The notes beneath the pieces were generated by a model. The model saw only the letters and a program-made list of their open reading frames with translations. It searched no databases and was not told where the DNA came from. From contig CACYWH010000012.1 in NCBI GenBank assembly GCA_902778125.1, positions 1-60,047 of the forward strand: a stretch of 60,047 nt of DNA, written 5' to 3'. This stretch comes from an uncultured Erysipelotrichaceae bacterium (GTDB lineage Bacteria; Bacillota_I; Bacilli_A; RF39; UBA660). Of the stretch, positions 1-60,047 are shown piece after piece. Within the stretch, counting starts at the first letter, position 1. The number at the start of each line of letters is the position of its first letter. The translations under genes and the position numbers were made by a program.

Positions 1-540
1 TATTTCTTCCTGAGTAAATATATGTGCTGGATCTCCACATACTACTTCATATCTTGGAATATGTACTTTTTCAGCAGGATTTTCATTTATAAAATTAACC
101 GAATAACATGCATATCTTAATGAACCTTTAACTACTTTCATAATGTTTTTTAAATACCATTTAGATAAATTCTTTTCTACAAATATTTTATTAATAAATT
201 CTTGTAACATTTGAGAATCAATTTGCCATAGTGCATATCTTCCTAACATAGGTTTTAAGTATAGCTTAATAATATTTAAATATGTAACAATAGTTGAATA
301 TTTTAAATTAAAATTACAATAAGTATCAATCCAGTAATCTAAATAATCTGAATATGACATATCTTTATTTTTTCTTACTCTTCCTATCTTATAATATTCT
401 GTATAATCTAATGCACCTTGATTTAATGCATCTTGTCTTGTTGGAAATCCTGATTTAGATATCCATTTTCTTGTGCCATCAACTGAAGCTGTTTCAAATC
501 GGTATTCATATACCTTTCCACGTTTTCTTACGCTTACCAT
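1..540 (-). CDS. Tyrosine recombinase/integrase, N-terminal part (runs off the window start); absent from the ORF track
   Basis: Hand translation from ATG at 540 (RBS AAGGAG): MVSVRKRGKVYEYRFETASVDGTRKWISKSGF...YSDYLDYW...NPAEKVHIPR. Open to base 1 and clearly paralogous to the 7346..7885 integrase N-terminus (arm-binding and core-binding regions). Confidence 0.9.
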   Translation of the reverse strand, partial: MVSVRKRGKVYEYRFETASVDGTRKWISKSGFPTRQDALNQGALDYTEYYKIGRVRKNKDMSYSDYLDYWIDTYCNFNLKYSTIVTYLNIIKLYLKPMLGRYALWQIDSQMLQEFINKIFVEKNLSKWYLKNIMKVVKGSLRYACYSVNFINENPAEKVHIPRYEVVCGDPAHIFTQEEI

Positions 541-578
541 TTTTATACTCTCCTTTTCTAAAATTGGTTCTTTATAAA

Positions 579-697
579 TTGTCCACAAAACGTGTACTAA
601 ATTTCAAAGCATTTTTTGTCCTGTTGTCCACAATTTTAAATTTACGTGGACAAAATGTGGACAAACGGCAATTTTCGGTCAATTTTTACGTGGACAA
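579..697. repeat. Cluster of TTGTCCAC/GTGGACAA repeats, probable arm-type integrase binding sites of element 3
   Basis: TTGTCCACA at 579-587 and 624-632, TTGTCC at 616-621, GTGGACAA at 646-653, 657-664 and 690-697, lying between a secA-tail copy and the integrase start. Confidence 0.6.
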
Positions 698-724
698 AAT
701 CCTCGCAAACCCTTATATTTCCTA

Positions 725-769
725 CTACTTACCACAGCATTGTTTGTATTTTTTCCCTGAGCCACATGG
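725..769 (-). repeat. Displaced, recoded copy of the secA 3' end (PCGSGKKYKQCCGK*); att junction
   Basis: Minus strand reads CCA TGT GGC TCA GGG AAA AAA TAC AAA CAA TGC TGT GGT AAG TAG, matching the secA SEC-C tail at 8050-8094 at the protein level. Similarity stops upstream of the CATGTGG core. Confidence 0.9.
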
Positions 770-926
770 TAAAATATTAAAACAACCATGTAATTTTTTC
801 CTTTTAAGTTGGTATTTTTTATTTTAAATTTATAATTTTTTATTCGCTTATTGTAAGTTTTTTTCGTAGAACTTATCTAATAGCTTATCTAAAAAAATCC
901 AATTAAATAAATCAAAATATTGCGAA

Positions 927-1658
927 CTATTTATTATCACTAATCATTTTCTTTTTAAATGTAATAATTGACAAGAAAATAACTGTTATGAAATAAATTA
1001 AAAATACTATTATATGAAGAAGTGTTAAATTACTAAAATCATTATGTAACGTTCCTTGAATTATAGTTAAACACGCTTCAAATGGTAATGATTTACATAT
1101 AACTTCAAATACTCCACCCATTACTTCTTTAGGAAAATACATGCCACTTGTAAAGCATACTAATTGAACAACTATACTTCCTAATCCACCTGTTCCTTTT
1201 TCACTAACTAAACTACCTATTAATATACCTAATGATATAAAGAAAATAGAAATAATCATTGATACTAATATAGTTGGTATTATACTAATTGTAAATTCTA
1301 ACCCCATAGCAATTGCAGTTATAAAGAATAAAACATTTTGAATTAGTACTATAGGTAGTAATGATAATATATATCCTAAAATATAATCACTTGATTTCAT
1401 TGGAGAAGTTCCAAGTCTAATTAATAACGAAGAAGTTCTATCCTTTGCAATTAATGTAGCAGTAAACATTGTAATAAATGAAAATCCAAATAGAATTATA
1501 GACGGTGTGAAGTTTTCTAATCTATAATTTTCTGCAGGAATATTAAATTGTTGAAATATAAATAATAAGAATAATGGTAATACAATTTCGAAAATTAAGC
1601 TTAATGGATCTCTTATTAATTCTTTAAAATTTCTTTTAGCAAAATTAATCATTCTCAT
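927..1658 (-). CDS. ABC-2 type exporter permease
   Basis: About six hydrophobic segments, RNFKELIRDP N-terminus and SGMYFP motif typical of ABC-2 permeases; overlaps the ATPase stop. Confidence 0.9.
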   Translation of the reverse strand: MRMINFAKRNFKELIRDPLSLIFEIVLPLFLLFIFQQFNIPAENYRLENFTPSIILFGFSFITMFTATLIAKDRTSSLLIRLGTSPMKSSDYILGYILSLLPIVLIQNVLFFITAIAMGLEFTISIIPTILVSMIISIFFISLGILIGSLVSEKGTGGLGSIVVQLVCFTSGMYFPKEVMGGVFEVICKSLPFEACLTIIQGTLHNDFSNLTLLHIIVFLIYFITVIFLSIITFKKKMISDNK

Positions 1659-2380
1659 TATAATTCACCTCCAGTTGCAATAGATACAAAAGCATCTTCA
1701 AAGTTTTTAGCTTTAGTCTTTTTTATTAACTCCTGTGAAGTTCCAATATCTATTAACTTACCATTTGCCATTATGCCGATTCTATCTGATAAACTTTCTG
1801 CTTCTTCCATATAATGAGTTGTTAAAATAATTGTTATTTTACCCTTTAATGAATTAATAATTTTCCATAGTTCTTTTCTTGCTATAACATCTAATCCTAA
1901 TGTTGGTTCATCTAAAAATAATATTTTTGGATCATTTATCAAACTTATTGCAATAGATACTTTTCTTTGCCATCCACCAGATAGAGTTTTTGATTTTTTG
2001 TTTAAAACTTCATCAAGTTTAAATTGTTTAATAAGTTCATCAATCTTTTTTTCTTTATCTTTTATTTGATATACCCCAGCCATAAATTCCAAATTTTCTT
2101 TTACTGTTAAATTTGGAGCAATGGCAGTTTCTTGTGGTGATACATTTAAGATTTCTTTTATTTTAAATACGTCTTTTTTCATATTCATATTTTCTATTAT
2201 TATCTCACCAGAAGTTGGAAGTATTAAACCCGATAACATCTTAATTGTAGTTGTTTTTCCAGCTCCATTTACTCCTAAAAGTGCAAATAGTTCTCCTTGT
2301 TTAATATTTAAATCTATTTCATTTACTGCAATTTTATCTTTAAACTTTTTAGTTAATTTCTTTGTTTCAATAGAATACAT
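1658..2380 (-). CDS. ABC exporter ATP-binding protein (DrrA/multidrug-like)
   Basis: Walker A GVNGAGKT, signature LSGG, Walker B LFLDEPT, H-loop TTHYMEEAE. Confidence 0.95.
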   Translation of the reverse strand: MYSIETKKLTKKFKDKIAVNEIDLNIKQGELFALLGVNGAGKTTTIKMLSGLILPTSGEIIIENMNMKKDVFKIKEILNVSPQETAIAPNLTVKENLEFMAGVYQIKDKEKKIDELIKQFKLDEVLNKKSKTLSGGWQRKVSIAISLINDPKILFLDEPTLGLDVIARKELWKIINSLKGKITIILTTHYMEEAESLSDRIGIMANGKLIDIGTSQELIKKTKAKNFEDAFVSIATGGEL

Positions 2381-2381
2381 A

Positions 2382-2510
2382 TTATTTATTATCTGGCATT
2401 ATTTTATCCATAGTATCTTCTAATACTTCAGATTTAACAATAGCCATTCCTTTCTTTACTATTTGTCCTTTTTCTCCAACTTTAGCAATACCTACAAACT
2501 TATCTTTCAT
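2382..2510 (-). pseudogene. AbrB/MazE-family regulator with probable internal in-frame deletion (42 aa); absent from the ORF track
   Basis: MKDKFVGIAKVGEKGQIV-KKGMAIVKSEVLEDTMDKIMPDNK*, GGAGG RBS. The KVGEKGQIV motif is AbrB-like but the usual following IPKxxR...GD segment is missing. Confidence 0.7.
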
Positions 2511-2523
2511 ATATGCCTCCTTC

Positions 2524-2582
2524 AAGTATAACTAATTATACTTTTCATACTTAATTATACACTTATTATTCTTAAAAGTAAA
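2524..2582 (-). promoter_or_regulatory. SigA-like promoter with a downstream palindromic operator for the abrB-ABC operon
   Basis: -35 TTTACT (2577-2582), 17 bp, -10 TATAAT (2554-2559); inverted repeat AAGTATAA-4-TTATACTT at 2524-2543. Confidence 0.5.
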
Positions 2583-2710
2583 CACATTATGAGATTGTAA
2601 TATATTTATTTTACAATCCAAAAAAAATGTTCCAAATTGATAAAAAAACTTATCTAAAACTTATCTAGAAGCCTTTTTTTATGAAAAATTACTTAAAAAT
2701 TGTAAGTAGC

Positions 2711-2752
2711 AAAAAGCTCGCAAGCCCTTTATTTATAAGGCTTTGCGAGCTT
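2711..2752 (-). terminator. Rho-independent terminator directly after the secA-tail copy
   Basis: Minus strand GCTCGCAAAGCC-loop-GGGCTTGCGAGC followed by TTTTT. Confidence 0.7.
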
Positions 2753-2795
2753 ATTTACCACAACACTGTTTATACTTGCGTCCACTCCCACATGC
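2751..2795 (-). repeat. Displaced, recoded copy of the secA 3' end (ACGSGRKYKQCCGK*); att junction
   Basis: Minus strand reads GCA TGT GGG AGT GGA CGC AAG TAT AAA CAG TGT TGT GGT AAA TAA, the same peptide as the secA tail from the Cys onward with different codons. Confidence 0.9.
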
Positions 2796-3085
2796 TCATG
2801 CACTTTTAGTATATATAGTACATATAGTATTATCGTTATTATTGTTATTTCAAGCATTTGTGGATTTGGTAATATTTAGTACATATAATTTTTTGGAAAC
2901 AAAATGGAAACATTGTTTTCATTCGTTCACTAACCTATATCATTAATTTATTAATGTTATGGCCAAAGAATTAATTTCTCTCACCTATATAAATAATATC
3001 ATAAATATGTTAAAAGGACAAGAAAGATAACATAAAAAGGCAGATTATCATCCACCTTTATTTCGGAATGTCTTAATCTTCCAAT

Positions 3086-4015
3086 CTAATCTATTTTTAA
3101 TTTAAATGAATACCAAGCAGTTCCACGATCACATATTGTATCAATTAACACTACATATTCCCCTTTTAAATTAGGAACTGTAAAATTATTTTTTTCATAA
3201 GTAATAGGAATATCTACTTTTTCATATTTTGAATCATAAAAGGTAATTCTAGTTATAGTTAAATCACTAGAGGAATCTAGAGCAATAATATCCTCTTTAT
3301 TACTTGGCAAATATTCATCATAATTAATATCTTCTAAAGGAATTGACAAGCCACATGAACTTGCTTTATCTTCTCCTTTAGTATCAGTAATACAATATGA
3401 GCCAATTTGTGTAAGAGTTCTATCTTTACCATTAATTACCCACAAATTTCTTGGTGTTGGATTAAATACTTCAACATCCCAAGTAAATAGCCAAAAGCCA
3501 AATTTAATATTAATACTATTACTTAATGGCTCATTAGGTGAAATTCTTACTTCTTTTTTCATTTTATAACCAAATCCCAAATAAGTATAATTATTTCCAT
3601 TTTCACGAATTGGTATCATAAACAATGGATTTTCATTATGCCTTACACGATTATAATCAGTCCAAAATGTATAAATAAAGAACAATAGCAGGAAAGCAAC
3701 TACAGATATAATTATAATTCTTTTAATTTTTTTAATTCTATTTGTAGAATATTTTATTGTATTATTTAATACTTCATCAGTTTTTTCTTTTAATTCACTT
3801 TCTTTTATTCTTTCACCACTCAATAATTCATTTAAGGATATATCAAGTATTTCACATAGCGGTTTATAAAAGACTATATCTGGCATTCTTCTACCATTTT
3901 CCCAGTTACCAATAGCTCGATCTGTTACATTTAATTTATCTGCAAGTTCTTGTTGTGTCATCTTTTTTTCTTTACGAATTTTAGCAATAAATTTTCCAAT
4001 TTTTTCTTGATTCAT
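3086..4015 (-). CDS. Membrane-anchored XRE-family HTH regulator with extracellular C-terminal domains
   Basis: TQQELADKLNVTDRAIGNWENG HTH, one TM helix around aa 100-118, then a ~190-aa soluble region. Confidence 0.85.
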   Translation of the reverse strand: MNQEKIGKFIAKIRKEKKMTQQELADKLNVTDRAIGNWENGRRMPDIVFYKPLCEILDISLNELLSGERIKESELKEKTDEVLNNTIKYSTNRIKKIKRIIIISVVAFLLLFFIYTFWTDYNRVRHNENPLFMIPIRENGNNYTYLGFGYKMKKEVRISPNEPLSNSINIKFGFWLFTWDVEVFNPTPRNLWVINGKDRTLTQIGSYCITDTKGEDKASSCGLSIPLEDINYDEYLPSNKEDIIALDSSSDLTITRITFYDSKYEKVDIPITYEKNNFTVPNLKGEYVVLIDTICDRGTAWYSFKLKID

Positions 4016-4154
4016 AGTTTTTGCTCCTTTCGTATTTAATTATAGATTGCATTTCTAAAAAAGTATCCAAACAATCCGTAGGGTTTCATATATCTATATT
4101 TTATCACAAAAAAAGAGAATTCTTTAATTCTCCTAATAACCATTATTTGAATAG

Positions 4155-4877
4155 TTATTTTTCATATAACAATACTGATTTATTTATATATTCATCTAGT
4201 TGCTTTTTTGATATGTTTTTAATATTATTTATATTTGAATCAATATAATATATTTTTATTTTCTTAATCTCTTTGTCGTTGATAGTTATGGGATAGTATC
4301 TATAACTATTTCCGTTATAAATAGATTTCTTAACTATTTCATTATAAGAACATTTAGAATTCAAAAATATAATCTCATAATCATTATCATCCATTATAGA
4401 GTATTGATTAATGTTGCCACTATAGACGGTACATAAATCTTTTGTGGTAAAAAATAATTGATTATCTCTTTCTTCAACATACATCCTATTTTCATCATAG
4501 TTTAAAATTACTTTATGATTTCCAACAAGTATTAATGTTAAAACAACAATAACTATTATTGATACTAAAACAATAATTGTTCTTCTTATTCGTGTAATTT
4601 TAGTATTTACATTTGATATAACGGAAAAAACATTTTCTTCTAACTTTTCTTGGTATGAATTTTTTTCTACCTTTTCACCACTTAACAAATCATTTATTGT
4701 AATATTTAATTCATTACACAACGGTTTAAAAAAAGATACATCAGGAAAATTCTTACCATTTTCCCAATTTGATATAGCTCTATCTGTTACACCTAATTTT
4801 TCAGCTAATTCACTTTGAGTAATTTTATTATCTTTACGACATTTAGCTATAAACTTTCCTATTTTAATTTGATCCAT
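4155..4877 (-). CDS. Membrane-anchored XRE-family HTH regulator
   Basis: TQSELAEKLGVTDRAISNWENG HTH, TM helix IIVLVSIIVIVVLTLILV, unrelated C-terminal domain. Confidence 0.85.
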   Translation of the reverse strand: MDQIKIGKFIAKCRKDNKITQSELAEKLGVTDRAISNWENGKNFPDVSFFKPLCNELNITINDLLSGEKVEKNSYQEKLEENVFSVISNVNTKITRIRRTIIVLVSIIVIVVLTLILVGNHKVILNYDENRMYVEERDNQLFFTTKDLCTVYSGNINQYSIMDDNDYEIIFLNSKCSYNEIVKKSIYNGNSYRYYPITINDKEIKKIKIYYIDSNINNIKNISKKQLDEYINKSVLLYEK

Positions 4878-5021
4878 TTTATTTCTCCTTTCTAGATTTA
4901 GAATACTATGGCTTATAAAAAAATAACACGAAGTGTTGCTTGAGTTTTTAATATTATTATTTTATCACAAAAAAAGCAGATTTTTTTCATCTGCTTGATT
5001 ATTAATTTTATAAGAATTCTA

Positions 5022-5342
5022 CTATGAAACCCATGACCACAGTCTTATTCCATAGAATAAATAAAATTCTTTCCCCATAACCTTAACCATTTTATTATCG
5101 TCTGAAGAATCTTCTGACATATAATACTTTACTTTTATTTTATAGCCAAGGCTAAAATATTCAAAATCTATTTCTTCACCAGGTTCTAAACATGATATAC
5201 AATATTTTGTCCTATCCAAAACTATTAATGGTTTACTACTATCATTAATTTTTAATCTTATACTTTCTTCTGTAATAAATAAAGCAAATATTCCTATAAT
5301 TACTATTAATATTATTCTTATTATTTTAAATACTTTCTTCAT
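5022..5342 (-). CDS. Small N-terminally anchored exported protein (paralog of 24832..25161)
   Basis: Basic N-terminus plus hydrophobic helix; the EESIRL...PLIVLD...C and SLGY...EFYLF...LW pattern is shared with 24832..25161. Confidence 0.75.
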   Translation of the reverse strand: MKKVFKIIRIILIVIIGIFALFITEESIRLKINDSSKPLIVLDRTKYCISCLEPGEEIDFEYFSLGYKIKVKYYMSEDSSDDNKMVKVMGKEFYLFYGIRLWSWVS

Positions 5343-5353
5343 CTAAACACCTT

Positions 5354-6529
5354 TTATTTCTTTATTAATACATCAGGATAGTCATCAGCAATTTTATCAG
5401 CTGATATTAAATTGGTTTCTAATGCAGACTTAAGAGTCATAACCTTATTATCAATCATAAACTTAATCATTACTTTATCACTCTTAATGCAATTTAAATA
5501 GTATTTATGTCCATTATTTTCATAGATTTGTTCTAATGCTGTATCACAAGTTTCGCCTGGATCAGAATAGTCTAAAATGCTATAAAAAATATAATCTGTT
5601 TCATTCTCAATTATTTTTCTCAAATCTGTTCCATTTGATATTGAATAATAACAACTATTTATACTTTCTGGTAGAATTCTCTTTCCATCACCCCATACTT
5701 GTATCGTGTCAATTAGTTTTTTATCATCATACATTTTAAACTCAAATCCATGTCCATCACTTAAACAATATTCACCATATCTGTTGGCACTTGATATTGC
5801 ATTTAATATTTCCTTTATTTTATTCGAATCTTTTATTACACCTAATTCTTTATCACCAGCATTAATTATTATTTTATTAGTTTTATCTATTTTTTTAATA
5901 ATATTGGATGGTATAGATTTACTTTGTTTTTCACTATTATTAGTTACACATTTATTAGTTAAGTCTTCCATATCAATATCGTTATTTTCAGTATGAACAT
6001 AAATAATAGGAATTACTGGGCTTGAGAATGTTTGGTATGTAGTAAACCTTTTACTAAAGTATTCATCAAAAACATTCATTACTTCTGATTCATAAGTTCC
6101 ATTTTTAGGGAAAATAATAAAATACATATTGTCTTTATGTTTACTAGCATATTTACCTTTAAATATATCAATTTTATCTTTATTAACATTTTTTATTTCA
6201 GATAATTGTATTTCAATTAAATCATCTTGTTCTGTTACTAAATATCCACCTAATTCATTTTCTAAACAAGATACAAGTTTATTCATGTCTTGTTCTGCTT
6301 CAACATAGGTATTTATTTCTCCGGCAACATGAAATCCTAGTATTTTAAGTTCCCATCCGTCTTCATATCCAGTTGATGAGGTCTGACTTATTCTGTGTAT
6401 TTTAGTATATTTATATAAAACAGCTTTATATTCTGTAGATCCTCCATCCCATAATCTGTCTTTAATTGGAATAAGCATTAAGATAAAAATTGCAATTATA
6501 ACAATAATAATTATTTTTTTCTTTTTCAT
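5354..6529 (-). CDS. Exported or membrane-anchored multi-domain hypothetical protein
   Basis: 391-aa ORF with GGAGG RBS, KKKK plus hydrophobic anchor, DGGSTEY motif and several Cys residues. Confidence 0.8.
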   Translation of the reverse strand: MKKKKIIIIVIIAIFILMLIPIKDRLWDGGSTEYKAVLYKYTKIHRISQTSSTGYEDGWELKILGFHVAGEINTYVEAEQDMNKLVSCLENELGGYLVTEQDDLIEIQLSEIKNVNKDKIDIFKGKYASKHKDNMYFIIFPKNGTYESEVMNVFDEYFSKRFTTYQTFSSPVIPIIYVHTENNDIDMEDLTNKCVTNNSEKQSKSIPSNIIKKIDKTNKIIINAGDKELGVIKDSNKIKEILNAISSANRYGEYCLSDGHGFEFKMYDDKKLIDTIQVWGDGKRILPESINSCYYSISNGTDLRKIIENETDYIFYSILDYSDPGETCDTALEQIYENNGHKYYLNCIKSDKVMIKFMIDNKVMTLKSALETNLISADKIADDYPDVLIKK

Positions 6530-6653
6530 AGTTCCTCCTATATCTTTATTATACTACATAATTATTAAATATTATCATCAACTTAAATTATCGTAATATT
6601 ACTATTTTCTGATGTTAGTAAAAGCATCTATTTTCCGAACAACTATTTTCATA

Positions 6654-7885
6654 TTATCTTTTATTTACGAGATTGATTGTCTTATCAAATAATTCAACTA
6701 CCTTTTTTTTATCATTGTTATTACTTGTTATATAATATCTTTCAGTAGTTTCTATTCTTTTATGTCCTAATACTTCAGCTATATCTTTTATTTCACAACC
6801 ATTTCTTAAACTAATTGTTGCGAAACTTCCTCTTAGATCATAAAATCTACAATTTAAACCTAGCTCGTGATGAATTATTTTAAATGGATATTTTGATATA
6901 TCTGTCCCTGAATATGTTCCATTTTTTCTAGTAAAAACCATATTTGCATTATTACATTTTGATTTACCTTCAGCTATTTTATATTCAACTATTTTTCCGT
7001 ATTTATTCTTTATTGTTTTTAAATAATATGCTTTATACTTTTTTCCATAATACTTTTTATTTTTATTTTGCAATTCTTTATAATCACATAACAATCTATA
7101 TAAAGAATCACATATGTATACTTCTCTTAAACTACCTTCAGTTTTGGTAGTTCCTAAATACCATCTGCCATTATTATCTTTATCTTTTGCATATACTGTT
7201 TTATTTATTTTAATAATTCTTTTTTCTAAATCTATATCATTCCAAGTAAGAGCAAATACCTCACCAGTTCGCATTCCTGTATAACATGATAGTAAAAATG
7301 AACATATAAATACCTTGTTTTTCTTAAATCTTTCTAAAATAACACTTATTTCTTCACTTGTATATACATGTCTTGCATCGTTTTTTTTGACTCAAAACTT
7401 AATACTCTAGGTATAGATAATTCGGCTGCTGGATTATACTTAATAAATCCAAAATAATATGTTGCATCTCTTAAAGAACTTTTAATAACTTTTTGATAAT
7501 TTCTAAGGGCTTCCTTTGTTGATGATTTTTGTGCTAATTTTAGAACTGCCTGATTCAATATATAAGATGTTATACTGTGAAGTTTATACTTTCCAAGCAC
7601 TTCTTTTAAACTACCAAAAGTTTCTGAATATCTTCTTGCAGTTGTATATTTATAATTAATCTTAAAATAGTTTTCCATCCAATAATCTAAATAATCCGCA
7701 TATAACATGTTTGCTTTATTATTAATTCCTCCGTGAACATAATCATCATAAGCCATTTGACCTGCAATATATGCTTCTTTCTTTGTTTTAAAACCTGACT
7801 TATTCATAAATTTCCTTTTACCATTTATTCTTCCAATTTCAAATTGAAATTGATATACTTTACCCCTTTTTCTGACATTTATCAT
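6654..7885 (-). pseudogene. Tyrosine integrase split by a frameshift at an A8 run (7381-7388)
   Basis: ORF 7346..7885 encodes the arm/core domains and ORF 6654..7274 the catalytic domain (GMRTGE, YDLR, LGH, TTERYY). One extra A in the run gives a continuous ...SKKNDARHVYTSEEI...YTGMRTGE frame. Confidence 0.85.
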
Positions 7886-8049
7886 TTTATCATTCCTTTC
7901 TATTATATTATTACATATTTTTAATCAAAGAAAAAATGTTTGCACATTTTTTTACAAACATTTCCTTATTTTACTAGTATTTTTATTTTTTTTGCAAACA
8001 AATTATAAATTGGATAACTTTCTAAAATCTCTCAAAGCCTTATATTTTC

Positions 8050-10539
8050 TTACTTTCCACAGCATTGTTTATATTTACGACCCGAACCACATGGACAAGG
8101 ATCATTTCTACCTATCTTTTTATCTGTTTTTTTAGGTTTAGACTTTACTCCTTCTTTTCCATCATTAGTTCTTATATTTTTTACTTCTTCTCTTTGTGTA
8201 TTTTGTCTAACTTCAGCATTCAATAAATATGAAGATATCTCGGCGCTTATATTTGCTAACATGTTATCAAACATTTGGAATCCTTCTAATGCATAAACCT
8301 GAAGTGGATTACTTTGGGCATAACCACGAAGTCCAACACCTTCTTTTAATTCTTCCATTGCATCTAATTGATCCATCCAATATTTATCAATTATTCTAAG
8401 TGATATAGATTTTTCAAAATCATTTTGTATCTCTTCTGGTATATCTTTAAGTTTATTATTATAATCATCTACTACTATATTATATAAATGTTCACTTAAT
8501 TCTACAGTATCTTTATCTTTAAAATCATCTTTAGTAAGTTTTCTTTTCTTAAGTAAATTATTATTAAATTGTTCCATAATATTGTTAATATCATTATCAG
8601 TTAATACCTTTTCAGTTAAATGAGCATTAATTTGGTTATTAACAAAATCTTTAAATGTTGAAAGTACTCTATCACGAATACTATCTTGATCTAATATTTC
8701 ATTACGTCTTTCATAAATAATTTCTCTTTGTTTAGAAATAACATTATCATAATCAAGTAATGCTTTTCTTCTATCAAAGTTAAAACCTTCAACTTTCTTT
8801 TGAGCAGATTCTATACTATTAGAAATAAATTTATTTGATATTGCTTGGTCCTCTTTAATACCTAAATTAACCATTACAGCTTTCATTCTTTCAGAGCCAA
8901 ACTTAACCATTAGATCATCTTCCATTGATACAAAGAATCTAGTTGTACCTGGATCTCCTTGACGACCTGCTCTACCACGAAGTTGGTTATCTATACGTCT
9001 AGAATCATGTCTTTCAGTTCCTATTACAAATAATCCACCTAATTCAGCAACTCCTTCACCAAGTTTAATATCAGTTCCACGTCCTGCCATATTTGTTGCT
9101 ATAGTAACAGCACCTTTTTTACCAGCGCCTTCAATTATATGTGCTTCTCTTTCATGATTCTTTGCATTTAATAATTCATGTTTAATTCCAGCTTTTGTTA
9201 ATAATTGACTCACAAGTTCACTAGTTTCTACTGATGCAACACCAACTAGTACTGGTCTACCAGTTGAATGTATTTCTTTAACTGTTCTAACTACTGCTTT
9301 AAATTTACCATTTAAAGATGGATATATTAAATCAACTTGATCATCACGAATAACTGGTTTATTTGTAGGGATACATACAACGTATGTATTATAAATATTT
9401 TGGAATTCTTCTTCTTCAGTTTTTGCTGTACCAGTCATACCTGATAATTTATTATACATTCTAAATAAATTTTGGAATGTTATTGTAGCAAGAGTTTTTG
9501 TTTCTTCGTTAATAGTAACATTTTCTTTAGCTTCTAATGCTTGATGTAATCCTTCACTAAATTGACGACCATACATAAGTCTACCAGTAAATGTATCTAC
9601 AATAATTACTTTATCATTTTCAACTACATAATCAACATCTTTTTTAAATGCATAATTAGCTGAAAGTGCCTTATCTAAATTATGTACCATAACACTATTT
9701 TTAATGTCAAATAAATTATCCAAATTTAAAAGTCTCTCTGCATGATGTACACCTTCTTCAGTTAAAGTAACTTTCTTAGTTTTTTCATCTAATACATAAT
9801 CATCTATTTTAAGTGCCTTAGCCACTCTATCTGCTTCTTTATAAACATTTGCAGTTTTAGCAATTCCACCAGAAATAATAAGAGGTGTTCTTGCTTCATC
9901 AATTAAAATTGAATCCACTTCATCTATTATTGCAAAATTAAGTCCTCGTTGAGTTCTATTTTCTTTATGTACAACCATATTATCTCTTAGATAATCAAAT
10001 CCAAGTTCATTATTAGTTGTATATGTTATATCAGCATTATACGCTTCTTGTTTTTCTTTAGGACTCTTATCACGAATATTTATACCAACTGTAACACCAA
10101 GTAAATCATATATTGGTCCCATCCATTCTGCATTACGAGTTGATAAGTATTCGTTAGTTGTAATTACATGTACTCCTTTACCTTCAAGAGCATTTAAATA
10201 AGCAGGTAATACTGTAGTTAATGTTTTACCTTCACCAGTTTTCATTTCAGCAATATTACCACGATGTATTGCAACTCCACCTATTAATTGAACTCTAAAT
10301 GGTTTTTCTCCTATAGCACGAAAACAAGCTTCACGTGCAAGTGCAAATGCTTCTGGAAGAATATCATCTAAAGTTTCACCATCTTGTATTCTTTTTTTAA
10401 ATTCTTCTGTTTTAGCTTTAAATTCAACATCTTTTAATTTTTGCATGTCTTCATCCAAAGCTTCTATTTTATCAACTATTTTATTTATTCTTTTTAATTC
10501 TTTAGTTTCATAATCAAATAAATTCTTAAATAAGCCCAT
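8050..10539 (-). CDS. secA: Preprotein translocase ATPase SecA
   Basis: EMKTGEGKT, IIDEVDS, ATNMAGRGTDI, RRIDNQLRGRAGRQGDPG and C-terminal SEC-C GRNDPCPCGSGRKYKQCC. Confidence 0.99.
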   Translation of the reverse strand: MGLFKNLFDYETKELKRINKIVDKIEALDEDMQKLKDVEFKAKTEEFKKRIQDGETLDDILPEAFALAREACFRAIGEKPFRVQLIGGVAIHRGNIAEMKTGEGKTLTTVLPAYLNALEGKGVHVITTNEYLSTRNAEWMGPIYDLLGVTVGINIRDKSPKEKQEAYNADITYTTNNELGFDYLRDNMVVHKENRTQRGLNFAIIDEVDSILIDEARTPLIISGGIAKTANVYKEADRVAKALKIDDYVLDEKTKKVTLTEEGVHHAERLLNLDNLFDIKNSVMVHNLDKALSANYAFKKDVDYVVENDKVIIVDTFTGRLMYGRQFSEGLHQALEAKENVTINEETKTLATITFQNLFRMYNKLSGMTGTAKTEEEEFQNIYNTYVVCIPTNKPVIRDDQVDLIYPSLNGKFKAVVRTVKEIHSTGRPVLVGVASVETSELVSQLLTKAGIKHELLNAKNHEREAHIIEGAGKKGAVTIATNMAGRGTDIKLGEGVAELGGLFVIGTERHDSRRIDNQLRGRAGRQGDPGTTRFFVSMEDDLMVKFGSERMKAVMVNLGIKEDQAISNKFISNSIESAQKKVEGFNFDRRKALLDYDNVISKQREIIYERRNEILDQDSIRDRVLSTFKDFVNNQINAHLTEKVLTDNDINNIMEQFNNNLLKKRKLTKDDFKDKDTVELSEHLYNIVVDDYNNKLKDIPEEIQNDFEKSISLRIIDKYWMDQLDAMEELKEGVGLRGYAQSNPLQVYALEGFQMFDNMLANISAEISSYLLNAEVRQNTQREEVKNIRTNDGKEGVKSKPKKTDKKIGRNDPCPCGSGRKYKQCCGK

Positions 10540-10614
10540 ATCATCATCTCCATATCAATTATTATAACAAAGAAAAAAAGAAAAGTGAATATTTTCACTT
10601 TTCAAACTAAATTA

Positions 10615-11145
10615 CTAATTAGCTTCGATTACTCCATAATCTCCATCATGTCTCTTATAAACAACATTAATTTTATTTGTATCAACATTTTTAAATACAA
10701 AGAATGTGTGTCCTAATAGTTCCATTTGAGTTATAGCTTCTTCTTCATCAATTGGTTTTAAGAAAACTTCTTTTCTTCTTACAATTGTTTGATTATCTTC
10801 TTCAAAATAATCTTCTATTTCCATATCAGGAACTGCATCAGCAACTTTTGATTTTTTACTAGTAATTTTATCTTTATATCTTCTAAATTGTTTTTCTAAT
10901 TTATCAACCACTAAGTCTATAGCAGCATATAAGTCTTCATTTACCTCTTCAGCTCTTACATTATATTTACCACTCCAAATAGTAACTTCTACTTTTTGAT
11001 CTTTTCCTTTAGCAGAAATTAATGCTTTAGCTTCCATTTCATCATTATCGTCTAAGTATTTAGTAACCCTCTCTAATTTACTTTTAATGTAATCATTAAT
11101 AGCATCAGTAACTTTTAATTTGTCACCACGGATATTATATTTCAT
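10615..11145 (-). CDS. hpf: Ribosome hibernation promoting factor (long HPF)
   Basis: DLYAAIDLVVDKLEKQ, EEAITQMELLGH, VVYKRHDGDYG; canonical position upstream of secA. Confidence 0.95.
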   Translation of the reverse strand: MKYNIRGDKLKVTDAINDYIKSKLERVTKYLDDNDEMEAKALISAKGKDQKVEVTIWSGKYNVRAEEVNEDLYAAIDLVVDKLEKQFRRYKDKITSKKSKVADAVPDMEIEDYFEEDNQTIVRRKEVFLKPIDEEEAITQMELLGHTFFVFKNVDTNKINVVYKRHDGDYGVIEAN

Positions 11146-11238
11146 ATCATCCCTCCTAATACTAGATTATCATATTTTCTATATTTATTCTACAATTACA
11201 CAAAAATTTGACAATTTAAAAATACACCGAAGTGTATT

Positions 11239-11460
11239 TTATACTCTAGTCATTTCAACTTCTTTAACATTGATAGCTTGATTTCCTTTAGCAGTTTCAA
11301 TAAGAGTAAATTCTACTATCTCGCCCTCTTTTAAAGATTTATAGCCTTCTTGTTCAATTGCAGAATAATGAACAAAGATGTCTTCATCTACTAGTCCTTC
11401 ATATTCGATAAATCCATATCCTTTTTCATTATTAAACCATTTAACACGACCTCTACTCAT
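11239..11460 (-). CDS. Cold shock domain protein
   Basis: [15 protein letters not shown] and DIFVHYSAI (RNP1/RNP2). Confidence 0.95.
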
Positions 11461-11702
11461 AACACACCTTCCCTTCTTGATTTAATAATAAACTACTTAT
11501 ATGTTGCGCGCAATTAAAATCATACCCAAAAATTCGACAATCTTCTTATTTTTGTTATAAAGTTATAATTATTTGTCATTAAAGAGATTGAGAGCATTAA
11601 ATCCATTATTTTTAAAAAATTAATGACATTATTTAAAATTATTATACAACTTATAATAATTTTGTATCCCGATATATTATTATCATAATTGAGGAAGAAA
11701 GA

Positions 11703-12311
11703 ATGAAAGAATTAGTAGTAAATAAAATAATGAATAATGTTAGTAAATATTATAATTATGACGATGTTAAACTTAAAGAAATAAAATACGGAATAGAGTC
11801 TATTTATCTTACTATTACTAAAACTATTGTTGTAATCATTATTTCATTATTATTAAATACTACTAAAGAATTAATGTGGTTTATGCTATTTTATGGATTA
11901 CTTCGAATCACTGCCTTTGGATTACATGCTAAAAAAGCATGGCATTGTTGGGTCCTTTCACTAACGTTATTTTCCTTAATACCTTATCTTATTAAAGTTT
12001 TAATTATTAATAAATATATTTCATTATCTTTATTTATCATATCAACTATTCTGTTTATTATATACGCACCAGCTGATACAGAAAAAAGGCCACTTATACA
12101 TAAAAGGAAAAGAATTATTTATAAAATAATTTCTATAATAATTTCTATAATATATATGACTATTAGTCGTTTTACAGGAAGTATTATTTCAAATTCATTA
12201 TTATTTGCAGAACTTATGCAAGTAATAATGATTCTCCCAATTAGCTATAACCTTTTAGGTCTTAAATATGACAATTATAAGAGTTATAGGTCGAAAGGAG
12301 GTAAAAAATGA
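11703..12311 (+). CDS. agrB: AgrB-family autoinducing peptide processing protease
   Basis: LRITAFGLHA..AWHC (catalytic His/Cys), YAPADTEKRP, multiple TM helices. Confidence 0.92.
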   Translation: MKELVVNKIMNNVSKYYNYDDVKLKEIKYGIESIYLTITKTIVVIIISLLLNTTKELMWFMLFYGLLRITAFGLHAKKAWHCWVLSLTLFSLIPYLIKVLIINKYISLSLFIISTILFIIYAPADTEKRPLIHKRKRIIYKIISIIISIIYMTISRFTGSIISNSLLFAELMQVIMILPISYNLLGLKYDNYKSYRSKGGKK

Positions 12312-12424
12312 AATTATTTGCTGCTGTTTCAGCATTTCTAGGTGCTTTAGTTGCTGCTACTGCTACTGCTGGATGCATTATAGTATATGTTGACGAACCT
12401 GAAATGCCTGAATCATTATTATAA
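12308..12424 (+). CDS. agrD: AgrD cyclic lactone autoinducer precursor, 38 aa; absent from the ORF track
   Basis: MKLFAAVSAFLGALVAATATAGCIIVYVDEPEMPESLL*. AGGAGG RBS, ATGA overlap with agrB, amphipathic leader, Cys core and acidic EPEMP tail. Confidence 0.9.
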   Translation: MKLFAAVSAFLGALVAATATAGCIIVYVDEPEMPESLL

Positions 12425-12473
12425 TAAATAAAAATCTAGATTATTCTGAACTGAACCCCAAAAGTTGGACAGT

Positions 12474-13255
12474 TTATAAGTAATAATTAATATAGTCATC
12501 TATTGCTAAAATTAATTCATCTATATTTTTATATTTATCTTCTTGATCATAAAACATTTCTGTTTTAAGTAGTCCAAAGAAATTTTCCATCATTCCATTG
12601 TCCATGCTATTTCCTTTTCTAGACATACTTTGTTTTATTCCTTTATTCTTTAATCTTTGTTGATAAGATTGATGCTGGTATTGCCATCCTTGATCAGAAT
12701 GGAATATTAATCCTTCTAATTTTTTATCATCAAATGCTTTATCAAGCATATCGTTTATTTGATCTAAGTTAGGTGATTTAGAAGTATTATAAGATATAAC
12801 TTCGCCATTATATCCATCTAATATTGGCGATAAATAACATTTCTCTCCACGAAGATTAAATTAAGTTACATCTGTATACCATTTTTGATTAGGTTTATCA
12901 GCACTGAAATTTCTTTCAATCAAATTATTAGCTATTTTGCCAATAGTTCCTTTATAAGAAGAATACTTTCTTTTATTTCTTTTTAATGGCTTTAAGCCTA
13001 ATTTAGCCATTAATCTATATACTTTTTTATGATTCACATCATATCCTTGATTTTTAAGTTCTAATGTAATTCTACGATAACCATATCTTTCTTTATTATT
13101 AATAAATATTTTTTTAATTTTATCAATTATTTCTTTATTTTTATCATCTTTATTTGTTTTAGATAAAGTATAATAATAGACTGATTTAGCTAAACCAGAT
13201 ACTTGTAGAAGAATCATTAATGGATATATTAGCCGAAGTTCACTTACAACATTTA
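12474..13255 (-). pseudogene. IS3 OrfB DDE transposase with internal stop and truncated C-terminus
   Basis: YGYRRI, WYTDVT then TAA at 12861-12863 where a sense codon is expected; HSDQGWQY and MENFFGLLKTE follow in frame; ends abruptly at YINYYL next to the IR. Confidence 0.88.
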
Positions 13256-13759
13256 CTTTTTCTTCTGTTGTTGATTCTTCCTTGCTTGAACAACGGCTCT
13301 CAATTTTTTTGAATAGTCTAGCTCCGCTTTTAAATATAGATTTTCTTCTTCCAATCTTTTTATCTTTTCTTTATCAGTTTCATTTTCTTTTTTCTTTGTA
13401 ACTTTTGGCATAGTTGACCGTCCTCTCTTTCGCTCAACTATATTATACCCATTTTCTTTATATTTTGAAATCCAGTTTCTCAGCATTCCATCACCAAGTA
13501 AGCCAATATCTAAAGCAACAGCCCAAATAGGTTCATTATTTATTAAAACTCTATCAATAGCTTCCTGCTTTTCATGTTTGAGATGAACTTTATTTTTATT
13601 GGTTCTTAAAATATCAAATCCATGTATATCTATTAATTTTAATAAATAACTTACTACGGATTTTCGAATTTCATATTTTTTAGATAATGAATTTATAGAT
13701 AATCCCGATTTTTTATCATTATACAAATTTATTTTATCTTCATAACTTAATTTACTCAT
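13253..13759 (-). CDS. IS3 OrfA (HTH) transposase subunit
   Basis: LRNWISKYKENG and LEEENLYLKAELDYSKKL; ends in an A-rich AAAAAG slippage-type site overlapping orfB. Confidence 0.88.
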   Translation of the reverse strand: MSKLSYEDKINLYNDKKSGLSINSLSKKYEIRKSVVSYLLKLIDIHGFDILRTNKNKVHLKHEKQEAIDRVLINNEPIWAVALDIGLLGDGMLRNWISKYKENGYNIVERKRGRSTMPKVTKKKENETDKEKIKRLEEENLYLKAELDYSKKLRAVVQARKNQQQKKK

Positions 13760-13794
13760 ATAAAAACCTCGTTTCTATGTCCAAGAAACGGGGT

Positions 13795-15105
13795 TCATAT
13801 CAATTCTTTATCTAGATTTTTTACATATATCTTAGTAATAAAAAACTTATCAACCTTATTTTGTTCTAATCTAATGTTATTGTTATTATTTATTAATGTT
13901 TTAACTATATATAATCCAAGTCCTCTGTTTTTACCCTTAGTAGAGTAATTTTTATTATTGATTTTTCCTAAATCAATTTTATTTTTATATGAATTGCTTA
14001 ATTCAATTACAATATTATTATTATCTTCATAAACATCAAAATTAACTATTTTTTCATTACTATTTTCACTTGCTTCTATTGCATTATCAAAAGTAATACC
14101 AACTATCTTACATACTAAAGTATAAGTATTAGAATCCAAATTACTTAAAGAAGATGATAATTGTTTAGAGATATTAATATTTATATTCAAGTTTTTATTT
14201 TTAACTTCACTAATTTTATAATAAATTATTCCTTTTAATCCAGATGGTAATTTATATATATTTTTAATATCGATGCCTTTCTTGCTATATGTATTTATTA
14301 ATTCATCTAAAGTTTCATTAAACTTTTTACTATTTTTATTACTATAACTTTTAAGTATCAATAAATTATTAAGCATTTCATGTCTATTAATTCTATCCTC
14401 TTCTATTTTCCTTTCATAATCAGCCATAAAATCTAACAATGCTTCAGTTTTAGATATCTCCTTTTCTACTTTTTGTTCATTGTATATAACCATAATTATA
14501 AAAATGGAAAAAATAATTAATAATACAATACTGCTTATGTAATTTGTATATGTTAAAAAAGAAATATTTTTAAACGCGATAACTAACATAGCAACTAATG
14601 AAAAAATTAAAATTATCAAAGGAATTATGCTTTTATCAAACATTTTCATAACTTTATCAGATATTTTTTTAATAATACTATTTCTAGCTATAATGTATGC
14701 AAGAAAAGAAATTGATATTGATATTAACACCTTTATACCTATTTTTTCATCGATAGTTTTTAAATCAATAATTTTTGAAACAAGTAAAAAAACATCTAAT
14801 ATTATTTCTGATATTACTACAAATATATAACTTATTGTTCCATATACTATTGTTTTTCTTAATGTATCTTTATAAATAATTAGTTCTAAAAACAGTAGAA
14901 TTCCAAAACTAATATATGCTCTCAAAGCATTGGAATTTAAATATGTGTTATATGTTATGAGCATACCAGCCAATATTATTAATATATGGTGAATATATCT
15001 ATATTTTATGTTCGTCTTACTAGATAGTTTTTCATATGCTTTTAATTGAATATAAATTACTATAACAGATAATAATGTATATATTATTAAATCAGTCCAC
15101 TTCAT
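13795..15105 (-). CDS. agrC: AgrC-like membrane sensor histidine kinase
   Basis: Six to seven N-terminal TM helices, H-box RHEMLN, FDNAIEA, STKGKNRGLGL. Confidence 0.9.
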   Translation of the reverse strand: MKWTDLIIYTLLSVIVIYIQLKAYEKLSSKTNIKYRYIHHILIILAGMLITYNTYLNSNALRAYISFGILLFLELIIYKDTLRKTIVYGTISYIFVVISEIILDVFLLVSKIIDLKTIDEKIGIKVLISISISFLAYIIARNSIIKKISDKVMKMFDKSIIPLIILIFSLVAMLVIAFKNISFLTYTNYISSIVLLIIFSIFIIMVIYNEQKVEKEISKTEALLDFMADYERKIEEDRINRHEMLNNLLILKSYSNKNSKKFNETLDELINTYSKKGIDIKNIYKLPSGLKGIIYYKISEVKNKNLNININISKQLSSSLSNLDSNTYTLVCKIVGITFDNAIEASENSNEKIVNFDVYEDNNNIVIELSNSYKNKIDLGKINNKNYSTKGKNRGLGLYIVKTLINNNNNIRLEQNKVDKFFITKIYVKNLDKELI

Positions 15106-15808
15106 AATTCTCTAACTCCTTTTTATGACTATTTGTAACAACATAATCTTTCATACCATCTTTGAAGATTACTATCATTTGATTCCAGTCTATTTCATAA
15201 ATATTTCTCATATTTAATAATGTTCCTTTTGCTGAAATTCTAAAATAATCAGGTAAAAGTGTTTTAATTGTATTAATTGTTATATTTTGATAATATGTTT
15301 CCTTTTTAGTAACAATTTTTGTTCTTCTTCCATCTCTTTGAATATAATTGATATCAGAAAGTTTAATATTATATTCTATGTTTTTATACATATATCTATA
15401 TACTTTTTCTTTATTCAACATTCTTAAACAAATATCTATGTCTTCTGTTAAAGTTTTTTCAACATCAGTAAATTTGGGTATAAAGTCTAATATTTGTAAT
15501 CTTTGTTTGTATACTTCATAATATAATGATGCATGTGCTGTAATAATTATAATAGGACTATTCCAATCATTGTGAATATCTCTTATATTTCTAGCAATAT
15601 CAATGCCATCTCCACTTGGTAATTCTAAATCAAGAATATATATTGAAATATGTCCAGATGATTTTATATATGATGTTAATTCTTTTGTATTATCTGAATA
15701 TTCATTTATTTTAAAGTTAATTTGATTAGACATCATTCTTTTCATTACTGCATTACAAATTCTTTTTCTGTGACCATCATTATCATCCACAACTACAAAA
15801 TTTATCAT
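15092..15808 (-). CDS. agrA: AgrA-like LytTR response regulator
   Basis: Receiver domain VVVDD...ILDLELP..DGIDIA..IIITAH..K plus LytTR-like C-terminus; overlaps agrC. Confidence 0.88.
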   Translation of the reverse strand: MINFVVVDDNDGHRKRICNAVMKRMMSNQINFKINEYSDNTKELTSYIKSSGHISIYILDLELPSGDGIDIARNIRDIHNDWNSPIIIITAHASLYYEVYKQRLQILDFIPKFTDVEKTLTEDIDICLRMLNKEKVYRYMYKNIEYNIKLSDINYIQRDGRRTKIVTKKETYYQNITINTIKTLLPDYFRISAKGTLLNMRNIYEIDWNQMIVIFKDGMKDYVVTNSHKKELENYEVD

Positions 15809-15893
15809 ATTTTCACCTTAATAAATAATATCATAAGAATATTACATTTTCAATAAAATAAAAATCACAAAAAAACAACTATAAAATAGTTGT

Positions 15894-16529
15894 TTATTTT
15901 AAATCACTTACTGATAATGTATACATACTTTCAGGATCGATTGCTTTTTCTTTATAATATACTTCAAAGTGTAATAATGAGTTTACATTAGTATCTAATT
16001 TATATTTATCTGATGTTGCTATCATTTCTCCTTGTGAAACTTTATATCCAACATTCACTAGAACATCTTTAACATTACTATAAACAGATATTAAATTATC
16101 ATTATGTTTAATCTTTACTACTTTTCCGTATATTTCATTATCTTCAATAGATATAACTTCACCATCTAATATAGAAACTACATCAAAAATTTCATCACTT
16201 GAATAATCTACTCCCGTATTTTGCATATATGTTTCACCATAAACAATTAATGAATCCATCTGCTTTTTTTCATCATCTGACTCAAAGTCATAAAAATATC
16301 TATATACTTTTACACCATCAACTATGTACGGTCTAATAATGTTTTCATTAGTTTCTTTAGCAACTGGTACTGTAGTTTCTTCAAAAACATTATCTAGTGT
16401 CCATTCATAAGTTGGAGTTTCAGATATATAACTTTTAACTCCTGATAAAACTAATATAACACTCATAACCATTACCGCGATTACACCCAAATACAATGTA
16501 GGTAATAATATCTTTGTATACTTTGTCAT
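15894..16529 (-). CDS. spoIIQ: SpoIIQ-like M23 peptidase family membrane protein
   Basis: N-terminal TM, NTGVDY and LHFEV..AIDP with degenerate metal sites; directly downstream of spoIID. Confidence 0.7.
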   Translation of the reverse strand: MTKYTKILLPTLYLGVIAVMVMSVILVLSGVKSYISETPTYEWTLDNVFEETTVPVAKETNENIIRPYIVDGVKVYRYFYDFESDDEKKQMDSLIVYGETYMQNTGVDYSSDEIFDVVSILDGEVISIEDNEIYGKVVKIKHNDNLISVYSNVKDVLVNVGYKVSQGEMIATSDKYKLDTNVNSLLHFEVYYKEKAIDPESMYTLSVSDLK

Positions 16530-16566
16530 TTTTCACTCTCCTAATAATAGAGTGAGCAATTTTCAA

Positions 16567-17505
16567 TTAATTATGCACTAAATCTACTCCTGTATAATAA
16601 TGTTTTAATATTTCATCATATTTAGAGCCGCTTAAAGCCATTGCATTCGCACCATATTGACTCATCCCAACACCATGTCCATATCCTTTGGTAACTATAG
16701 TTACAACTCTATCATCATATTCTATTGTAAAATCAGTAGATCTTAATTTTAATAATGTTCTAATCTTTGTACCACTAAAATTTTTATTGTTAATAATTAC
16801 ATTTTCAACTCTGCCACTATCATATCTGGATATTTTAATATTATTTATTTTGTTATCATTAATACCAAGTTTTGATAAAAATTCTTTTATACTTATTTCC
16901 TTACTTGCTTGTTTATATGAATATTTACTATCCCATGATGAATCTACACCTACTAAATAATCTAATTTTTGAGGAAAAACATGTTCCGAATTTTCTGTCT
17001 TTCCATTTGAGATGGAAAAATAAAAAGATATTATAACTTTATCATTATAAGTTAAATATTCTCCTGCAGTGGAATATACTGCATTAGTTATAATATCGTG
17101 ATATTTATCATAACTTTTTCCCCATTTGTTTTTCATTTCTTCTTCATTTATATAACATTGATCTTTTGTAGTAGATGTTAAATCATATTCTTTTTTTCCA
17201 TTCATTTTATAAAGAGCATATGTTCTTGCAGCAACTGACATTGCTTTTAATGCCTCGTTTTCAAATGATGCCGGCATTTCACATGAAACAACTCCAACTA
17301 TATAGTCTTCTAGTTCTAAATCTATTATTTTATCTTCTTTAAGTACATGTACAATTTTTTCTTCTTTTTTATCGTCTGGTGGTATATAATTGATATCTTC
17401 ACTCTCTTTGTATGTTTTTGATATAATGACAGATTCATTTTTTTGTTGATAGCTTGTTAGCAATATTATAAATGTAAATAAAAATACTATGATTTTTCTT
17501 TTCAT
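16567..17505 (-). CDS. spoIID: Stage II sporulation protein D (lytic transglycosylase)
   Basis: LEDYIVGVVSCEMPASF..EALKAMSVAARTY, GYGHGVGMSQYGA, ILKHYY. Confidence 0.9.
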   Translation of the reverse strand: MKRKIIVFLFTFIILLTSYQQKNESVIISKTYKESEDINYIPPDDKKEEKIVHVLKEDKIIDLELEDYIVGVVSCEMPASFENEALKAMSVAARTYALYKMNGKKEYDLTSTTKDQCYINEEEMKNKWGKSYDKYHDIITNAVYSTAGEYLTYNDKVIISFYFSISNGKTENSEHVFPQKLDYLVGVDSSWDSKYSYKQASKEISIKEFLSKLGINDNKINNIKISRYDSGRVENVIINNKNFSGTKIRTLLKLRSTDFTIEYDDRVVTIVTKGYGHGVGMSQYGANAMALSGSKYDEILKHYYTGVDLVHN

Positions 17506-17532
17506 AGTATATTTTATTAACTTAAAATGTTT

Positions 17533-17961
17533 TTATTCTAACTTCATTATTTTATTTACACGTCTTTTATGTCTTTCATCAGTAGAGTATTCGGTATTTA
17601 AAAATGCATAAACTATATTTTCAGCTTCTTGTGTGTCTTCGGCAAGTGCTATTACATTAGCCATATTATGTTCACTTGCAAGTGATGCTTCTTTTACATT
17701 ACAGACTCTTGCGCATCTTATACCATTTATTTTATTTGCAGCTATTGACATACCAATTCCAGTACCACAAATAAGTATTCCTTTTTCGATTTCATGATTG
17801 TTAATTCCATTGCATAACTTTACAGCATAATCAACATAATCAACACTTTCGCTTTGATTAGTTCCATAATCTACACATGAATACCCATTATCGTGTAAAT
17901 ATTTTTTTAATTTTTCTTTTAACTCTAATCCTCTATGATCATTTGCTATACCTATTTTCAT
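17533..17961 (-). CDS. rpiB: Ribose-5-phosphate isomerase B family
   Basis: IANDHRG, GILICGTGIGMSIAANK, EHNMANV, RHKRRV. Confidence 0.92.
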   Translation of the reverse strand: MKIGIANDHRGLELKEKLKKYLHDNGYSCVDYGTNQSESVDYVDYAVKLCNGINNHEIEKGILICGTGIGMSIAANKINGIRCARVCNVKEASLASEHNMANVIALAEDTQEAENIVYAFLNTEYSTDERHKRRVNKIMKLE

Positions 17962-17963
17962 AA

Positions 17964-18557
17964 TTAACCCTCACGAACAACTTTTGTTTTTGCTAAAAGG
18001 TTATGTAAACCTTTTTCATCTTTCCTAAACAATATCATAATAATACCAATAAATACTATTGCCATATCTAAGAATTGTAAATAAGTTATCAAACTTAAAT
18101 ATGTACTTTTACTTGCTGCAAAAAATAATGTACTTGTTATTATTGTCATAAACACGCTATATCCTACACCAACATGAATTATCATTTGTAATAATGAAGG
18201 AGCTTCTCCATTGTCATTGGTTACTTTTACTTTCATTAGCTTTTTACCAATTGTTTGTCCCTTATTTAGAAACTGGAATCCTATAAAATAAACAATTGTT
18301 AAAACTAAATTAGCAACTGTACTATTAATACTAGCCTTTGCTAAATCATATTCAAATTCACTCATTACTTCAGCAGACATAGTTTCTCCTGCTTGTGCAG
18401 TTTCTCTTAAAGTTTCAAAATATCTTTCATAAGTATCATAATATTTATCTGTATCTATACTTATAAGTGGTATTTTTGAAAATATTGCAAGTATAAATGA
18501 TACTATTAACATATCAATTATATAAGCAAGAATTCTTCTAAATATAGTTTTTTGCAT
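17964..18557 (-). CDS. RDD family membrane protein
   Basis: FRRILAYIID, GQTIGKKLMKVKV, GLHNLLAKTKVV. Confidence 0.9.
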   Translation of the reverse strand: MQKTIFRRILAYIIDMLIVSFILAIFSKIPLISIDTDKYYDTYERYFETLRETAQAGETMSAEVMSEFEYDLAKASINSTVANLVLTIVYFIGFQFLNKGQTIGKKLMKVKVTNDNGEAPSLLQMIIHVGVGYSVFMTIITSTLFFAASKSTYLSLITYLQFLDMAIVFIGIIMILFRKDEKGLHNLLAKTKVVREG

Positions 18558-20008
18558 TATTTACCTCCCTGTTTTGGTTTTTTATAAAATATTGACATTA
18601 AACTTGATTTTTTCTTTAACAATCCAGTATTTTTAAAATTGTGATTTATATTCCAAAAAATTGTATTAGATAAGTCATAAACAGAACTTTCTACAAAAGA
18701 ATATTCAGTTTTTGAAATTGATTTATCTGCTATAACAACTGGAACTCTTGTAGAAAAATTAACTTTTTTAACCTCATGTCTACTATTATACATCTCTTTT
18801 TCAAAGCCATACAATGATGAAATAAATAATCCACAATTGTTGTTAGAAGCATATTCATATACTTTACCAATAACTTGATCTATTTTAGATAGTCTATTTT
18901 TTATATCATCAATTATTTTACATGTATTTATTTCATAATTAACAATTATTAATTCTTGAGGTGAAGAGGCTATAGTATTAACAAGAGTATCTGGATCATA
19001 TATAAAATCATTATCTGTAGGCATATATTTTAAGTCAACATCATTAGTATTTCTAAGACCCGTCATATAATAATTTATATATCCAAAATTATCTTTTTTA
19101 TCCATTATTAAGCATTTGGCATTAATACTCTTAAGGGAATTCAATGCATATGTTGATGATACCCCATAATTATATATAAATGGTATTTTAGCATTTTGAC
19201 ATCCAACTTGAAATAATGAATAAAATTTAATTGTTGATAAATTAATTGGTTTATATTTTTGTTCAATTAGTTCTTTTGTATAAGGAGTAACATCTAAAGT
19301 ATCATAATTGAAAAAGAAAATACTATCATTATCACTTAATGCAAAATCACTGTTTAATGAGAACGTTCTAGCATCAATAGGTAATGTTTTTCCACTATAT
19401 AAAACATCGATCTTTTTATTAGTGTCCTTCCATCTTTCTCCAGATTCTGTAACTAACATTTTAACAATATCTTTCATTGGTAAAAGATTTTTAGTATTAT
19501 TCTCGCCACTAACAAAACCAATCTTAACATTATCACCAAATTCATAATTAATAGAATTAATACATTTTTCTATTACTCTATAATCACTTAATCTTTTTTG
19601 AGTCAAAATCAAATGAATAAATATTTTAGATTTTGTTTTACTAATAGCTTCTTTTAAGAAAGTTGTTAAATGATATATAGTAGTTTCACTATCAAAGTAG
19701 CAAATAACGTGTAATTTAGCATTTGTTTGATTTAAATCATTATATAAATAATTTAGCATTTGATTTTTTTTATAACCTTCATTTGATATATCATTATTAA
19801 CTATACTATATGTTAATGATTCACCTATACCAATACTAAATTTTCTATATCCATCTTTATAATCCAATTCATTACTTGAAACTGTACCAAATATACCTGT
19901 ACTTGTTAACATATCCATATTTGGCATTAATTCTTTAGAATAAATATCTACAGAATCAACTTGCTCTACACCGAAACCATTTATTAATAATAGAATATTT
20001 TTCTTCAT
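18557..20008 (-). CDS. Cofactor-independent phosphoglycerate mutase (iPGM)-like protein with degenerate active site
   Basis: Length and layout resemble GpmI (LLLINGFG, KLHVI, IFFFNY, LIIVNY, FISSLYG, VPVVI, SVYDLSNTI) but the catalytic and metal motifs are substituted. Confidence 0.65.
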   Translation of the reverse strand: MKKNILLLINGFGVEQVDSVDIYSKELMPNMDMLTSTGIFGTVSSNELDYKDGYRKFSIGIGESLTYSIVNNDISNEGYKKNQMLNYLYNDLNQTNAKLHVICYFDSETTIYHLTTFLKEAISKTKSKIFIHLILTQKRLSDYRVIEKCINSINYEFGDNVKIGFVSGENNTKNLLPMKDIVKMLVTESGERWKDTNKKIDVLYSGKTLPIDARTFSLNSDFALSDNDSIFFFNYDTLDVTPYTKELIEQKYKPINLSTIKFYSLFQVGCQNAKIPFIYNYGVSSTYALNSLKSINAKCLIMDKKDNFGYINYYMTGLRNTNDVDLKYMPTDNDFIYDPDTLVNTIASSPQELIIVNYEINTCKIIDDIKNRLSKIDQVIGKVYEYASNNNCGLFISSLYGFEKEMYNSRHEVKKVNFSTRVPVVIADKSISKTEYSFVESSVYDLSNTIFWNINHNFKNTGLLKKKSSLMSIFYKKPKQGGK

Positions 20009-20034
20009 AGAACCTCCATTTTAATTATAACATT

Positions 20035-22671
20035 TTATTTTAAACTTTTGAATTTTTTATACATTTCCATTACAAATAATACTGGAATTGAAACCATTAT
20101 AAGTAAGAATAAATGGTAATATGGAACACTATTTATTTGTAAGAATCTTGATAGGAATGGTACTTCCATAACTATCATTTGTAGTAATATAGATCCAATA
20201 ATAATCCATAAAATAAATTTATTTTCTTTGAAATTCATTTTAAATATACTCTTTGTTTCACTCTTACAATTTAATACATGCATATTTTGCATAAATACCA
20301 TTAAAGCAAGAACATATCCTCTAGCTTCTACAGCGTTCATACCAATTTCCTTTACTAAAATATACCAGATACTAAATACTATTAATCCAATAAATAATCC
20401 AGATATTAATATTTGCTTTATTAATTCTTTTTCAAATAAACTTTCAGTTGTTTTTCTTGGTTTTTCTTTCATTATCGTATCAGTCTCTCTTTCAAAAGAA
20501 AGCCCGATGTCTTGTAATCCATCAGTTACAAGATTTAACCATAATAATTGAATAGCAACAAGTGGTATGGGTAAATTGAAAGCAATTGATAAAACAAAAA
20601 ATAATACTTCAGCAAAACCACAAGATAATAACATTATACTTATTTTTCTAATATTAGAATAAGCATTTCTTCCTTCTTCTATACCTGCGACAATGGAAGA
20701 AAAATTATCATCTACTACTATCATCTTAGCAGTTTCTTTTGCAACATCTGTTCCGCTACCCATAGCAATTCCAATATTAGCTGCTTTAATTGCCGGTGCA
20801 TCATTAACTCCATCACCGGTTACCGCCACAAATTCTCCTTGTCTTTTTAATGATTCAACAATCTTTAATTTTTGTAAAGGAGTTACTCTAGCAAAGACTT
20901 TTTTATCTTGAATAAATGAATCGAATTTATCTTCATCATCTATATAGAAATCTAAATCACTTCCGGTTACTACCTCATCCGAACTACTGGCGATTTCTAA
21001 TTCTCGAGCTATAGTATAAGCTGTTAATGCATGGTCGCCTGTTATCATTAAAACTTTAATTCCTGCTTCACTACATTCTTTTATAGAATTAATTGCTTCC
21101 TTTCTAACAGGATCTATAAAGCCAACAAGTCCAATGAAAGTTAAATCTTTTATGTCTCTTTCATCATATTTTTCTTCTGGATGAATACTACCATCACATA
21201 AAGCAATTACTCTATAACCTGCAGATGCTAATGAATCATTTTGCTTTAATATCTTTTCTTTATCTATTTTAATTTTTCTACCATTTTTATATTCAAATGA
21301 ACAAAAGTCAATTATTACTTCTACTGACCCTTTAGCAGTACAATATATTTTGTCTTCTTTCGTATAAAAAATAGCACTATATTTCTTTTCTGATTCATAT
21401 GGTATTTCATGTATCTTATTAACAGTCAAATTATTAACATCTAATTTTCTAGCAAGAGCTAAAAATGCTATGTCGATAGAATCTCCAAATTTTTTCCATT
21501 CTTTTTTTTCTTTTTCAAGCATTGCTCCATTATTTATTTTACCAAGACTAGCAATATATTTTGCATTTTCAATATTAGAATTATCTATCTCAATAACTTT
21601 ACCATCATCATTATAACCATTACCTTCAACTTCAAATGTTTCACCATTAGCAAGAACAATCATTTTAGCTGTTTGCTCATTAACAGTTAATGTACCAGTT
21701 TTATCACTTGCTATAACAGTACAACTTCCTAAACTTTCAACAGAATTTAATTTTTTAACAATTACATTCCTTTTAGCCATTTTGTTAGATGCAATAGTTA
21801 AAGCCATGGTAAGTGCTAAAGGTAACCCTTCTGGCATAGCTGATACTGAAAGAGCAACTACAGATAAGAATATATCCATTGGAGAATAACCCTTACTTAT
21901 TAAAACTATTCCGATTATAATAGATATTACTATTATGATAACTGTAATTTGCTTAGAAAATTTTTCCATTCTAATTGTTAATGGAGATTTAGTTTCTGCA
22001 GTGTCTGTTACCTTTTGTGCTATTTGTCCAATTTCAGTATTAATACCAGTAGAGGTTACTACTGCAATAGCCTTACCTGTTAAAACAGATGTACCTGCAT
22101 ACAACATATTCTTCTTAGTAGTATCAGTTAGTTTAATTTTATCACTACTTTTAACTACTCCAATACTCTCACCCGTTAAAATACTTTCATCAATAGTTAA
22201 GTTATTTGAATTAATAATTCTCATATCAGCTGGTATTTTGTTACCTGGTTCAATTGTTACTATATCTCCAGGTACTATCAAAGATGAATCTATTTCACAT
22301 GGTTTATTATCTCTTATTACACTAACATTCATTCTTATAAGATTTTTAAGTGCTTCAGAATTCTTCTTTGCTCTATATTCTTGTATAGTTGATACTATTG
22401 CATCTACTAAAATTATGAATAATATAGCACAAGCATCTAAAGTTTCTTTTGCTATAAAAGAAAGAATAGATGCCACTAACAAAACATAAATAATTGGATC
22501 TTTAAAGGATTCAAAAAATATTTGAATTACATCTTTCTGTTTTTCTTTAGGCAGTTCATTCAAACCATATTTTTTTAATCTATTATTTGCTTCGTTTTCA
22601 TTTAAACCATTTAATGATGATTTTAAATCTTTTAAAGCTATTTTACTATCAAAATATGCATAATCCTTCAT
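20035..22671 (-). CDS. P-type cation-transporting ATPase (type IIA, Ca2+-like)
   Basis: LTGES, PEGLP, DKTGTLT, MITGD, TGDGVNDAPA, LWLNLVTD. Confidence 0.95.
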   Translation of the reverse strand: MKDYAYFDSKIALKDLKSSLNGLNENEANNRLKKYGLNELPKEKQKDVIQIFFESFKDPIIYVLLVASILSFIAKETLDACAILFIILVDAIVSTIQEYRAKKNSEALKNLIRMNVSVIRDNKPCEIDSSLIVPGDIVTIEPGNKIPADMRIINSNNLTIDESILTGESIGVVKSSDKIKLTDTTKKNMLYAGTSVLTGKAIAVVTSTGINTEIGQIAQKVTDTAETKSPLTIRMEKFSKQITVIIIVISIIIGIVLISKGYSPMDIFLSVVALSVSAMPEGLPLALTMALTIASNKMAKRNVIVKKLNSVESLGSCTVIASDKTGTLTVNEQTAKMIVLANGETFEVEGNGYNDDGKVIEIDNSNIENAKYIASLGKINNGAMLEKEKKEWKKFGDSIDIAFLALARKLDVNNLTVNKIHEIPYESEKKYSAIFYTKEDKIYCTAKGSVEVIIDFCSFEYKNGRKIKIDKEKILKQNDSLASAGYRVIALCDGSIHPEEKYDERDIKDLTFIGLVGFIDPVRKEAINSIKECSEAGIKVLMITGDHALTAYTIARELEIASSSDEVVTGSDLDFYIDDEDKFDSFIQDKKVFARVTPLQKLKIVESLKRQGEFVAVTGDGVNDAPAIKAANIGIAMGSGTDVAKETAKMIVVDDNFSSIVAGIEEGRNAYSNIRKISIMLLSCGFAEVLFFVLSIAFNLPIPLVAIQLLWLNLVTDGLQDIGLSFERETDTIMKEKPRKTTESLFEKELIKQILISGLFIGLIVFSIWYILVKEIGMNAVEARGYVLALMVFMQNMHVLNCKSETKSIFKMNFKENKFILWIIIGSILLQMIVMEVPFLSRFLQINSVPYYHLFLLIMVSIPVLFVMEMYKKFKSLK

Positions 22672-22738
22672 ATCCTATCATCCTTATTATAATAATTATA
22701 AGATATTATACCTATTTTTTCAACAAAAATGGAACAAG

Positions 22739-23815
22739 TTAACTGCTTGTTCCAAGTGTTATATCAAACGTTTGATTTTCTTTTCCTCTAATAACGGTTA
22801 CTTTAATATTATCATTAGGTTTATATTTAAATAAATAATATCTTAATTCTGCTACATTTTTAACAGAATAATTTCCTATTTTAACTATAACATCACCTTT
22901 TTGAAGTTTAGCATTATAAGCAGGCCCTCCAGTTTCAACTTCATATATTATTACTCCTGAATTAATACTATCATCTAATGCAATTCCTCTTCTTAATAAA
23001 TAATATTTTGATGTTATATCACCCATACTAATACCTAAATATGCTCTTTTAATTTTTTCTCCTTTGACTATTGTACTAGCATATTCGATAGCATCTTCTA
23101 TTGGAATAGCAAATCCTATACCTTCTATTTGAGATTGAACTAACTTCATTGAATTAACGCCAATTACATCACCATTAACATTACAAAGTGGTCCACCACT
23201 ATTACCTGGATTTATTGCGGCGTCTGTTTGCATAACGTTCATAATCCAATCACTAGTATTTGAATTTACAGAAACTTCTACCATTCTATCTTTACCGCTA
23301 AGTATTCCTCTAGTTACAGTTCCTTTATAATCAGCGCTTATAGGTGAACCAATCGTAAATACAGTATCACCAACCTTGGTATCAGCGCTTTTACCAAGTT
23401 TAGCAACTTTAGTAGCATATTTAGGATCTATTTTAACTACTGCTATGTCAGCATATTCATCACTTCCAAGTACAGTAGCATCTATTGTTTCACCACTCAT
23501 TAATATTACTTTAATCTCGCTAGCATTTTCTACAACATGATGATTAGTCATAATATAGCCTGATGCATCATATATAAATCCAGAACCAATACCTGCTAAA
23601 GTATTACGCTGATAATTTTCAACTACTACAACAGAGTTATAAATATTATTTATTCCAGATGATAATCCCTCTTCTGTTACTGTAACATTTTTTTCTTCTT
23701 TGCTTATTGTTGTTATTACAGAACTAGGATTACGAGAAATAATAAAATACATTAATGCACACCCTGCAAAAACAGATAATATTATTGTCACAATATATAT
23801 TATAGTTTTTTTCAT
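22739..23815 (-). CDS. htrA: HtrA/DegP family serine protease with PDZ domain
   Basis: TM anchor, GSGFI, TNHHVV, QTDAAINPGNSGGPL, C-terminal PDZ. Confidence 0.93.
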   Translation of the reverse strand: MKKTIIYIVTIILSVFAGCALMYFIISRNPSSVITTISKEEKNVTVTEEGLSSGINNIYNSVVVVENYQRNTLAGIGSGFIYDASGYIMTNHHVVENASEIKVILMSGETIDATVLGSDEYADIAVVKIDPKYATKVAKLGKSADTKVGDTVFTIGSPISADYKGTVTRGILSGKDRMVEVSVNSNTSDWIMNVMQTDAAINPGNSGGPLCNVNGDVIGVNSMKLVQSQIEGIGFAIPIEDAIEYASTIVKGEKIKRAYLGISMGDITSKYYLLRRGIALDDSINSGVIIYEVETGGPAYNAKLQKGDVIVKIGNYSVKNVAELRYYLFKYKPNDNIKVTVIRGKENQTFDITLGTSS

Positions 23816-23824
23816 TATGCCTCC

Positions 23825-24754
23825 TTAATCAAGATAAACTATTTGTCTATAATTCTCTGGGAATCCCATTCTATATAAAACCTTTTGAATTTCAATAGAT
23901 TTTAATTTAGACTCTAACCAATCTATTTCATAATTTATTTCATTCATCATCATTTTAAAATCATCAGGTGTTAATAACTGCTTTAATATTATAATTAATG
24001 CGAATATATCTCTTTTTCCATAAATATATTCATCATCAACTTTAGGTATATTTAAAAGCTCATGATATCTACTATCAGCAATAGATTTTTGTGTTTCATG
24101 ATTGTACAAAATATCTTCATGGGCACATAAATTTCTATAATTAGATAATATAGATAAATAATCTTCTAAAACATCATCATCAATATTATAATAACTTGCT
24201 ATTTCCTCTTGATCTTCTTCTTTAATTATTGAGAAAAGTTCACTCATAAGGCCAAAGCTTAATACTTTAACTCCTACCCACATAGGAATATATCCATAAT
24301 TATTTATATAATGACTAGTTGCTTGATGTTGGTATCCATTTATTCTAATTTGTCTTTTTAATTTTCTAATCAAATCATTTATTTGTTTGATTTTATCTTT
24401 ACTTCTATCAAAGTTATTAACATTTAGATAATCTTTTTCTTTATAACCATATTTTTTACTTAAAACATAACTAAAAATAGACTTATAGTTATTTTCTACT
24501 ATTAAAATATTTTTAAATATAATATTTCTAAAAAATCTATCAAATGTAAATAAGGCATACATTTCTTCAAACGTAGACCCAGGCACAAATCTCTTAGAAC
24601 CAGTAACTAAAAAAGGTGAACGATAACCATTTAAAAAGAAATAATTTTCTCTTAAAAGTATCTCACTTGTTTTATCATAATCTCCTATAGTTAGCCCTTT
24701 ACTTTTAAGTATACTGATTTGCTCATCAATAGTTTTAAATACTTTTGCTGCCAC
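23825..24754 (-). CDS. Abi family (Abi_2, AbiD/AbiF-like) HEPN protein
   Basis: FKTIDEQISILKSKGL, NYFFL.GY, LFTFDR, IPMWV....SFG and the HEPN motif RNLCAH; GTG start. Confidence 0.85.
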   Translation of the reverse strand: MAAKVFKTIDEQISILKSKGLTIGDYDKTSEILLRENYFFLNGYRSPFLVTGSKRFVPGSTFEEMYALFTFDRFFRNIIFKNILIVENNYKSIFSYVLSKKYGYKEKDYLNVNNFDRSKDKIKQINDLIRKLKRQIRINGYQHQATSHYINNYGYIPMWVGVKVLSFGLMSELFSIIKEEDQEEIASYYNIDDDVLEDYLSILSNYRNLCAHEDILYNHETQKSIADSRYHELLNIPKVDDEYIYGKRDIFALIIILKQLLTPDDFKMMMNEINYEIDWLESKLKSIEIQKVLYRMGFPENYRQIVYLD

Positions 24755-24831
24755 TTTTCACTCTCTTTTCCACCCTATTATAATTATATCATTATTATAT
24801 TTCTTTTAAAATATTTTATTTTATTTTTACA

Positions 24832-25161
24832 TTATTTTCTAGTTTCTATATAATTAACTTTCCATACTTTAACTTTATCAAATAGTCTAAATTCTCTAGT
24901 TACCAATTGATAAAAAACAATATCATCATGAGATAAAGAAGATAAATGATATGTATTAATCACATTAAAGCCAACACTTTTAAATTCTTCTACGTATAAA
25001 TCATTATTATAACAATTAATATCATTAACATCACATGAAGTCTTATCAAGTATAACTATCGGATCAGCTGCTTCCATAAATTGCAATCTTAACCCTTCTT
25101 CACAAATAAAAATAACATATATTGATATCAAACTAATTATAAATTTTTTTAATGTTTTCAT
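24832..25161 (-). CDS. Small anchored exported protein (paralog of 5022..5342)
   Basis: N-terminal hydrophobic helix; EEGLRL...PIVILD..C and SVGF...EFRLF...VW. Confidence 0.7.
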   Translation of the reverse strand: MKTLKKFIISLISIYVIFICEEGLRLQFMEAADPIVILDKTSCDVNDINCYNNDLYVEEFKSVGFNVINTYHLSSLSHDDIVFYQLVTREFRLFDKVKVWKVNYIETRK

Positions 25162-25225
25162 ATTATCACCTACTATAAAAGTATTATAACATATTAAAAT
25201 AACTCATACGAGTTATTTTTAATAA

Positions 25226-26296
25226 TTATTCTAATATTTGTGTATCTATCGTAATTTTTTTGTTATCATAATCCACCGTAGCAGTAGCGTCATATGGAAT
25301 TATACATCTAGGTACACTATGTCCGAAATTAACATTATAAAGTACTGGAGTTTCTAAATCAGCAAACACTTTCCTATATACCTCTTTATATTCATCATAA
25401 TATTTTTCATCTATTGGTTTACCAACTATGATACCTTTAATCAAATTAAATATGTTTCTTTCTTTGAATTCCATTAACATTTTTTCAAGCTTTTCTGGTT
25501 CTGCTTTTTCTTCACTTGTTTCTAAGAACAATATTTTTTCAGTCCACTCTTCTTCATTAGGCAAAATATTATATTTTTTATAAATATCTTTTTCATCACT
25601 ATATCTAGATCCTGTAAAAGCATCATATAAACTTTCTATGCATCCTCCATATAGTTTTCCAGTTAATTTTCCACTTCCATTAAGAGTTTCATAGCCATGC
25701 TCTTCAACATGAGACTTTCTAGGAATACCAAGTTGTTCTTCACCATAACTTTCTCTGTCATAATACCATACATCACTAGATTCTATTTCATAATTTGATT
25801 CGTTCATAAAAAACTTTTCAAAATATTTCTTAGTATATGGAAGCATTTCAGTATCTAGTTCAGCTAAATCAACAAGTAAACATGGTCCATAAAATGTTGA
25901 TAAGCCCAATCTATTTAGCATTATATGATTATTAGTTGTATCTGAAAATCCCATAAATATTTTTGGATTATTTTTAACTGCATCAACAAATTCCTTATCA
26001 TCCATTAAATATGGAATTGTTTTATATGTGTCATCCCCTCCAATAGCGCAAATTATTCCCTTTATTTCAGGATTCATAAATGCTGTTTTTAAATCCGCAG
26101 CTCTTTCTTCTGGATGTTTTTCTAAATAATCCATATCTTTTAATGCATTTGGCATAATAACAGGCTCTAATCCAAAATCTTTTAATCTTTTTATACCAAG
26201 ATCCAATTCATGTTTACAAAAAGGCATGCCAAGTAATCCTCTTGATAAACTTACTATAGCTATCTTATCTCCTTTATTAAATCTTTTTGGTTTCAT
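25226..26296 (-). CDS. S66 family peptidase (LD-carboxypeptidase/MccF-like)
   Basis: AIGGDD, FMGFSDTT, LFLETSE, FGH catalytic motifs. Confidence 0.92.
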   Translation of the reverse strand: MKPKRFNKGDKIAIVSLSRGLLGMPFCKHELDLGIKRLKDFGLEPVIMPNALKDMDYLEKHPEERAADLKTAFMNPEIKGIICAIGGDDTYKTIPYLMDDKEFVDAVKNNPKIFMGFSDTTNNHIMLNRLGLSTFYGPCLLVDLAELDTEMLPYTKKYFEKFFMNESNYEIESSDVWYYDRESYGEEQLGIPRKSHVEEHGYETLNGSGKLTGKLYGGCIESLYDAFTGSRYSDEKDIYKKYNILPNEEEWTEKILFLETSEEKAEPEKLEKMLMEFKERNIFNLIKGIIVGKPIDEKYYDEYKEVYRKVFADLETPVLYNVNFGHSVPRCIIPYDATATVDYDNKKITIDTQILE

Positions 26297-26365
26297 ACTA
26301 TCACTCCCAACCTAATTATATCACATTTAAAAAATCACTTAGCTAAAATAGTTAAGTGATTTAAT

Positions 26366-27157
26366 TTATTCAATATTAACTCCTTTATTTAATTCCTTTT
26401 TACATAATATACTCATTAATCCTATTATTAAGATATATATTAAGATAGATAATACAATAAGTAATTTCATTGACGAAGTATCTATTAAAACATTATTTGT
26501 AAATAAGTTCATAATACTACTATCAAATAATCCAAATATAAATAATAACAGTAATACAATACTCTGAGATACTATATAAGATACAAATCCAAATAATACA
26601 GATAATCCTATTTTTCCATTATTATTTTTATAGCCTAATATGATTCCAAAAAAGCCACATTGGATAGCATTAAATACTTCTAGGAAAACAACAGCAATAA
26701 AGCTTATAACAAAAAGCGTAGTATTAAATTCTAAACCAGTAGTAATTGCATTTATTACGCCCTTTAATTCTAACCACCTATCTTTTGTATAATATGCAAT
26801 AAATAAGCTTAACAATATTATCAGGAATCCAAATATAAAGAATACTAAAGTTTGTATAAATTTAGAATTATAAATATCATTTTTAGTAACTGGTAAAGTG
26901 TGAGTTAAATAAGATTCATCTTTATAAATAGAATCTCTAAACCTTATCCAACTTCTCATCATAGTGTTAATTAAAATATTAACAATCATAGCAAATAAAC
27001 AACCTACACTAATTTGACCAATAATCTTAACCATTACTGTTTCATTTAAAGAAAATAAAATTCTAGTAGTTATAGAGAAAAATAATGATAGTATATAGAA
27101 TACACTCATATTTTTAATCATATATTTTAAATCATACTTTAATAATTTATTTAGCAT
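26366..27157 (-). CDS. ABC transporter permease (YtrC-like)
   Basis: KLLKYD N-terminus, YLTHTLPV motif, about six TM helices. Confidence 0.85.
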   Translation of the reverse strand: MLNKLLKYDLKYMIKNMSVFYILSLFFSITTRILFSLNETVMVKIIGQISVGCLFAMIVNILINTMMRSWIRFRDSIYKDESYLTHTLPVTKNDIYNSKFIQTLVFFIFGFLIILLSLFIAYYTKDRWLELKGVINAITTGLEFNTTLFVISFIAVVFLEVFNAIQCGFFGIILGYKNNNGKIGLSVLFGFVSYIVSQSIVLLLLFIFGLFDSSIMNLFTNNVLIDTSSMKLLIVLSILIYILIIGLMSILCKKELNKGVNIE

Positions 27158-27855
27158 TTGAATGTCCTCCTGAATATTTCATCTATTGATGATTTTTCTT
27201 TATTTCTAAGTTTATCAGCTTCACTCTGTAGTACTATTTTTCCTTTATCTATAAATACAACCTCATCTAAAATTCTTTCAATATCAGATATTAAGTGTGT
27301 AGAAATAATAACGCTAGCATTCTCATTAAAATTTGAAAGTATAGTATCCAAAATATAGTCTCTAGTAGCAGGATCAACCCCACCTAACGGCTCATCTAAT
27401 ATATATAATTTTGCTTTTCTTGACATAACCAAAACAAGTTGAACTTTTTCTTGCATACCTTTACTCATTTTTGAAAGTGGTTTATTAATATCCAAGTCTA
27501 AATCCTTTAATAATTTTTCTGCTTTATCATAATCAAAGTCTGAATAAAAATCTTTGAAATATTTCATTACTTCTGATACTTTCATTTGTTTATTTAAATA
27601 TGTTCTTTCAGGTAAATAAGAAACTATTTTTTTAGATTCAACACCAACTTTTTTACCATTTATTAAGATTTCTCCACTTGTTGGAGTTAATAAATCATTG
27701 ATTAATTTAATTAATGTTGTTTTTCCTGCACCATTCTTACCCAATAATCCTATTATTTTACCACCAGAAACACTTAAGTTAATATCTTTTAATATTTCTT
27801 TATTATCAAAGGATTTATTTAAATTTTTAATTTCTAATAGTTTTATATTACTCAT
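27151..27855 (-). CDS. ABC transporter ATP-binding protein (YtrB-like)
   Basis: GKNGAGKT, MSKGM, ILDEP, ISTH. Confidence 0.93.
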   Translation of the reverse strand: MSNIKLLEIKNLNKSFDNKEILKDINLSVSGGKIIGLLGKNGAGKTTLIKLINDLLTPTSGEILINGKKVGVESKKIVSYLPERTYLNKQMKVSEVMKYFKDFYSDFDYDKAEKLLKDLDLDINKPLSKMSKGMQEKVQLVLVMSRKAKLYILDEPLGGVDPATRDYILDTILSNFNENASVIISTHLISDIERILDEVVFIDKGKIVLQSEADKLRNKEKSSIDEIFRRTFKC

Positions 27856-28207
27856 CTATTTCCTCCAAATACTTGATTGAATCTGCTTTCCCTAAACCAA
27901 TTCTTTTCATGCCTTGAAAATAACTTTTAGCAAGTGTCATAGCATATTCATCTTTTAATTTTTCAATTAATTTTTCATCCTTTGTAACATACTTACCATT
28001 TGTTCTTTCTGTATATATTAGTTTCATACCTTCTAATTCTACAAGCGCTTTTTGCATAGTATTTGGATTTACTTTAAAAGTATTAGCAAATTCTCTAACA
28101 GATGGTAATTTCTCTCCACTTTTAAAAGTCCCTGAAATAAGATAAATTTTCATATATTCCAATAGTTGGATATATATTGGAATATTATTATCAAAAGAAA
28201 TTTCCAT
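27848..28207 (-). CDS. GntR family regulator, YtrA subfamily
   Basis: PIYIQ, KLPSVRE, VNPNTMQKA; short C-terminus; heads an ABC operon. Confidence 0.92.
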   Translation of the reverse strand: MEISFDNNIPIYIQLLEYMKIYLISGTFKSGEKLPSVREFANTFKVNPNTMQKALVELEGMKLIYTERTNGKYVTKDEKLIEKLKDEYAMTLAKSYFQGMKRIGLGKADSIKYLEEIDE

Positions 28208-28217
28208 AATTTCACCT

Positions 28218-28274
28218 CATTGTATTACTTGATTAATACAATGATATTGTATATCGAATTACATATAATGTCAA
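28218..28274 (-). promoter_or_regulatory. YtrA-type operator and SigA promoter
   Basis: Palindrome CATTGTATTA-6-TAATACAATG (28218-28243); -35 TTGACA (28269-28274), 17 bp, -10 TACAAT (28246-28251). Confidence 0.8.
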
Positions 28275-28306
28275 TATAAAAAAGACTTATTATAAAGTCT
28301 TTAATA

Positions 28307-28816
28307 TTATTGTCTCTTTATTGTTAAACATATTCCTATAATTGATCCAATTAATAATAGTGGTGACACTCTCATAAACACCCATATAAAGGTATGAATT
28401 CCAACTCCTAACACGGCTAATTCAGGATTACTATAATTCCATTCCATATATTCATTTCCAAACGTTAGTAAACATAGAAATATTATGATTAATAAAATGC
28501 ACGTAGTTATAAAGAAATAGTGCCAAAACTTTCGCTTACTTTCTTTTCTTTGGGCTAGTTCTAAATTAATTAATTCAAGTTTTTCAGATATTTCTTTTAA
28601 ATTATCAGTTTTATCTTCAAAAATTGTTTCTCCAAGCAATGTACTTACAGAAGTATCTAATACCTTTGATAAAGATATTAACATCTCTGAATCAGGAACT
28701 GATAAACCTGTCTCCCATTTTGATACTGTTTGTCTCACCACATTTAACTTAATACTTAATTCTTCTTGTGAAAGTCCTTTTTTCTTTCTTAAAGATTTTA
28801 TATTATCTTTTAGCAT
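28307..28816 (-). CDS. XRE-family HTH regulator with two C-terminal TM helices
   Basis: SQEELSIKLNVVRQTVSKWETG plus two hydrophobic segments. Confidence 0.88.
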   Translation of the reverse strand: MLKDNIKSLRKKKGLSQEELSIKLNVVRQTVSKWETGLSVPDSEMLISLSKVLDTSVSTLLGETIFEDKTDNLKEISEKLELINLELAQRKESKRKFWHYFFITTCILLIIIFLCLLTFGNEYMEWNYSNPELAVLGVGIHTFIWVFMRVSPLLLIGSIIGICLTIKRQ

Positions 28817-28866
28817 TTAAATAATTCTCCCTTCGACAAGATAATTTTATTATACTATTTCCGTTG

Positions 28867-29412
28867 CTACAAGCAATGATTTTTAACATTTATCATCTTA
28901 TGATTCTTTTTATTCAAAAAATCACATACTTTAACAAAACAAGATATCTGATCTTCATTTAATTCATGAGTATCTACCATGTGTTTTAATTCTCCCATTG
29001 AAAACCATTTTACCTCAGTCAATTCCTCCTTTTGTACTGTGATATCATTAAGATCTATATCTTTATTTACAAAATACATTTTATAGCAATCTTTACCATC
29101 ACATCCAGAATCGTAAAGTATGAAGTTTTCATTAGAAAAATCTAATCCAAGTTCTTCTTTTACTTCAGTAATAATCCCTTCTATTGGAGTCTCACCTGAC
29201 TTGGGATGACCACCAGTTACTCCCCAATCTCCACCCTTAGCTTCAACTCTTTTTTGCATTAAAAATTCACCATTGGAATTTCTAATTACTACCATTACTA
29301 CAATAGGGTAATATCCTTCTGGAATTAAATCACCTTTTCTATATGTTTTATTAGTTTTATTACTATTCTTATCATACAAATCTCTTAACTCGGCCATTTT
29401 ATCACTTCCCAT
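28867..29412 (-). CDS. NUDIX hydrolase (start may be ATG at 29397)
   Basis: Nudix box GGHPKSGETPIEGIITEVKEELG. Confidence 0.9.
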   Translation of the reverse strand: MGSDKMAELRDLYDKNSNKTNKTYRKGDLIPEGYYPIVVMVVIRNSNGEFLMQKRVEAKGGDWGVTGGHPKSGETPIEGIITEVKEELGLDFSNENFILYDSGCDGKDCYKMYFVNKDIDLNDITVQKEELTEVKWFSMGELKHMVDTHELNEDQISCFVKVCDFLNKKNHKMINVKNHCL

Positions 29413-29426
29413 TAATAATTATACCA

Positions 29427-29455
29427 TTGATTATAGAACGTTTGTTTGCTATAAT
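29427..29455 (+). promoter_or_regulatory. SigA promoter of the putative toxin mRNA
   Basis: TTGATT-17 bp-TATAAT with extended -10 TG. Confidence 0.7.
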
Positions 29456-29518
29456 ATATCTTGGAACATTTAATAAGTTGGGTGGAGCCAAACTTCTTGA
29501 CAGAAGGGAGGCGAGAAT

Positions 29519-29602
29519 ATGAACAAGAAGGATTTTTTAATTCTATCTTTAGTAATTATTATCTTCCTTTTACTATTCTTACTATTTATAGTATTAATAT
29601 AA
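29519..29602 (+). CDS. 27-aa hydrophobic peptide, probable type I toxin; absent from the ORF track
   Basis: MNKKDFLILSLVIIIFLLLFLLFIVLI*. Strong GGGAGG RBS, own promoter, structured UTRs and a convergent promoter. Confidence 0.7.
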   Translation: MNKKDFLILSLVIIIFLLLFLLFIVLI

Positions 29603-29713
29603 AAGAAATCCACCTAACTCAGCAATGATTTAGGTGGAATCGAATTTATTCGGCAACACTCAACATGCGACATTAAGTGTTCCTTTTTTATTGTATGAAG
29701 TTTCCTTCATCTA
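29603..29713 (-). ncRNA. Putative antisense antitoxin RNA overlapping the toxin 3' UTR (ends approximate)
   Basis: Minus-strand promoter TTGATA (29742-29747)-17 bp-TATATT (29719-29724) with extended TG; hairpins ATGAAG-TTTC-CTTCAT and TCCACCTAA...TTAGGTGGA in the predicted transcript. Confidence 0.5.
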
Positions 29714-29791
29714 TATACAATATATCATAAATTTATATTTTTATCAAGCCATATACGTGCTAAGCAGTATCTGAGTAATTTTCTTCCATTA

Positions 29792-30619
29792 TCATTTATA
29801 TGATTTTTTACCATTATTTTGCAATAGTGAATCATGATATTCTTTCATTTTCAATACTAAATTATCAATAGCATTAATTTTATCATCAGAAAAATCAACT
29901 TTTTCTTTTTTAGAAATAGTTCTCCTAGCTTTAAATCCACACATAAATATTAATTGGGAAAATTGGCTAAAATATTCATCACCAAGTGATTCTCTAAATT
30001 TCAATAAATTACCTGAAACATTTAATTCCTTTAAATTATCCTTAAATGCACTATAAAACGAATCAATCACTGGAAATAAGTTCTCTTGCCAAGATGGCAT
30101 AACCTCAACCTTTAATCCGATTTTTTTTAATTCTTCTATAATCTCTAAAGTCATTTTCTGATTAATTGCTTCATTTAAATCATTATCATATTGGATAATT
30201 CCATTTTTTTCAACACTATAACTAATCCCACTAATCTGTATTAACGGTTTTCTAGATACAATATGACTACCAATTTTATGATTAATCTCATGTATTATTT
30301 TAGTTAAATCATAAGATAATGGTAAAACCAGTACATCAAATTCATCTATATATACACTCTGTAAAAAGGCTTCTTTTTTTCTTTCTTTTAGGATTCTGTC
30401 TAATTCATCTTTAGGAAGCGATGAAATTATATGATTATAAATATTATCATTCATATCACTTGATTCATCATACCAAATAACTCTTGAATCTTTTATTTTG
30501 TCCACAATGTATTCGCTATTATCTGTTCCATAAAAATTAATAAATGCTTGAATAATGAAATTTATGTCATTATTTAATCTCTCGTTTACTTCTTTAAACT
30601 TATTTTCTAATTTTTGCAT
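29792..30619 (-). CDS. Hypothetical cytoplasmic protein with zincin-like HExxH motif
   Basis: IIHEINH followed by LNEAIN about 35 aa later (gluzincin-like spacing); no signal peptide. Confidence 0.6.
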   Translation of the reverse strand: MQKLENKFKEVNERLNNDINFIIQAFINFYGTDNSEYIVDKIKDSRVIWYDESSDMNDNIYNHIISSLPKDELDRILKERKKEAFLQSVYIDEFDVLVLPLSYDLTKIIHEINHKIGSHIVSRKPLIQISGISYSVEKNGIIQYDNDLNEAINQKMTLEIIEELKKIGLKVEVMPSWQENLFPVIDSFYSAFKDNLKELNVSGNLLKFRESLGDEYFSQFSQLIFMCGFKARRTISKKEKVDFSDDKINAIDNLVLKMKEYHDSLLQNNGKKSYK

Positions 30620-30663
30620 TATTTCACCTCTTATATAAAATTATATCATAAAACCTAAATTTT

Positions 30664-30694
30664 GTAGCCTACCTGTAGCCTACTCGTAGCCTAC
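30664..30694. repeat. Three GTAGCCTAC direct repeats at 11-bp period below rpsI
   Basis: GTAGCCTAC-CT-GTAGCCTAC-TC-GTAGCCTAC read directly. Confidence 0.85.
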
Positions 30695-30732
30695 GACGCT
30701 AGTTCCGTTTTATAATAGAGTTTTATTATATG

Positions 30733-30761
30733 CAAAAAAAGCCCGTAAATACAGGCTTTTC
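30733..30761 (-). terminator. rplM-rpsI terminator
   Basis: Minus strand AAAAGCCTGTA-TT-TACGGGCTTTTTTT. Confidence 0.8.
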
Positions 30762-30783
30762 GAAACATTGAAATAAGAATTTC

Positions 30784-31155
30784 CTATCTCTTACTGAATT
30801 GTGGTGCTCTACGTGCTTTCTTAAGACCATATTTCTTTCTTTCCTTAATTCTAGCATCACGAGTTACCATACCATTTGATTTTGCTAACATTAATGCTCT
30901 AGCAATACCTAATCTAATAGCTCCTGTTTGACCAGAAAAACCTCCACCTTTAACACTAACTAAAACATCATATTTATCTTTTGATTCAGTTAGTTCTAAT
31001 GGTTGAACTAAATCCATAACTAATGTTTCATAAGGCATATAGTCTTTTACATCCTTACCGTTAACAGTTATTTTACCAGTTCCTTTTACTAATGTTACTT
31101 TTGCAACACATCTTTTTCTTCTACCTAAAGCAGTATATTTTTTAGTTTCTGCCAT
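30784..31155 (-). CDS. rpsI: 30S ribosomal protein S9
   Basis: [42 protein letters not shown]. Confidence 0.98.
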
Positions 31156-31156
31156 A

Positions 31157-31588
31157 CTACTTTACCTCCAATCTTTCTGGTTTTTGAGCTTCATGTTTAT
31201 GTTCACTACCAGCATATACAAATAATTGTCTATAGATTTGTCTTCCTAATCTATTTTTTGGAAGCATACCTTTAACAGCTCTTTCTACCATTTCTACTGG
31301 ATACTTTTCTACCATTGTTCTAGCAGTTCTCTCTCTTAAACCACCTGGATATCCACTATGATTATAATAAATTTTCTTATCTAGTTTATCACCAGTAAGA
31401 TTTACCTTTTCAGCATTGATAATAATAACATTATCTCCACATGCTACGTAAGGAGTATAAGTTGGTTTATGTTTTCCTCTTAATACAGAAGCAGCTAAAG
31501 CAGCAACTTTACCTAAATTCTTTCCTTCTGCATCAATTACAAACCACTTATGTTCAACGTCTTCTTTTTTTAACATAAATGTTTTCAT
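31157..31588 (-). CDS. rplM: 50S ribosomal protein L13
   Basis: [39 protein letters not shown]. Confidence 0.98.
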
Positions 31589-31715
31589 ATTTAAATCCCT
31601 TCTTTAATATCAGTACTACTATATTTGCAACTATAGTCTCTTCTTTCCCACAGAAGAGTGCACCTCCATTAAAATGTACCGGGAATATTATATAAAAAGT
31701 ATATTCAAATGTCAA
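31589..31715 (-). promoter_or_regulatory. rplM-rpsI consensus SigA promoter and structured 5' leader (possible L13 leader)
   Basis: TTGACA (31710-31715)-17 bp-TATAAT (31687-31692); the leader holds a CTCTTCT...AGAAGAG hairpin. The L13-leader identity is unverified. Confidence 0.65.
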
Positions 31716-31821
31716 ACATTTTTTTACATTTTACATCTATTTAATAATAAATATTATACACAAACATTTAATCATTATTCTTGACAATATATCATTAAAT
31801 ATTATACAATTTATTTATAAT

Positions 31822-32946
31822 ATGGAGGAAAAGATGAAGAATAAAGGAATGCTAACTTTACTTGTGATACTATTCATCATCGCTGCTGGCTGTGGTGGTG
31901 TAGGATTTTATTATAGTAGCAACAGAGTTACTGAAGAAAAACCAAAGCCTGTGGAAGAACCCGTAACGGCTAAAATATCATATTTATATTATTTAGAAGA
32001 GACAAAAGTAGATGAAATGCCTAAAAATGATGTTACTACTGCAGAAGACGGTACTGAAACTACTAATGTTAAGTATAAATTTTCAAGATTTTCATGTACT
32101 AATGATTTGACAGGCTCTTTTAATGAAGATACATGGGAATTTACTCCAGCTGAACAAAAAGATAGTGTTTGTAGCTTATATTTTGTTAATGCTAAATATA
32201 ATGTTACATTAACAGTTGTCAATGGGCAAACTGATGGTGATAATACAAAAGAAGTAGAAAGAGAACAAAATGGTAAATTTAAAATAATACCAGATGCCGG
32301 TTATGAATTTAAAGAAGCACAATGTTCACCAGATGATAAGGCAGCATCTTGGGATAGTTCAGATAGTACAATAAATATTAATGCTATTACTAGTGATGTT
32401 ATGTGCAAAGTAACATTTGGTATAAAAGAATTAACTGCTAAAATAACTGTAGTTAATGGTACTGGCAATACCACTGAAAAAGCAAAATATGGTGAAAGTG
32501 TTAGTGCTATAGTAAGTGCTAATGATGGATATGAAAAACCAAAAATAGAATGTACTAATAAACAAACAGCTACATTTGAAAACAATAAAATTTCAATTCA
32601 AAAATTAACTGATAATACTGAATGTAAAATTACTTTTAATGCAGTTCCTATTACAAAATATAAATTAACATTTGAATTACCTCAACAAGTAACTGTTGTA
32701 AGTGGTAACCTTACTCAAGAAATTGAATCTGGTAAAGATGGTACTATTACATTACAAACTGATAGTTCTTATACTCATTCACTTGATTGTGGTGGTGTAT
32801 CTCCATCAAAATCTGAAGATATTAATGCTACTACTAGAAAATATACATTCTTAGCAATTAAGAATAATATAACATGTAAGGTAACAGCGACTAGAATAGA
32901 ACCAGAGCCAACAACACCTACTGAACCTGAACAACCATCAAATTAA
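31822..32946 (+). CDS. Surface protein with four Cys-paired beta-rich repeats (divergent InlB B-repeat-like) and Pro/Glu tail
   Basis: N-terminal hydrophobic segment (possible lipobox IAAGC); repeats FSC..SVCSLYF, AQC..VMCKVTF, IEC..TECKITF, LDC..ITCKVTA. Confidence 0.75.
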   Translation: MEEKMKNKGMLTLLVILFIIAAGCGGVGFYYSSNRVTEEKPKPVEEPVTAKISYLYYLEETKVDEMPKNDVTTAEDGTETTNVKYKFSRFSCTNDLTGSFNEDTWEFTPAEQKDSVCSLYFVNAKYNVTLTVVNGQTDGDNTKEVEREQNGKFKIIPDAGYEFKEAQCSPDDKAASWDSSDSTININAITSDVMCKVTFGIKELTAKITVVNGTGNTTEKAKYGESVSAIVSANDGYEKPKIECTNKQTATFENNKISIQKLTDNTECKITFNAVPITKYKLTFELPQQVTVVSGNLTQEIESGKDGTITLQTDSSYTHSLDCGGVSPSKSEDINATTRKYTFLAIKNNITCKVTATRIEPEPTTPTEPEQPSN

Positions 32947-33024
32947 TAAATTAAAATGAAGCACTGCTTCATTTTTTTATTGAAATATAATTATTTAAAT
33001 GATAAATTATTGTTGGTGAAAGAA

Positions 33025-34005
33025 ATGTGGAAAATAGGTAATGTAGAAATTAAAAATAAAATAGTTTGTGCACCTATGGCTGGTGTTTCTAACCAAGCAT
33101 TTAGACAAATATTGAAAGAAATGGGAGCAGGTCTTATTTATAGTGAAATGATAAGTAATATGGGAATAATCTATAATAGTAAAAATACCATAGATATGCT
33201 TAAAATAAGTGATCAAGAAAGACCAATTAGCATTCAAATATTTGGAAATAGCACAGAATCTTTTGTTAATGCCGCTAAATATATAGAAGAAAACATTCAT
33301 CCGGATATTATAGATATAAATATGGGATGTCCTGTTCCAAAAGTTGCGCTAAAATCACAAGCAGGATCAAGTTTACTTAAAAATCCTGATAAAATTAAAG
33401 AAATAGTATCTGCTGTAGTTAATGCTGTAAAAACACCAATTACAGTTAAAATAAGAGCTGGATGGAATAATAGTACTATCAATTGTGTAGAAGTTGCAAA
33501 AGTAATAGAAGCAGCTGGTGCTAGTGCAATAGCTATACATCCAAGAACTAGAGAGCAAGGATATAGTGGTACAGCAGATTGGAGTTTAATTAAAAAAGTT
33601 AAAGAAGCTGTTAGCATCCCCGTAATTGGAAATGGTGATATTAAAACAATATATGATGCAAAAAGAATGCTTGAAGAAACAAAATGTGATGCAGTTATGA
33701 TAGGAAGAGCATCCCTAGGATATCCTTTTATTATAAAAGAATGCGTGGAATATATAGAAAATAATAATATAATAGAAAAACCTAGTTATAAAGAAATTGT
33801 TGATATGATGTTAAAACATTATGAGCTATTAAAGCAATATGATGGCGATAAAAGAGCAATTATGGAAATTAAAACACATGCACTTGCATATCTAAAACAT
33901 ATACCAGGAAGCAAAGAATATAAACTAGAAATATCCAATTCTAAAACAGAAGAAGAATTTATAAGTATAGTAAATCATATTAAAAAATATATTGAATCAT
34001 TGTGA
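33025..34005 (+). CDS. dusB: tRNA-dihydrouridine synthase DusB (start moved from 32956 to ATG 33025)
   Basis: [38 protein letters not shown]. Confidence 0.95.
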
Positions 34006-34082
34006 AAAATAATAAAAAAGTCTAGCAAAATCTTGTAATGCTCGGCTTTTTTATTATATAATTATTTTGAGGAGGATATAAA

Positions 34083-35492
34083 ATGAAAAAGACAGGATTA
34101 TTTAAAATACTTATGTGTGTATTGTTAAGTGTTGTTTTATTATCTTGGCTATTACCATCTAGTTACTTCTATATGGGAGAATTAATGGATATTGGTAGAT
34201 ATAGAATAGGATTCTTTGATATTTTCCAATTCTTATTTGGAACATTTGAATTCCAAAATTTCGTACAAATATTCTTATTTATTCTTTCAGTAGGTGTATT
34301 TTATGGAGTTCTTGAAAAAACAGGAAAATATAGAGCTTGGGTAGATAAAATAGCAGCATCATTCAAAGGAATTGAATGGGTACTTTTAGTAATAATTGCC
34401 GTATTACTAGCAGGTCTTACATCAGTGTTTAACTATGGAGTTATACTATTTATGTTTATTCCATTCTTAGTTGGTTTAGTTCTTGCTATGGGATATGACA
34501 AAATGACTGCTTTTGTAGCAACATTTGGTGCTATGTTAGTAGGTAACATTGGAAGTACTCTAAGCTATGAAGTAAGCAATTCAATTAATAATGCAATTGG
34601 AATATCAATGTCAACAGGTATTGTATTTAAGTTATTACTATTAGTTTTAACTTTAGGGCTATTAATATTCTATTTAGTAAAAGCAAAACATACATTAGTA
34701 AATAAAGTAGAAAGCAAAGTGGAAGAACTTGTTGAAAATGATTTATTCATTGGAGAAAAATCTTCTAATAAGTATTCAGTTGCTACAATAATAGTTGTTT
34801 TTTCAGTTCTATTTGTACTTCTAATATTAGGCTGCACTAAATGGTCTGATATATTTGGAGTAAATATATTTGAAAACTTCTATAATACTGTTATGGGAAT
34901 CAAAATAGGAGAATTTGAAATATTCAAAAATCTATTTGGTGAAATAGCTGCATTCGGTAAATGGTATTATGCTGAAATGACTATAGTATTATTGTTATCT
35001 GCTTTATTAGTTGGTAAATGTTATAGAATGAAATTTACTGAAATAGGAAATAATATGGTTAATGGTGTTAAAAAAGTATTAAAGCCAGCACTATTAGTTA
35101 TGCTATGTTATGCAGTATTCTATTTCAATGCTAATTCAATGACATATCCAACAATTGCTAAATTCCTTATGGGTGCTACAAAGAACTTTAATTTCATGTT
35201 TACATCTATTTCTATGGCATTAGGTTCTCTTGAACATGTAGATATGTTATATATTGCTTCTTATGTAATACCTCAATTAGCCGCTGGAACAGATAATACT
35301 GTAACAATGCTAATTATATCTCAAGGTATATATGGTGTTACAATGTTAGTAGCTCCTACTAGTGTAGTATTAGTATTAGGTCTTAGTTATTTAGGTATTC
35401 CATATACTGAATACATTAAGAAAATGTGGAAATACATTGTAATTGCACTAGGAATTGTATTAGCACTAGTTGTAATAAGCATGTTAATATAA
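34083..35492 (+). CDS. YfcC/DcuC-like (ion transporter superfamily) membrane transporter
   Basis: About 12 TM helices; SWLLP, GYDKMTA, APTS...LSYLGIPYTEY..KMWK resemble the YfcC family. Confidence 0.7.
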   Translation: MKKTGLFKILMCVLLSVVLLSWLLPSSYFYMGELMDIGRYRIGFFDIFQFLFGTFEFQNFVQIFLFILSVGVFYGVLEKTGKYRAWVDKIAASFKGIEWVLLVIIAVLLAGLTSVFNYGVILFMFIPFLVGLVLAMGYDKMTAFVATFGAMLVGNIGSTLSYEVSNSINNAIGISMSTGIVFKLLLLVLTLGLLIFYLVKAKHTLVNKVESKVEELVENDLFIGEKSSNKYSVATIIVVFSVLFVLLILGCTKWSDIFGVNIFENFYNTVMGIKIGEFEIFKNLFGEIAAFGKWYYAEMTIVLLLSALLVGKCYRMKFTEIGNNMVNGVKKVLKPALLVMLCYAVFYFNANSMTYPTIAKFLMGATKNFNFMFTSISMALGSLEHVDMLYIASYVIPQLAAGTDNTVTMLIISQGIYGVTMLVAPTSVVLVLGLSYLGIPYTEYIKKMWKYIVIALGIVLALVVISMLI

Positions 35493-35576
35493 TTTAGAAC
35501 AACATAATTATCAAATTATGTTGTTTTTTTATGCATAAAAAGTATTTTAATTATTAATAATGACATAATATATATT

Positions 35577-36884
35577 ATGATAGAATATGACATAGAAGTA
35601 ATCAAAATATTAAAGGAAAGTGAAAAAGAAGCAAAATTATTGGAGTGTAAATATGTTTCTACAGAACATATAATACTAGCAGTTTTAAAATCAAATAATA
35701 CCATCAAAAAACACTTTTTGCAAAGGAATATAACATACGATGATTATTTATCAATAGTAAAAGAAAGCACTCCTAGAACCGATAAAAACACTCTTATTTC
35801 ATATACTCCATTACTAAAAAGAATTATAATATCATCTTCTAAAAACAATAAGGTTAAATTAAAAGAATTAGTATTAAGAATATTAGATCAAACTAATAGT
35901 GTAGCCTATTCTTTATTGTTAATAAAAAATATAAATATTAATGAGCTATATAACGATATAAAAAGCGAAGAAATAACAAGCTATGGAATTAATCTAAATA
36001 AGAAAAAACTAGATAAATTATGGATAAGAGAAAAAGAATTAAATGAATTAATTGAATCACTTTGTAAAAAGAATAAAAATAACGTAATTTTAATTGGAGA
36101 AGCAGGAGTGGGTAAAACAGCATTAGTTGAATCACTTGCGCAAAAAATTAATATGAAAGATGTTCCAAAAGAATTAATAGACAAGCAAATAATTTCTATT
36201 AATATTGCGTCAATAGTAGCAGGAACTAAATATAGAGGAGAGTTTGAAGATAGGCTTGAAAAAATAATAAAGAGATTCGAAAATGACAAATATATTCTTT
36301 TCATAGATGAAATACACACAATATTAGGTGCTGGTTCATCAGAAGGATCTATAGATGCTGCTAATATATTAAAGCCATATTTAGCAAGAGAAGACATAAG
36401 ATGTATAGGTGCTACTACTATTAACGAATTTAATAATTCAATAAAAAAAGATAAAGCTCTTATGAGAAGATTCAAAATTATACACATAAATGAACCAAAT
36501 CGTGTAGAAACTGAACAAATTTTATTAAATGTAAAGAAGTATTATGAAGATTTTCATAATGTAAGAATTACTAATAAATCTATCAAAAATATAATAAATC
36601 TATCGAGTATAAAATTACCAAATAAAAAAGAACCTGATAGAAGTTTAGATATATTAGATATAGCATGTACTAAATTAAAACTTAAATATAAAGATGATAA
36701 ATATAACGAATTATTAAATAAGAAGAATAAATATTTAATTGAAAATAATTTTAAAAAAGTCATAGAAATTAATACTAAAATTAACAACTTATATAATAAA
36801 AATAGAATATTATCACAGGATATTATTAATAACTGCTTTAATGATTTAAATAATACAAATAAAATAGGATTTAAGTTACCTTAA
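35577..36884 (+). CDS. ClpC-like protein with Clp-N domain and a single AAA+ module
   Basis: YVSTEHIILA (Clp-N), GEAGVGKT, AGTKYRGEFE, LFIDEIH, IGATT, ALMRRF; no second NBD. Confidence 0.85.
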   Translation: MIEYDIEVIKILKESEKEAKLLECKYVSTEHIILAVLKSNNTIKKHFLQRNITYDDYLSIVKESTPRTDKNTLISYTPLLKRIIISSSKNNKVKLKELVLRILDQTNSVAYSLLLIKNININELYNDIKSEEITSYGINLNKKKLDKLWIREKELNELIESLCKKNKNNVILIGEAGVGKTALVESLAQKINMKDVPKELIDKQIISINIASIVAGTKYRGEFEDRLEKIIKRFENDKYILFIDEIHTILGAGSSEGSIDAANILKPYLAREDIRCIGATTINEFNNSIKKDKALMRRFKIIHINEPNRVETEQILLNVKKYYEDFHNVRITNKSIKNIINLSSIKLPNKKEPDRSLDILDIACTKLKLKYKDDKYNELLNKKNKYLIENNFKKVIEINTKINNLYNKNRILSQDIINNCFNDLNNTNKIGFKLP

Positions 36885-36898
36885 ATCCTATTTATTTT
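36856..36898. terminator. Bidirectional terminator between the clp gene and rpsR
   Basis: AAATAGGATTTAAG-TTAC-CTTAAATCCTATTT hairpin between convergent genes. Confidence 0.75.
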
Positions 36899-36906
36899 AA
36901 CATTAA

Positions 36907-37119
36907 TTACTTTGTATATGGTAATAAAGCCATATATCTAGCTATTTTAATTTGATTAGCAATATGTCTTTGATGTTTAGCACATGCTCCAGTCATACGT
37001 CTAGGTAATATTTTACCTTTTTCATTTATATATTTTGAAACAATAGCTACATCTTTGTAATCTACTGATTTACCAGCACACATTTGACATATTTTTTTTC
37101 TTCTATAAAATTCTGCCAT
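36907..37119 (-). CDS. rpsR: 30S ribosomal protein S18 (zinc-binding type)
   Basis: [26 protein letters not shown]. Confidence 0.97.
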
Positions 37120-37130
37120 TTTCTCCTCCT

Positions 37131-37601
37131 TTAGAATGGTAAGTCATTATCACTTAGTGATATTTCCTTATCATAATTTTCATACGGATCTGAAGCAGGA
37201 ATATCATATTCAGGCATAGTATCTATTGGGTCTTGACTTGGTGCATCTACATAAGCACTAGGTGCTTGATTAGAACTTCCCTCGTTCTTTCCACCAACAA
37301 ACTCTATATTTTCAACTACAACCTCAGTAACATATCTTTTAGTGCCATCTTGTGCATCATAGTTTCTTGTTTGAACTCTTCCTTCAATACCAATTAAGCT
37401 TCCTTTTTTAAAATATTTAGAAACAAAATCAGCTTGAGCTCTAAATGCTACACAAGGTAAGAAATCTGCATCATAGTTACCATCTTTATTCTTAAAGTTT
37501 CTACTAACTGCTACTGTAAAATTAGCAGCAGAAGAACCATTATTCATACTTCTAACTTCAGGATCACGAACTAGTCTTCCAACTAATAATATTTTATTCA
37601 T
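37131..37601 (-). CDS. ssb: Single-stranded DNA-binding protein
   Basis: [25 protein letters not shown]-terminal DLPF. Confidence 0.98.
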
Positions 37602-37602
37602 A

Positions 37603-37890
37603 CTACTCCTCTTCTCTTATGACAATATGTCTTAAGATGTTTTCATCAATCTTAGCTTTTCTATCAAATTCTTTAACAGCAGCAGCACTAGCTTCTACAT
37701 TAAGAACATAATAGTTTCCTCTAACTTGATTATTTATCGGATAAGCAAGTTTTCTTTGACCCATATCTTTAGTGTTAACTATTTTAGATTTCATGTTTGT
37801 TAATACTTTTTCAAAAGCACTAACTGTATCTTTTTGAGTCTTTTCATCGATATCAGCTCTAACGATAAACATTATTTCATATTTATTCAT
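37603..37890 (-). CDS. rpsF: 30S ribosomal protein S6 (start moved from 37932 to ATG 37890)
   Basis: MNKYEIMFIV, GQRKLAYPI, ILRHIV; AGGAGG RBS before 37890. Confidence 0.97.
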   Translation of the reverse strand: MNKYEIMFIVRADIDEKTQKDTVSAFEKVLTNMKSKIVNTKDMGQRKLAYPINNQVRGNYYVLNVEASAAAVKEFDRKAKIDENILRHIVIREEE

Positions 37891-37980
37891 TATTACACCT
37901 CCTTTTGGTCTTAACGGCTTCAAATGAAGCAAGGAACTTTCGTTCGAAAGTATTATAACACACTAATTAATAATATTCAA
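37891..37980 (-). promoter_or_regulatory. rpsF promoter and probable S6:S18 autoregulatory leader
   Basis: TTGAAT (37975-37980)-17 bp-TATAAT (37952-37957). Leader TCCTTGCT...GCCGTTAAGACCAAAAGGAGG, in which TCCTT can pair with the RBS, as in Bacilli rpsF leaders. Confidence 0.65.
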
Positions 37981-38011
37981 TCATAATTTTATTAATATTA
38001 TTTTTAAAAAT

Positions 38012-38076
38012 TTTACATATATTTGTAAATAAAATGTGTCAAATTTATGTGTCAAATTTACAAAATATGTTGTAAA
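38012..38076. promoter_or_regulatory. Repeat-rich control region upstream of the 191-aa fibre subunit
   Basis: Exact tandem TGTGTCAAATTTA x2 (38035-38060) flanked by two TTTACA...TGTAAA inverted repeats. Confidence 0.55.
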
Positions 38077-38130
38077 TATTATATGTAAAGCATATAATTT
38101 AATTATCAAAAGCAAAAGGAGGAACAATAT

Positions 38131-38706
38131 ATGAAGATTAAAAGAAAAATAATATTCTTTATATCACTATTATCATTATTCTACTGTGTTTCATTAATGC
38201 AAGAGACATATGCAAAATATATTTCAAGTGCCAATGCTAGTGCTGAATTAACAGTAGCAAGATGGAATGTTCTTGTAAACAATCAAGACATATTACAAAA
38301 TTCAAACTTTTCAGATAAAATTGCTCCTACTTTTGAAGGAACAACACATATTAAAAATGGTATTATAGCCCCAACTGCTGAAGGATACTTTGATGTTACT
38401 GTAAATGGAGAAGATACAGATGTTTCATTTGAATGGACGCTTACTCTTGAACCCGATGAAACAAATACAATAACAGATTTAGAAATAGTTAAATATTCAA
38501 TAGATAATGTAGAATATGCATATAATGATGCTATTACGCAAAGAGTTTTATTAAACGATGTTTCTCGTACTAAAACAGTTAGAGTATACGTAAGATGGAA
38601 TGATAATGCTGCAACTGAAACTATGGATAATGCTGATGATACAGCAGCAACTAAAACTGGAGTAGCAGCAATTAAAGTTGATTTAAATGTAATTCAAATA
38701 CAATAA
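38131..38706 (+). CDS. TasA/camelysin-like fibre subunit with SipW-class signal peptide
   Basis: Signal ending ETYA/KY, IAPTAEGYFDV, DVSFEWTL, VRWND...DT. Confidence 0.75.
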   Translation: MKIKRKIIFFISLLSLFYCVSLMQETYAKYISSANASAELTVARWNVLVNNQDILQNSNFSDKIAPTFEGTTHIKNGIIAPTAEGYFDVTVNGEDTDVSFEWTLTLEPDETNTITDLEIVKYSIDNVEYAYNDAITQRVLLNDVSRTKTVRVYVRWNDNAATETMDNADDTAATKTGVAAIKVDLNVIQIQ

Positions 38707-38707
38707 T

Positions 38708-38743
38708 AAAAACAGTTCATACCAATTAATCTGAACTGTTTTT
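38708..38743. terminator. Bidirectional terminator between convergent subunit genes
   Basis: AAAAACAGTTCA...TGAACTGTTTTT. Confidence 0.8.
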
Positions 38744-39405
38744 TAACTGTTTGATTGTGTTATATATACTTTTACTTTTAAAGTTATGCAAGGATCTGTT
38801 GGATTATCTTGCCTAAAATTATATGCTCTTGTTCCCCATTGAGTATCTAGCTCATCATTTCCTGATTCATATGCCCACGTAACATTAGTTGTAAATAATG
38901 CAAGTCCTGTTTCTGCTTCCATACTTTGTGAAGAAATATTAAATGATATTTGAAAGGGATATTCATTAAGTAATCTTGTTTTAAGTTGATCACTTGTCAA
39001 ATCACCTGTTACTGATTGCTCACCTTTTTCAGCCCTTCCCTCAATAGTTACATATTCATCGCCCATTATATTCGCTTCTAAAATGCTATAACTTACATTA
39101 GCCATTACTTCACTGTAGTTAAATGCTTTTAATTCATTTGTAAAGTTTGGCATTCCAGGATAAATGTTATCAACTACAACATTAACATAGTCAACAATTT
39201 GGTCATCGCCATCTTTAAAGTCAATTTTCCAAGATGCAACATGTACATCAACAGTATTATTTACCGTATTAACATAGATTAACCAAGCATATGAATTGGC
39301 TACTAGTAATAAAAACAATATAACAAAATGTCTTATTTTAACTTTTTTTAAAATTTTAGCAAAAGTAACTTTCTTTTTTTTCTTATTCTCCGTCATCACC
39401 ATCAT
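38743..39405 (-). CDS. TasA/camelysin-like fibre subunit with SipW-class signal peptide
   Basis: Signal ending NSYA/WL, NIYPG, VTWAYE...DT. Confidence 0.75.
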   Translation of the reverse strand: MMVMTENKKKKKVTFAKILKKVKIRHFVILFLLLVANSYAWLIYVNTVNNTVDVHVASWKIDFKDGDDQIVDYVNVVVDNIYPGMPNFTNELKAFNYSEVMANVSYSILEANIMGDEYVTIEGRAEKGEQSVTGDLTSDQLKTRLLNEYPFQISFNISSQSMEAETGLALFTTNVTWAYESGNDELDTQWGTRAYNFRQDNPTDPCITLKVKVYITQSNS

Positions 39406-39952
39406 CCTTATTAAACATAGATGAAATGATTTCTATTGAAATAACTACTCCTATTGTCATAAATAATATATAATATGATATTCTATTATTCATAAGTTTA
39501 CCAAACGTGCTTAATAATTTTGTTCTATATATTATCTTACCATATATCTGATTATATGTAATTTCAGGGTCTGGAATAGTATTAGCAAGGCCCTTAGTAG
39601 TAAAGTATGTTACCCCATCCCTTTCTTCTTTTTGTATTACTTTATGAGTAACAATTAAGCCATTTAAAGAACTTTTTTGTCCCCTGTAAGTTACATTATC
39701 GCCAACATTAATATCTTCCTCTTTAACAGCTTTAGATACTAAAATATCACCGACATGATATTCATCTTCCATTGATCCAGATACAACCATAAATACTCGC
39801 ACACCAAAGAAAGACATATCATTGTTACTAAATTTTTGTATTCCAACTACCAATAACAGTAGTGCCATTACAATAAATAACAATATTTTTATTGCTTTTA
39901 CAAAAATATTATTTTCAAATTTTTCTTTAAAATTTTTTACTGTTTTTTTCAT
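39383..39952 (-). CDS. sipW: SipW-type (ER-type, Ser-His) signal peptidase I (start moved from 40009 to ATG 39952)
   Basis: VVSGSM, VGD, VTHKV, TKG.AN, GK; N- and C-terminal TM helices. Confidence 0.88.
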   Translation of the reverse strand: MKKTVKNFKEKFENNIFVKAIKILLFIVMALLLLVVGIQKFSNNDMSFFGVRVFMVVSGSMEDEYHVGDILVSKAVKEEDINVGDNVTYRGQKSSLNGLIVTHKVIQKEERDGVTYFTTKGLANTIPDPEITYNQIYGKIIYRTKLLSTFGKLMNNRISYYILFMTIGVVISIEIISSMFNKDDGDDGE

Positions 39953-39956
39953 GTTA

Positions 39957-41084
39957 TCACCTAAAACTAAATTCTGTAATTTTATTGACATAAGCATCGA
40001 TTTTATCATTAAACTTACGTTCTAATTCAGCAAGAGTTGCCTCATTTTTATTTTTAATTACAGCTAGTTTATCTCCTATTACTTCTTGTATTTTTTCGAT
40101 TGGTAAATCTGCATTTAATTCAATTATTTTATCAATCATTTTATTTGTTAAATCTTCAACCATCTCTGTTTTAGCATCAACATCAAGTTCACCCTCATCT
40201 TTATTAATACTCATTATAGTTAAGTAATTAAGCAAAAATGTATCATCTAACATTTGATGTATTTCAACATTGTCCTCAATTAATTTTTTATCTTTCTTTA
40301 CATTATTATCATATGTAGCATTTGCCTGAATAAAATCCCATAATTTCATAGCATATTGAAAGTTAACATTTTTTAATATTAAGTTAGTTTTCTTAATTGG
40401 AGGTATTACTCTCGCAACATGTTCTTTAGCAAGAGAAACATACACCGGCATATTTGTTAAATCAGAAACTCTTAATTTTAATCTTTCAAGTCTCTGCATA
40501 GGATTCATTCCATTTCTAATGCCATCTTCTTTATCATAATTAGTTTTTGATGTTATTACCATATTAATATTAATTTTTTCTGCACCTATCTTACTTACTC
40601 CATTATATTCACAAGTTTTAACATCTTTTAATTTAGAAGAAGATACTAAATTTCTTTCTTTCATTTCAATAAATAACTTCATATTATTTATAAGAGTATA
40701 AATTAGTCTATTTTCATAAGTATTGTAGCTCTCATCTTTATTAATATTTAGTATTTTTGATGGCTTAACATCTCCATTATCCTCAATCTCTTGAATAAAA
40801 TTTGTATGCTTTGCTAAGTGTTTAATACTTTCTACTGTAATTCTTCTTGCTTGCTCAACTTTAACAATTTCTTCTTCGTTTACAATGAATCTATTTGGGT
40901 TTCTCAATATATTATCTAAATACATAATAGTATCTTCCATAATATCTAACCATGTAAAATCCGCTTCCACTTTTTCATAATTAGAAGCAAGTGAATATTG
41001 TGATTTTAATGATGCATTAAATTTTGTTAATTTTTTAGATCTAGTCGCATTATATAATTGCACAACTTTCAATTCATTTTGCAT
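39957..41084 (-). CDS. DUF2357/McrC-N-like protein without a visible nuclease domain
   Basis: SIKHLAKH, PSKIL, YNTYENRLI and KTNLILKNVNF..AMKLW motifs; directly follows the McrB-like gene; C-terminus is coiled-coil-like. Confidence 0.7.
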   Translation of the reverse strand: MQNELKVVQLYNATRSKKLTKFNASLKSQYSLASNYEKVEADFTWLDIMEDTIMYLDNILRNPNRFIVNEEEIVKVEQARRITVESIKHLAKHTNFIQEIEDNGDVKPSKILNINKDESYNTYENRLIYTLINNMKLFIEMKERNLVSSSKLKDVKTCEYNGVSKIGAEKININMVITSKTNYDKEDGIRNGMNPMQRLERLKLRVSDLTNMPVYVSLAKEHVARVIPPIKKTNLILKNVNFQYAMKLWDFIQANATYDNNVKKDKKLIEDNVEIHQMLDDTFLLNYLTIMSINKDEGELDVDAKTEMVEDLTNKMIDKIIELNADLPIEKIQEVIGDKLAVIKNKNEATLAELERKFNDKIDAYVNKITEFSFR

Positions 41085-41105
41085 AGTTTTAACCCTTTCT
41101 ATTCA

Positions 41106-42647
41106 TTATCCCATTTTCTTAAGTCTTAATACATATTCAATACATTCTTTCATCTTATTTTCGCCGAATGTTTTATTTAAGAAATCTACAAATCCATCGA
41201 TTTCATCACGAATCAATGAAATATTTAATTGTTCAAATTTACGTAAAATTTTCTTAGCAATAAAGTAATCTACACCATCTACTTCATCTCCACCACAGGC
41301 AACATATACAGGAACAAATTTCTTCATGTGAGCAACAATTCTGTTACCAAAGGCAATTCTGAAGTGTTTAATAACATAATCATCCATCTCTTCAATTTTT
41401 TCAAGTACTTTTTCAGACATTTGATTATTTGCAATTGCCTCTTTAAATAAATTGTTTAAGTATGAATAATTTATATCTTGAGCAGGTGTATCAATTGGAT
41501 CAAAAACTTGACCTTTATCATTGATATCAAGCGGCATAGCACGGTCGTAAACTTTATCAGTTACCATAAATGTTGAGTCATCGTTATTGATTGTTCCAAT
41601 ATACCAACAGTTAGGTGGTATTTTTAATTTACCATTCTTTAAATGAACTGGGTCGCTTGGCCAACCTGAAGAAACAACCTCAACAATCCATTCATCTTGA
41701 TTTGGCATCTCTAATATAGATAGCATTTCTGCAAAATAGTATTCTACACGAGAGATGTTCATTTCATCTAGGATTACTGTATGAATATCATCAGTATATC
41801 CAGCTTCATATAACGTTCTTAATATATCTGTTTCATTGAACTTTTTAGTAAATTCGTTGAAATATCCAAATAGTTCTGATCTATCACGCCATGATGGCTG
41901 TACAGAAGCAACACAGGAATCGTGTTTTAAAAATTTTCCCCAAGCATAAGCAAGTGATGTTTTACCAGTACCAGATATACCTTGTAAAATTACAAGCTTT
42001 GTACTTGCTAATGCTGATATAAATAATCTAATCATTTCAGATTTATAATATAGTCTTAATTGACTTGCTGCAAAATTTCTAAATATTTCAACAAGTTCAG
42101 GTAATGTAAATGTATTTCCATAATTAGGAATTTTGTAATTCTCATATTCAACATCTACATCATGCAATTTAGCAAATCTAATTGCAGTATTCTTATCAAG
42201 TTCTTCTTCACCACCTGAAGAAGCTGCTTCACCGTTTTCATTTAAAACAGGACTTTCATCAGGCTTCAATCCAAGCTGTGAAATCTTCATTGCCAAAATA
42301 TCTTCCTTTTCTTTTAGTAAAGATGCAACTCTACCATTTAAGTCAGATATTTCATCCAACATAGATTCTTGTTCAACAACTGTTTTTCTAAATCTAACAT
42401 ATTTTCTTATAATATATACGATTAATAATACTACTAGTCCTACAAATATTAATAAAAGTAATATTGATACCCCAAATAATACCCATTCACTAATATTAAA
42501 GTCTCCCTTATAATCATTAGCGATTCTTATATATGATTTAACATCGAATATTTTTTTAACTCCATCAAAGAGTCCTTTAAATATTGAGATAAACCCTGAG
42601 AAAAATTGAGATAATATTTCATAAAAATATTTTAAAAATGTTCTCAT
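41106..42647 (-). CDS. Membrane-anchored McrB-family AAA+ NTPase
   Basis: Walker A QGISGTGKT, VQPSWRD..ELFGY, Walker B ILDEMN, SRVEYYFAEMLS, NxxD-type signature GTINNDDS, SDKV-like TDKVYDRA; N-terminal TM helix at about aa 55-80 and a coiled coil. Confidence 0.85.
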   Translation of the reverse strand: MRTFLKYFYEILSQFFSGFISIFKGLFDGVKKIFDVKSYIRIANDYKGDFNISEWVLFGVSILLLLIFVGLVVLLIVYIIRKYVRFRKTVVEQESMLDEISDLNGRVASLLKEKEDILAMKISQLGLKPDESPVLNENGEAASSGGEEELDKNTAIRFAKLHDVDVEYENYKIPNYGNTFTLPELVEIFRNFAASQLRLYYKSEMIRLFISALASTKLVILQGISGTGKTSLAYAWGKFLKHDSCVASVQPSWRDRSELFGYFNEFTKKFNETDILRTLYEAGYTDDIHTVILDEMNISRVEYYFAEMLSILEMPNQDEWIVEVVSSGWPSDPVHLKNGKLKIPPNCWYIGTINNDDSTFMVTDKVYDRAMPLDINDKGQVFDPIDTPAQDINYSYLNNLFKEAIANNQMSEKVLEKIEEMDDYVIKHFRIAFGNRIVAHMKKFVPVYVACGGDEVDGVDYFIAKKILRKFEQLNISLIRDEIDGFVDFLNKTFGENKMKECIEYVLRLKKMG

Positions 42648-43634
42648 TTACTCACCTCTTAATGTTATCATTGTTGTTTTAACATCGTCTCGACTATTCA
42701 TAATAATATCATAATATCTATACTTTTTATCAAGGAAAATATATGTAAATAGTAGTAAACAACTAAAATCCATATCATATGTCTCATCAAGTTCAAGAGA
42801 GATACTAAACCCTTGATTAATTAAATTATTTATTTGTTTCTTATATTTTTTATAATCTTGATATTTAATTTTTAAATGTATCTTTGTTTTTAAATAATCA
42901 TTATCTATAGCTTTAATATATTTTAATATTTTCTTTTGCTTATCAAACAATGATACAGGAAAATCTATAACATAATTATTATCATATTTTAGTTCCATTG
43001 AATCTTTTAGAACTCTAGAAGATAATAATAGTAACATTAAATATACTTTATTTTCAATAACAACTTCTGAATCATATGCTCTTTCTATAGCATATTCACT
43101 ATATAATTTTGAAACGCTAAAATCATGTAATAAATCAATAACAATAACGTTATTATCATAAGTTGTTTCTTCTAAGTGAAAATCCTTTGACTCAAATAAT
43201 TTATAAAATTCATTTCTTTTACTAATATATTCTCTTGCTAAACTATTTAACTCTTCTCTAGTATTTTCACTATATGTTAGTGTAATAGTTTTATCACTGA
43301 ATAAAGATTTGATTATTGAATTTAATTCAGTAAAACTATTACATTTTTCAATAAATAATATATAACTGAATAAAGCGAATATATTTTTGACTTTCTCTGT
43401 CTTATCTTTACTTTCATTAATTATTTCTTTAGCAACATTATTTAATTCTTTATTTAATCTAACAGTAAACTTATTATCAAGAATTACAGAATCATTATAA
43501 TATCTTACGGAAATATATTTATCTATAAGTGGTCTTACTAATCTTCTTTCATATTTATTTTCAAGAAGTAGTCTAAAATAGTTAGAAAGAAAGTTTTCTA
43601 CAAATTTAATATAATCATCAAAAATACAATTCAT
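42648..43634 (-). CDS. Hypothetical protein with degenerate EAL-like C-terminal region
   Basis: YVIDFPVSLF...KIHLKIKYQD...INNLINQGFSISLELD mirrors the EAL-fold N-x-S / E-I-T-E / G-x-x-I-A-L-D-D layout without the catalytic residues. Confidence 0.45.
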   Translation of the reverse strand: MNCIFDDYIKFVENFLSNYFRLLLENKYERRLVRPLIDKYISVRYYNDSVILDNKFTVRLNKELNNVAKEIINESKDKTEKVKNIFALFSYILFIEKCNSFTELNSIIKSLFSDKTITLTYSENTREELNSLAREYISKRNEFYKLFESKDFHLEETTYDNNVIVIDLLHDFSVSKLYSEYAIERAYDSEVVIENKVYLMLLLLSSRVLKDSMELKYDNNYVIDFPVSLFDKQKKILKYIKAIDNDYLKTKIHLKIKYQDYKKYKKQINNLINQGFSISLELDETYDMDFSCLLLFTYIFLDKKYRYYDIIMNSRDDVKTTMITLRGE

Positions 43635-43642
43635 TCTTCCTC

Positions 43643-44542
43643 CTAACTAGCAGAAAAGGTTACAACCGATGTATTATTTACAATTGGATATGTCCAATTT
43701 CTACTACTATCCCTTTTATAAAATCTTATTTCTTTACTCATCATAACATCCATTGGAAATGTTATGTTGCTAATATAATCAACCCCGTTATAATTTGTAG
43801 TTTGATATGTAGCTGATGACATTATTTCACTTGTCGTATCTAATATTATTACCGACGGATTAAATGATAATGTAATTACAGCAGAAGCACATTTGGCTTT
43901 ATTTTCATCACTTAAAGCTAAATAATCATTAGTAGTTATTAAATCATTTACTGAATAATCACCAAATGCAGTTATTACCTTGTAAGTATCAAGTGCATTT
44001 GTTATTGAAAAAATTAAATATGGTGATCCTTCACTATCGGTAATTTCATAATCAATGCCTCTTCTACCAACAGTAACAACAAATGTAGCACTCAATGTTT
44101 TAACATAAGGTGTACTTGATGTGGCTGATACAGTAACAGTAACAGACTCATTATCATTAAATGGTCTAGTTGGAGTTAATGTAAGAGTAAAATCATCTGT
44201 TTTTTCAGCAACTTGTATTACACCACTATCTGAACTTAATGAACAAATAAGTCCATTATCACAAGTAATATCTAGAGTATACTCTATATCAGTATCGCTG
44301 GTTAAAATATTATTCTTATGATTATTAAGTTCAAATTGTATTTCAATATTACCAGCACCACCCCAGTTATTAATTCCATAAGTTACACCACCAGAAACTA
44401 ATTTGTCGCTATTAAAAAAGAAATGATTAGCTTCCATTATATAATTTCTTATGTTTTCAGTGATATACCTACTAAATGTAATACCAACTGGAAGTAATAG
44501 TATTAAGATTATCAAAATTATTATTAATCTTCTTCTCTTCAT
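43643..44542 (-). CDS. Fibre subunit-like exported protein with SipW-class signal peptide
   Basis: Signal ending ITFS/RY, FFFNSD.L, DIEYTL; Ser/Thr- and beta-strand-rich. Confidence 0.7.
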   Translation of the reverse strand: MKRRRLIIILIILILLLPVGITFSRYITENIRNYIMEANHFFFNSDKLVSGGVTYGINNWGGAGNIEIQFELNNHKNNILTSDTDIEYTLDITCDNGLICSLSSDSGVIQVAEKTDDFTLTLTPTRPFNDNESVTVTVSATSSTPYVKTLSATFVVTVGRRGIDYEITDSEGSPYLIFSITNALDTYKVITAFGDYSVNDLITTNDYLALSDENKAKCASAVITLSFNPSVIILDTTSEIMSSATYQTTNYNGVDYISNITFPMDVMMSKEIRFYKRDSSRNWTYPIVNNTSVVTFSAS

Positions 44543-44584
44543 TGCTATTCTCCAATCATAAAAATTATAGCATATAAAAAGAGA

Positions 44585-45199
44585 TTATGCAACTTGAGAA
44601 GCCTTAATTATTATTGAAAATAATTCAACAAATCCTTCATACAAGTCTGGATAATCTTTATAACTTTCTGGAAATACAACTTTTAATATATATTCATCTG
44701 TTTCATTTGCAGAATGCCTAAACCTAGTAGTAACATCACTTTCAAATACTTTATAGTATACATCATTTTCATCTTGTCTTATTGAAGAACTACTAATGAT
44801 ACTAGTATAATCATCATCATAAGTTTCATTTTTAATTATTTCATATTGAAGCGGTAAATTAGTTGTTGTTTCAAATGTAACAGTATAATCCAAATCTACA
44901 TCTGCTCTTTTTTCATCATTAAAATTTCTAACATAAAATCTATAATATTTGGGTTCATCACTAGGTTCTAATCCAGTTATAGATATAGAACCCTCATATG
45001 TTCCTTGATCTATTATAAAAAAGGCAACTTGTGCATTTGCACTAACATCCGCTTCTGATTCATACCTAGACATAGTAGATGAACCAATATTAACAATAAT
45101 TACTAAAGCAGCAAAAATAAATATTAATTTACCTACTAATATAAATTTATCCTTATCAAATTTTTTAATTAAACTTTTAAGCATCCTTATCCTCATCAA
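44585..45199 (-). CDS. TasA/camelysin-like fibre subunit with SipW-class signal peptide
   Basis: Signal ending STMS/RY, GLEPS, FYVRN, DVDLDYTV, TTNLPLQY. Confidence 0.72.
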   Translation of the reverse strand: MMRIRMLKSLIKKFDKDKFILVGKLIFIFAALVIIVNIGSSTMSRYESEADVSANAQVAFFIIDQGTYEGSISITGLEPSDEPKYYRFYVRNFNDEKRADVDLDYTVTFETTTNLPLQYEIIKNETYDDDYTSIISSSSIRQDENDVYYKVFESDVTTRFRHSANETDEYILKVVFPESYKDYPDLYEGFVELFSIIIKASQVA

Positions 45200-45965
45200 T
45201 ATTTGTCTTAATTCTACTCATTAGTTCATCTAAATCTAATCTTACTGTATAATTTAAGAAATCTTGTTCCTTTTTATCAAACTTAACATTTTCGCCATTT
45301 ATGACTTTATCTGTTTTTTCATATAATTTTGCCATTTCTTCCTTTGTCATTTTTGGACTATCTTTTTCCTTATTAATTTCCTCTAAAGGAATATCTTTAA
45401 TTTTATTTACTATCTTAACATTCCTATTGTTTTTATTTCCATTATAAGAAAATGCAATATCAAATAATATAAGTGTTACAAATATCATTATTATGATAAT
45501 AGGTGTTTTAAATACTTTATGCCATACTCCTGCATTAGAAAAAACTTTAATAACTTTTCCGATTATTCTATCCTTTGTAATAGCAACATCAGATGTATTA
45601 TTAGCATCTCCTTTAGTAATGATATTATTTTCATTTACCGTTATTATTCTGTGTGTTATATAGGCATTATTTTCTTTAAATGTTACAATATCACCTTTTA
45701 CATATTCCTTACTCTTTTTTATGATAATCATATCATTCTGATGAATTTCAGGCTCCATACTACCGCTGGCTACACCAAAAACAGAGTAACCAAACATATT
45801 AAAATACTCTTCACCCTTAACCATCATTTTAACTTTAGCAAATATTATTAATATTAGAATTAAAAATACTAACATAGTTAAAACATCAATAATAGTTTTA
45901 AATACTTTCTTTACTATTTTTGACACCCCGTTTTCATTCTTTTTATGGTTCCACTTCTGGTTCAA
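45177..45965 (-). CDS. sipW: SipW-type signal peptidase I with C-terminal cytoplasmic extension
   Basis: VASGSMEP, GDIVTF, ITHRI, TKGDAN, IIGKV. Confidence 0.92.
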   Translation of the reverse strand: MNQKWNHKKNENGVSKIVKKVFKTIIDVLTMLVFLILILIIFAKVKMMVKGEEYFNMFGYSVFGVASGSMEPEIHQNDMIIIKKSKEYVKGDIVTFKENNAYITHRIITVNENNIITKGDANNTSDVAITKDRIIGKVIKVFSNAGVWHKVFKTPIIIIMIFVTLILFDIAFSYNGNKNNRNVKIVNKIKDIPLEEINKEKDSPKMTKEEMAKLYEKTDKVINGENVKFDKKEQDFLNYTVRLDLDELMSRIKTNIDEDKDA

Positions 45966-46596
45966 CCTCAGGATCTACTGGTGGAACATATGGCTCTATA
46001 GTTTCACCTAAATATTGAACCGCATGCACATTTATAGGAACCCTTAGTGCATTTCCTGCCACTTCTCCAAGTGCAGTATCAGCTTCATTATAAGCTTCCA
46101 AATCATCCCATTCTAGAGATATTCTTAGCGTTACTGTTTGACCATTTCTTATTGAATCCAATGATATTACGCCAGAATAAGTATTTTCAGCAGTCTTGAT
46201 TGTTGAACCCGCTGAAAGTTCATCAACGGAAATAGATATATTATCTTCATAATCTATTTCATCCACTTTAAATTCTATATCATATTTTACTGCAACATCA
46301 CAAAGTGTAGCATCAAATACCAAATCAAAATATGCGTTCCCTCCAGGAGCAATATATCCACTTGCTACATGTTCATTAGAAGAATATACAAAGTTATCGA
46401 TTTCTAATTCTTCACTCAATCCATCAGATATTATGTTGTTACTAAGTTTAATTACCCACTTACCAATTGTTTCATTAACAACTGCATTTGCATTGTCTTC
46501 AAATAACGCGAATGTATTAGTAAGTAAAAGAATAGTAATACTTACTGATGCAATTACTAATAACCATAATAATAATCTTAATCTATTCTTCATCAT
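45943..46596 (-). CDS. TasA/camelysin-like fibre subunit with SipW-class signal peptide
   Basis: Signal ending NTFA/LF, IAPGGNAYFDL, DVAVKYDI, LEWDD...DT; PEVEPEVEP tail. Confidence 0.75.
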   Translation of the reverse strand: MMKNRLRLLLWLLVIASVSITILLLTNTFALFEDNANAVVNETIGKWVIKLSNNIISDGLSEELEIDNFVYSSNEHVASGYIAPGGNAYFDLVFDATLCDVAVKYDIEFKVDEIDYEDNISISVDELSAGSTIKTAENTYSGVISLDSIRNGQTVTLRISLEWDDLEAYNEADTALGEVAGNALRVPINVHAVQYLGETIEPYVPPVDPEVEPEVEP

Positions 46597-47113
46597 CTTC
46601 AGATTTTATCTCTTCCACAATTGAATATATCTCATATACTACAGCAAATATAGTTGGGAAAATTATAAAGAACATGAATCCCCATCTAGATTCAAGGATA
46701 GATAATAATAATCCCCATCCACGACATACTTTAGTTTCTTTTTCCGGTCCTAATAATCTACTATAAGAAACCGCATCATCCCCAAAATAATATGCATCTT
46801 CACCGTGTTCAACTTCATCAATTTTAGTTATTTCACCGTGATTAATGAAAATATAATCAGCAGCGTTATCTAAATAAAAGAATGCATTATCTCCAACTGA
46901 ATATTTGTTTTCAGCTACCTTTTTAACAATTAATATATCATTTTTATTATATAATGGCTCCAATCTTTCACTATCAACTATAAATATCGAATAGCTACCA
47001 ATTTCACTAACACTATAATCGTTATATGATATTAATAATATTGTAGTAGTTATAGCAACTAAAACCCATATTGATATTAATAAACCTTTCACAACACTTA
47101 CTACTTTTTTCAT
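46583..47113 (-). CDS. Degenerate SipW-like protein (probable pseudo-peptidase)
   Basis: Same topology as SipW; FIVDSERLEP replaces FxVxSGSMEP, with NDILIVK and SVGD retained; no TKGDAN. Confidence 0.65.
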   Translation of the reverse strand: MKKVVSVVKGLLISIWVLVAITTTILLISYNDYSVSEIGSYSIFIVDSERLEPLYNKNDILIVKKVAENKYSVGDNAFFYLDNAADYIFINHGEITKIDEVEHGEDAYYFGDDAVSYSRLLGPEKETKVCRGWGLLLSILESRWGFMFFIIFPTIFAVVYEIYSIVEEIKSEDDEE

Positions 47114-47158
47114 AAAACCTCACTTTACCTTAATTCAATTATAATATTACTAAATTTA

Positions 47159-48652
47159 TTAGTCAATTATCTTTGAATTTATAACATATTTTATCTCATC
47201 TAGATTAATTCCTAGATTTTTAATATCATAATAGAATAAAACTTTTTCACTATTGTTTATCATTTTATCTATTTGATCACCAATGTTTTCAGAATCAACC
47301 TTAATTCCATTTAATTGATACTTTTCACATATTATTTTAATTAAATCTTTGTCTTCTGATAATACAATATTATCTATCACATCAACATCTTTATCATATA
47401 AGTATTTTTGTAAATCTAATAAATATTTATCTATGTTTTCCATAGTTAACTCAATCTCATTAGTTTCCAAAAGTTTCTTAAAATAATTAAAATTATACGT
47501 TGCGAATTTTAATCCATCATAATAATTAGTATCGTTTGTAAAATTATTTTTAATTATTTCTTTAATATCTAAATCAGCGAGTTCATTATATAAATTATTT
47601 AATGTTTCTAAAGATTTTGCTCTATCCAATTTGGCATTAGCAAGCTTAACAGCATTAAGTTTAAATAATCCTTTTTTATTAATTTTTTTATTTAGACCAA
47701 ATAATTTACTTTCTTCCTTAGATATTTCCTTTAATTTATTATTATATAAATCTTTATATTCTTCTTTATGTGAATATAATTCCTTTAAATCAACTATAAT
47801 AAATTCATAATTTTTAAACCCTTTATATTCAAGCAATGATTTTCTAAAATTCATTACATTTTCATAATTTCTTTCGTTAGTTTCTTCTACCAATAATGAA
47901 GATAACAATTCACCAGTTTTTCTTTCATCAGTATATTCATTTATATCAAGTTCACCATTAATAAATAAATCATAAATATATTTACTATTATTATGTTTTA
48001 AATACTCATTATTATTAACTCCACCTCTATAATTAGATATATAATTATGGAAATCAAATGTAGCATATTTATTTTTATAATAATTATCTATTTTAGATTT
48101 ATTTTTATAGAATAGATACCATATATTCAACGAAATTTCATCTAGTAAATTTGGGTTTTTAAAGAAGATATCATTAAATACATCTATAATAGAATCACTT
48201 GAATTAAGTAATGTCTTAATATATAGATTTACTGCTTCAGTATGATTAAAATCTTTTTCACTTAAACTAATGCCCACATTTTTAAATAAATTGATTATTT
48301 CCATTATTATATTATTAATATTTTCTAAACTACCGGTTGATTGCTTTAATTTGAATAATAGATAATCTAAATTCATTTTATCTTTTGATAAACACCTAGA
48401 ATCAGATAATTTAAGTGTATTATAATCCATATCATCAACTTCCACTGTAAATGAAACCGCATTATATTTATTAACTATTTCTTCTTTTCTTCTTTTAATT
48501 TCAGAAACACATTCATCTAACTTACCTTCATACGTCTTTAAATTCTCACTAATATATTCAACATATTTTTCAATATTTTTCTTATTATTAGTAGGAAGGA
48601 CATCTATGTTAGAATTTATTTTTTCTATTTCTTCTTTTACTTTATCAATCAT
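47159..48652 (-). CDS. Hypothetical helical cytoplasmic protein in the fibre locus
   Basis: 497-aa ORF with GGAGG RBS, no signal or TM segment, coiled-coil-like stretches. Confidence 0.75.
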   Translation of the reverse strand: MIDKVKEEIEKINSNIDVLPTNNKKNIEKYVEYISENLKTYEGKLDECVSEIKRRKEEIVNKYNAVSFTVEVDDMDYNTLKLSDSRCLSKDKMNLDYLLFKLKQSTGSLENINNIIMEIINLFKNVGISLSEKDFNHTEAVNLYIKTLLNSSDSIIDVFNDIFFKNPNLLDEISLNIWYLFYKNKSKIDNYYKNKYATFDFHNYISNYRGGVNNNEYLKHNNSKYIYDLFINGELDINEYTDERKTGELLSSLLVEETNERNYENVMNFRKSLLEYKGFKNYEFIIVDLKELYSHKEEYKDLYNNKLKEISKEESKLFGLNKKINKKGLFKLNAVKLANAKLDRAKSLETLNNLYNELADLDIKEIIKNNFTNDTNYYDGLKFATYNFNYFKKLLETNEIELTMENIDKYLLDLQKYLYDKDVDVIDNIVLSEDKDLIKIICEKYQLNGIKVDSENIGDQIDKMINNSEKVLFYYDIKNLGINLDEIKYVINSKIID

Positions 48653-48746
48653 TTTTCTTTTCCTCCAACTTTTGTTTTAAAGTATCAGTAAAATCTTTTA
48701 AGATTTTATAAAGTTCTAATATTTCCTCATAACTTAATTCTTTCAT
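48645..48746 (-). CDS. 33-aa small helical protein; absent from the ORF track
   Basis: MKELSYEEILELYKILKDFTDTLKQKLEEKKND*. Its GGGAGG RBS abuts the adhesin stop, and its own stop overlaps the next start (ATGATTGA). Confidence 0.7.
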   Translation of the reverse strand: MKELSYEEILELYKILKDFTDTLKQKLEEKKND

Positions 48747-48756
48747 AAATTCCTCC

Positions 48757-51700
48757 CTATTTTATAATAATATATTTTACAACAGTTCCAATAGCGGAAC
48801 TATCATCGTACAAGATAAATTCCAATTTATATGTACCACTAATTAAATTATCTTTTAAATTAAATGTGAAACTTGAATTATCTGTAGGTCGTTGCAATGC
48901 AACATATTCTTTTTCAACAAATCCATTAGATAATGCACCTGAGAAATAATCCTTAGCATCAACTAATGTCCATGTAGTATCATATACTTCATCATAATTT
49001 CTTCTATACATCTTGAAATTCAATTTTGGATTTCTAAGACCAGAATTATAACTTACATTATAAATAATACTATTTTCTTCGTTAGCATTCAAGCCTGTAG
49101 ATGCATCAATTATCATTTCTTCACTAGTTGTTTCAATATCCAATCCATAGATTTCATTTACAATTTCAATATTAAAATCAACATGATCAGAACTATTTAA
49201 ACCATAGTATATACCATCTGGAGAACCAAATGATTCTACTCTTAAAATGTAATTTCCAGATGCTATTTTAGATGTACCTGTATTTACTATTAACCATTTT
49301 TCAGCACTATCAACTTTATCAGCTACCTTAATTCTAGTTGTACCATCAATATTAGGATAGTATCTAACTCCGTCTATTTGATAATATAAACCTAATAAAG
49401 TGGTTCCAGGAACAACGCTTAAATCTTCATTTAATAATGACACTTTTATTCCAAGTTTTGAATCAAAATAATGAGTATCATAAATTACTACAGATCCAAC
49501 CATAGATTGCGTGTAATCTATTTCTAAATCCGCTATCATTGCTTCTCCAGCATATATTTTTTCCTTATCAATTGTTCCATTAATATCAATAAGTGCATCT
49601 CTATCAACATAAACATTATAAGTTAAATTATCATGTTGAGGTGCTAAAACACTATAAATTGTGTCTTCATCTGCATTTAACATTTCAATTAATAATTTAT
49701 TTCTTAATTGATCAGCAGTAATGTTAGTATCTCCAAAGTCAATTATAAATACAAAATCTTCATTACAATAATTACCAGTTGAACAATATGAAACATTTTT
49801 AGTAGCGTCATTATAGTAAACACCACTATTTAGAGCTCCCATTGCTTCAAATAATGAAAGTTTATAATCCGTTTCGCCAACTGCTGCAACATCTGCAGTA
49901 GCACGTGCAACATCTACATTATCTATTACATGATAATAATATTCGGGATTATTACCACTTAAATCAATCATAGTTATCTTTGTATCAAGTGGTAATACGT
50001 ATGTAGAAACAAGTGCTCTATGATATCCTTCCCTATAAGTATTACTACCAACATTGAATAATGAATAGTAAGCACTTATTGAGGAAGATGAAGTAATATT
50101 TGTAGCAGTTGATGTAAATAAATCATATTTTCTACCTGCTGTCATTGCACCTTCGTAATCTACCGTACTAATTAAAGTTCTTGACATCTCTACAGTGATT
50201 ATAAGTCTCTTAGTTTCTTTAGTAAGAGCATCTATTTGTCTAATTGACATTAATTGTATTCTTACTTTACCTAGCGATCCAGAATTAGAAACATTCTTAG
50301 AGTGATGTAGATAGAATAATAGTGATGGTGCTCCTTCATTGTTTCCACCAATATATTCTTCAGTACCTTTTACTGATTCATTTGAATCTGATAAAAACGA
50401 TGTAGAACCATTTACTAACCATCCAATATTACTTGTTTCCATACTTAATCCAAAAATAGTATTAGCTTCATTTTCAGTATCAGCTATCTTCTTTACATTT
50501 CGTTTTTCTATTAACTGAATTCCAGACTCTAACTCACTATAATCAAATCCTAAAACTTGGAAACTTGTGTTTGGATCAGTGAAATCTCTTAAAGATAACT
50601 CTGTTGTACCAAGTGTAGAATACTTAGATGCAGAAAGTTCAACAGTATATTCGATTACTCCTTCACCTATGGTCCACATATATAAAGGTCCAGTAGGAGG
50701 TGTAGGTGTAATATAATCCATCATATTTGTACTAGTTTCTTCATCCATATAATTTGAATAGAAACCATCTACTTCAATATCATGATTTGTTTTATGTAAT
50801 CCAAGTACATAAGCAGTTACATTATCAAATACTCCTCCCCAATCAAGAGTATCACCATAATCATGCTTGTCATAAATACCTCTATAAATATTATTATTAG
50901 AATCATATCTATACATTCCAAAGAATGTCATACCAGAAACCTCACCATAATCGGTAACGTTTTGGTTCTTTGCAATATTTAATACATTTTGAACTTTTGC
51001 AGTTAACATATATATTCTGTTATCTGTATTCTTTGTTACATTTCCAGTATCCTTATTTATTGTTACCGCAGCTTTATCACCGCTAGATGTTAAGCTCTTA
51101 AATTCTTGTAATAAGTTTGCACCAGTTTCTAAATATAATGTAGAATTATTAACTAAATCTAATTCATCTATTCTTGATAAACTAAATAATACATCAGAGA
51201 ATTCATTTTCTCTATCTGTCGCACCTTTTAGAATTATAGATGAATTATCAATTACAACTTTATCGCATCTTTGAATAGAGGTGTTTTTCTTTGGATTACT
51301 AAATGTACCATAATTTTTTATAGTAATCAAACTAGGTCCTGAAGTAGTAGAAGCATTTCCACTACCAAATATAGATCCGCCTATTGTAAATACTTCTCTA
51401 TTATTTCCATTGATACTTACATTAGTACCTCTTGTAACACTAACGAATGTCCAGTCGTAAACATCAGATCCTGAAGCATTTGCTTCACCACCACCGAACA
51501 CAGTTCCAGTAATTGCAACATTTCCTTTAGTTACATCGTTAACTAATGTAACATCATCACCTATGTTAACCATTGTTTGGCCAAAAACTTTTGACGTGTT
51601 TGCTCCACCATATACATTTCCGTAAATTGTTGCACCTGCTATGTTAACACTAGCGATAGAATTATTTGTACTTTCACTACCTGTTATAGCGGCATTTCCA

Positions 51701-54700
51701 CCGCCAAATACAGAACATGTACTAAGTACTGTACAAGATGGAGATCCAACACTTGTTGTTCCACCAACAAGTATATTCGTATTTCCCATAACAGTCGCAG
51801 ATGAACCATTTCCTCCAGCATAAGCACTTCCACCTATTGTACCATTATTTATAACTACATTTGTACTTCCTAGAACTTTACCATTATTTCCACCACCGTA
51901 GATGTTTCCAGTAGTAGTACTATTATATATTTTTAATGAAGTATTTCCATTAACATTAGCAGTAGATCCGTTTCCTCCGCCAAATGCTGAAATACCTGCA
52001 TTTGCATTGCTTATTTTAACGTCAGTAGAACCAAGAACGCTTCCTTGATTTCCTCCACCATAAATATAAGTTGAAACTGTTCCTCCGGTCATATCTATTT
52101 TTGTATTTCCAGTAACATTTGCAGCATTTCCTCCGCCATATAATATGTTAATAGTTCCATTTGTGACTTTTACATCAGTAGTATTAGTTTGAGCTTGGTT
52201 TCCTCCACCATATACACTAGTTATTGTTCCATTATTAACTTCAACATTAGCATTCGTAGTTGTACCACCGGCATTATTACCACCATATAAAACGTCTATT
52301 GTTCCGTTGTCAACCTGTACATTTGATGTTCCAACAGTACCACTTTGATTTGAGCCTCCAAATACATTTGTTATATTTACGTTACCGTTTGTTGGAGTGA
52401 CAGTAACATTTGTTACAGTAGCACCAGCTTGATTTCCGCCTCCAAATACATTTGTAATAGTATTTGATACGCCAGTGATTGTTACATTTGTTTCATTATT
52501 AACAACAGCTTGGTTTCCTCCACCATAGATATTTGAAACAGCGCCATTGTTAATTGTTACGCTTGTATCATCAGCTTTAGCTTCGTTTCCTCCGCCAAAT
52601 ATAGTTGTCGTTGTTCCACCATTTAGTATTACAGTTGTTGTTTCAACATCAGCTTTATTACCACCACCATAGACAGTTGTTGAAGTACCATTGTTAATTG
52701 TTACATGTGTATCGTCAGCTTTAGCTTCGTTTCCTCCGCCAAATATAGTTGTCGTTGTTCCACCATTTAGTGTTACATTTGTAGTTGTAACGTCAGCTTT
52801 ATTACCACCACCATAGATAGTTGTTGCACTTCCATTATACATTGTTACATAAGTGGTTCCAGCTTCGGCTTCATTTCCACCACCGTAAACAGAATCAGTT
52901 ATTGTTCCATTATTAATTGTTATATTTGTTGTTCCAGTAGAACCACCAGCATTATTTGAACCATATACATTTCCTATTGTTCCTGTATTAATAGTTACAT
53001 TTGATGTAGTAACATCTCCAGTCTGATTAGATCCACCATAAATATTTGTAACTGTTATTGAAGAATCAGTACTTACTGTTACGTTTGTAGTAGTTACCCC
53101 TACTGAGTTTCCTCCTCCAAATACATTTCCTATTGCACCGTGTTCAACAGTTACGTTTGATGTTGTAACAAGTCCATCTTGATTAGATCCACCATATACG
53201 TTTGTTACATTTATATTATTATTTCCACTTTGTTTATGCAAATTGATTGTGGTAGTTGTAGCTCCTGCTTGGTTTCCTCCTCCATAGATATTTGGAACTA
53301 TATTATTAACATTATAAACATCAATTTTAGTAGTTCCTGTATCTACTAGATTTCCTCCACCATACAGAGCAGTCGTTATACTTCCACCAGTGACAGAAAC
53401 ATTGGTTTCACTACAAGTTCCACCCTCATTGTTTCCACCAAATACTGTCGCAACTTGACCACCTTCAATAGAAATATTAGTTTTTAATACATCGCCTTGT
53501 TGATTTGAGCCGCCATACATCGTTGTAACTCCACCGCCGCGAAGGTAAACGTGTGTATTATCAATTGAGGTTTTATTACCACCACCATATACATTTGTAG
53601 TAACTCCACCATTTATATAAACGGTTGCATCACTGGCAGGTTTTCCGGCTTCATCAAATCCTCCAAATACATTATTAATTGTTCCGTTATTTACTGTTAC
53701 CGTTATTGGCCCAGCAACATAAGGTGTAAATGATGAACTACCTTTTGCTCCTCCAAATACAGAACCTATAACATTTCCATTATTTACTGTTACATTTACT
53801 GTTTTTCTATTTGAACTTGGATTAATAGATGTAGCATTTACTGTACCATAAGCGCTTCCTCCATATACATTTCCATTTATAGTTGGTCCAGAAGTTGATT
53901 GACCTATATTTACACTAACATTTCCATTTACAAACGTTCCATAATTAGTGCTGTCTGTATAACCACCTTCACCGCCACCATAAACGTCAGTATATACTTT
54001 TCCGCCTAAAACATTTACGTTAGTAGAACCATAAATTCTTCCTTTTGTACGAGACCCACCATACACAGAGCCATGCACATTACCATCTTTCATTGTAATA
54101 TTTACATTACATGTGTTACTAGTAGTACCAGCACCATTGTTGTTACCACCACCATACACAGAGCCTTGTATGTCTCCACCATTTACAACTATATTAGTAG
54201 CATAAGTCTTATTAGAGCCATTTTGTCCAGTTGCACCATAATTACCTCCACCATAAACATTTCTATTTATAGTAGCACTACTATTAATTACTATATTTGA
54301 ATTATTAGCAGTACCTATCGAATCGTGCCCTGATTTTCCATTTCCAATTCCAAATACACTACCAGCTTCAACTTCACTATTTGGTTCAATAGAATTATTA
54401 CTTACTAGATCTTCATCTCCAATTGTAGCTGTACCACCAATATAAATGTATGTATCGCCATCAACAGTACTTGTATATTGAGTATCATCTCCTTCAATTC
54501 CATTCGAACCACCAAATACTGCATAATTAATAGTTCCACCAGTGACTTGAATTATTCTATTACCATAAGTTTCACTACGTCCGGCTCCACCAATTATAAT
54601 ATCAATTGATCCACCTTTAACATATATATAGCTATCATTATAATTCTTAATTGATGTTTGTGACAATGGACCACCGATTAGGTTATAAATGTATCCACCT

Positions 54701-57700
54701 TCTACCACAATTTCTCTAGGTGCATCATGCGAACCAGAGTTTCTTCCTCCAACATATATTCCAGCAGCATAATCTGCCTTGTTAGTTCCAAATTGCCCAC
54801 TTTTTACAGTAGTATGTAACATAGGAGTAGTAATATTTTGTCCATGTACATTTCCATACCACGAACCTGACAAACAATAAACTACTGTTAGTTTATCATT
54901 ATCTTCATCATTAACTCTATCATAATCGCAACCAAATGTTCCGTATGAATCAACATACATATTACGTGTTCCAATATAGTTTGTATTTCCACCTGTTGAT
55001 GTTAATCCAAGATTATTATATACTCCAGATTCAACTATAAATGTATGTTTAGTAAATGATGAACTTGAACCAGTATTAGAAATATTTCCTCCAACTGCAT
55101 AAGTAAAACTAGTACGAGAACTATCATAAGCAGTAATTCCTCTTCCAAGTTTCAAATTATAATAGTTACCATAAATACCCGAATATTCAGGATCAGAATA
55201 TCTTGCGCTGTATGTAGCAGGCGTAGTATCATCACTTACTCTAGTTGCACCATTTGCTCTAATTTGTTCTATTCTAGTATCTGCATAACAAATAACATAA
55301 TCATTATTTCTTAAGTTCCAATAATATGTATTAATATAACTTGTTCCATTATTTATAGCAGTTATTGTTACAGGTTTATTTTGACTAGATCCCCATGTTG
55401 ATGTAACTGTACTATTCATTACAACAATGTTAGTATCTCTAGTAGTTTTATAGTAATAGCCACCGCCTTCAACAACTACTTCAGCATCTCCATTTGCATC
55501 ATAATATTGGATAAGTTCATAATAATTATTACATCCTCCGCTTGTAGTACACGTACCAGATGTTAATAATTCACCATTTGTATTATAATAACCAGCCAAA
55601 CTAGCATTTCTTGGTATATTAACATTTCTATAATATCCACTTATAGTTTCTCCTATAGGAACTTCACTTACATAATTATTTCCCACTACTGTTGGATATA
55701 CTCTAGTCATTCTTCCACCTTGAAGTGTGTAATAGTAATTACTATTATTATATGTACCACTAAATGGAACATAACATGAGCAGCCATAGTAACTATATCG
55801 GCTACAGTTACCAGTTAAAGCATCACCATATTGATCTACTGCGCCACTAGGATAAGCTGCTCCTCTATCAATAGTAGTTGAAACATAAACGTTTTCATAA
55901 TTAAGTACATCAGTACTATGTGCAATCGGATGAAATCCAGAAGCATCTAAATTACTAAAAGTGTTAGACCAACTTGAAGAATATGTAGTTACTTTACCAT
56001 TTCCCCATACTGAGTAAAAATCAATTACTATATTGCTTGGATTGTTTCCAGAATATGATACAGGAATTTTTGCTCTTCTTACATATACATCAGTATCTAA
56101 AGTTATTTCAACATCTTCTTCATCAGTAATCCATCCTTGGAATACTTTATTATTAGGTCTTCTAGCAAATGGATTATCTATTAAGTCTACTTCGATATAA
56201 TCATCACTATTATCACCTGTTGTTCCATTATTGTTAACAACATAAACTTTATAATAAATAAACTGATTTTCTGTTTCACTAATTGATACAGTACCGGTGT
56301 AATTACCATTAATATCCGTTCCATGATAATTAATTTGAGTATAAACTAAATTTGTATCACCATATACATTTTTATTTTCTGTTGTTGGAATAGTTCCATT
56401 AGAAGAATATGTATAATTTAATCCTTCGTAATAATTAGCATCACTTTCATAATCATTTACATATACGGTAGTGCCTTCTATACCACTTGCATGCGCAGAA
56501 GGAGCACTTCTTAATGACTTTTTAGCAACTAGTTTTCTACCATCATTTTTTCCATTATTTTGTAATCTAAACGTATTATCCTCAAGTTTCCATTTTAAAG
56601 ATGAACCACTATTTAATAAATTTAGCATAGATTTAACTGGATAATTACCAAAGAAATATAACTTACCATTATTTATATAGTATTCATATATATTTTCATC
56701 ATTATTATAATCATAATTTTTTATTAATTCTAAGCCAGTATTACTCCAAATAATATTTTCTAATTCAGAATCATTATATGAGTTAATAAATAATGTAGTG
56801 TTTTCAAGTTCACTATTTCCTACTATTACAATGTTTTTAAAAGTATTATTTTCTTTATCATTTAACACAAATAATGATGAATTAACTTCTTTTTCATCTT
56901 GCTTATTAACAAGTTTAATATTATTAATACTAATATTGCTAATACTAGATTCCTGCATATCTTTAATTAATCCAACATTTACTTTTTCAATAACTATTTT
57001 CTTTTCGATTACTTCTTCTTCAACTGTTTTTTCACTAGTTATACTTTCTTTTTCATCAGAAGATACATTAGGATCTTCATCATTTGAACTTTTTTCAGAA
57101 TCAGTTGAAATATTAGAATCAGATTCTATTTTTTCTATAACTTCATCTTTTTCTGTTTCACTTTCTTCTACTTTCTTATTTTCTATAACAGATTCTGTTT
57201 CAACTTTATCATTATTTGTAACTGATTCTGTCTCGCTTTTATCACTTTTTTCAGTAGTAGAAGTAGAATCAACTTCATTGTCTTTTGATTCAGTTGGATT
57301 ACTATTATCTTTTGATTCTATATTTTCTTCTGTATTTACAATATTTTCAGGTTCTTTTTCAACTACTAGTTTAAGTACCACATCGTCTACTTTATTTACT
57401 TCAAATGTTATATCAGAAAAATTAATATTCTTAATATCAGCTCCAAATAGATTATTAAATAAAGCATAGTTAGCTTCAGAATTATCCTCGCTTAAATAAT
57501 ATTTATCAATTTTAAAATTGAATATTGAATAACCATTACCATTTAAACTACCACTAAATGATTTATCACTAGCAAATGAAAAACTACGTCCATTTAAATT
57601 GATATTATTGTTAATTTCATAAAATTTATTAAAATACTCATCATGCTCTTCACCATTAATCAATGTAAAGAAATAAGCAAGTTCAGAACCGCTATTAATT

Positions 57701-57888
57701 ATATATGGATCAGTAGATGTTCCACTGCCTGATGCAAACTTACTTGCAATACTTCCATCCCAAACAGAAGATGTAGTTTTTTCACTAAAAGTAGTATATA
57801 TCACAAAAATGTTTACAGCAAAAAATAGAAGTAAACTTACTACTAATAAACGTTTTTCTTTAAGTTTTTGTAAAATATTCTGTAACAT
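48757..57888 (-). CDS. Giant 3043-aa surface adhesin-like protein with GGG beta-solenoid repeats
   Basis: N-terminal hydrophobic helix ending TTFS; WDG...GSGTSTDPYII...EL domain; acidic linker; dozens of (V/I)(Y/F)GGGN repeats of about 24-30 aa; no LPxTG or C-terminal TM. Confidence 0.88.
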   Translation of the reverse strand: MLQNILQKLKEKRLLVVSLLLFFAVNIFVIYTTFSEKTTSSVWDGSIASKFASGSGTSTDPYIINSGSELAYFFTLINGEEHDEYFNKFYEINNNINLNGRSFSFASDKSFSGSLNGNGYSIFNFKIDKYYLSEDNSEANYALFNNLFGADIKNINFSDITFEVNKVDDVVLKLVVEKEPENIVNTEENIESKDNSNPTESKDNEVDSTSTTEKSDKSETESVTNNDKVETESVIENKKVEESETEKDEVIEKIESDSNISTDSEKSSNDEDPNVSSDEKESITSEKTVEEEVIEKKIVIEKVNVGLIKDMQESSISNISINNIKLVNKQDEKEVNSSLFVLNDKENNTFKNIVIVGNSELENTTLFINSYNDSELENIIWSNTGLELIKNYDYNNDENIYEYYINNGKLYFFGNYPVKSMLNLLNSGSSLKWKLEDNTFRLQNNGKNDGRKLVAKKSLRSAPSAHASGIEGTTVYVNDYESDANYYEGLNYTYSSNGTIPTTENKNVYGDTNLVYTQINYHGTDINGNYTGTVSISETENQFIYYKVYVVNNNGTTGDNSDDYIEVDLIDNPFARRPNNKVFQGWITDEEDVEITLDTDVYVRRAKIPVSYSGNNPSNIVIDFYSVWGNGKVTTYSSSWSNTFSNLDASGFHPIAHSTDVLNYENVYVSTTIDRGAAYPSGAVDQYGDALTGNCSRYSYYGCSCYVPFSGTYNNSNYYYTLQGGRMTRVYPTVVGNNYVSEVPIGETISGYYRNVNIPRNASLAGYYNTNGELLTSGTCTTSGGCNNYYELIQYYDANGDAEVVVEGGGYYYKTTRDTNIVVMNSTVTSTWGSSQNKPVTITAINNGTSYINTYYWNLRNNDYVICYADTRIEQIRANGATRVSDDTTPATYSARYSDPEYSGIYGNYYNLKLGRGITAYDSSRTSFTYAVGGNISNTGSSSSFTKHTFIVESGVYNNLGLTSTGGNTNYIGTRNMYVDSYGTFGCDYDRVNDEDNDKLTVVYCLSGSWYGNVHGQNITTPMLHTTVKSGQFGTNKADYAAGIYVGGRNSGSHDAPREIVVEGGYIYNLIGGPLSQTSIKNYNDSYIYVKGGSIDIIIGGAGRSETYGNRIIQVTGGTINYAVFGGSNGIEGDDTQYTSTVDGDTYIYIGGTATIGDEDLVSNNSIEPNSEVEAGSVFGIGNGKSGHDSIGTANNSNIVINSSATINRNVYGGGNYGATGQNGSNKTYATNIVVNGGDIQGSVYGGGNNNGAGTTSNTCNVNITMKDGNVHGSVYGGSRTKGRIYGSTNVNVLGGKVYTDVYGGGEGGYTDSTNYGTFVNGNVSVNIGQSTSGPTINGNVYGGSAYGTVNATSINPSSNRKTVNVTVNNGNVIGSVFGGAKGSSSFTPYVAGPITVTVNNGTINNVFGGFDEAGKPASDATVYINGGVTTNVYGGGNKTSIDNTHVYLRGGGVTTMYGGSNQQGDVLKTNISIEGGQVATVFGGNNEGGTCSETNVSVTGGSITTALYGGGNLVDTGTTKIDVYNVNNIVPNIYGGGNQAGATTTTINLHKQSGNNNINVTNVYGGSNQDGLVTTSNVTVEHGAIGNVFGGGNSVGVTTTNVTVSTDSSITVTNIYGGSNQTGDVTTSNVTINTGTIGNVYGSNNAGGSTGTTNITINNGTITDSVYGGGNEAEAGTTYVTMYNGSATTIYGGGNKADVTTTNVTLNGGTTTTIFGGGNEAKADDTHVTINNGTSTTVYGGGNKADVETTTVILNGGTTTTIFGGGNEAKADDTSVTINNGAVSNIYGGGNQAVVNNETNVTITGVSNTITNVFGGGNQAGATVTNVTVTPTNGNVNITNVFGGSNQSGTVGTSNVQVDNGTIDVLYGGNNAGGTTTNANVEVNNGTITSVYGGGNQAQTNTTDVKVTNGTINILYGGGNAANVTGNTKIDMTGGTVSTYIYGGGNQGSVLGSTDVKISNANAGISAFGGGNGSTANVNGNTSLKIYNSTTTGNIYGGGNNGKVLGSTNVVINNGTIGGSAYAGGNGSSATVMGNTNILVGGTTSVGSPSCTVLSTCSVFGGGNAAITGSESTNNSIASVNIAGATIYGNVYGGANTSKVFGQTMVNIGDDVTLVNDVTKGNVAITGTVFGGGEANASGSDVYDWTFVSVTRGTNVSINGNNREVFTIGGSIFGSGNASTTSGPSLITIKNYGTFSNPKKNTSIQRCDKVVIDNSSIILKGATDRENEFSDVLFSLSRIDELDLVNNSTLYLETGANLLQEFKSLTSSGDKAAVTINKDTGNVTKNTDNRIYMLTAKVQNVLNIAKNQNVTDYGEVSGMTFFGMYRYDSNNNIYRGIYDKHDYGDTLDWGGVFDNVTAYVLGLHKTNHDIEVDGFYSNYMDEETSTNMMDYITPTPPTGPLYMWTIGEGVIEYTVELSASKYSTLGTTELSLRDFTDPNTSFQVLGFDYSELESGIQLIEKRNVKKIADTENEANTIFGLSMETSNIGWLVNGSTSFLSDSNESVKGTEEYIGGNNEGAPSLLFYLHHSKNVSNSGSLGKVRIQLMSIRQIDALTKETKRLIITVEMSRTLISTVDYEGAMTAGRKYDLFTSTATNITSSSSISAYYSLFNVGSNTYREGYHRALVSTYVLPLDTKITMIDLSGNNPEYYYHVIDNVDVARATADVAAVGETDYKLSLFEAMGALNSGVYYNDATKNVSYCSTGNYCNEDFVFIIDFGDTNITADQLRNKLLIEMLNADEDTIYSVLAPQHDNLTYNVYVDRDALIDINGTIDKEKIYAGEAMIADLEIDYTQSMVGSVVIYDTHYFDSKLGIKVSLLNEDLSVVPGTTLLGLYYQIDGVRYYPNIDGTTRIKVADKVDSAEKWLIVNTGTSKIASGNYILRVESFGSPDGIYYGLNSSDHVDFNIEIVNEIYGLDIETTSEEMIIDASTGLNANEENSIIYNVSYNSGLRNPKLNFKMYRRNYDEVYDTTWTLVDAKDYFSGALSNGFVEKEYVALQRPTDNSSFTFNLKDNLISGTYKLEFILYDDSSAIGTVVKYIIIK
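52545..52830. repeat. Near-identical 144-bp tandem duplication within the adhesin repeats
   Basis: TCAGCTTTAGCTTCGTTTCCTCCGCCAAATATAGTTGTCGTTGTTCCACCATTTAGT starts at 52571 and again at 52715; the protein unit is 48 aa. Confidence 0.85.
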
Positions 57889-57917
57889 TTACTACCTACT
57901 TTCCCATTCTAGTTAAA

Positions 57918-57946
57918 ATTATAGCATAAAGATGTCGAATTAACAA
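57918..57946 (-). promoter_or_regulatory. Internal promoter of the adhesin gene with a Spo0A-box match in the spacer
   Basis: TTGTTA (57941-57946)-17 bp-TATAAT (57918-57923) with extended TG; TGTCGAA at 57933-57939. Confidence 0.5.
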
Positions 57947-57970
57947 GATTTTACACTCTTTTTTGCCAAA

Positions 57971-57999
57971 TAAAAAACGGGTTAAAACCCGTTATTTTT
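57971..57999 (-). terminator. Terminator after the 359-aa subunit gene
   Basis: AACGGGTT-AA-AACCCGTT hairpin with T-run on the minus strand. Confidence 0.75.
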
Positions 58000-58002
58000 A
58001 TA

Positions 58003-59073
58003 CTATTCAGCGTCTTGGATTGTTAATCCTAAATTATAAGTTAAGAATGCACCAGAAGCGTTGTTTTCACAATCGTGATCTTGTCCTTCAATCCACATAT
58101 AAACTCTAACTTTAGTAACTCCTTCACTTAATGAGAAGATTTTAACTAAATTAGAATCAGATGCACCTTTTCCATAATAAGAATATGTATCATCATCTGT
58201 CTTAGAATAAGCAACATTAGTTTTCTTAATATTTGCAGTTGGAACTGCTTCAAAATATGTAGAATTTGGTGTTGCTCCACCACCAGGGTTAGTATCCTTT
58301 AAGATGATTGGTGTAGTAATTGGCGCTTTAATTCCAACATAATCAACAGGGTTTTCACCGCTTGTAGCTTCATTTAAAGTAATATTGTAATATTGACTAG
58401 CAGTAGTAACTGCACTACTTGTATGAGCGTCATAATTTGGTTCAACTATAATAGAAGATGTTCCGCCATGTAATGCTTGAGCAGTTTCTGCAGAGTTAGT
58501 AGATGCAGTATTACCTTCAATTACAAAAGCATATCTAGCAGCATATTCTAAATATTTTGGTGATTTACCACTTTGATTAACAACACCTGAACCTCTATCT
58601 AAATAAACATCTGTGTTTTGGTCAACTTTTAAGAAAATGTCGAACGCAACGAAATCAGAAGTAGGATTTTGAGCAGTCAATGCAGCTTCATCAGCTGTTT
58701 TAACAGCAGTTAATGCCATAGCACCATCTAAATCAGTAGCACCTTCAACTGTTCCTCTATAGAAGTTTAGGTATCCATTAGTTACACTACCACTAGTAGA
58801 TACTGGTGTTAACTCTCCAGTTAACATATTTTTATGTCCAGAATATCCAGTAGTAATGTCTGTATTAGTTACCATGGTTTTCCAATTAGTTGCATCAGTA
58901 GAAATTTGTAAACCAGAGCTTGCTGCAATATGTACATCTATAGGATCAATACTTACAGATTTGTTTGCAGTAAACCATGCATATGTTGATGTTGATAATA
59001 ACAATACTGTTAATAAAAGTAACAACACCAATGATTTTAATCTTTTGTTTTTCTTTTCATTTTTCTTAGCCAT
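58003..59073 (-). CDS. Probable major fibre subunit with SipW-class signal peptide (start moved to ATG 59073)
   Basis: Signal ending STYA/WF, GLQIS.DA..WK, LTPVST, VRVYMWIEGQDHDC; close to the promoter and followed by a terminator. Confidence 0.8.
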   Translation of the reverse strand: MAKKNEKKNKRLKSLVLLLLLTVLLLSTSTYAWFTANKSVSIDPIDVHIAASSGLQISTDATNWKTMVTNTDITTGYSGHKNMLTGELTPVSTSGSVTNGYLNFYRGTVEGATDLDGAMALTAVKTADEAALTAQNPTSDFVAFDIFLKVDQNTDVYLDRGSGVVNQSGKSPKYLEYAARYAFVIEGNTASTNSAETAQALHGGTSSIIVEPNYDAHTSSAVTTASQYYNITLNEATSGENPVDYVGIKAPITTPIILKDTNPGGGATPNSTYFEAVPTANIKKTNVAYSKTDDDTYSYYGKGASDSNLVKIFSLSEGVTKVRVYMWIEGQDHDCENNASGAFLTYNLGLTIQDAE

Positions 59074-59078
59074 TAGCC

Positions 59079-59801
59079 TCACTCCAATTCTTTAATTGTA
59101 TCATCATTATGTTCTTCAATAAGCTTCATGTGCAACCTAGCATGACCGCCTATGAGAGCATCTACACACTCAGGATCGTCTCCCTCAATCCAAACAACTA
59201 CCGTTATTTTATCAAGGTCGCCCGCCTTCATGTCTTTTCTTTGTTCTAATATAATAGTACCGTCTTCATCATCCCTAAATTTTTTAGTACCCTGTTCAGC
59301 TTCGCCATTTATACTACTACCTTTAGCATAAACTGTTTGTTCGTCATTTACATATATCATTATTCTAAGTGCTTCATCAGCATGCTTAACAACATCATCC
59401 ATGACTACGGAATACCAATAGTTTAAAGTCACTTGGCCTTGATTCTCCATATAGAATGAATAAGCAATATAATTCTTACCATTATGTGATCCTTCATGTT
59501 CAGTTATATCACTCGGAAGCCATTTTATAGATATGTTATCCATAAATTGTAAATCCTTTGCTTTTAATCTTCTCTTAGGTGTAGGATCATTTAATGATTC
59601 ATACATTGCAAGTCCACTATACAGCATTTCATTTTTGTCTAGTGATACGATGAAACTACCATCATCAAAAAGTATTCTAAGAACAATATAGAAAATTATT
59701 AATAATAGAAGTAATAAAAATATAGATAATTTAGCATATTTTCCTAACTTATGCCAATTTCTAACCTTATTTGCTTTTACTACTACATCTTTCTTTGCCA
59801 T
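59079..59801 (-). CDS. Membrane-anchored subunit-like protein (no TxA cleavage motif)
   Basis: TM helix without a SipW cleavage site; YSFYMEN.G, ALRIMIY, ITVVVWIEGDDPEC shared with the 359-aa protein. Confidence 0.72.
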   Translation of the reverse strand: MAKKDVVVKANKVRNWHKLGKYAKLSIFLLLLLLIIFYIVLRILFDDGSFIVSLDKNEMLYSGLAMYESLNDPTPKRRLKAKDLQFMDNISIKWLPSDITEHEGSHNGKNYIAYSFYMENQGQVTLNYWYSVVMDDVVKHADEALRIMIYVNDEQTVYAKGSSINGEAEQGTKKFRDDEDGTIILEQRKDMKAGDLDKITVVVWIEGDDPECVDALIGGHARLHMKLIEEHNDDTIKELE

Positions 59802-59866
59802 AAATACTCTCCTATGAAAAGTAGTAATCTATACATGATAAAAACTCTACTATCATATATATTCTC

Positions 59867-59907
59867 ATTATAGTAAATCATTTTTTAATTGTCAACATTA
59901 TTCGACA
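59867..59907 (-). promoter_or_regulatory. Consensus SigA promoter of the fibre locus with adjacent Spo0A-box match
   Basis: TTGACA (59890-59895)-17 bp-TATAAT (59867-59872); TGTCGAA on the minus strand at 59901-59907. Confidence 0.7.
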
Positions 59908-59950
59908 AAATTTTATATACAAATTTAAAAAGGATATAATTAAATATCCT

Positions 59951-60047
59951 CAGACTGTAGACAAACCCCAGTTTTTAAAAACTGAGGTTTTTGTTTGGAA
60001 TAATTTTTGAAGAAAAAACAATATTTTTATAAAAATATCAGTAAAGT
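59951..60047. mobile_element. Possible terminus of an insertion sequence (IS1182-like end) at the window edge
   Basis: CAGACTGTAGACAAA followed by an AAACCCCAGTTTT/AAAACTGAGGTTT hairpin, resembling IS ends recalled from Bacillota; no transposase is visible in the window. Confidence 0.35.

Follow-up and report, generated by a model that had tools for sequence, protein, structure and literature searches.

Why does the coding end of secA occur three times, in one orientation and beside phage-type integrase genes, in the genome of an uncultured Erysipelotrichaceae bacterium? An earlier note on the contig stretch analysed here (the window; 60,047 nucleotides) had proposed that secA is an attB hotspot, at which each newcomer brings its own version of the gene's end and pushes older elements downstream; unit swaps between related genomes, the spread of the units and their integrase neighbours, described below, all support that proposal. 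Our reading, to which we assign a probability of roughly 85%, is that the DNA for the SEC-C end of SecA serves as the att site of phage-type tyrosine integrases, that elements stack there in tandem, and that the integrase gene nearest to secA, int1, is expressed through a slip between two reading frames.

secA occupies positions 8050-10539 of the minus strand, on which all the features below also lie, and encodes a protein of 829 aa with Pfam SecA_DEAD, P-loop_SecA, SecA_SW, SecA_PP_bind and SEC-C matches; the true SecA C-terminus is the copy at 8050-8094 (tail 1). Further copies are found at 2751-2795 (tail 2) and 725-769 (tail 3). As had been observed before, all three encode CGSG(R/K)KYKQCCGK and a stop with many synonymous changes: the pairwise differences amount to 11, 9 and 14 of 42 bases, and to 0, 1 and 1 residues, the latter being R/K exchanges only. 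A degenerate pattern for the tail peptide matched exactly three sites in the 1,272,940-base genome (728-766, 2754-2792 and 8053-8091, each on this contig's minus strand), the reversed control pattern matched none in the whole genome, and a looser protein search of the genome returned no tails beyond the three. The similarity starts, again as previously described, at CATGTGG, which is invariant in a three-way alignment (8087-8093, 2788-2794 and 762-768) and is preceded on the 5' side by unlike sequence. From pattern search, alignment and the junctions in relatives, tail 1 with this crossover core was assigned as attL of unit 1, tail 2 both as attR of unit 1 and as the left end of unit 2, and tail 3 as the left end of unit 3.

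Without any integration, extra tails might also arise by local duplication or gene conversion of the secA end, or as the ends of distinct small SEC-C genes; one type of unit end (the type-B arm, see below) does form, together with the displaced tail, a 38-codon ORF with a start codon in five of six copies. We hold this explanation to be extremely improbable, as variation in the small ORF shows no third-position bias, secA similarity is lacking 5' of the core, the tails lie beside integrases within flanks that belong to element-specific arm families, and the units of close relatives differ exactly at the core.

Read from secA, the stack consists of unit 1 (5.3 kb; int1 and four cargo genes), unit 2 (2.0 kb; an ABC exporter without integrase) and unit 3 (int3), which runs off the contig end, the first base of the window being the first base of the contig and lying inside int3. 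The tyrosine integrases that had been reported behind two of the tails follow tails 1 and 3, and carry Arm-DNA-bind_4, Phage_int_SAM_3 and Phage_integrase domains. In unit 1, a left (P') arm of a type that has relatives extends from the secA stop to int1 (7886-8049) and contains no terminator hairpin; the cargo downstream of int1 (3086-6529) encodes two proteins without a family, of 391 aa and 106 aa, as well as two XRE-HTH proteins that have a membrane segment (4155-4877 and 3086-4015), and no excisionase-like ORF was seen in the unit, either in the ORF list or by domain search. The right (P) arm of unit 1, termed type A, contains ATAATACTATATGTAC-like repeats (2796-2900). Directly after tail 2 stands a strong terminator hairpin with a U run (2708-2752; -22.4 kcal/mol, z -4.8), whereas no such hairpin follows the stops of tails 1 and 3. 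A post-stop motif had been described as common to two tails; it is indeed present after tails 1 and 3, but it is not exclusive to them, since AAGG(C/G)(T/C)TTG(A/C)GAG also follows tail 2, where it makes up the 3' half of the hairpin.

Unit 2 has a TAGATAAG doublet (2649-2667) in a left arm of about 120 bases that recurs in other genomes, continues with a 47-aa ORF, a DrrA-like ABC ATPase (1658-2380) and an ABC-2 permease (927-1658; cargo in all 927-2525), and closes with a type-B right arm (770-897) bearing a second TAGATAAG doublet (872-891); across 769-2751 a search for integrase similarity at E<=10 yielded nothing but noise. Three TTTGTCCAC repeats lie between tail 3 and int3 (646-698; four in the window against 0.4 expected) and are likely to be arm-type or operator sites. 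The N-terminal 196 codons of int3 are present (1-588), with a probable start at the ATG at 540, and are 98% identical to an integrase adjoining secA in another genome (G002).

The genomes used for comparison are all metagenome bins. In a survey of the genus, 41 of 50 genomes had at least one tail match and 19 had two or more, with two or more on one contig and strand in 12 of the 50; counting tail copies, as the earlier note had suggested, revealed up to eight intact tails in a row plus one degenerate tail (G044), and the controls gave 0 everywhere. The units vary among relatives, some of which have one tail and then a plain terminator, and in one pair (G016 and G051) the DNA beside secA varies without a second tail. 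The junctions map to CC(A/T)TGTGG. This is best seen in G041 and G055, whose secA genes are 96.8% identical: the two sequences are identical up to CC(A/T)TGTGG, are then unrelated for 2.2 and 0.9 kb, respectively, and are identical again from CCATGTGG on, so that the exchanged unit is bounded on both sides by CC(A/T)TGTGG. The swap locates a past insertion site; a later exchange between the flanks by homologous recombination would leave the same pattern, so that neither the date of the event nor the receiving genome follows from it.

The units have also spread horizontally. Tail 3 is preceded by secA in G002 and G014 and by other units in G000 and G022, and between G000 and G002 the stretch from the core through int3 (the third unit, which lies directly on secA in G002, a genome of another species) is 93.4% identical, compared with 79.8% for secA; one right-arm type can be followed by different tails. 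Beyond the genus survey, 80 loci with int1-type integrases (77 assemblies; 57-80% protein identity) were collected, of which 52 have secA upstream on the same strand and 12 a tail copy, six have neither and ten are too short to tell; thus secA or a tail adjoins the integrase at 64 of 70 informative loci in other species, in keeping with what the note had led us to look for. Misassembly or misbinning around a repeated tail is a concern, given that in 8 of 24 congeners no more than about 435 bases separate the 3' end of secA from the end of its contig and that the window itself begins inside int3. We find this explanation barely credible: the same architecture appears in dozens of independent assemblies, and a contig from run X1, which shows no difference across 3906-9096, links secA, tail 1 and int1.

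As is characteristic of integrative elements, the units lie between direct repeats that include the crossover core and restore the secA end, and the same site holds different content in relatives, with the junctions at the core. We propose that the integrases are carried by integrative elements of several sizes, whose own site would comprise a right arm, C(A/T)TGTGG, their own synonymous version of the last 13 codons and stop, and a left arm. Strand exchange, presumably catalysed by these integrases at the 5' edge of the tail, would join secA to the newcomer's tail, so that the last 14 codons of the present secA would have been supplied by unit 1, and would move the resident tail downstream, where it would become the boundary with an older unit. 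Repeated integration would build a co-oriented stack, in which the displaced tails, being no longer translated, would be free to decay; degenerate distal tails occur in G044, G009, G057 and G058. Integrases of the int1/int3 family are absent from the genomes with the longest arrays (G044, G041, G052, G055 and G022), which suggests that much of the visible arrays may be fossil. Neither an excised circle nor an empty-site joint was seen in the assembled contigs, in which joints between tails are short-sided and unreliable indicators; present-day mobility is conjectural.

The use of a gene's 3' end in this manner has precedents. The element e14 and phage 21 integrate inside the 3' end of icd in Escherichia coli and provide a substitute end with mostly synonymous differences, although each is a single prophage rather than a stack, in another gene and host. 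Tandem site-specific accretion is likewise of a known kind, represented by ICE/IME/CIME elements and by ssrA islands. Tandem accretion of ICEs, IMEs and CIMEs occurs at the 3' ends of conserved genes, as with ICESt1/ICESt3 at fda of Streptococcus thermophilus; according to the portion of the review available to us (PMC5704250), which contains no occurrence of secA, these elements resemble the secA stacks in using a tyrosine integrase at the 3' end of a housekeeping gene, in the entry of the newcomer at the att site that holds the gene end, and in the presence of CIMEs, which lack an integrase and keep attL and attR, in tandem with intact elements. Unit 2 fits that last description, being devoid of integration and transfer genes and retaining both att sites, with a tail and a conserved arm at each end. 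Relative to the systems in that portion of the review, the secA stacks differ in their target, in their recoded, non-identical repeats, in the length of the arrays (8-9 tails) and in one integrase-less class whose arms were never seen with an integrase. The ssrA islands of Dehalococcoides, as described in the part of PMC3146451 at hand, are also arranged in tandem downstream of one essential single-copy gene and bounded by 3'-end repeats, with a conserved motif beside the repeat marking the insertion point and some islands lacking an integration module; they employ a CcrB-like serine recombinase, an RNA gene and an identical 20 bp repeat, in contrast to the tyrosine integrase, protein-coding target and synonymously different tails found here. 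Our literature searches returned no description of secA as an integration target.

The arrays had also been likened to integrons, and in appearance the likeness stands: small co-oriented units of one to a few genes are separated by recombination sites and enter at the proximal end. The machinery does not agree. A phage-type integrase travels on the incoming unit and is missing from the long-array genomes, no resident IntI lies beside the primary site, the boundaries are coding tails rather than folded attC sites, and units have their own terminators, as after tail 2, and so are not promoterless cassettes read from a single promoter such as Pc; as a candidate IntI, the integrase was rejected by the integron-integrase model TIGR02249 (30.5 bits against a cut-off of 265). 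A more specific form of the idea is that the small integrase-less units are not decayed elements but a dedicated cassette class with conserved ends of its own, which an integrase or a recombinase of the host, encoded elsewhere, mobilises in trans. Eighteen of 56 complete units lack an integrase (0.9-4.1 kb); a left arm with the TAGATA doublet occurs in 7 of these 18 and in none of the 38 integrase-bearing units, and right-arm types B and C are confined to integrase-less units (9 of 9), although these arm classes were defined by simple regular expressions, and the sample was selected in part on the basis of integrase. Other genomes have the two ends of unit 2, of about 120-130 bases, around different cargo at 80-90% identity, and in the G044 array all tails but one are intact and no integrase remnant was found (best tblastn E 0.27). 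Since the arm types of unit 2 were never found with an integrase, simple decay of an int1- or int3-type element does not fit, and conserved ends of this sort on some integrase-less units are new here. A trans-mobilised cassette class is nonetheless unlikely in our judgement, in view of the integron-like features it lacks and because no recombinase could be tied to these arms; the array genomes hold only Xer-like enzymes and 0-2 unrelated tyrosine recombinases elsewhere.

The slip in our reading concerns int1, which falls into two ORFs in different frames (7346-7885 and 6654-7274); the break lies at eight consecutive A (A8; 7381-7388, T8 on the plus strand). The frame-0 part (7346-7885; 179 aa) comprises the arm-binding and core-binding domains and stops 11 codons past the run, and the -1-frame part, which opens at the run (6654-7389), contains the catalytic domain (R, YxxR, H, Y). 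Matches to PF14657, PF14659 and PF00589 were obtained, and the R, xxR, H and Y residues are conserved in the alignment, int1 having Y where HxxR has its first H; the closest phage relatives are integrases of Paenibacillus phages, at 35.5% identity.

A dead gene, in which the frameshift at A8 reflects decay or a sequencing error, would account for the two frames in the window and for extra in-frame stops in two related loci (L144 and L156). This explanation is very improbable in light of the relatives: 64 of the 80 int1-type loci keep an A8 run at the same codon and a catalytic part in the -1 frame; in 33 aligned sequences the run is invariant and never broken by G despite varying flanks; and in the 39 codons from the run to the first Met it is the -1 frame that is conserved. 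Purifying selection acts on both halves (pN/pS 0.22 in the N part, 0.35 in the C part), and contigs of four runs from four studies contain no indel at the run. The retention of A8 and its frame relation, together with selection on both halves, argues for a conserved slip site rather than decay, a feature of int1 that, judged from sequence, appears to be new.

The run could instead act as a heritable phase switch at the DNA level (A8 off, A9 on). Lengths other than eight do occur (A9, in frame, at two loci, A7 at seven and A10 at one), and the frame relation tracks the length; yet the 'on' state is present at only 2 of 80 loci, the contigs of the four runs show no length variation, and runs of 7, 9 and 11 A give 10-63% frameshifting in reporter cassettes (PMC3711429, from the portion available). 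We judge a phase switch possible but less probable than slipping at the RNA or ribosome level, with which it is not mutually exclusive. As in programmed frameshifting, a slip-prone run is conserved at one codon position and both frames are open and selected, but the 3' stimulatory structure of classical -1 ribosomal frameshifting is missing, RNAalifold on the 33 sequences having returned 0 pairs 3' of the run. This favours polymerase slippage or a structure-independent slip; RNA-polymerase stuttering is the most likely mechanism and a ribosomal slip a possible one.

Two forms of the protein are thus predicted: frame 0 would yield the 179-aa DNA-binding protein, and one extra A in the RNA, or a -1 slip on A8, would join both parts into the full recombinase, the level of which would be kept low. 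Slip sites of the A_AAA_AAA kind are known from IS3/IS1-type OrfA-OrfAB pairs, dnaX and transcriptional slippage on A runs (PMC1088944 and PMC3711429, in the parts available). As with OrfA-OrfAB described there, the int1 slip site lies between an N part that binds DNA and a catalytic C part, a frame-0 stop follows soon after, and a short and a long product are expected; the differences are that no RNA structure was found downstream and that the gene here encodes a tyrosine integrase. Neither 'integrase' nor 'recombinase' occurs in the available portions of a recoding review (PMC5009743) and of the main text of PMC3711429. It is doubtful that both of the further-reaching readings hold together, namely that a cassette system of small-genome gut Bacilli has its entry point at the secA tail and that the int1 slip makes an IS3-like pair. 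Were the former true, integrase-less units with arms of their own (TAGATA doublets, type B/C ends), carrying genes for defence, export and second-copy aminoacyl-tRNA synthetases, would be captured and shuffled in trans, an integron-like function that would rely on a lambda-type integrase and use an essential gene's coding end; were the latter true, the frame-0 protein would regulate or direct a rare full-length recombinase, the first such recoding in a tyrosine integrase. A slip site of this kind, conserved in a site-specific integrase, would act as a simple brake on excision that is built into the gene, and annotation pipelines will call such integrases pseudogenes and miss the element boundaries.

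For a mobile element the secA tail is always present, conserved across species and cheap to restore. The DNA for the SEC-C zinc finger is nearly invariant and lies in an essential gene, so that it would offer advantages like those of a tRNA gene, which in turn may explain broad use of the site in poorly known gut bacteria with genomes of 1-1.5 Mb. Larger elements occupy it as well, one ICE-like (ParAB, a sortase and adhesin, a 2367-aa SNF2 protein and Toprim) and one IME-like (Mob_Pre). Across genomes the cargo of the stacks, a compact record of gene exchange in these organisms, includes Fic, RhuM, AbiE, kinases, ABC exporters and divergent second copies of LeuRS and TyrRS.

The secA gene (8050-10539, minus strand) encodes a protein of 829 aa that matches all SecA domains plus SEC-C, and the end of the gene recurs downstream. 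When a degenerate pattern, CGSG(K/R)KYKxCCG(K/R)-stop, was run on the whole 1.27-Mb genome, it matched three sites, at 728-766, 2754-2792 and 8053-8091, all on the same contig and strand; the reversed pattern gave 0 matches in the genome, and a looser protein-level scan of it revealed no further tail. Compared pairwise, the 42-base tails (tail 1 being that of secA itself, tail 3 the most distal) show 11, 9 and 14 base differences against 0, 1 and 1 residue changes. Differences in bases with hardly any in residues indicate that each tail diverged while translated as the C-terminus of SecA, in agreement with an earlier note, made from the sequence alone, which had described three recoded secA tails. 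In the three-tail alignment CATGTGG is invariant and marks the 5' limit of similarity, as that note had observed, and tyrosine integrase genes do follow tails 1 and 3. The post-stop motif it had assigned to these two integrase-bearing tails is present there, but is not limited to them, being also the 3' half of a strong terminator hairpin after tail 2 (-22.4 kcal/mol, z -4.8); no hairpin was found after tails 1 and 3.

The position of the exchange was located with two relatives, G041 and G055, whose secA genes are 96.8% identical. The two sequences agree through ..GATCC(A/G)TGTCC(A/T)TGTGG, diverge at the next base, are unrelated over 2.2 versus 0.9 kb, and regain identity from CCATGTGG onward over more than 700 bases; the variable units proposed among relatives thus exist as differing content between shared flanks. 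Across 64 tail copies, one family of right arms (the sequence before the next tail) precedes differing tails, with divergence directly after TGTGG. Since the base pair ahead of TGTGG is mostly, but not always, CA, the shared core is C(A/T)TGTGG; the junctions do map to the TGTGG core, but not to the strict CATGTGG first suggested. They fix the site of unit insertion, though not its timing. The tail 3 type lies behind secA in G002 and G014, and behind other units in the window's genome (G000) and G022.

Between G000 and G002, identity is 79.8% in the final 850 bases of secA and 93.4% in the 800 bases that follow, which reach from the core through int3, the integrase of unit 3 (98% at the protein level); the element is therefore of far more recent origin than the divergence of its hosts. 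A single tail followed by a plain terminator was found in G016, G050 and G053, apparently the empty secA site that had been predicted to exist in relatives, and degenerate tails were detected with a tail profile at distal positions in G044, G009, G057 and G058; together with the multi-tail cases, the site was therefore found apparently empty, occupied and with scars. When the secA locus of G016 (L050) was compared with that of G051 (L199), about 2.9 kb of extra DNA was seen in G016 right after the secA stop with no detectable second tail, so that some variation at the site is not tail-bounded.

Three units are stacked behind secA in the window, all read on the minus strand. Unit 1 runs from 8094 to 2796 (5.3 kb). 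Behind tail 1 it has the two-frame integrase gene int1, then genes for two proteins that belong to no family and for two XRE-HTH proteins that have a membrane segment; it ends in an AT-rich right arm in which ATAATACTATATGTAC-like repeats occur. Unit 2 spans 2795 to 770 (2.0 kb) and lacks an integrase: tail 2 and its terminator are followed by a TAGATAAG doublet, a 47-aa ORF and the genes of a DrrA/DrrB-like ABC-2 exporter, after which come another TAGATAAG doublet and a right arm whose type is not that of unit 1. As a motif, TAGATAAG was not enriched in the window (7 versus 5.3 expected); only its pairing at the two ends of unit 2 stands out. Unit 3 comprises tail 3, three TTTGTCCAC repeats and a truncated int3. 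As to more units leftward, which the earlier note had envisaged, the window already begins at the contig's first base, inside int3; on the other contigs of G000 there was no remainder of int3 and no fourth tail, and the genes of the G002 element matched scattered G000 contigs, none of which continues unit 3. Searches of 1-12000 gave no Rfam families, no tRNA, and promoter-like sites at a frequency not above that of shuffles, and PADLOC returned only generic ATPase and HTH matches for the window's cargo.

Assembled contigs of four sequencing runs, ruminant-gut metagenomes by their run records, were compared with the stretch, leaving aside joints with sides of about 21 bases and giving no weight to regions poorly covered in some of the runs. 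In X5, X6 and X7, contigs span unit 1 with 1-7 differences and end at 8076-8115. In contigs of all four runs, 32 extra bases were present at 568|569, between the start of int3 and its upstream repeats; the depth of these contigs is above that of the organism, indicating that a common variant of the int3-type element exists. The type-B right arm (770-830, with tail 3), also present in L051, L097, L098, L099 and L107, reads in frame into the displaced tail as a 38-codon ORF (MSKKAQFSSKKLHGCFN..PCGSGKKYKQCCGK); five of the six copies begin with ATG or TTG, and the window copy has no start. A true SEC-C peptide gene was considered for this ORF and set aside, as its variation lacks third-position bias and its conservation is thus probably at the DNA level.

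Tail arrays were then counted across the genus, represented by metagenome bins of 0.7-1.8 Mb. At least one tail match was found in 41 of 50 genomes, at least two in 19 and at least two on one contig and strand in 12, and reversed-pattern controls gave zero in all 50. In G044, eight intact tails lie within 18.5 kb and a ninth has Gly changed to Val, and the units of this array measure 1.1-4.1 kb; no integrase was found among the 25 ORFs scanned in this array, nor any remnant (best tblastn E 0.27). In 8 of 24 congeners the secA contig stops no more than about 435 bases from the 3' end of the gene, as expected where assemblies meet a variable repeat. Behind the variable region, prfB, which usually neighbours secA, opens a conserved gene block that in G000 sits on a separate contig (C24), and the 8.1 kb before prfB there contain no tail.

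The integrases belong to one family, with N parts 41-98% identical, and are ordinary phage-type enzymes, their closest phage matches being at 35.5% identity. In a scan of one genome per species, 445 sequences related to the catalytic domain were found; the 80 best are int1-type loci and come from 77 assemblies, which are uncultured gut Bacilli and 'Clostridium sp. CAG' bins. Among these best 80, secA lies upstream on the same strand at 121-2399 bases in 52 and a tail copy does so instead in 12, so that integrases adjacent to secA do occur in other MAGs (secA or tail copy in 64); in 10 the upstream sequence is too short to tell, and 6 lack both. The int1-type islets measure 2.8-10.6 kb and carry RhuM, KilA-N, Fic, protein kinases, AbiEi/AbiEii, AAA_21 ATPases, DUF4365, GNAT enzymes and TrpRS/TyrRS-like genes. 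Locus L116 holds two int1-type integrases in tandem, at 3887 and 8241, both with an A8 run, and thus two islets of the same kind can stack. Judged by gene content, larger elements also use the site: an element of about 18 kb in G011, G003 and G007 looks like an ICE (ParA/ParB, sortase, SpaA/thioester adhesin, a 2367-aa SNF2 protein and a Toprim/DUF3991 protein), and that of the second integrase of G002, which has an excisionase-like HTH_17 ORF ahead of it and a Mob_Pre relaxase behind it, looks like an IME. In G007, a one-contig genome of 45% completeness, both the secA end and the ICE-like element behind it (C1, 1,054,000-1,100,000) are full of stop codons, reflecting either heavy decay or a low-accuracy assembly.

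The frame of int1 changes at a run of eight A residues (A8; 7381-7388, minus strand). Frame 0 stops 11 codons past the run, and its 179-aa product contains the arm- and core-binding domains. The -1 frame, open from the run onward, encodes ..NDARHVYTSEEI.., which can be aligned with intact relatives and leads on into the catalytic domain. Decay of the gene was considered and rejected: A8 with the catalytic frame at -1 is conserved in 64 of the best 80 of 445 loci, purifying selection acts on each half (median pN/pS 0.22 for the N half and 0.35 for the C half, with pS near 0.5, in 300 random pairs from 58 loci), and contigs from four studies contained no indel at the run. The other loci of the 80 have A9 in frame (2), A7 (7), A10 (1), A8 with equal frames in partial matches (2), A8 with another frame relation (1), no run (1) or one half missing (2). 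Across 33 aligned sequences the run is invariant and its flanking codons on both sides are variable, the frame-0 stop falls within a few codons past it, and no consensus RNA structure was found downstream (0 pairs). The A8 run therewith has the features of a conserved slip site rather than of decay. Frameshifting in reporter cassettes is given as 10%, 40% and 63% for 7, 9 and 11 A in the accessible part of PMC3711429, and from such rates full-length int1 enzyme would be expected as a minority product. With tail 1, secA has no terminator ahead of int1 (7886-8049), and tail 2 has a strong one; transcription of secA may thus run into int1, and given possible read-through from a strongly expressed gene, a translational brake on the integrase would make sense. 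No description of recoding in an integrase was found in literature searches, subscription journals and supplements being outside their scope, and the word 'integrase' is absent from the accessible text of the recoding review PMC5009743 and of the PMC3711429 main text.

The loci examined, a sample partly selected by integrase, contain 56 complete units with a tail on either side, of which 38 have an integrase and 18 do not. With arm classes defined by simple patterns, the unit 2-type left arm (tail, hairpin, and spacer ending in a TAGATA(A/C) doublet) was found in 7 of the 18 integrase-less units and 0 of the 38 integrase-bearing ones, and right-arm types B and C are confined to integrase-less units (9/9). 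Both ends of unit 2 recur around other cargo at 80-90% identity. Genomes with such arrays contain two Xer-like and 0-2 unrelated tyrosine recombinases elsewhere, and no integrase of the int1/int3 family. Arm types absent from integrase-bearing units suggest that at least some integrase-less units form a class of their own, rather than wreckage of int1- or int3-type elements.

The elements e14 and phage 21 in icd substitute the end of their target gene with synonymous differences, and the substitute ends of secA may be likened to theirs. The stacking at the secA tail matches the tandem site-specific accretion of ICEs, IMEs and CIMEs at the 3' ends of streptococcal genes, as set out in the accessible part of PMC5704250, and also the ssrA islands of Dehalococcoides (PMC3146451). 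Identity with an integron was rejected, because arrays occur in genomes that lack an integrase of this family and tail 2 has its own terminator; of the "integron-like accretion array" first proposed, the tandem stacking holds and the integron does not. The earlier interpretation was otherwise right in substance, and the finding is real. The impression that secA is not a commonly described target fits the literature covered: no description was found in literature searches of the same scope, and secA is not mentioned in the accessible part of the IME review PMC5704250. The secA tail is a new target, in a new host group, for a known mechanism; the conserved integrase slip site and the separate integrase-less class would be additions to what is known of such stacks.

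Units at the secA tail repeatedly carry aminoacyl-tRNA synthetase genes. A lone LeuRS gene lies between two tails in G001 (L057, contig C87, 342-2762), a TyrRS gene in a unit of G018 (L056, C12, 3949-5187), and on contig C35 of G044 a class II synthetase gene (6632-8221) lies inside a unit and a SerRS gene (4653-5933) directly past the last tail. The LeuRS of G001 and TyrRS of G018 are second copies, 50% and 47% identical to the other copy in the same genome; divergent second copies are typical of inhibitor-insensitive spare synthetases.

Follow-up and report, generated by a model that had tools for sequence, protein, structure and literature searches.

The type of system considered here was named CoCoPALM in 2024 (Bell et al., eLife; PMC11090510); that paper devotes two sentences and two supplement rows to it, deferring its analysis, and likens its peptidases to SipA of sortase pili. 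BsaA, a TasA-family protein, polymerises by donor-strand exchange with T4P proteins aiding export (PMC11580942). Donor-strand assembly has been solved for TasA, whereas for the locus presented here it would apply by analogy.

The window (the whole stretch of DNA that was analysed, 60,047 nucleotides) comes from an uncultured gut bacterium of ruminants with a small genome (1.27 Mb; 87% complete). The locus spans positions 38131-59801 (21.7 kb), bounded precisely by the starts of g01 and g15; rpsF and ssb directly follow it, and it has no phage or mobile-element genes as neighbours. The initial annotation had counted fifteen minus-strand genes and one convergent gene; the convergent g01 is present, while the minus strand carries fourteen (g02-g15), with no further gene because the intergenic gaps leave no space. 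It had also called the system undescribed, which does not hold: in CoCoPALM (PMC11090510), signal peptidases are already linked to a membrane-anchored McrB GTPase of the NxD type and to a McrC that lacks the nuclease. Shared features include the N-terminal membrane helix and coiled-coil-like stretch of the GTPase, the DUF2357 domain of the McrC homologue, signal-peptidase-family genes within the operon and the occurrence in Bacillota. Family assignments do bear out that secreted subunits are grouped around SipW, with a McrBC-like module embedded among them. We consider it reasonably probable that the locus is a CoCoPALM-type system in the form of a Sec/SipW-dependent surface-fibre operon with a fixed, membrane-anchored, McrBC-derived GTPase module. 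Its features are given below; hhalign values for g01, g02, g08 and g10 refer to a set of 15 independent proteins with Peptidase_M73 hits, taken from loci outside such clusters (the M73 set).

38131-38706, plus strand: g01, 191 aa, convergent, secreted TasA/camelysin-like subunit (signal ETYA-KY; hhalign 97.3%, 168 columns)
38743-39405, minus strand: g02, 220 aa, secreted TasA/camelysin-like subunit (signal NSYA-WL; hhalign 92.4%, 153 columns)
39383-40009, minus strand: g03, SipW/archaeal-type signal peptidase I (TIGR02228, 80 bits; SGSM and TH-K motifs)
39957-41084, minus strand: g04, 375 aa, cytoplasmic McrC-like protein with DUF2357 N-domain (PF09823, 42.5 bits; cut-off 23.3)
41106-42647, minus strand: g05, 513 aa, membrane-anchored NxD-type McrB-family GTPase (PADLOC PDC-M26A, E 1.4e-35)
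42648-43634, minus strand: g06, 328 aa, cytoplasmic (present in 78/80 related loci)
43643-44542, minus strand: g07, 299 aa, secreted, no family assigned (signal ITFS-RY)
44585-45199, minus strand: g08, 204 aa, secreted (signal STMS-RY; hhalign 78.6%, 109 columns)
45177-45965, minus strand: g09, 262 aa, SipW-type signal peptidase I (TIGR02228, 82 bits; Peptidase_S24/S26 matches)
45943-46596, minus strand: g10, 217 aa, secreted TasA/camelysin-like subunit (signal NTFA-LF; hhalign 97.1%, 173 columns)
46583-47113, minus strand: g11, 176 aa, degenerate SipW paralogue (TIGR02228, just 21 bits)
47159-48652, minus strand: g12, 497 aa, cytoplasmic, Lys/Glu/Asn-rich, accessory (present in 21/80 related loci)
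48757-57888, minus strand: g13, 3043 aa, giant secreted protein (N-terminal membrane helix, then conserved [ST]FSE)
57976-57993, minus strand: terminator-like hairpin between g14 and g13 (7 bp, 4 GC, T-run)
58003-59082, minus strand: g14, 359 aa, candidate major subunit (signal STYA-WFTAN; beta-sandwich)
59079-59801, minus strand: g15, 240 aa, membrane-anchored paralogue of the g14 C-part (membrane helix 27-45; cleavage motif absent)
59867-59895, minus strand: promoter-like TTGACA-17-TATAAT, 12/12, about 66 nt upstream of g15

Two of the three genes annotated as SipW-like are intact: g03 has the catalytic Ser and His, g09 carries the catalytic motifs SGSMEP and THR, and both exceed the TIGR02228 cut-off of 51.85 bits. 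Judging from N-terminal gaps in orthologues, the listed ATG of g03 is probably some 19 codons upstream of the true start. The third gene, g11, is degenerate; it aligns with g03 and g09 at 99.5-100% (hhalign), has Arg at the Ser position in the window, does not conserve Ser and His across 61 orthologues, and its product is probably non-catalytic. This degenerate copy is confined to the window's family, and in other families both copies carry Ser and His (23/23).

All six signal endings reported earlier are present as written (TYA-KY in g01, SYA-WL in g02, TFS-RY in g07, TMS-RY in g08, TFA-LF in g10 and TYA-WF in g14) and are kept in orthologues. Behind a hydrophobic stretch, the motif occurs in 19 of 1271 genome ORFs (≥100 aa), and six of these 19 are locus proteins encoded within 1.7% of the genome, which exceeds chance level. 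With the giant g13 as the seventh, seven locus proteins carry TasA-type signals. No LPxTG-like motif was found in the 15 locus proteins, making sortase-independence of the locus plausible. Sortase is absent from the window, as annotated, though the genome has four sortase matches, all on other contigs.

By profile comparison, g01, g10 and g02 are homologous to the TasA/camelysin family, distantly but over their full length; seven unrelated locus families reach at most 1.8% against the M73 set in the same hhalign comparison. g01 is a paralogue of g10 (BLASTP E 9e-12; hhalign 100%). The AF2 model of g02 is a beta-sandwich (pLDDT 86), for which Foldseek places TasA (5of1/5of2) at ranks 7 and 10 with E ~1e-2, outranked by CUB domains. 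The N-part of g08 is linked to g01, g02 and g10 at 92-96% (hhalign) and its C-part is possibly TasA-like; TIGR04087, modelling the TapA N-part, gives g08 14.5 bits, far under its cut-off. Matches of g07 are Ig-like and all sub-threshold. Among 47 subunit candidates in related loci, two pass the Pfam cut-off of PF12389 (30.5 and 27.5 bits), one of which also matches the g01 and g10 HMMs.

While these homologues uphold part of the fibre reading put forward in the initial annotation, g14 is TasA-like only over 39 N-terminal columns aligned with the M73 set, which counts against it. The suggested TIGR04088 check gave g14 15.9 bits by hmmscan (below 19) and 21.1 bits in a genome search. Two null results also count against a fibre: none of the seven window proteins reaches the TasA/camelysin or TapA cut-offs of Pfam or NCBIfam, and a PF12389 search of the 87%-complete genome found no match. 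The AF2 model of g14 (pLDDT 81) has as its best VIA rows the TasA fibre (Z 4.7, rmsd 4.3, 142 aligned), a Sulfolobus thread (Z 4.4), the CS17 pilin (Z 4.1) and cannulae (Z 4.0), the best being donor-strand fibres. The fold matches of g14 and g02 (best Z 4.7 and 5.5) fall within what the tool terms 'common arrangements', and Foldseek E never reached 1e-3 or below; the nearest named ESM cluster of g14 is PF12389 (score 0.85), a lead only.

Across g14 orthologues, AWF[TS]xN and K-x5-arom-x-E-G are found in 54/54. g15 aligns with the g14 C-terminus (hhalign 83.5%, 39 columns), and g15-like proteins of other families match both HMMs; this C-terminal module is common to the two proteins, with a cleavable signal in g14 only. 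g14 and g15 make up a separate family, with g15 as a candidate fibre base or terminator. The repeat protein g13 is real. It combines a Ser/Glu/Lys-rich linker, a Gly/Thr/Asn-rich solenoid-like repeat core (~1125-2131) and a beta-rich C-terminal part, with 29 [YF]GG[GS]N-type motifs recurring every ~24-28 residues. Its [ST]-F-S-E after the membrane helix is kept in 14 of 16 aligned rows, Pfam searches with the whole protein or four pieces gave no match, and we regard it as a candidate adhesin. The promoter is the single 12/12 match in the 20 kb scanned, where total promoter-like sites are not above shuffles; the hairpin is a consensus match only, its kind occurring 5 times in 20 kb (expected 3.3). 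At least eight near-identical short contigs from an RNA-seq library fall on g04, g05, g13, g14 and g15; they hint at transcription but may be carried-over DNA.

g05 comprises a conserved N-terminal stretch of 55 aa, a membrane helix (62-80), a heptad stretch (~90-127), an AAA+ domain (~195-375) and a conserved C-domain. Its profile matches E. coli McrB in the PDB (E 1e-3) with Walker A and B aligned. All 137 family representatives in the alignment have N-x-D. At the fourth position 102 have D, 30 have E and 5 another residue, and an NxxD reading therefore fails in 35/137. The positively charged flank of the membrane helix places the NTPase in the cytoplasm. g04, present in 79/80 related loci, has no hydrophobic segment, and its nuclease residues are not conserved, with no invariant acidic residue after position 124 among 46 sequences. 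g06 belongs only to the form of the system seen in this lineage and had no match in Pfam, NCBIfam, PADLOC or PDB searches; a weak ESM-feature lead to EAL (0.90) found no backing in hhalign (0.5%). Pfam, NCBIfam and PADLOC searches with g12 gave no family match.

As the initial annotation had proposed to survey, the gene set is kept together in other genomes. Relatives of g05 were detected in 129 of the 401 genomes taken from the order (62/145 genera) and in 90 of 399 from the phylum, with 1-3 copies per genome. The mean column identity for g05 is 79%. The order g07-g06-g05-g04-g03-g02 is found in 40/40 related loci of at least 20 kb, 38 of them also with g01; g07, g02 and g01 are present in 74, 75 and 69 of 80 related loci, respectively. 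Other families of the phylum share a core of a g15-like protein, one to three g14-like proteins, SipW, g05, a g04-like protein, a small TxAWF protein, SipW and further TxAWF proteins. Membrane proteins flanking related loci carry EAL in 11/11 tested and GGDEF also in 10/11, and local EAL HMM matches occur in 13/22 distant loci. EAL genes were found in 0/80 loci of the window's own family and not in the genome, and the 'signalling-like genes' of the initial annotation were not substantiated, no gene of the window having a signalling domain. The flanking genes point to biofilm-type control in the relatives; at the window's locus, where EAL genes are absent, c-di-GMP control would be hypothetical.

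We propose that the locus most likely serves a c-di-GMP-era adhesion or biofilm fibre, with the GTPase module presumably helping assembly or export. By analogy to TasA and C. perfringens BsaA, signal peptides would keep the subunits tethered, the subunit added before would insert its freed N-terminal strand into the newcomer, and SipW would cleave the newcomer after strand insertion; since it is the newcomer that is cut, the fibre would grow from its base. With nothing but a free N-terminus to offer, g13 would sit at the tip, g14 would make up the shaft, and g15 would stop growth and keep the fibre in the membrane, as it can accept a strand yet cannot be cut. The annotated roles of g15 as anchor, g14 as major subunit and g13 as tip are consistent with this anatomy. 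More tentatively, a g05 hexamer with g04 in its pore could use GTP to gate or drive a trans-membrane step, be it subunit hand-over to SipW, polymer passage through the wall or on/off control; the module would cut no nucleic acid. Co-occurrence is the sole link of g05 and g04 to the fibre proteins. Two further findings count against this reading: the nearest family to the g05 GTPase domain is a defence candidate in PADLOC, and McrB-like/DUF2357 pairs of the same family (~900 aa) occur elsewhere without SipW genes.

Instead of an ordered pilus, the locus could encode a secreted coat or matrix, in which each SipW substrate is a surface or matrix protein in its own right (an adhesin, a camelysin-like protease or part of a loose BsaA/TasA-like gel) and g05-g04 is a GTP switch over secretion or peptidase activity rather than a motor. 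TasA-family proteins also form matrices and gels, camelysin was originally reported as a protease (hence the family name Peptidase_M73), the subunit families are mixed (g07, g14/g15 and the M73-like set are not all related), the fold matches are generic beta-sandwiches, and GGDEF-EAL neighbours would suit matrix regulation. However, an uncleavable, membrane-anchored g15 beside a cleavable g14 follows pilus-operon logic, the pair is framed by promoter and hairpin, several minor subunits keep a fixed order, and g14 has ordered donor-strand fibres as its best VIA rows; we consider a coat or matrix unlikely.

The PDC-M26A match and membership of g05 in the NxD branch that also holds CoCoNuT systems (PMC11090510) raise the question of conflict or defence, with the GTPase sensing or blocking phage or DNA at the envelope, or triggering abortive infection, and the secreted proteins acting as receptor decoys or being unrelated neighbours. 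Patchy presence in the order and variable copy number would fit. This reading is very improbable, given that nuclease or other effector domains are absent, g04, g06 and g12 have no PADLOC match, g05 starts with a membrane helix and lacks a DNA-reading domain, the gene arrangement with SipW and subunits does not change between families, and rpsF and ssb rather than phage or mobile-element genes adjoin. g05 is also the slowest-evolving gene of the locus (median identity 72% versus 30-49% for its neighbours), which does not look like a fast-evolving defence gene. Least probable of all, GTP hydrolysis could serve localisation rather than export: an FtsB-like helix and heptads of g05 would anchor the assembly of fibres or adhesins at the septum or pole. 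In keeping with this idea, g05 has one membrane helix, after which L97, N104, L111, L118 and L125 stand at heptad spacing, and the supplement rows of Bell et al. (PMC11090510) term the N-terminal part FtsB-like; yet their HHpred E of 1.2 is not significant, no DivIC/FtsB Pfam match appears at E up to 10, and the locus has no division genes.

Returning to the fibre operon, what is new here is the TasA-family link, the reading of g15 as anchor or terminator, the strong promoter and hairpin framing g15-g14, and the GGDEF-EAL genes beside related loci. Compared with the CoCoPALM paper, the peptidases are of the SipW/archaeal type, catalytic residues being present in two of three, and TasA-type signals mark the cargo; compared with CoCoPALM elsewhere, this lineage adds g06, g07, g12, a dead third peptidase and the 3043-aa protein, while g04 is short (375 aa versus 500-860 aa in other families). 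Similar to SipA/LepA of S. pyogenes pili (PDB 4n31), g11 is a dead signal-peptidase homologue in a putative pilus operon, but SipA serves sortase-linked LPxTG pilins, and both sortase and LPxTG are absent here. E. coli McrBC (PDB 6hz4, 6ut6) shares the AAA+ GTPase fold, with Walker A/B and sensor Asn aligned, and the DUF2357 partner, which in McrC plugs the hexamer; the present module differs in having a membrane anchor, NxD rather than NxxD and an operon of secreted proteins, and in lacking a DNA-binding domain and PD-(D/E)xK residues.

The tapA-sipW-tasA operon of B. subtilis (TasA fibre, PDB 8aur) likewise has a dedicated SipW and subunit signals of the T-x-A/aromatic type; g01, g10 and g02 are homologous to Peptidase_M73, and g15 compares with the membrane-proximal accessory TapA. 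That operon has three genes, compared to fifteen here, and contains neither NTPase nor giant adhesin, and g14 and g15 are not detectably TasA-family beyond the signal region. In sipW-bsaA-bsaB-bsaC of C. perfringens (Obana 2020, cited in the preprint PMC11580942), again from an anaerobic Firmicute, several TasA-family paralogues stand behind one sipW. Base growth with signal-peptide-tethered monomers is the model there too (PMC11580942), and the invariant N-terminal-strand Asn of g14 together with an invariant Lys and an invariant Glu (N40, K324, E332, from sequence) recalls BsaA N35-K74-E56. Each system would have an NTP-driven envelope machine helping export: T4P proteins encoded elsewhere in C. 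perfringens (PMC11580942), and an in-operon McrBC derivative here.

The genes at 38131-59801 form a real and conserved locus, and the reading that the initial annotation gave of it, as a SipW-dependent fibre system with an McrBC-like module, proved largely right. Its kind is not new: the locus is a rich example of a class that is named but wholly uncharacterised, and it supplies for this class a complete gene set together with predictions of cleavage sites. The host assembly comprises 1.27 Mb in 50 contigs (~26% G+C, estimated to be 87% complete), the window being one entire contig (C12, 60,047 bases). Fifteen genes follow each other with nearly no gaps, fourteen of them (g02-g15) on the minus strand and g01 convergent on g02; fifteen minus-strand genes plus the convergent one had been counted at first, so that the minus-strand figure was one too high, while the remaining observation holds.

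Table. Genes of the locus at 38131-59801. Given for each gene are the strand, a description, the number of matches in the best 80 related loci (many of which end at contig borders) and, for the subunits compared, the hhalign probability and aligned columns against an alignment of TasA/camelysin proteins (M73).
g01, plus: secreted, SipW-type signal; 69 matches; 97.3%, 168 columns
g02, minus: secreted, SipW-type signal; 75 matches; 92.4%, 153 columns
g03, minus: intact SipW-type peptidase; 76 matches
g04, minus: McrC-like protein; 79 matches
g05, minus: McrB-like GTPase
g06, minus: cytoplasmic protein, no family; 78 matches
g07, minus: secreted, SipW-type signal; 74 matches; 51.7%, 10 columns
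g08, minus: secreted, SipW-type signal; 44 matches; 78.6%, 109 columns (partial)
g09, minus: intact SipW-type peptidase; 67 matches
g10, minus: secreted, SipW-type signal; 69 matches; 97.1%, 173 columns
g11, minus: degenerate SipW-type copy; 68 matches
g12, minus: cytoplasmic protein, no family; 21 matches
g13, minus: 3043-aa giant protein; 57 matches
g14, minus: secreted, SipW-type signal; 56 matches; 91.8%, 39 columns, N-terminal only
g15, minus: membrane-anchored paralogue of the g14 C-part, lacking a cleavage motif; 47 matches; 1.4%, 6 columns
Controls (unrelated families of the locus, seven in all): no more than 1.8%

Reading of the sequences confirmed all six signal endings that had been proposed for the secreted proteins. 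The same motif behind a hydrophobic stretch occurs in 19 of the 1271 open reading frames of at least 100 aa in the whole genome, and six of these 19 are the proteins of a locus that takes up 1.7% of the genome. Signal motifs are kept among orthologues (AWF[TS]xN in 54 of 54 for g14), and a seventh signal, missed initially, follows the membrane helix of g13 as [ST]-F-S-E and is kept in 14 of 16 aligned N-termini. The giant protein itself matched no Pfam family at E up to 1, either whole or in four pieces. A sortase-dependent Gram-positive pilus is recognised by a sortase gene in the locus and LPxTG on its pilins, and both are absent, as had been claimed: the four sortase matches of the genome lie on contigs C1, C14, C15 and C18 only, and [LI]PxT[GAN] is found in none of the fifteen locus proteins. 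A cell wall is present in the organism, whose genome gives five matches to penicillin-binding proteins. Directly beside g01, rpsF and ssb (single-stranded DNA-binding protein) occupy 37131-37932, and the locus thus has housekeeping genes for neighbours and is not part of an island carrying mobile-element genes. From 50000 to 56000, along the repeat core of g13, G+C reaches 32-36% against ~26% elsewhere, which is an effect of the Gly/Thr-rich repeats and not a sign of foreign origin.

The three SipW-like genes of the initial annotation comprise two intact peptidases and one degenerate copy. Whereas g03 and g09 reach 80 and 82 bits against TIGR02228 (archaeal/SipW-type signal peptidase I; cut-off 51.85 bits) and keep the catalytic Ser and His as well as the S-M and H-[KR] motifs, their paralogue g11 (hhalign 99.5-100%) fails this model at 21 bits and carries Arg in place of Ser. 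Ser and His are unconserved across 61 g11 orthologues, and g11 is most likely non-catalytic, as judged from these alignments. All three stay below the Bacillus SipW equivalog cut-off of 190 bits, with 54-64 bits. A degenerate copy is peculiar to the lineage of the window; that a dead, chaperone-like peptidase upstream of the GTPase is a general rule was rejected, since Ser and His are kept in 23 of 23 flanking copies from other families.

A search for g05 relatives gave matches in 219 species genomes, and the best 80 loci from these genomes all belong to uncultured gut metagenome-assembled genomes with Bacilli, Tenericutes, Mollicutes or Clostridium sp. CAG titles. Median identity in related loci is 72% for g05 and 30-49% for all other proteins. 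The gene set is kept together elsewhere: the order g07-g06-g05-g04-g03-g02 recurs in 40 of 40 loci of at least 20 kb, 38 of which add g01, and the g15-g14-(g12)-g13 block is placed upstream, as in the window, or else downstream of g01. At larger scale, sampling of the order gave g05 relatives in 129 of 401 genomes (62 of 145 genera), and sampling of the phylum in 90 of 399; three families, represented by 54, 89 and 48 samples, gave none, and the genomes of two of them measure 0.7-0.9 Mb.

The McrBC-like module is confirmed for both of its proteins. A 46-sequence profile of g05 aligns with E. coli McrB among PDB entries (E 1e-3), including Walker A, Walker B and the sensor Asn, and g05 matches the PADLOC candidate family PDC-M26A far more strongly (E 1.4e-35); g04 matches DUF2357 (PF09823), the N-domain of McrC, with 42.5 bits, the match spanning positions 67-191 only. 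g05 opens with a conserved 55-residue N-terminus, followed by a membrane helix (62-80; KD 3.5), a basic R/K flank, a heptad-spaced stretch (L97, N104, L111, L118, L125) that may form a coiled coil, and the AAA+ domain. Its signature N354-N355-D356-D357 is invariant in 46 sequences, and N-x-D is present in 137 of 137 representatives of the wider family that cover the motif (13 of 150 are fragments lacking that part). The residue after N-x-D varies among these 137 (D in 102, E in 30, another in 5), and the signature is therefore NxD and not the NxxD of McrB. A hydrophobic segment precedes Walker A in 85 of the 138 family representatives with room for it. g04 has no invariant Asp or Glu past residue 124 (46 sequences) and no membrane segment, and its profile found a single match among solved structures, a helical designed protein (E 0.003). 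In McrBC restriction systems, McrC carries a PD-(D/E)xK nuclease and McrB a domain that binds DNA; here, given that g04 is without conserved acidic residues in its C-half and that the N-terminus of g05 is a membrane helix, the module has neither nuclease nor DNA reader.

The locus very probably belongs to CoCoPALM, a large clade of NxD GTPases that was named by Bell, Makarova, Wolf and Koonin (eLife 2024; PMC11090510) and, according to the accessible part of their article, left for a later paper. This assignment follows because every class feature tested is present: an NxD-variant McrB GTPase with an N-terminal transmembrane and coiled-coil ('FtsB-like') part, a DUF2357 McrC homologue with a missing or inactive nuclease, and signal-peptidase-family genes in the operon, of which g03 abuts g04 while g09 and g11 lie upstream. 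McrC homologues of the class usually carry a coiled coil as well; for the C-part of g04 the one pointer to such a structure is its match to the helical designed protein. The FtsB homology itself is unmatched in g05: an FtsB/DivIC identity of its N-terminal part was rejected, with no Pfam match at E up to 10, and the similarity is also weak in the accessible text of Bell et al. (E 1.2; PMC11090510). SipW-like genes stand beside g05/g04 in 15 of 16 distant loci with a g05-type GTPase (~500-570 aa), the remaining one (L118) having none in view. The description of the system as 'undescribed' cannot stand, since PMC11090510 already names the class. In a full-text search, Bell et al. and its preprint were the only sources for 'CoCoPALM' among 15 matches, and we found nothing joining RF39 with SipW, nothing on PDC-M26 and no paper on a SipW-McrB link. 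The 'conserved pilin' cluster of TANB77 (PMC11680825), considered as the same locus, was rejected, as it is a Tad/Flp type IV system in the accessible part of that source.

In 22 loci from other families, the core consists of a g15-like gene, one to three g14-like genes, SipW, g05 and a g04-like gene, then a small TxAWF protein, SipW again and additional TxAWF proteins; the g04 counterparts are longer there (500-860 aa). Membrane proteins flanking such loci carry EAL in 11 of 11 tested and GGDEF in 10 of 11, and a GGDEF-EAL pair (~470 and ~850 aa) stands directly beside the cluster at L120:14659-18704, L122:1224-5227, L126:15361-19348, L127:1982-5703, L136:2846-7063 and L168:14449-18387. A local EAL model matches 13 of the 22 distant loci versus none of the 80 loci of the window's family, in which g06 adjoins the GTPase where sister families have the pair. 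Judged from these neighbourhoods, c-di-GMP control of the CoCoPALM-type class is likely. The 'signalling-like genes' seen initially in the window are not there: its genome has no EAL and two GGDEF matches. We also considered g06 as a degenerate EAL domain and rejected this reading, as an ESM-feature lead (0.90, 9 of 30 matches) was unsupported by the PDB profile search, which returned nothing relevant among solved structures, and hhalign against 11 EAL domains gave only 0.5%; it remains a weak lead.

In a 50%-identity library, the wider GTPase family counts 868 clusters when E is limited to 1e-30, and 8640 when the limit is relaxed to 1e-3. Given that ~900-aa McrB-like proteins with DUF2357 partners occur without SipW genes, the SipW association is a property of a subclade and not of the whole family. 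At L132:7881-12150, L133:7819-12079 and L134:7872-12147, a ~900-aa McrB-like protein with an N-terminal membrane helix is followed by a 521-529-aa partner that the local g04 HMM matches in L132 (E 3e-10), not in L133 or L134; no SipW or secreted-subunit genes lie close by, and these loci are a different, unexplored use of the GTPase module. Higher-G+C genomes (L129:9270-12919, L130 and L131) have a ~610-aa GTPase class with a 332-384-aa SipW-like protein upstream and adjacent ABC-transporter-like genes, and the protein downstream of the GTPase is unmatched by the local DUF2357-family model. One genome (L125:10751-19720) has a g05/g04 pair that adjoins a membrane protein of 455 aa, weakly matching EAL, and a surface protein of 2511 aa; no SipW gene is in view. 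As cargo of these modules, giant proteins seem to be interchangeable. The window's own genome (G000) holds two simpler SipW loci, one on contig C5 (L091, G000:C5:17373-20816, and G000:C5:16021-19271) and one on C6 (L090, G000:C6:27222-30584). Both have small secreted proteins ending ...SLAYA-GF or ...VGFAA-YS, with weak matches to the g01 model (E 2e-4 to 6e-3), and, next to these, proteins of 378 and 386 aa in which a SipW peptidase is joined to a multi-pass membrane domain; the preceding ORF on C5 (253 aa, 16021-16782) has a hydrophobic N-terminus (MKLYISLFLFILGSVVGSF...) and may be prepilin-peptidase-like.

No window subunit reached a Pfam or NCBIfam cut-off. The TasA/camelysin model PF12389 (Peptidase_M73) matched none of the seven window subunits at E up to 10 and, with an E limit of 0.1, nothing in the genome, and the kinship with this family suggested initially, which the model itself left unmatched in the window, became visible as full-length homology of g01, g10 and g02 in profile-profile comparison. 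Among 47 subunit candidates of related loci, two passed the PF12389 cut-off (30.5 and 27.5 bits), one of them being also matched by the local g01 and g10 models, and a third lay below it (18.9 bits). For the M73 alignment, PF12389 was searched in 401 genomes of the phylum, with matches in 17 and 30 loci returned; 15 of these loci supplied one protein each, excluding long or sub-threshold ORFs and one match inside a CoCoPALM locus. Because of the scores against this alignment (Table) and the PF12389 passes in related loci, we regard g01, g10 and g02 as divergent full-length TasA/camelysin homologues, a relationship read from sequence profiles; g07 and g15 show none by this comparison. Within the locus, hhalign gives 100% for g01 versus g10, 91-96% for g02 versus both over almost the full length, and 92-96% for g08 versus g01, g02 and g10 in the N-terminal part. 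g14 aligns with g01, g02 and g10 at 78-95% in its first 39-56 columns only, and with g15 at 83.5% over 39 C-terminal columns; g14 and g15 are thus a separate family having only the signal/first-strand region in common with TasA/camelysin. The N-terminus of g14 scores 15.9 bits by hmmscan and 21.1 bits in a six-frame genome search against the SipW-cognate signal model TIGR04088 (cut-off 19 bits), and is its sole match in the whole genome by the latter search; the other six subunits were unmatched (hmmscan, E up to 10).

AlphaFold2 models from our own alignments are confident beta-sandwiches (g14, pLDDT 81 and pTM 0.81; g02, pLDDT 86), and the g14 model is least confident directly past the cleavage site (pLDDT 48-53). 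With an E limit of 1e-3, Foldseek returned no PDB entry for g14 or g02. The TasA fibre 8aur_A, at Foldseek rank 29, is the top row for g14 in the exhaustive aligner VIA (Z 4.7, rmsd 4.3, 142 aligned), followed by a Sulfolobus thread (Z 4.4), the CS17 pilin (Z 4.1) and cannulae (Z 4.0); all of these are donor-strand fibres, yet all fall under the tool's specificity level. For g02, the TasA crystal structures 5of1 and 5of2 take Foldseek ranks 7 and 10 (E ~1e-2), and CUB domains lead in VIA (Z 5.2-5.5). The g14 profile returned a chance row only among solved structures (E 0.28), with TasA absent; its closest named ESM Atlas cluster is Peptidase_M73 (0.85), which serves as a lead only. A homo-oligomer prediction with three copies of mature g14 (36-359, own alignment) scored 0.00 and is uninformative either way on donor-strand assembly. 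Overall, the modelled folds are compatible with the proposed fibre and not decisive.

The C-terminal motif K-x5-aromatic-x-E-G is common to g14 (54 of 54) and g15 (32 of 46), which are encoded at 58003-59801; in g14 it spans residues 324-333 and includes invariant K324 and E332. An invariant Asn (N40), found in g14 only, lies five residues into the mature protein, in the predicted donor strand. In BsaA of C. perfringens, a donor-strand Asn bonds to an acceptor Lys with a catalytic Glu, according to the accessible part of the source (PMC11580942), and the three g14 residues are reminiscent of this isopeptide triad. By consensus match only, a 12-of-12 sigma-70 promoter, the single one in the 20 kb scanned, stands ~66 nt upstream of g15, and g14 and g13 are separated by a GC-rich hairpin with a T-run; the pattern would be that of a major-subunit pair under strong expression, from which read-through reaches the genes downstream. 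Near-identical DNA was present in 17 runs (at least half of the sampled words) from bovine, sheep and goat gut metagenomes; 20 runs of 13 studies, one possibly the source, hold at least part of it. One sheep-gut RNA-seq library contains at least 8 short contigs with 0-5 differences on g04, g05, g13, g14 and g15, a hint of transcription only, given that carried-over DNA is possible; the depth of such contig-based runs is unsuited to ranking genes.

On balance, we favour a polymeric surface fibre whose subunits are processed by SipW and whose operon includes the GTPase module. That the GTPase acts in assembly or export of this fibre, and not purely in its regulation, is a tentative proposal. A role of the module in defence is very improbable, because the locus contains no effector, g05 is its slowest-evolving gene and gene order is fixed together with the secreted proteins. 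The favoured fibre can be extended to a joint reading, which we consider speculative and rather unlikely as a whole, in which g05-g04 would be a new envelope motor: a hexameric GTPase from a restriction enzyme, having lost its DNA and nuclease functions, would act through six membrane helices and power either growth from the base or wall passage of a donor-strand fibre of TasA type. g15 would then be an uncleavable, PapH-like terminator-anchor and g13 the tip adhesin, and N40 of the donor strand together with K324/E332 of the acceptor module, which is present in g15 too, might lock one subunit to another through an intermolecular isopeptide bond, of the kind reported for BsaA.

With 1.7% of a reduced 1.27-Mb genome spent on it, the locus probably plays a central part in attachment, whether to hosts, to food particles or to microbial partners. 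The current view of TasA-type fibres is that they self-assemble extracellularly with no energy input. In the window, as in hundreds of gut species with small genomes, the operon for such fibres always includes a highly conserved cytoplasmic GTPase derived from a restriction enzyme. Should this module drive or gate assembly, the view of TasA-type fibres would change, and a defence motor would have been re-used for building the cell surface. If the envelope-motor reading were true, Gram-positives would have a third pilus machine powered by NTP, in addition to those of type IV and conjugative pili.
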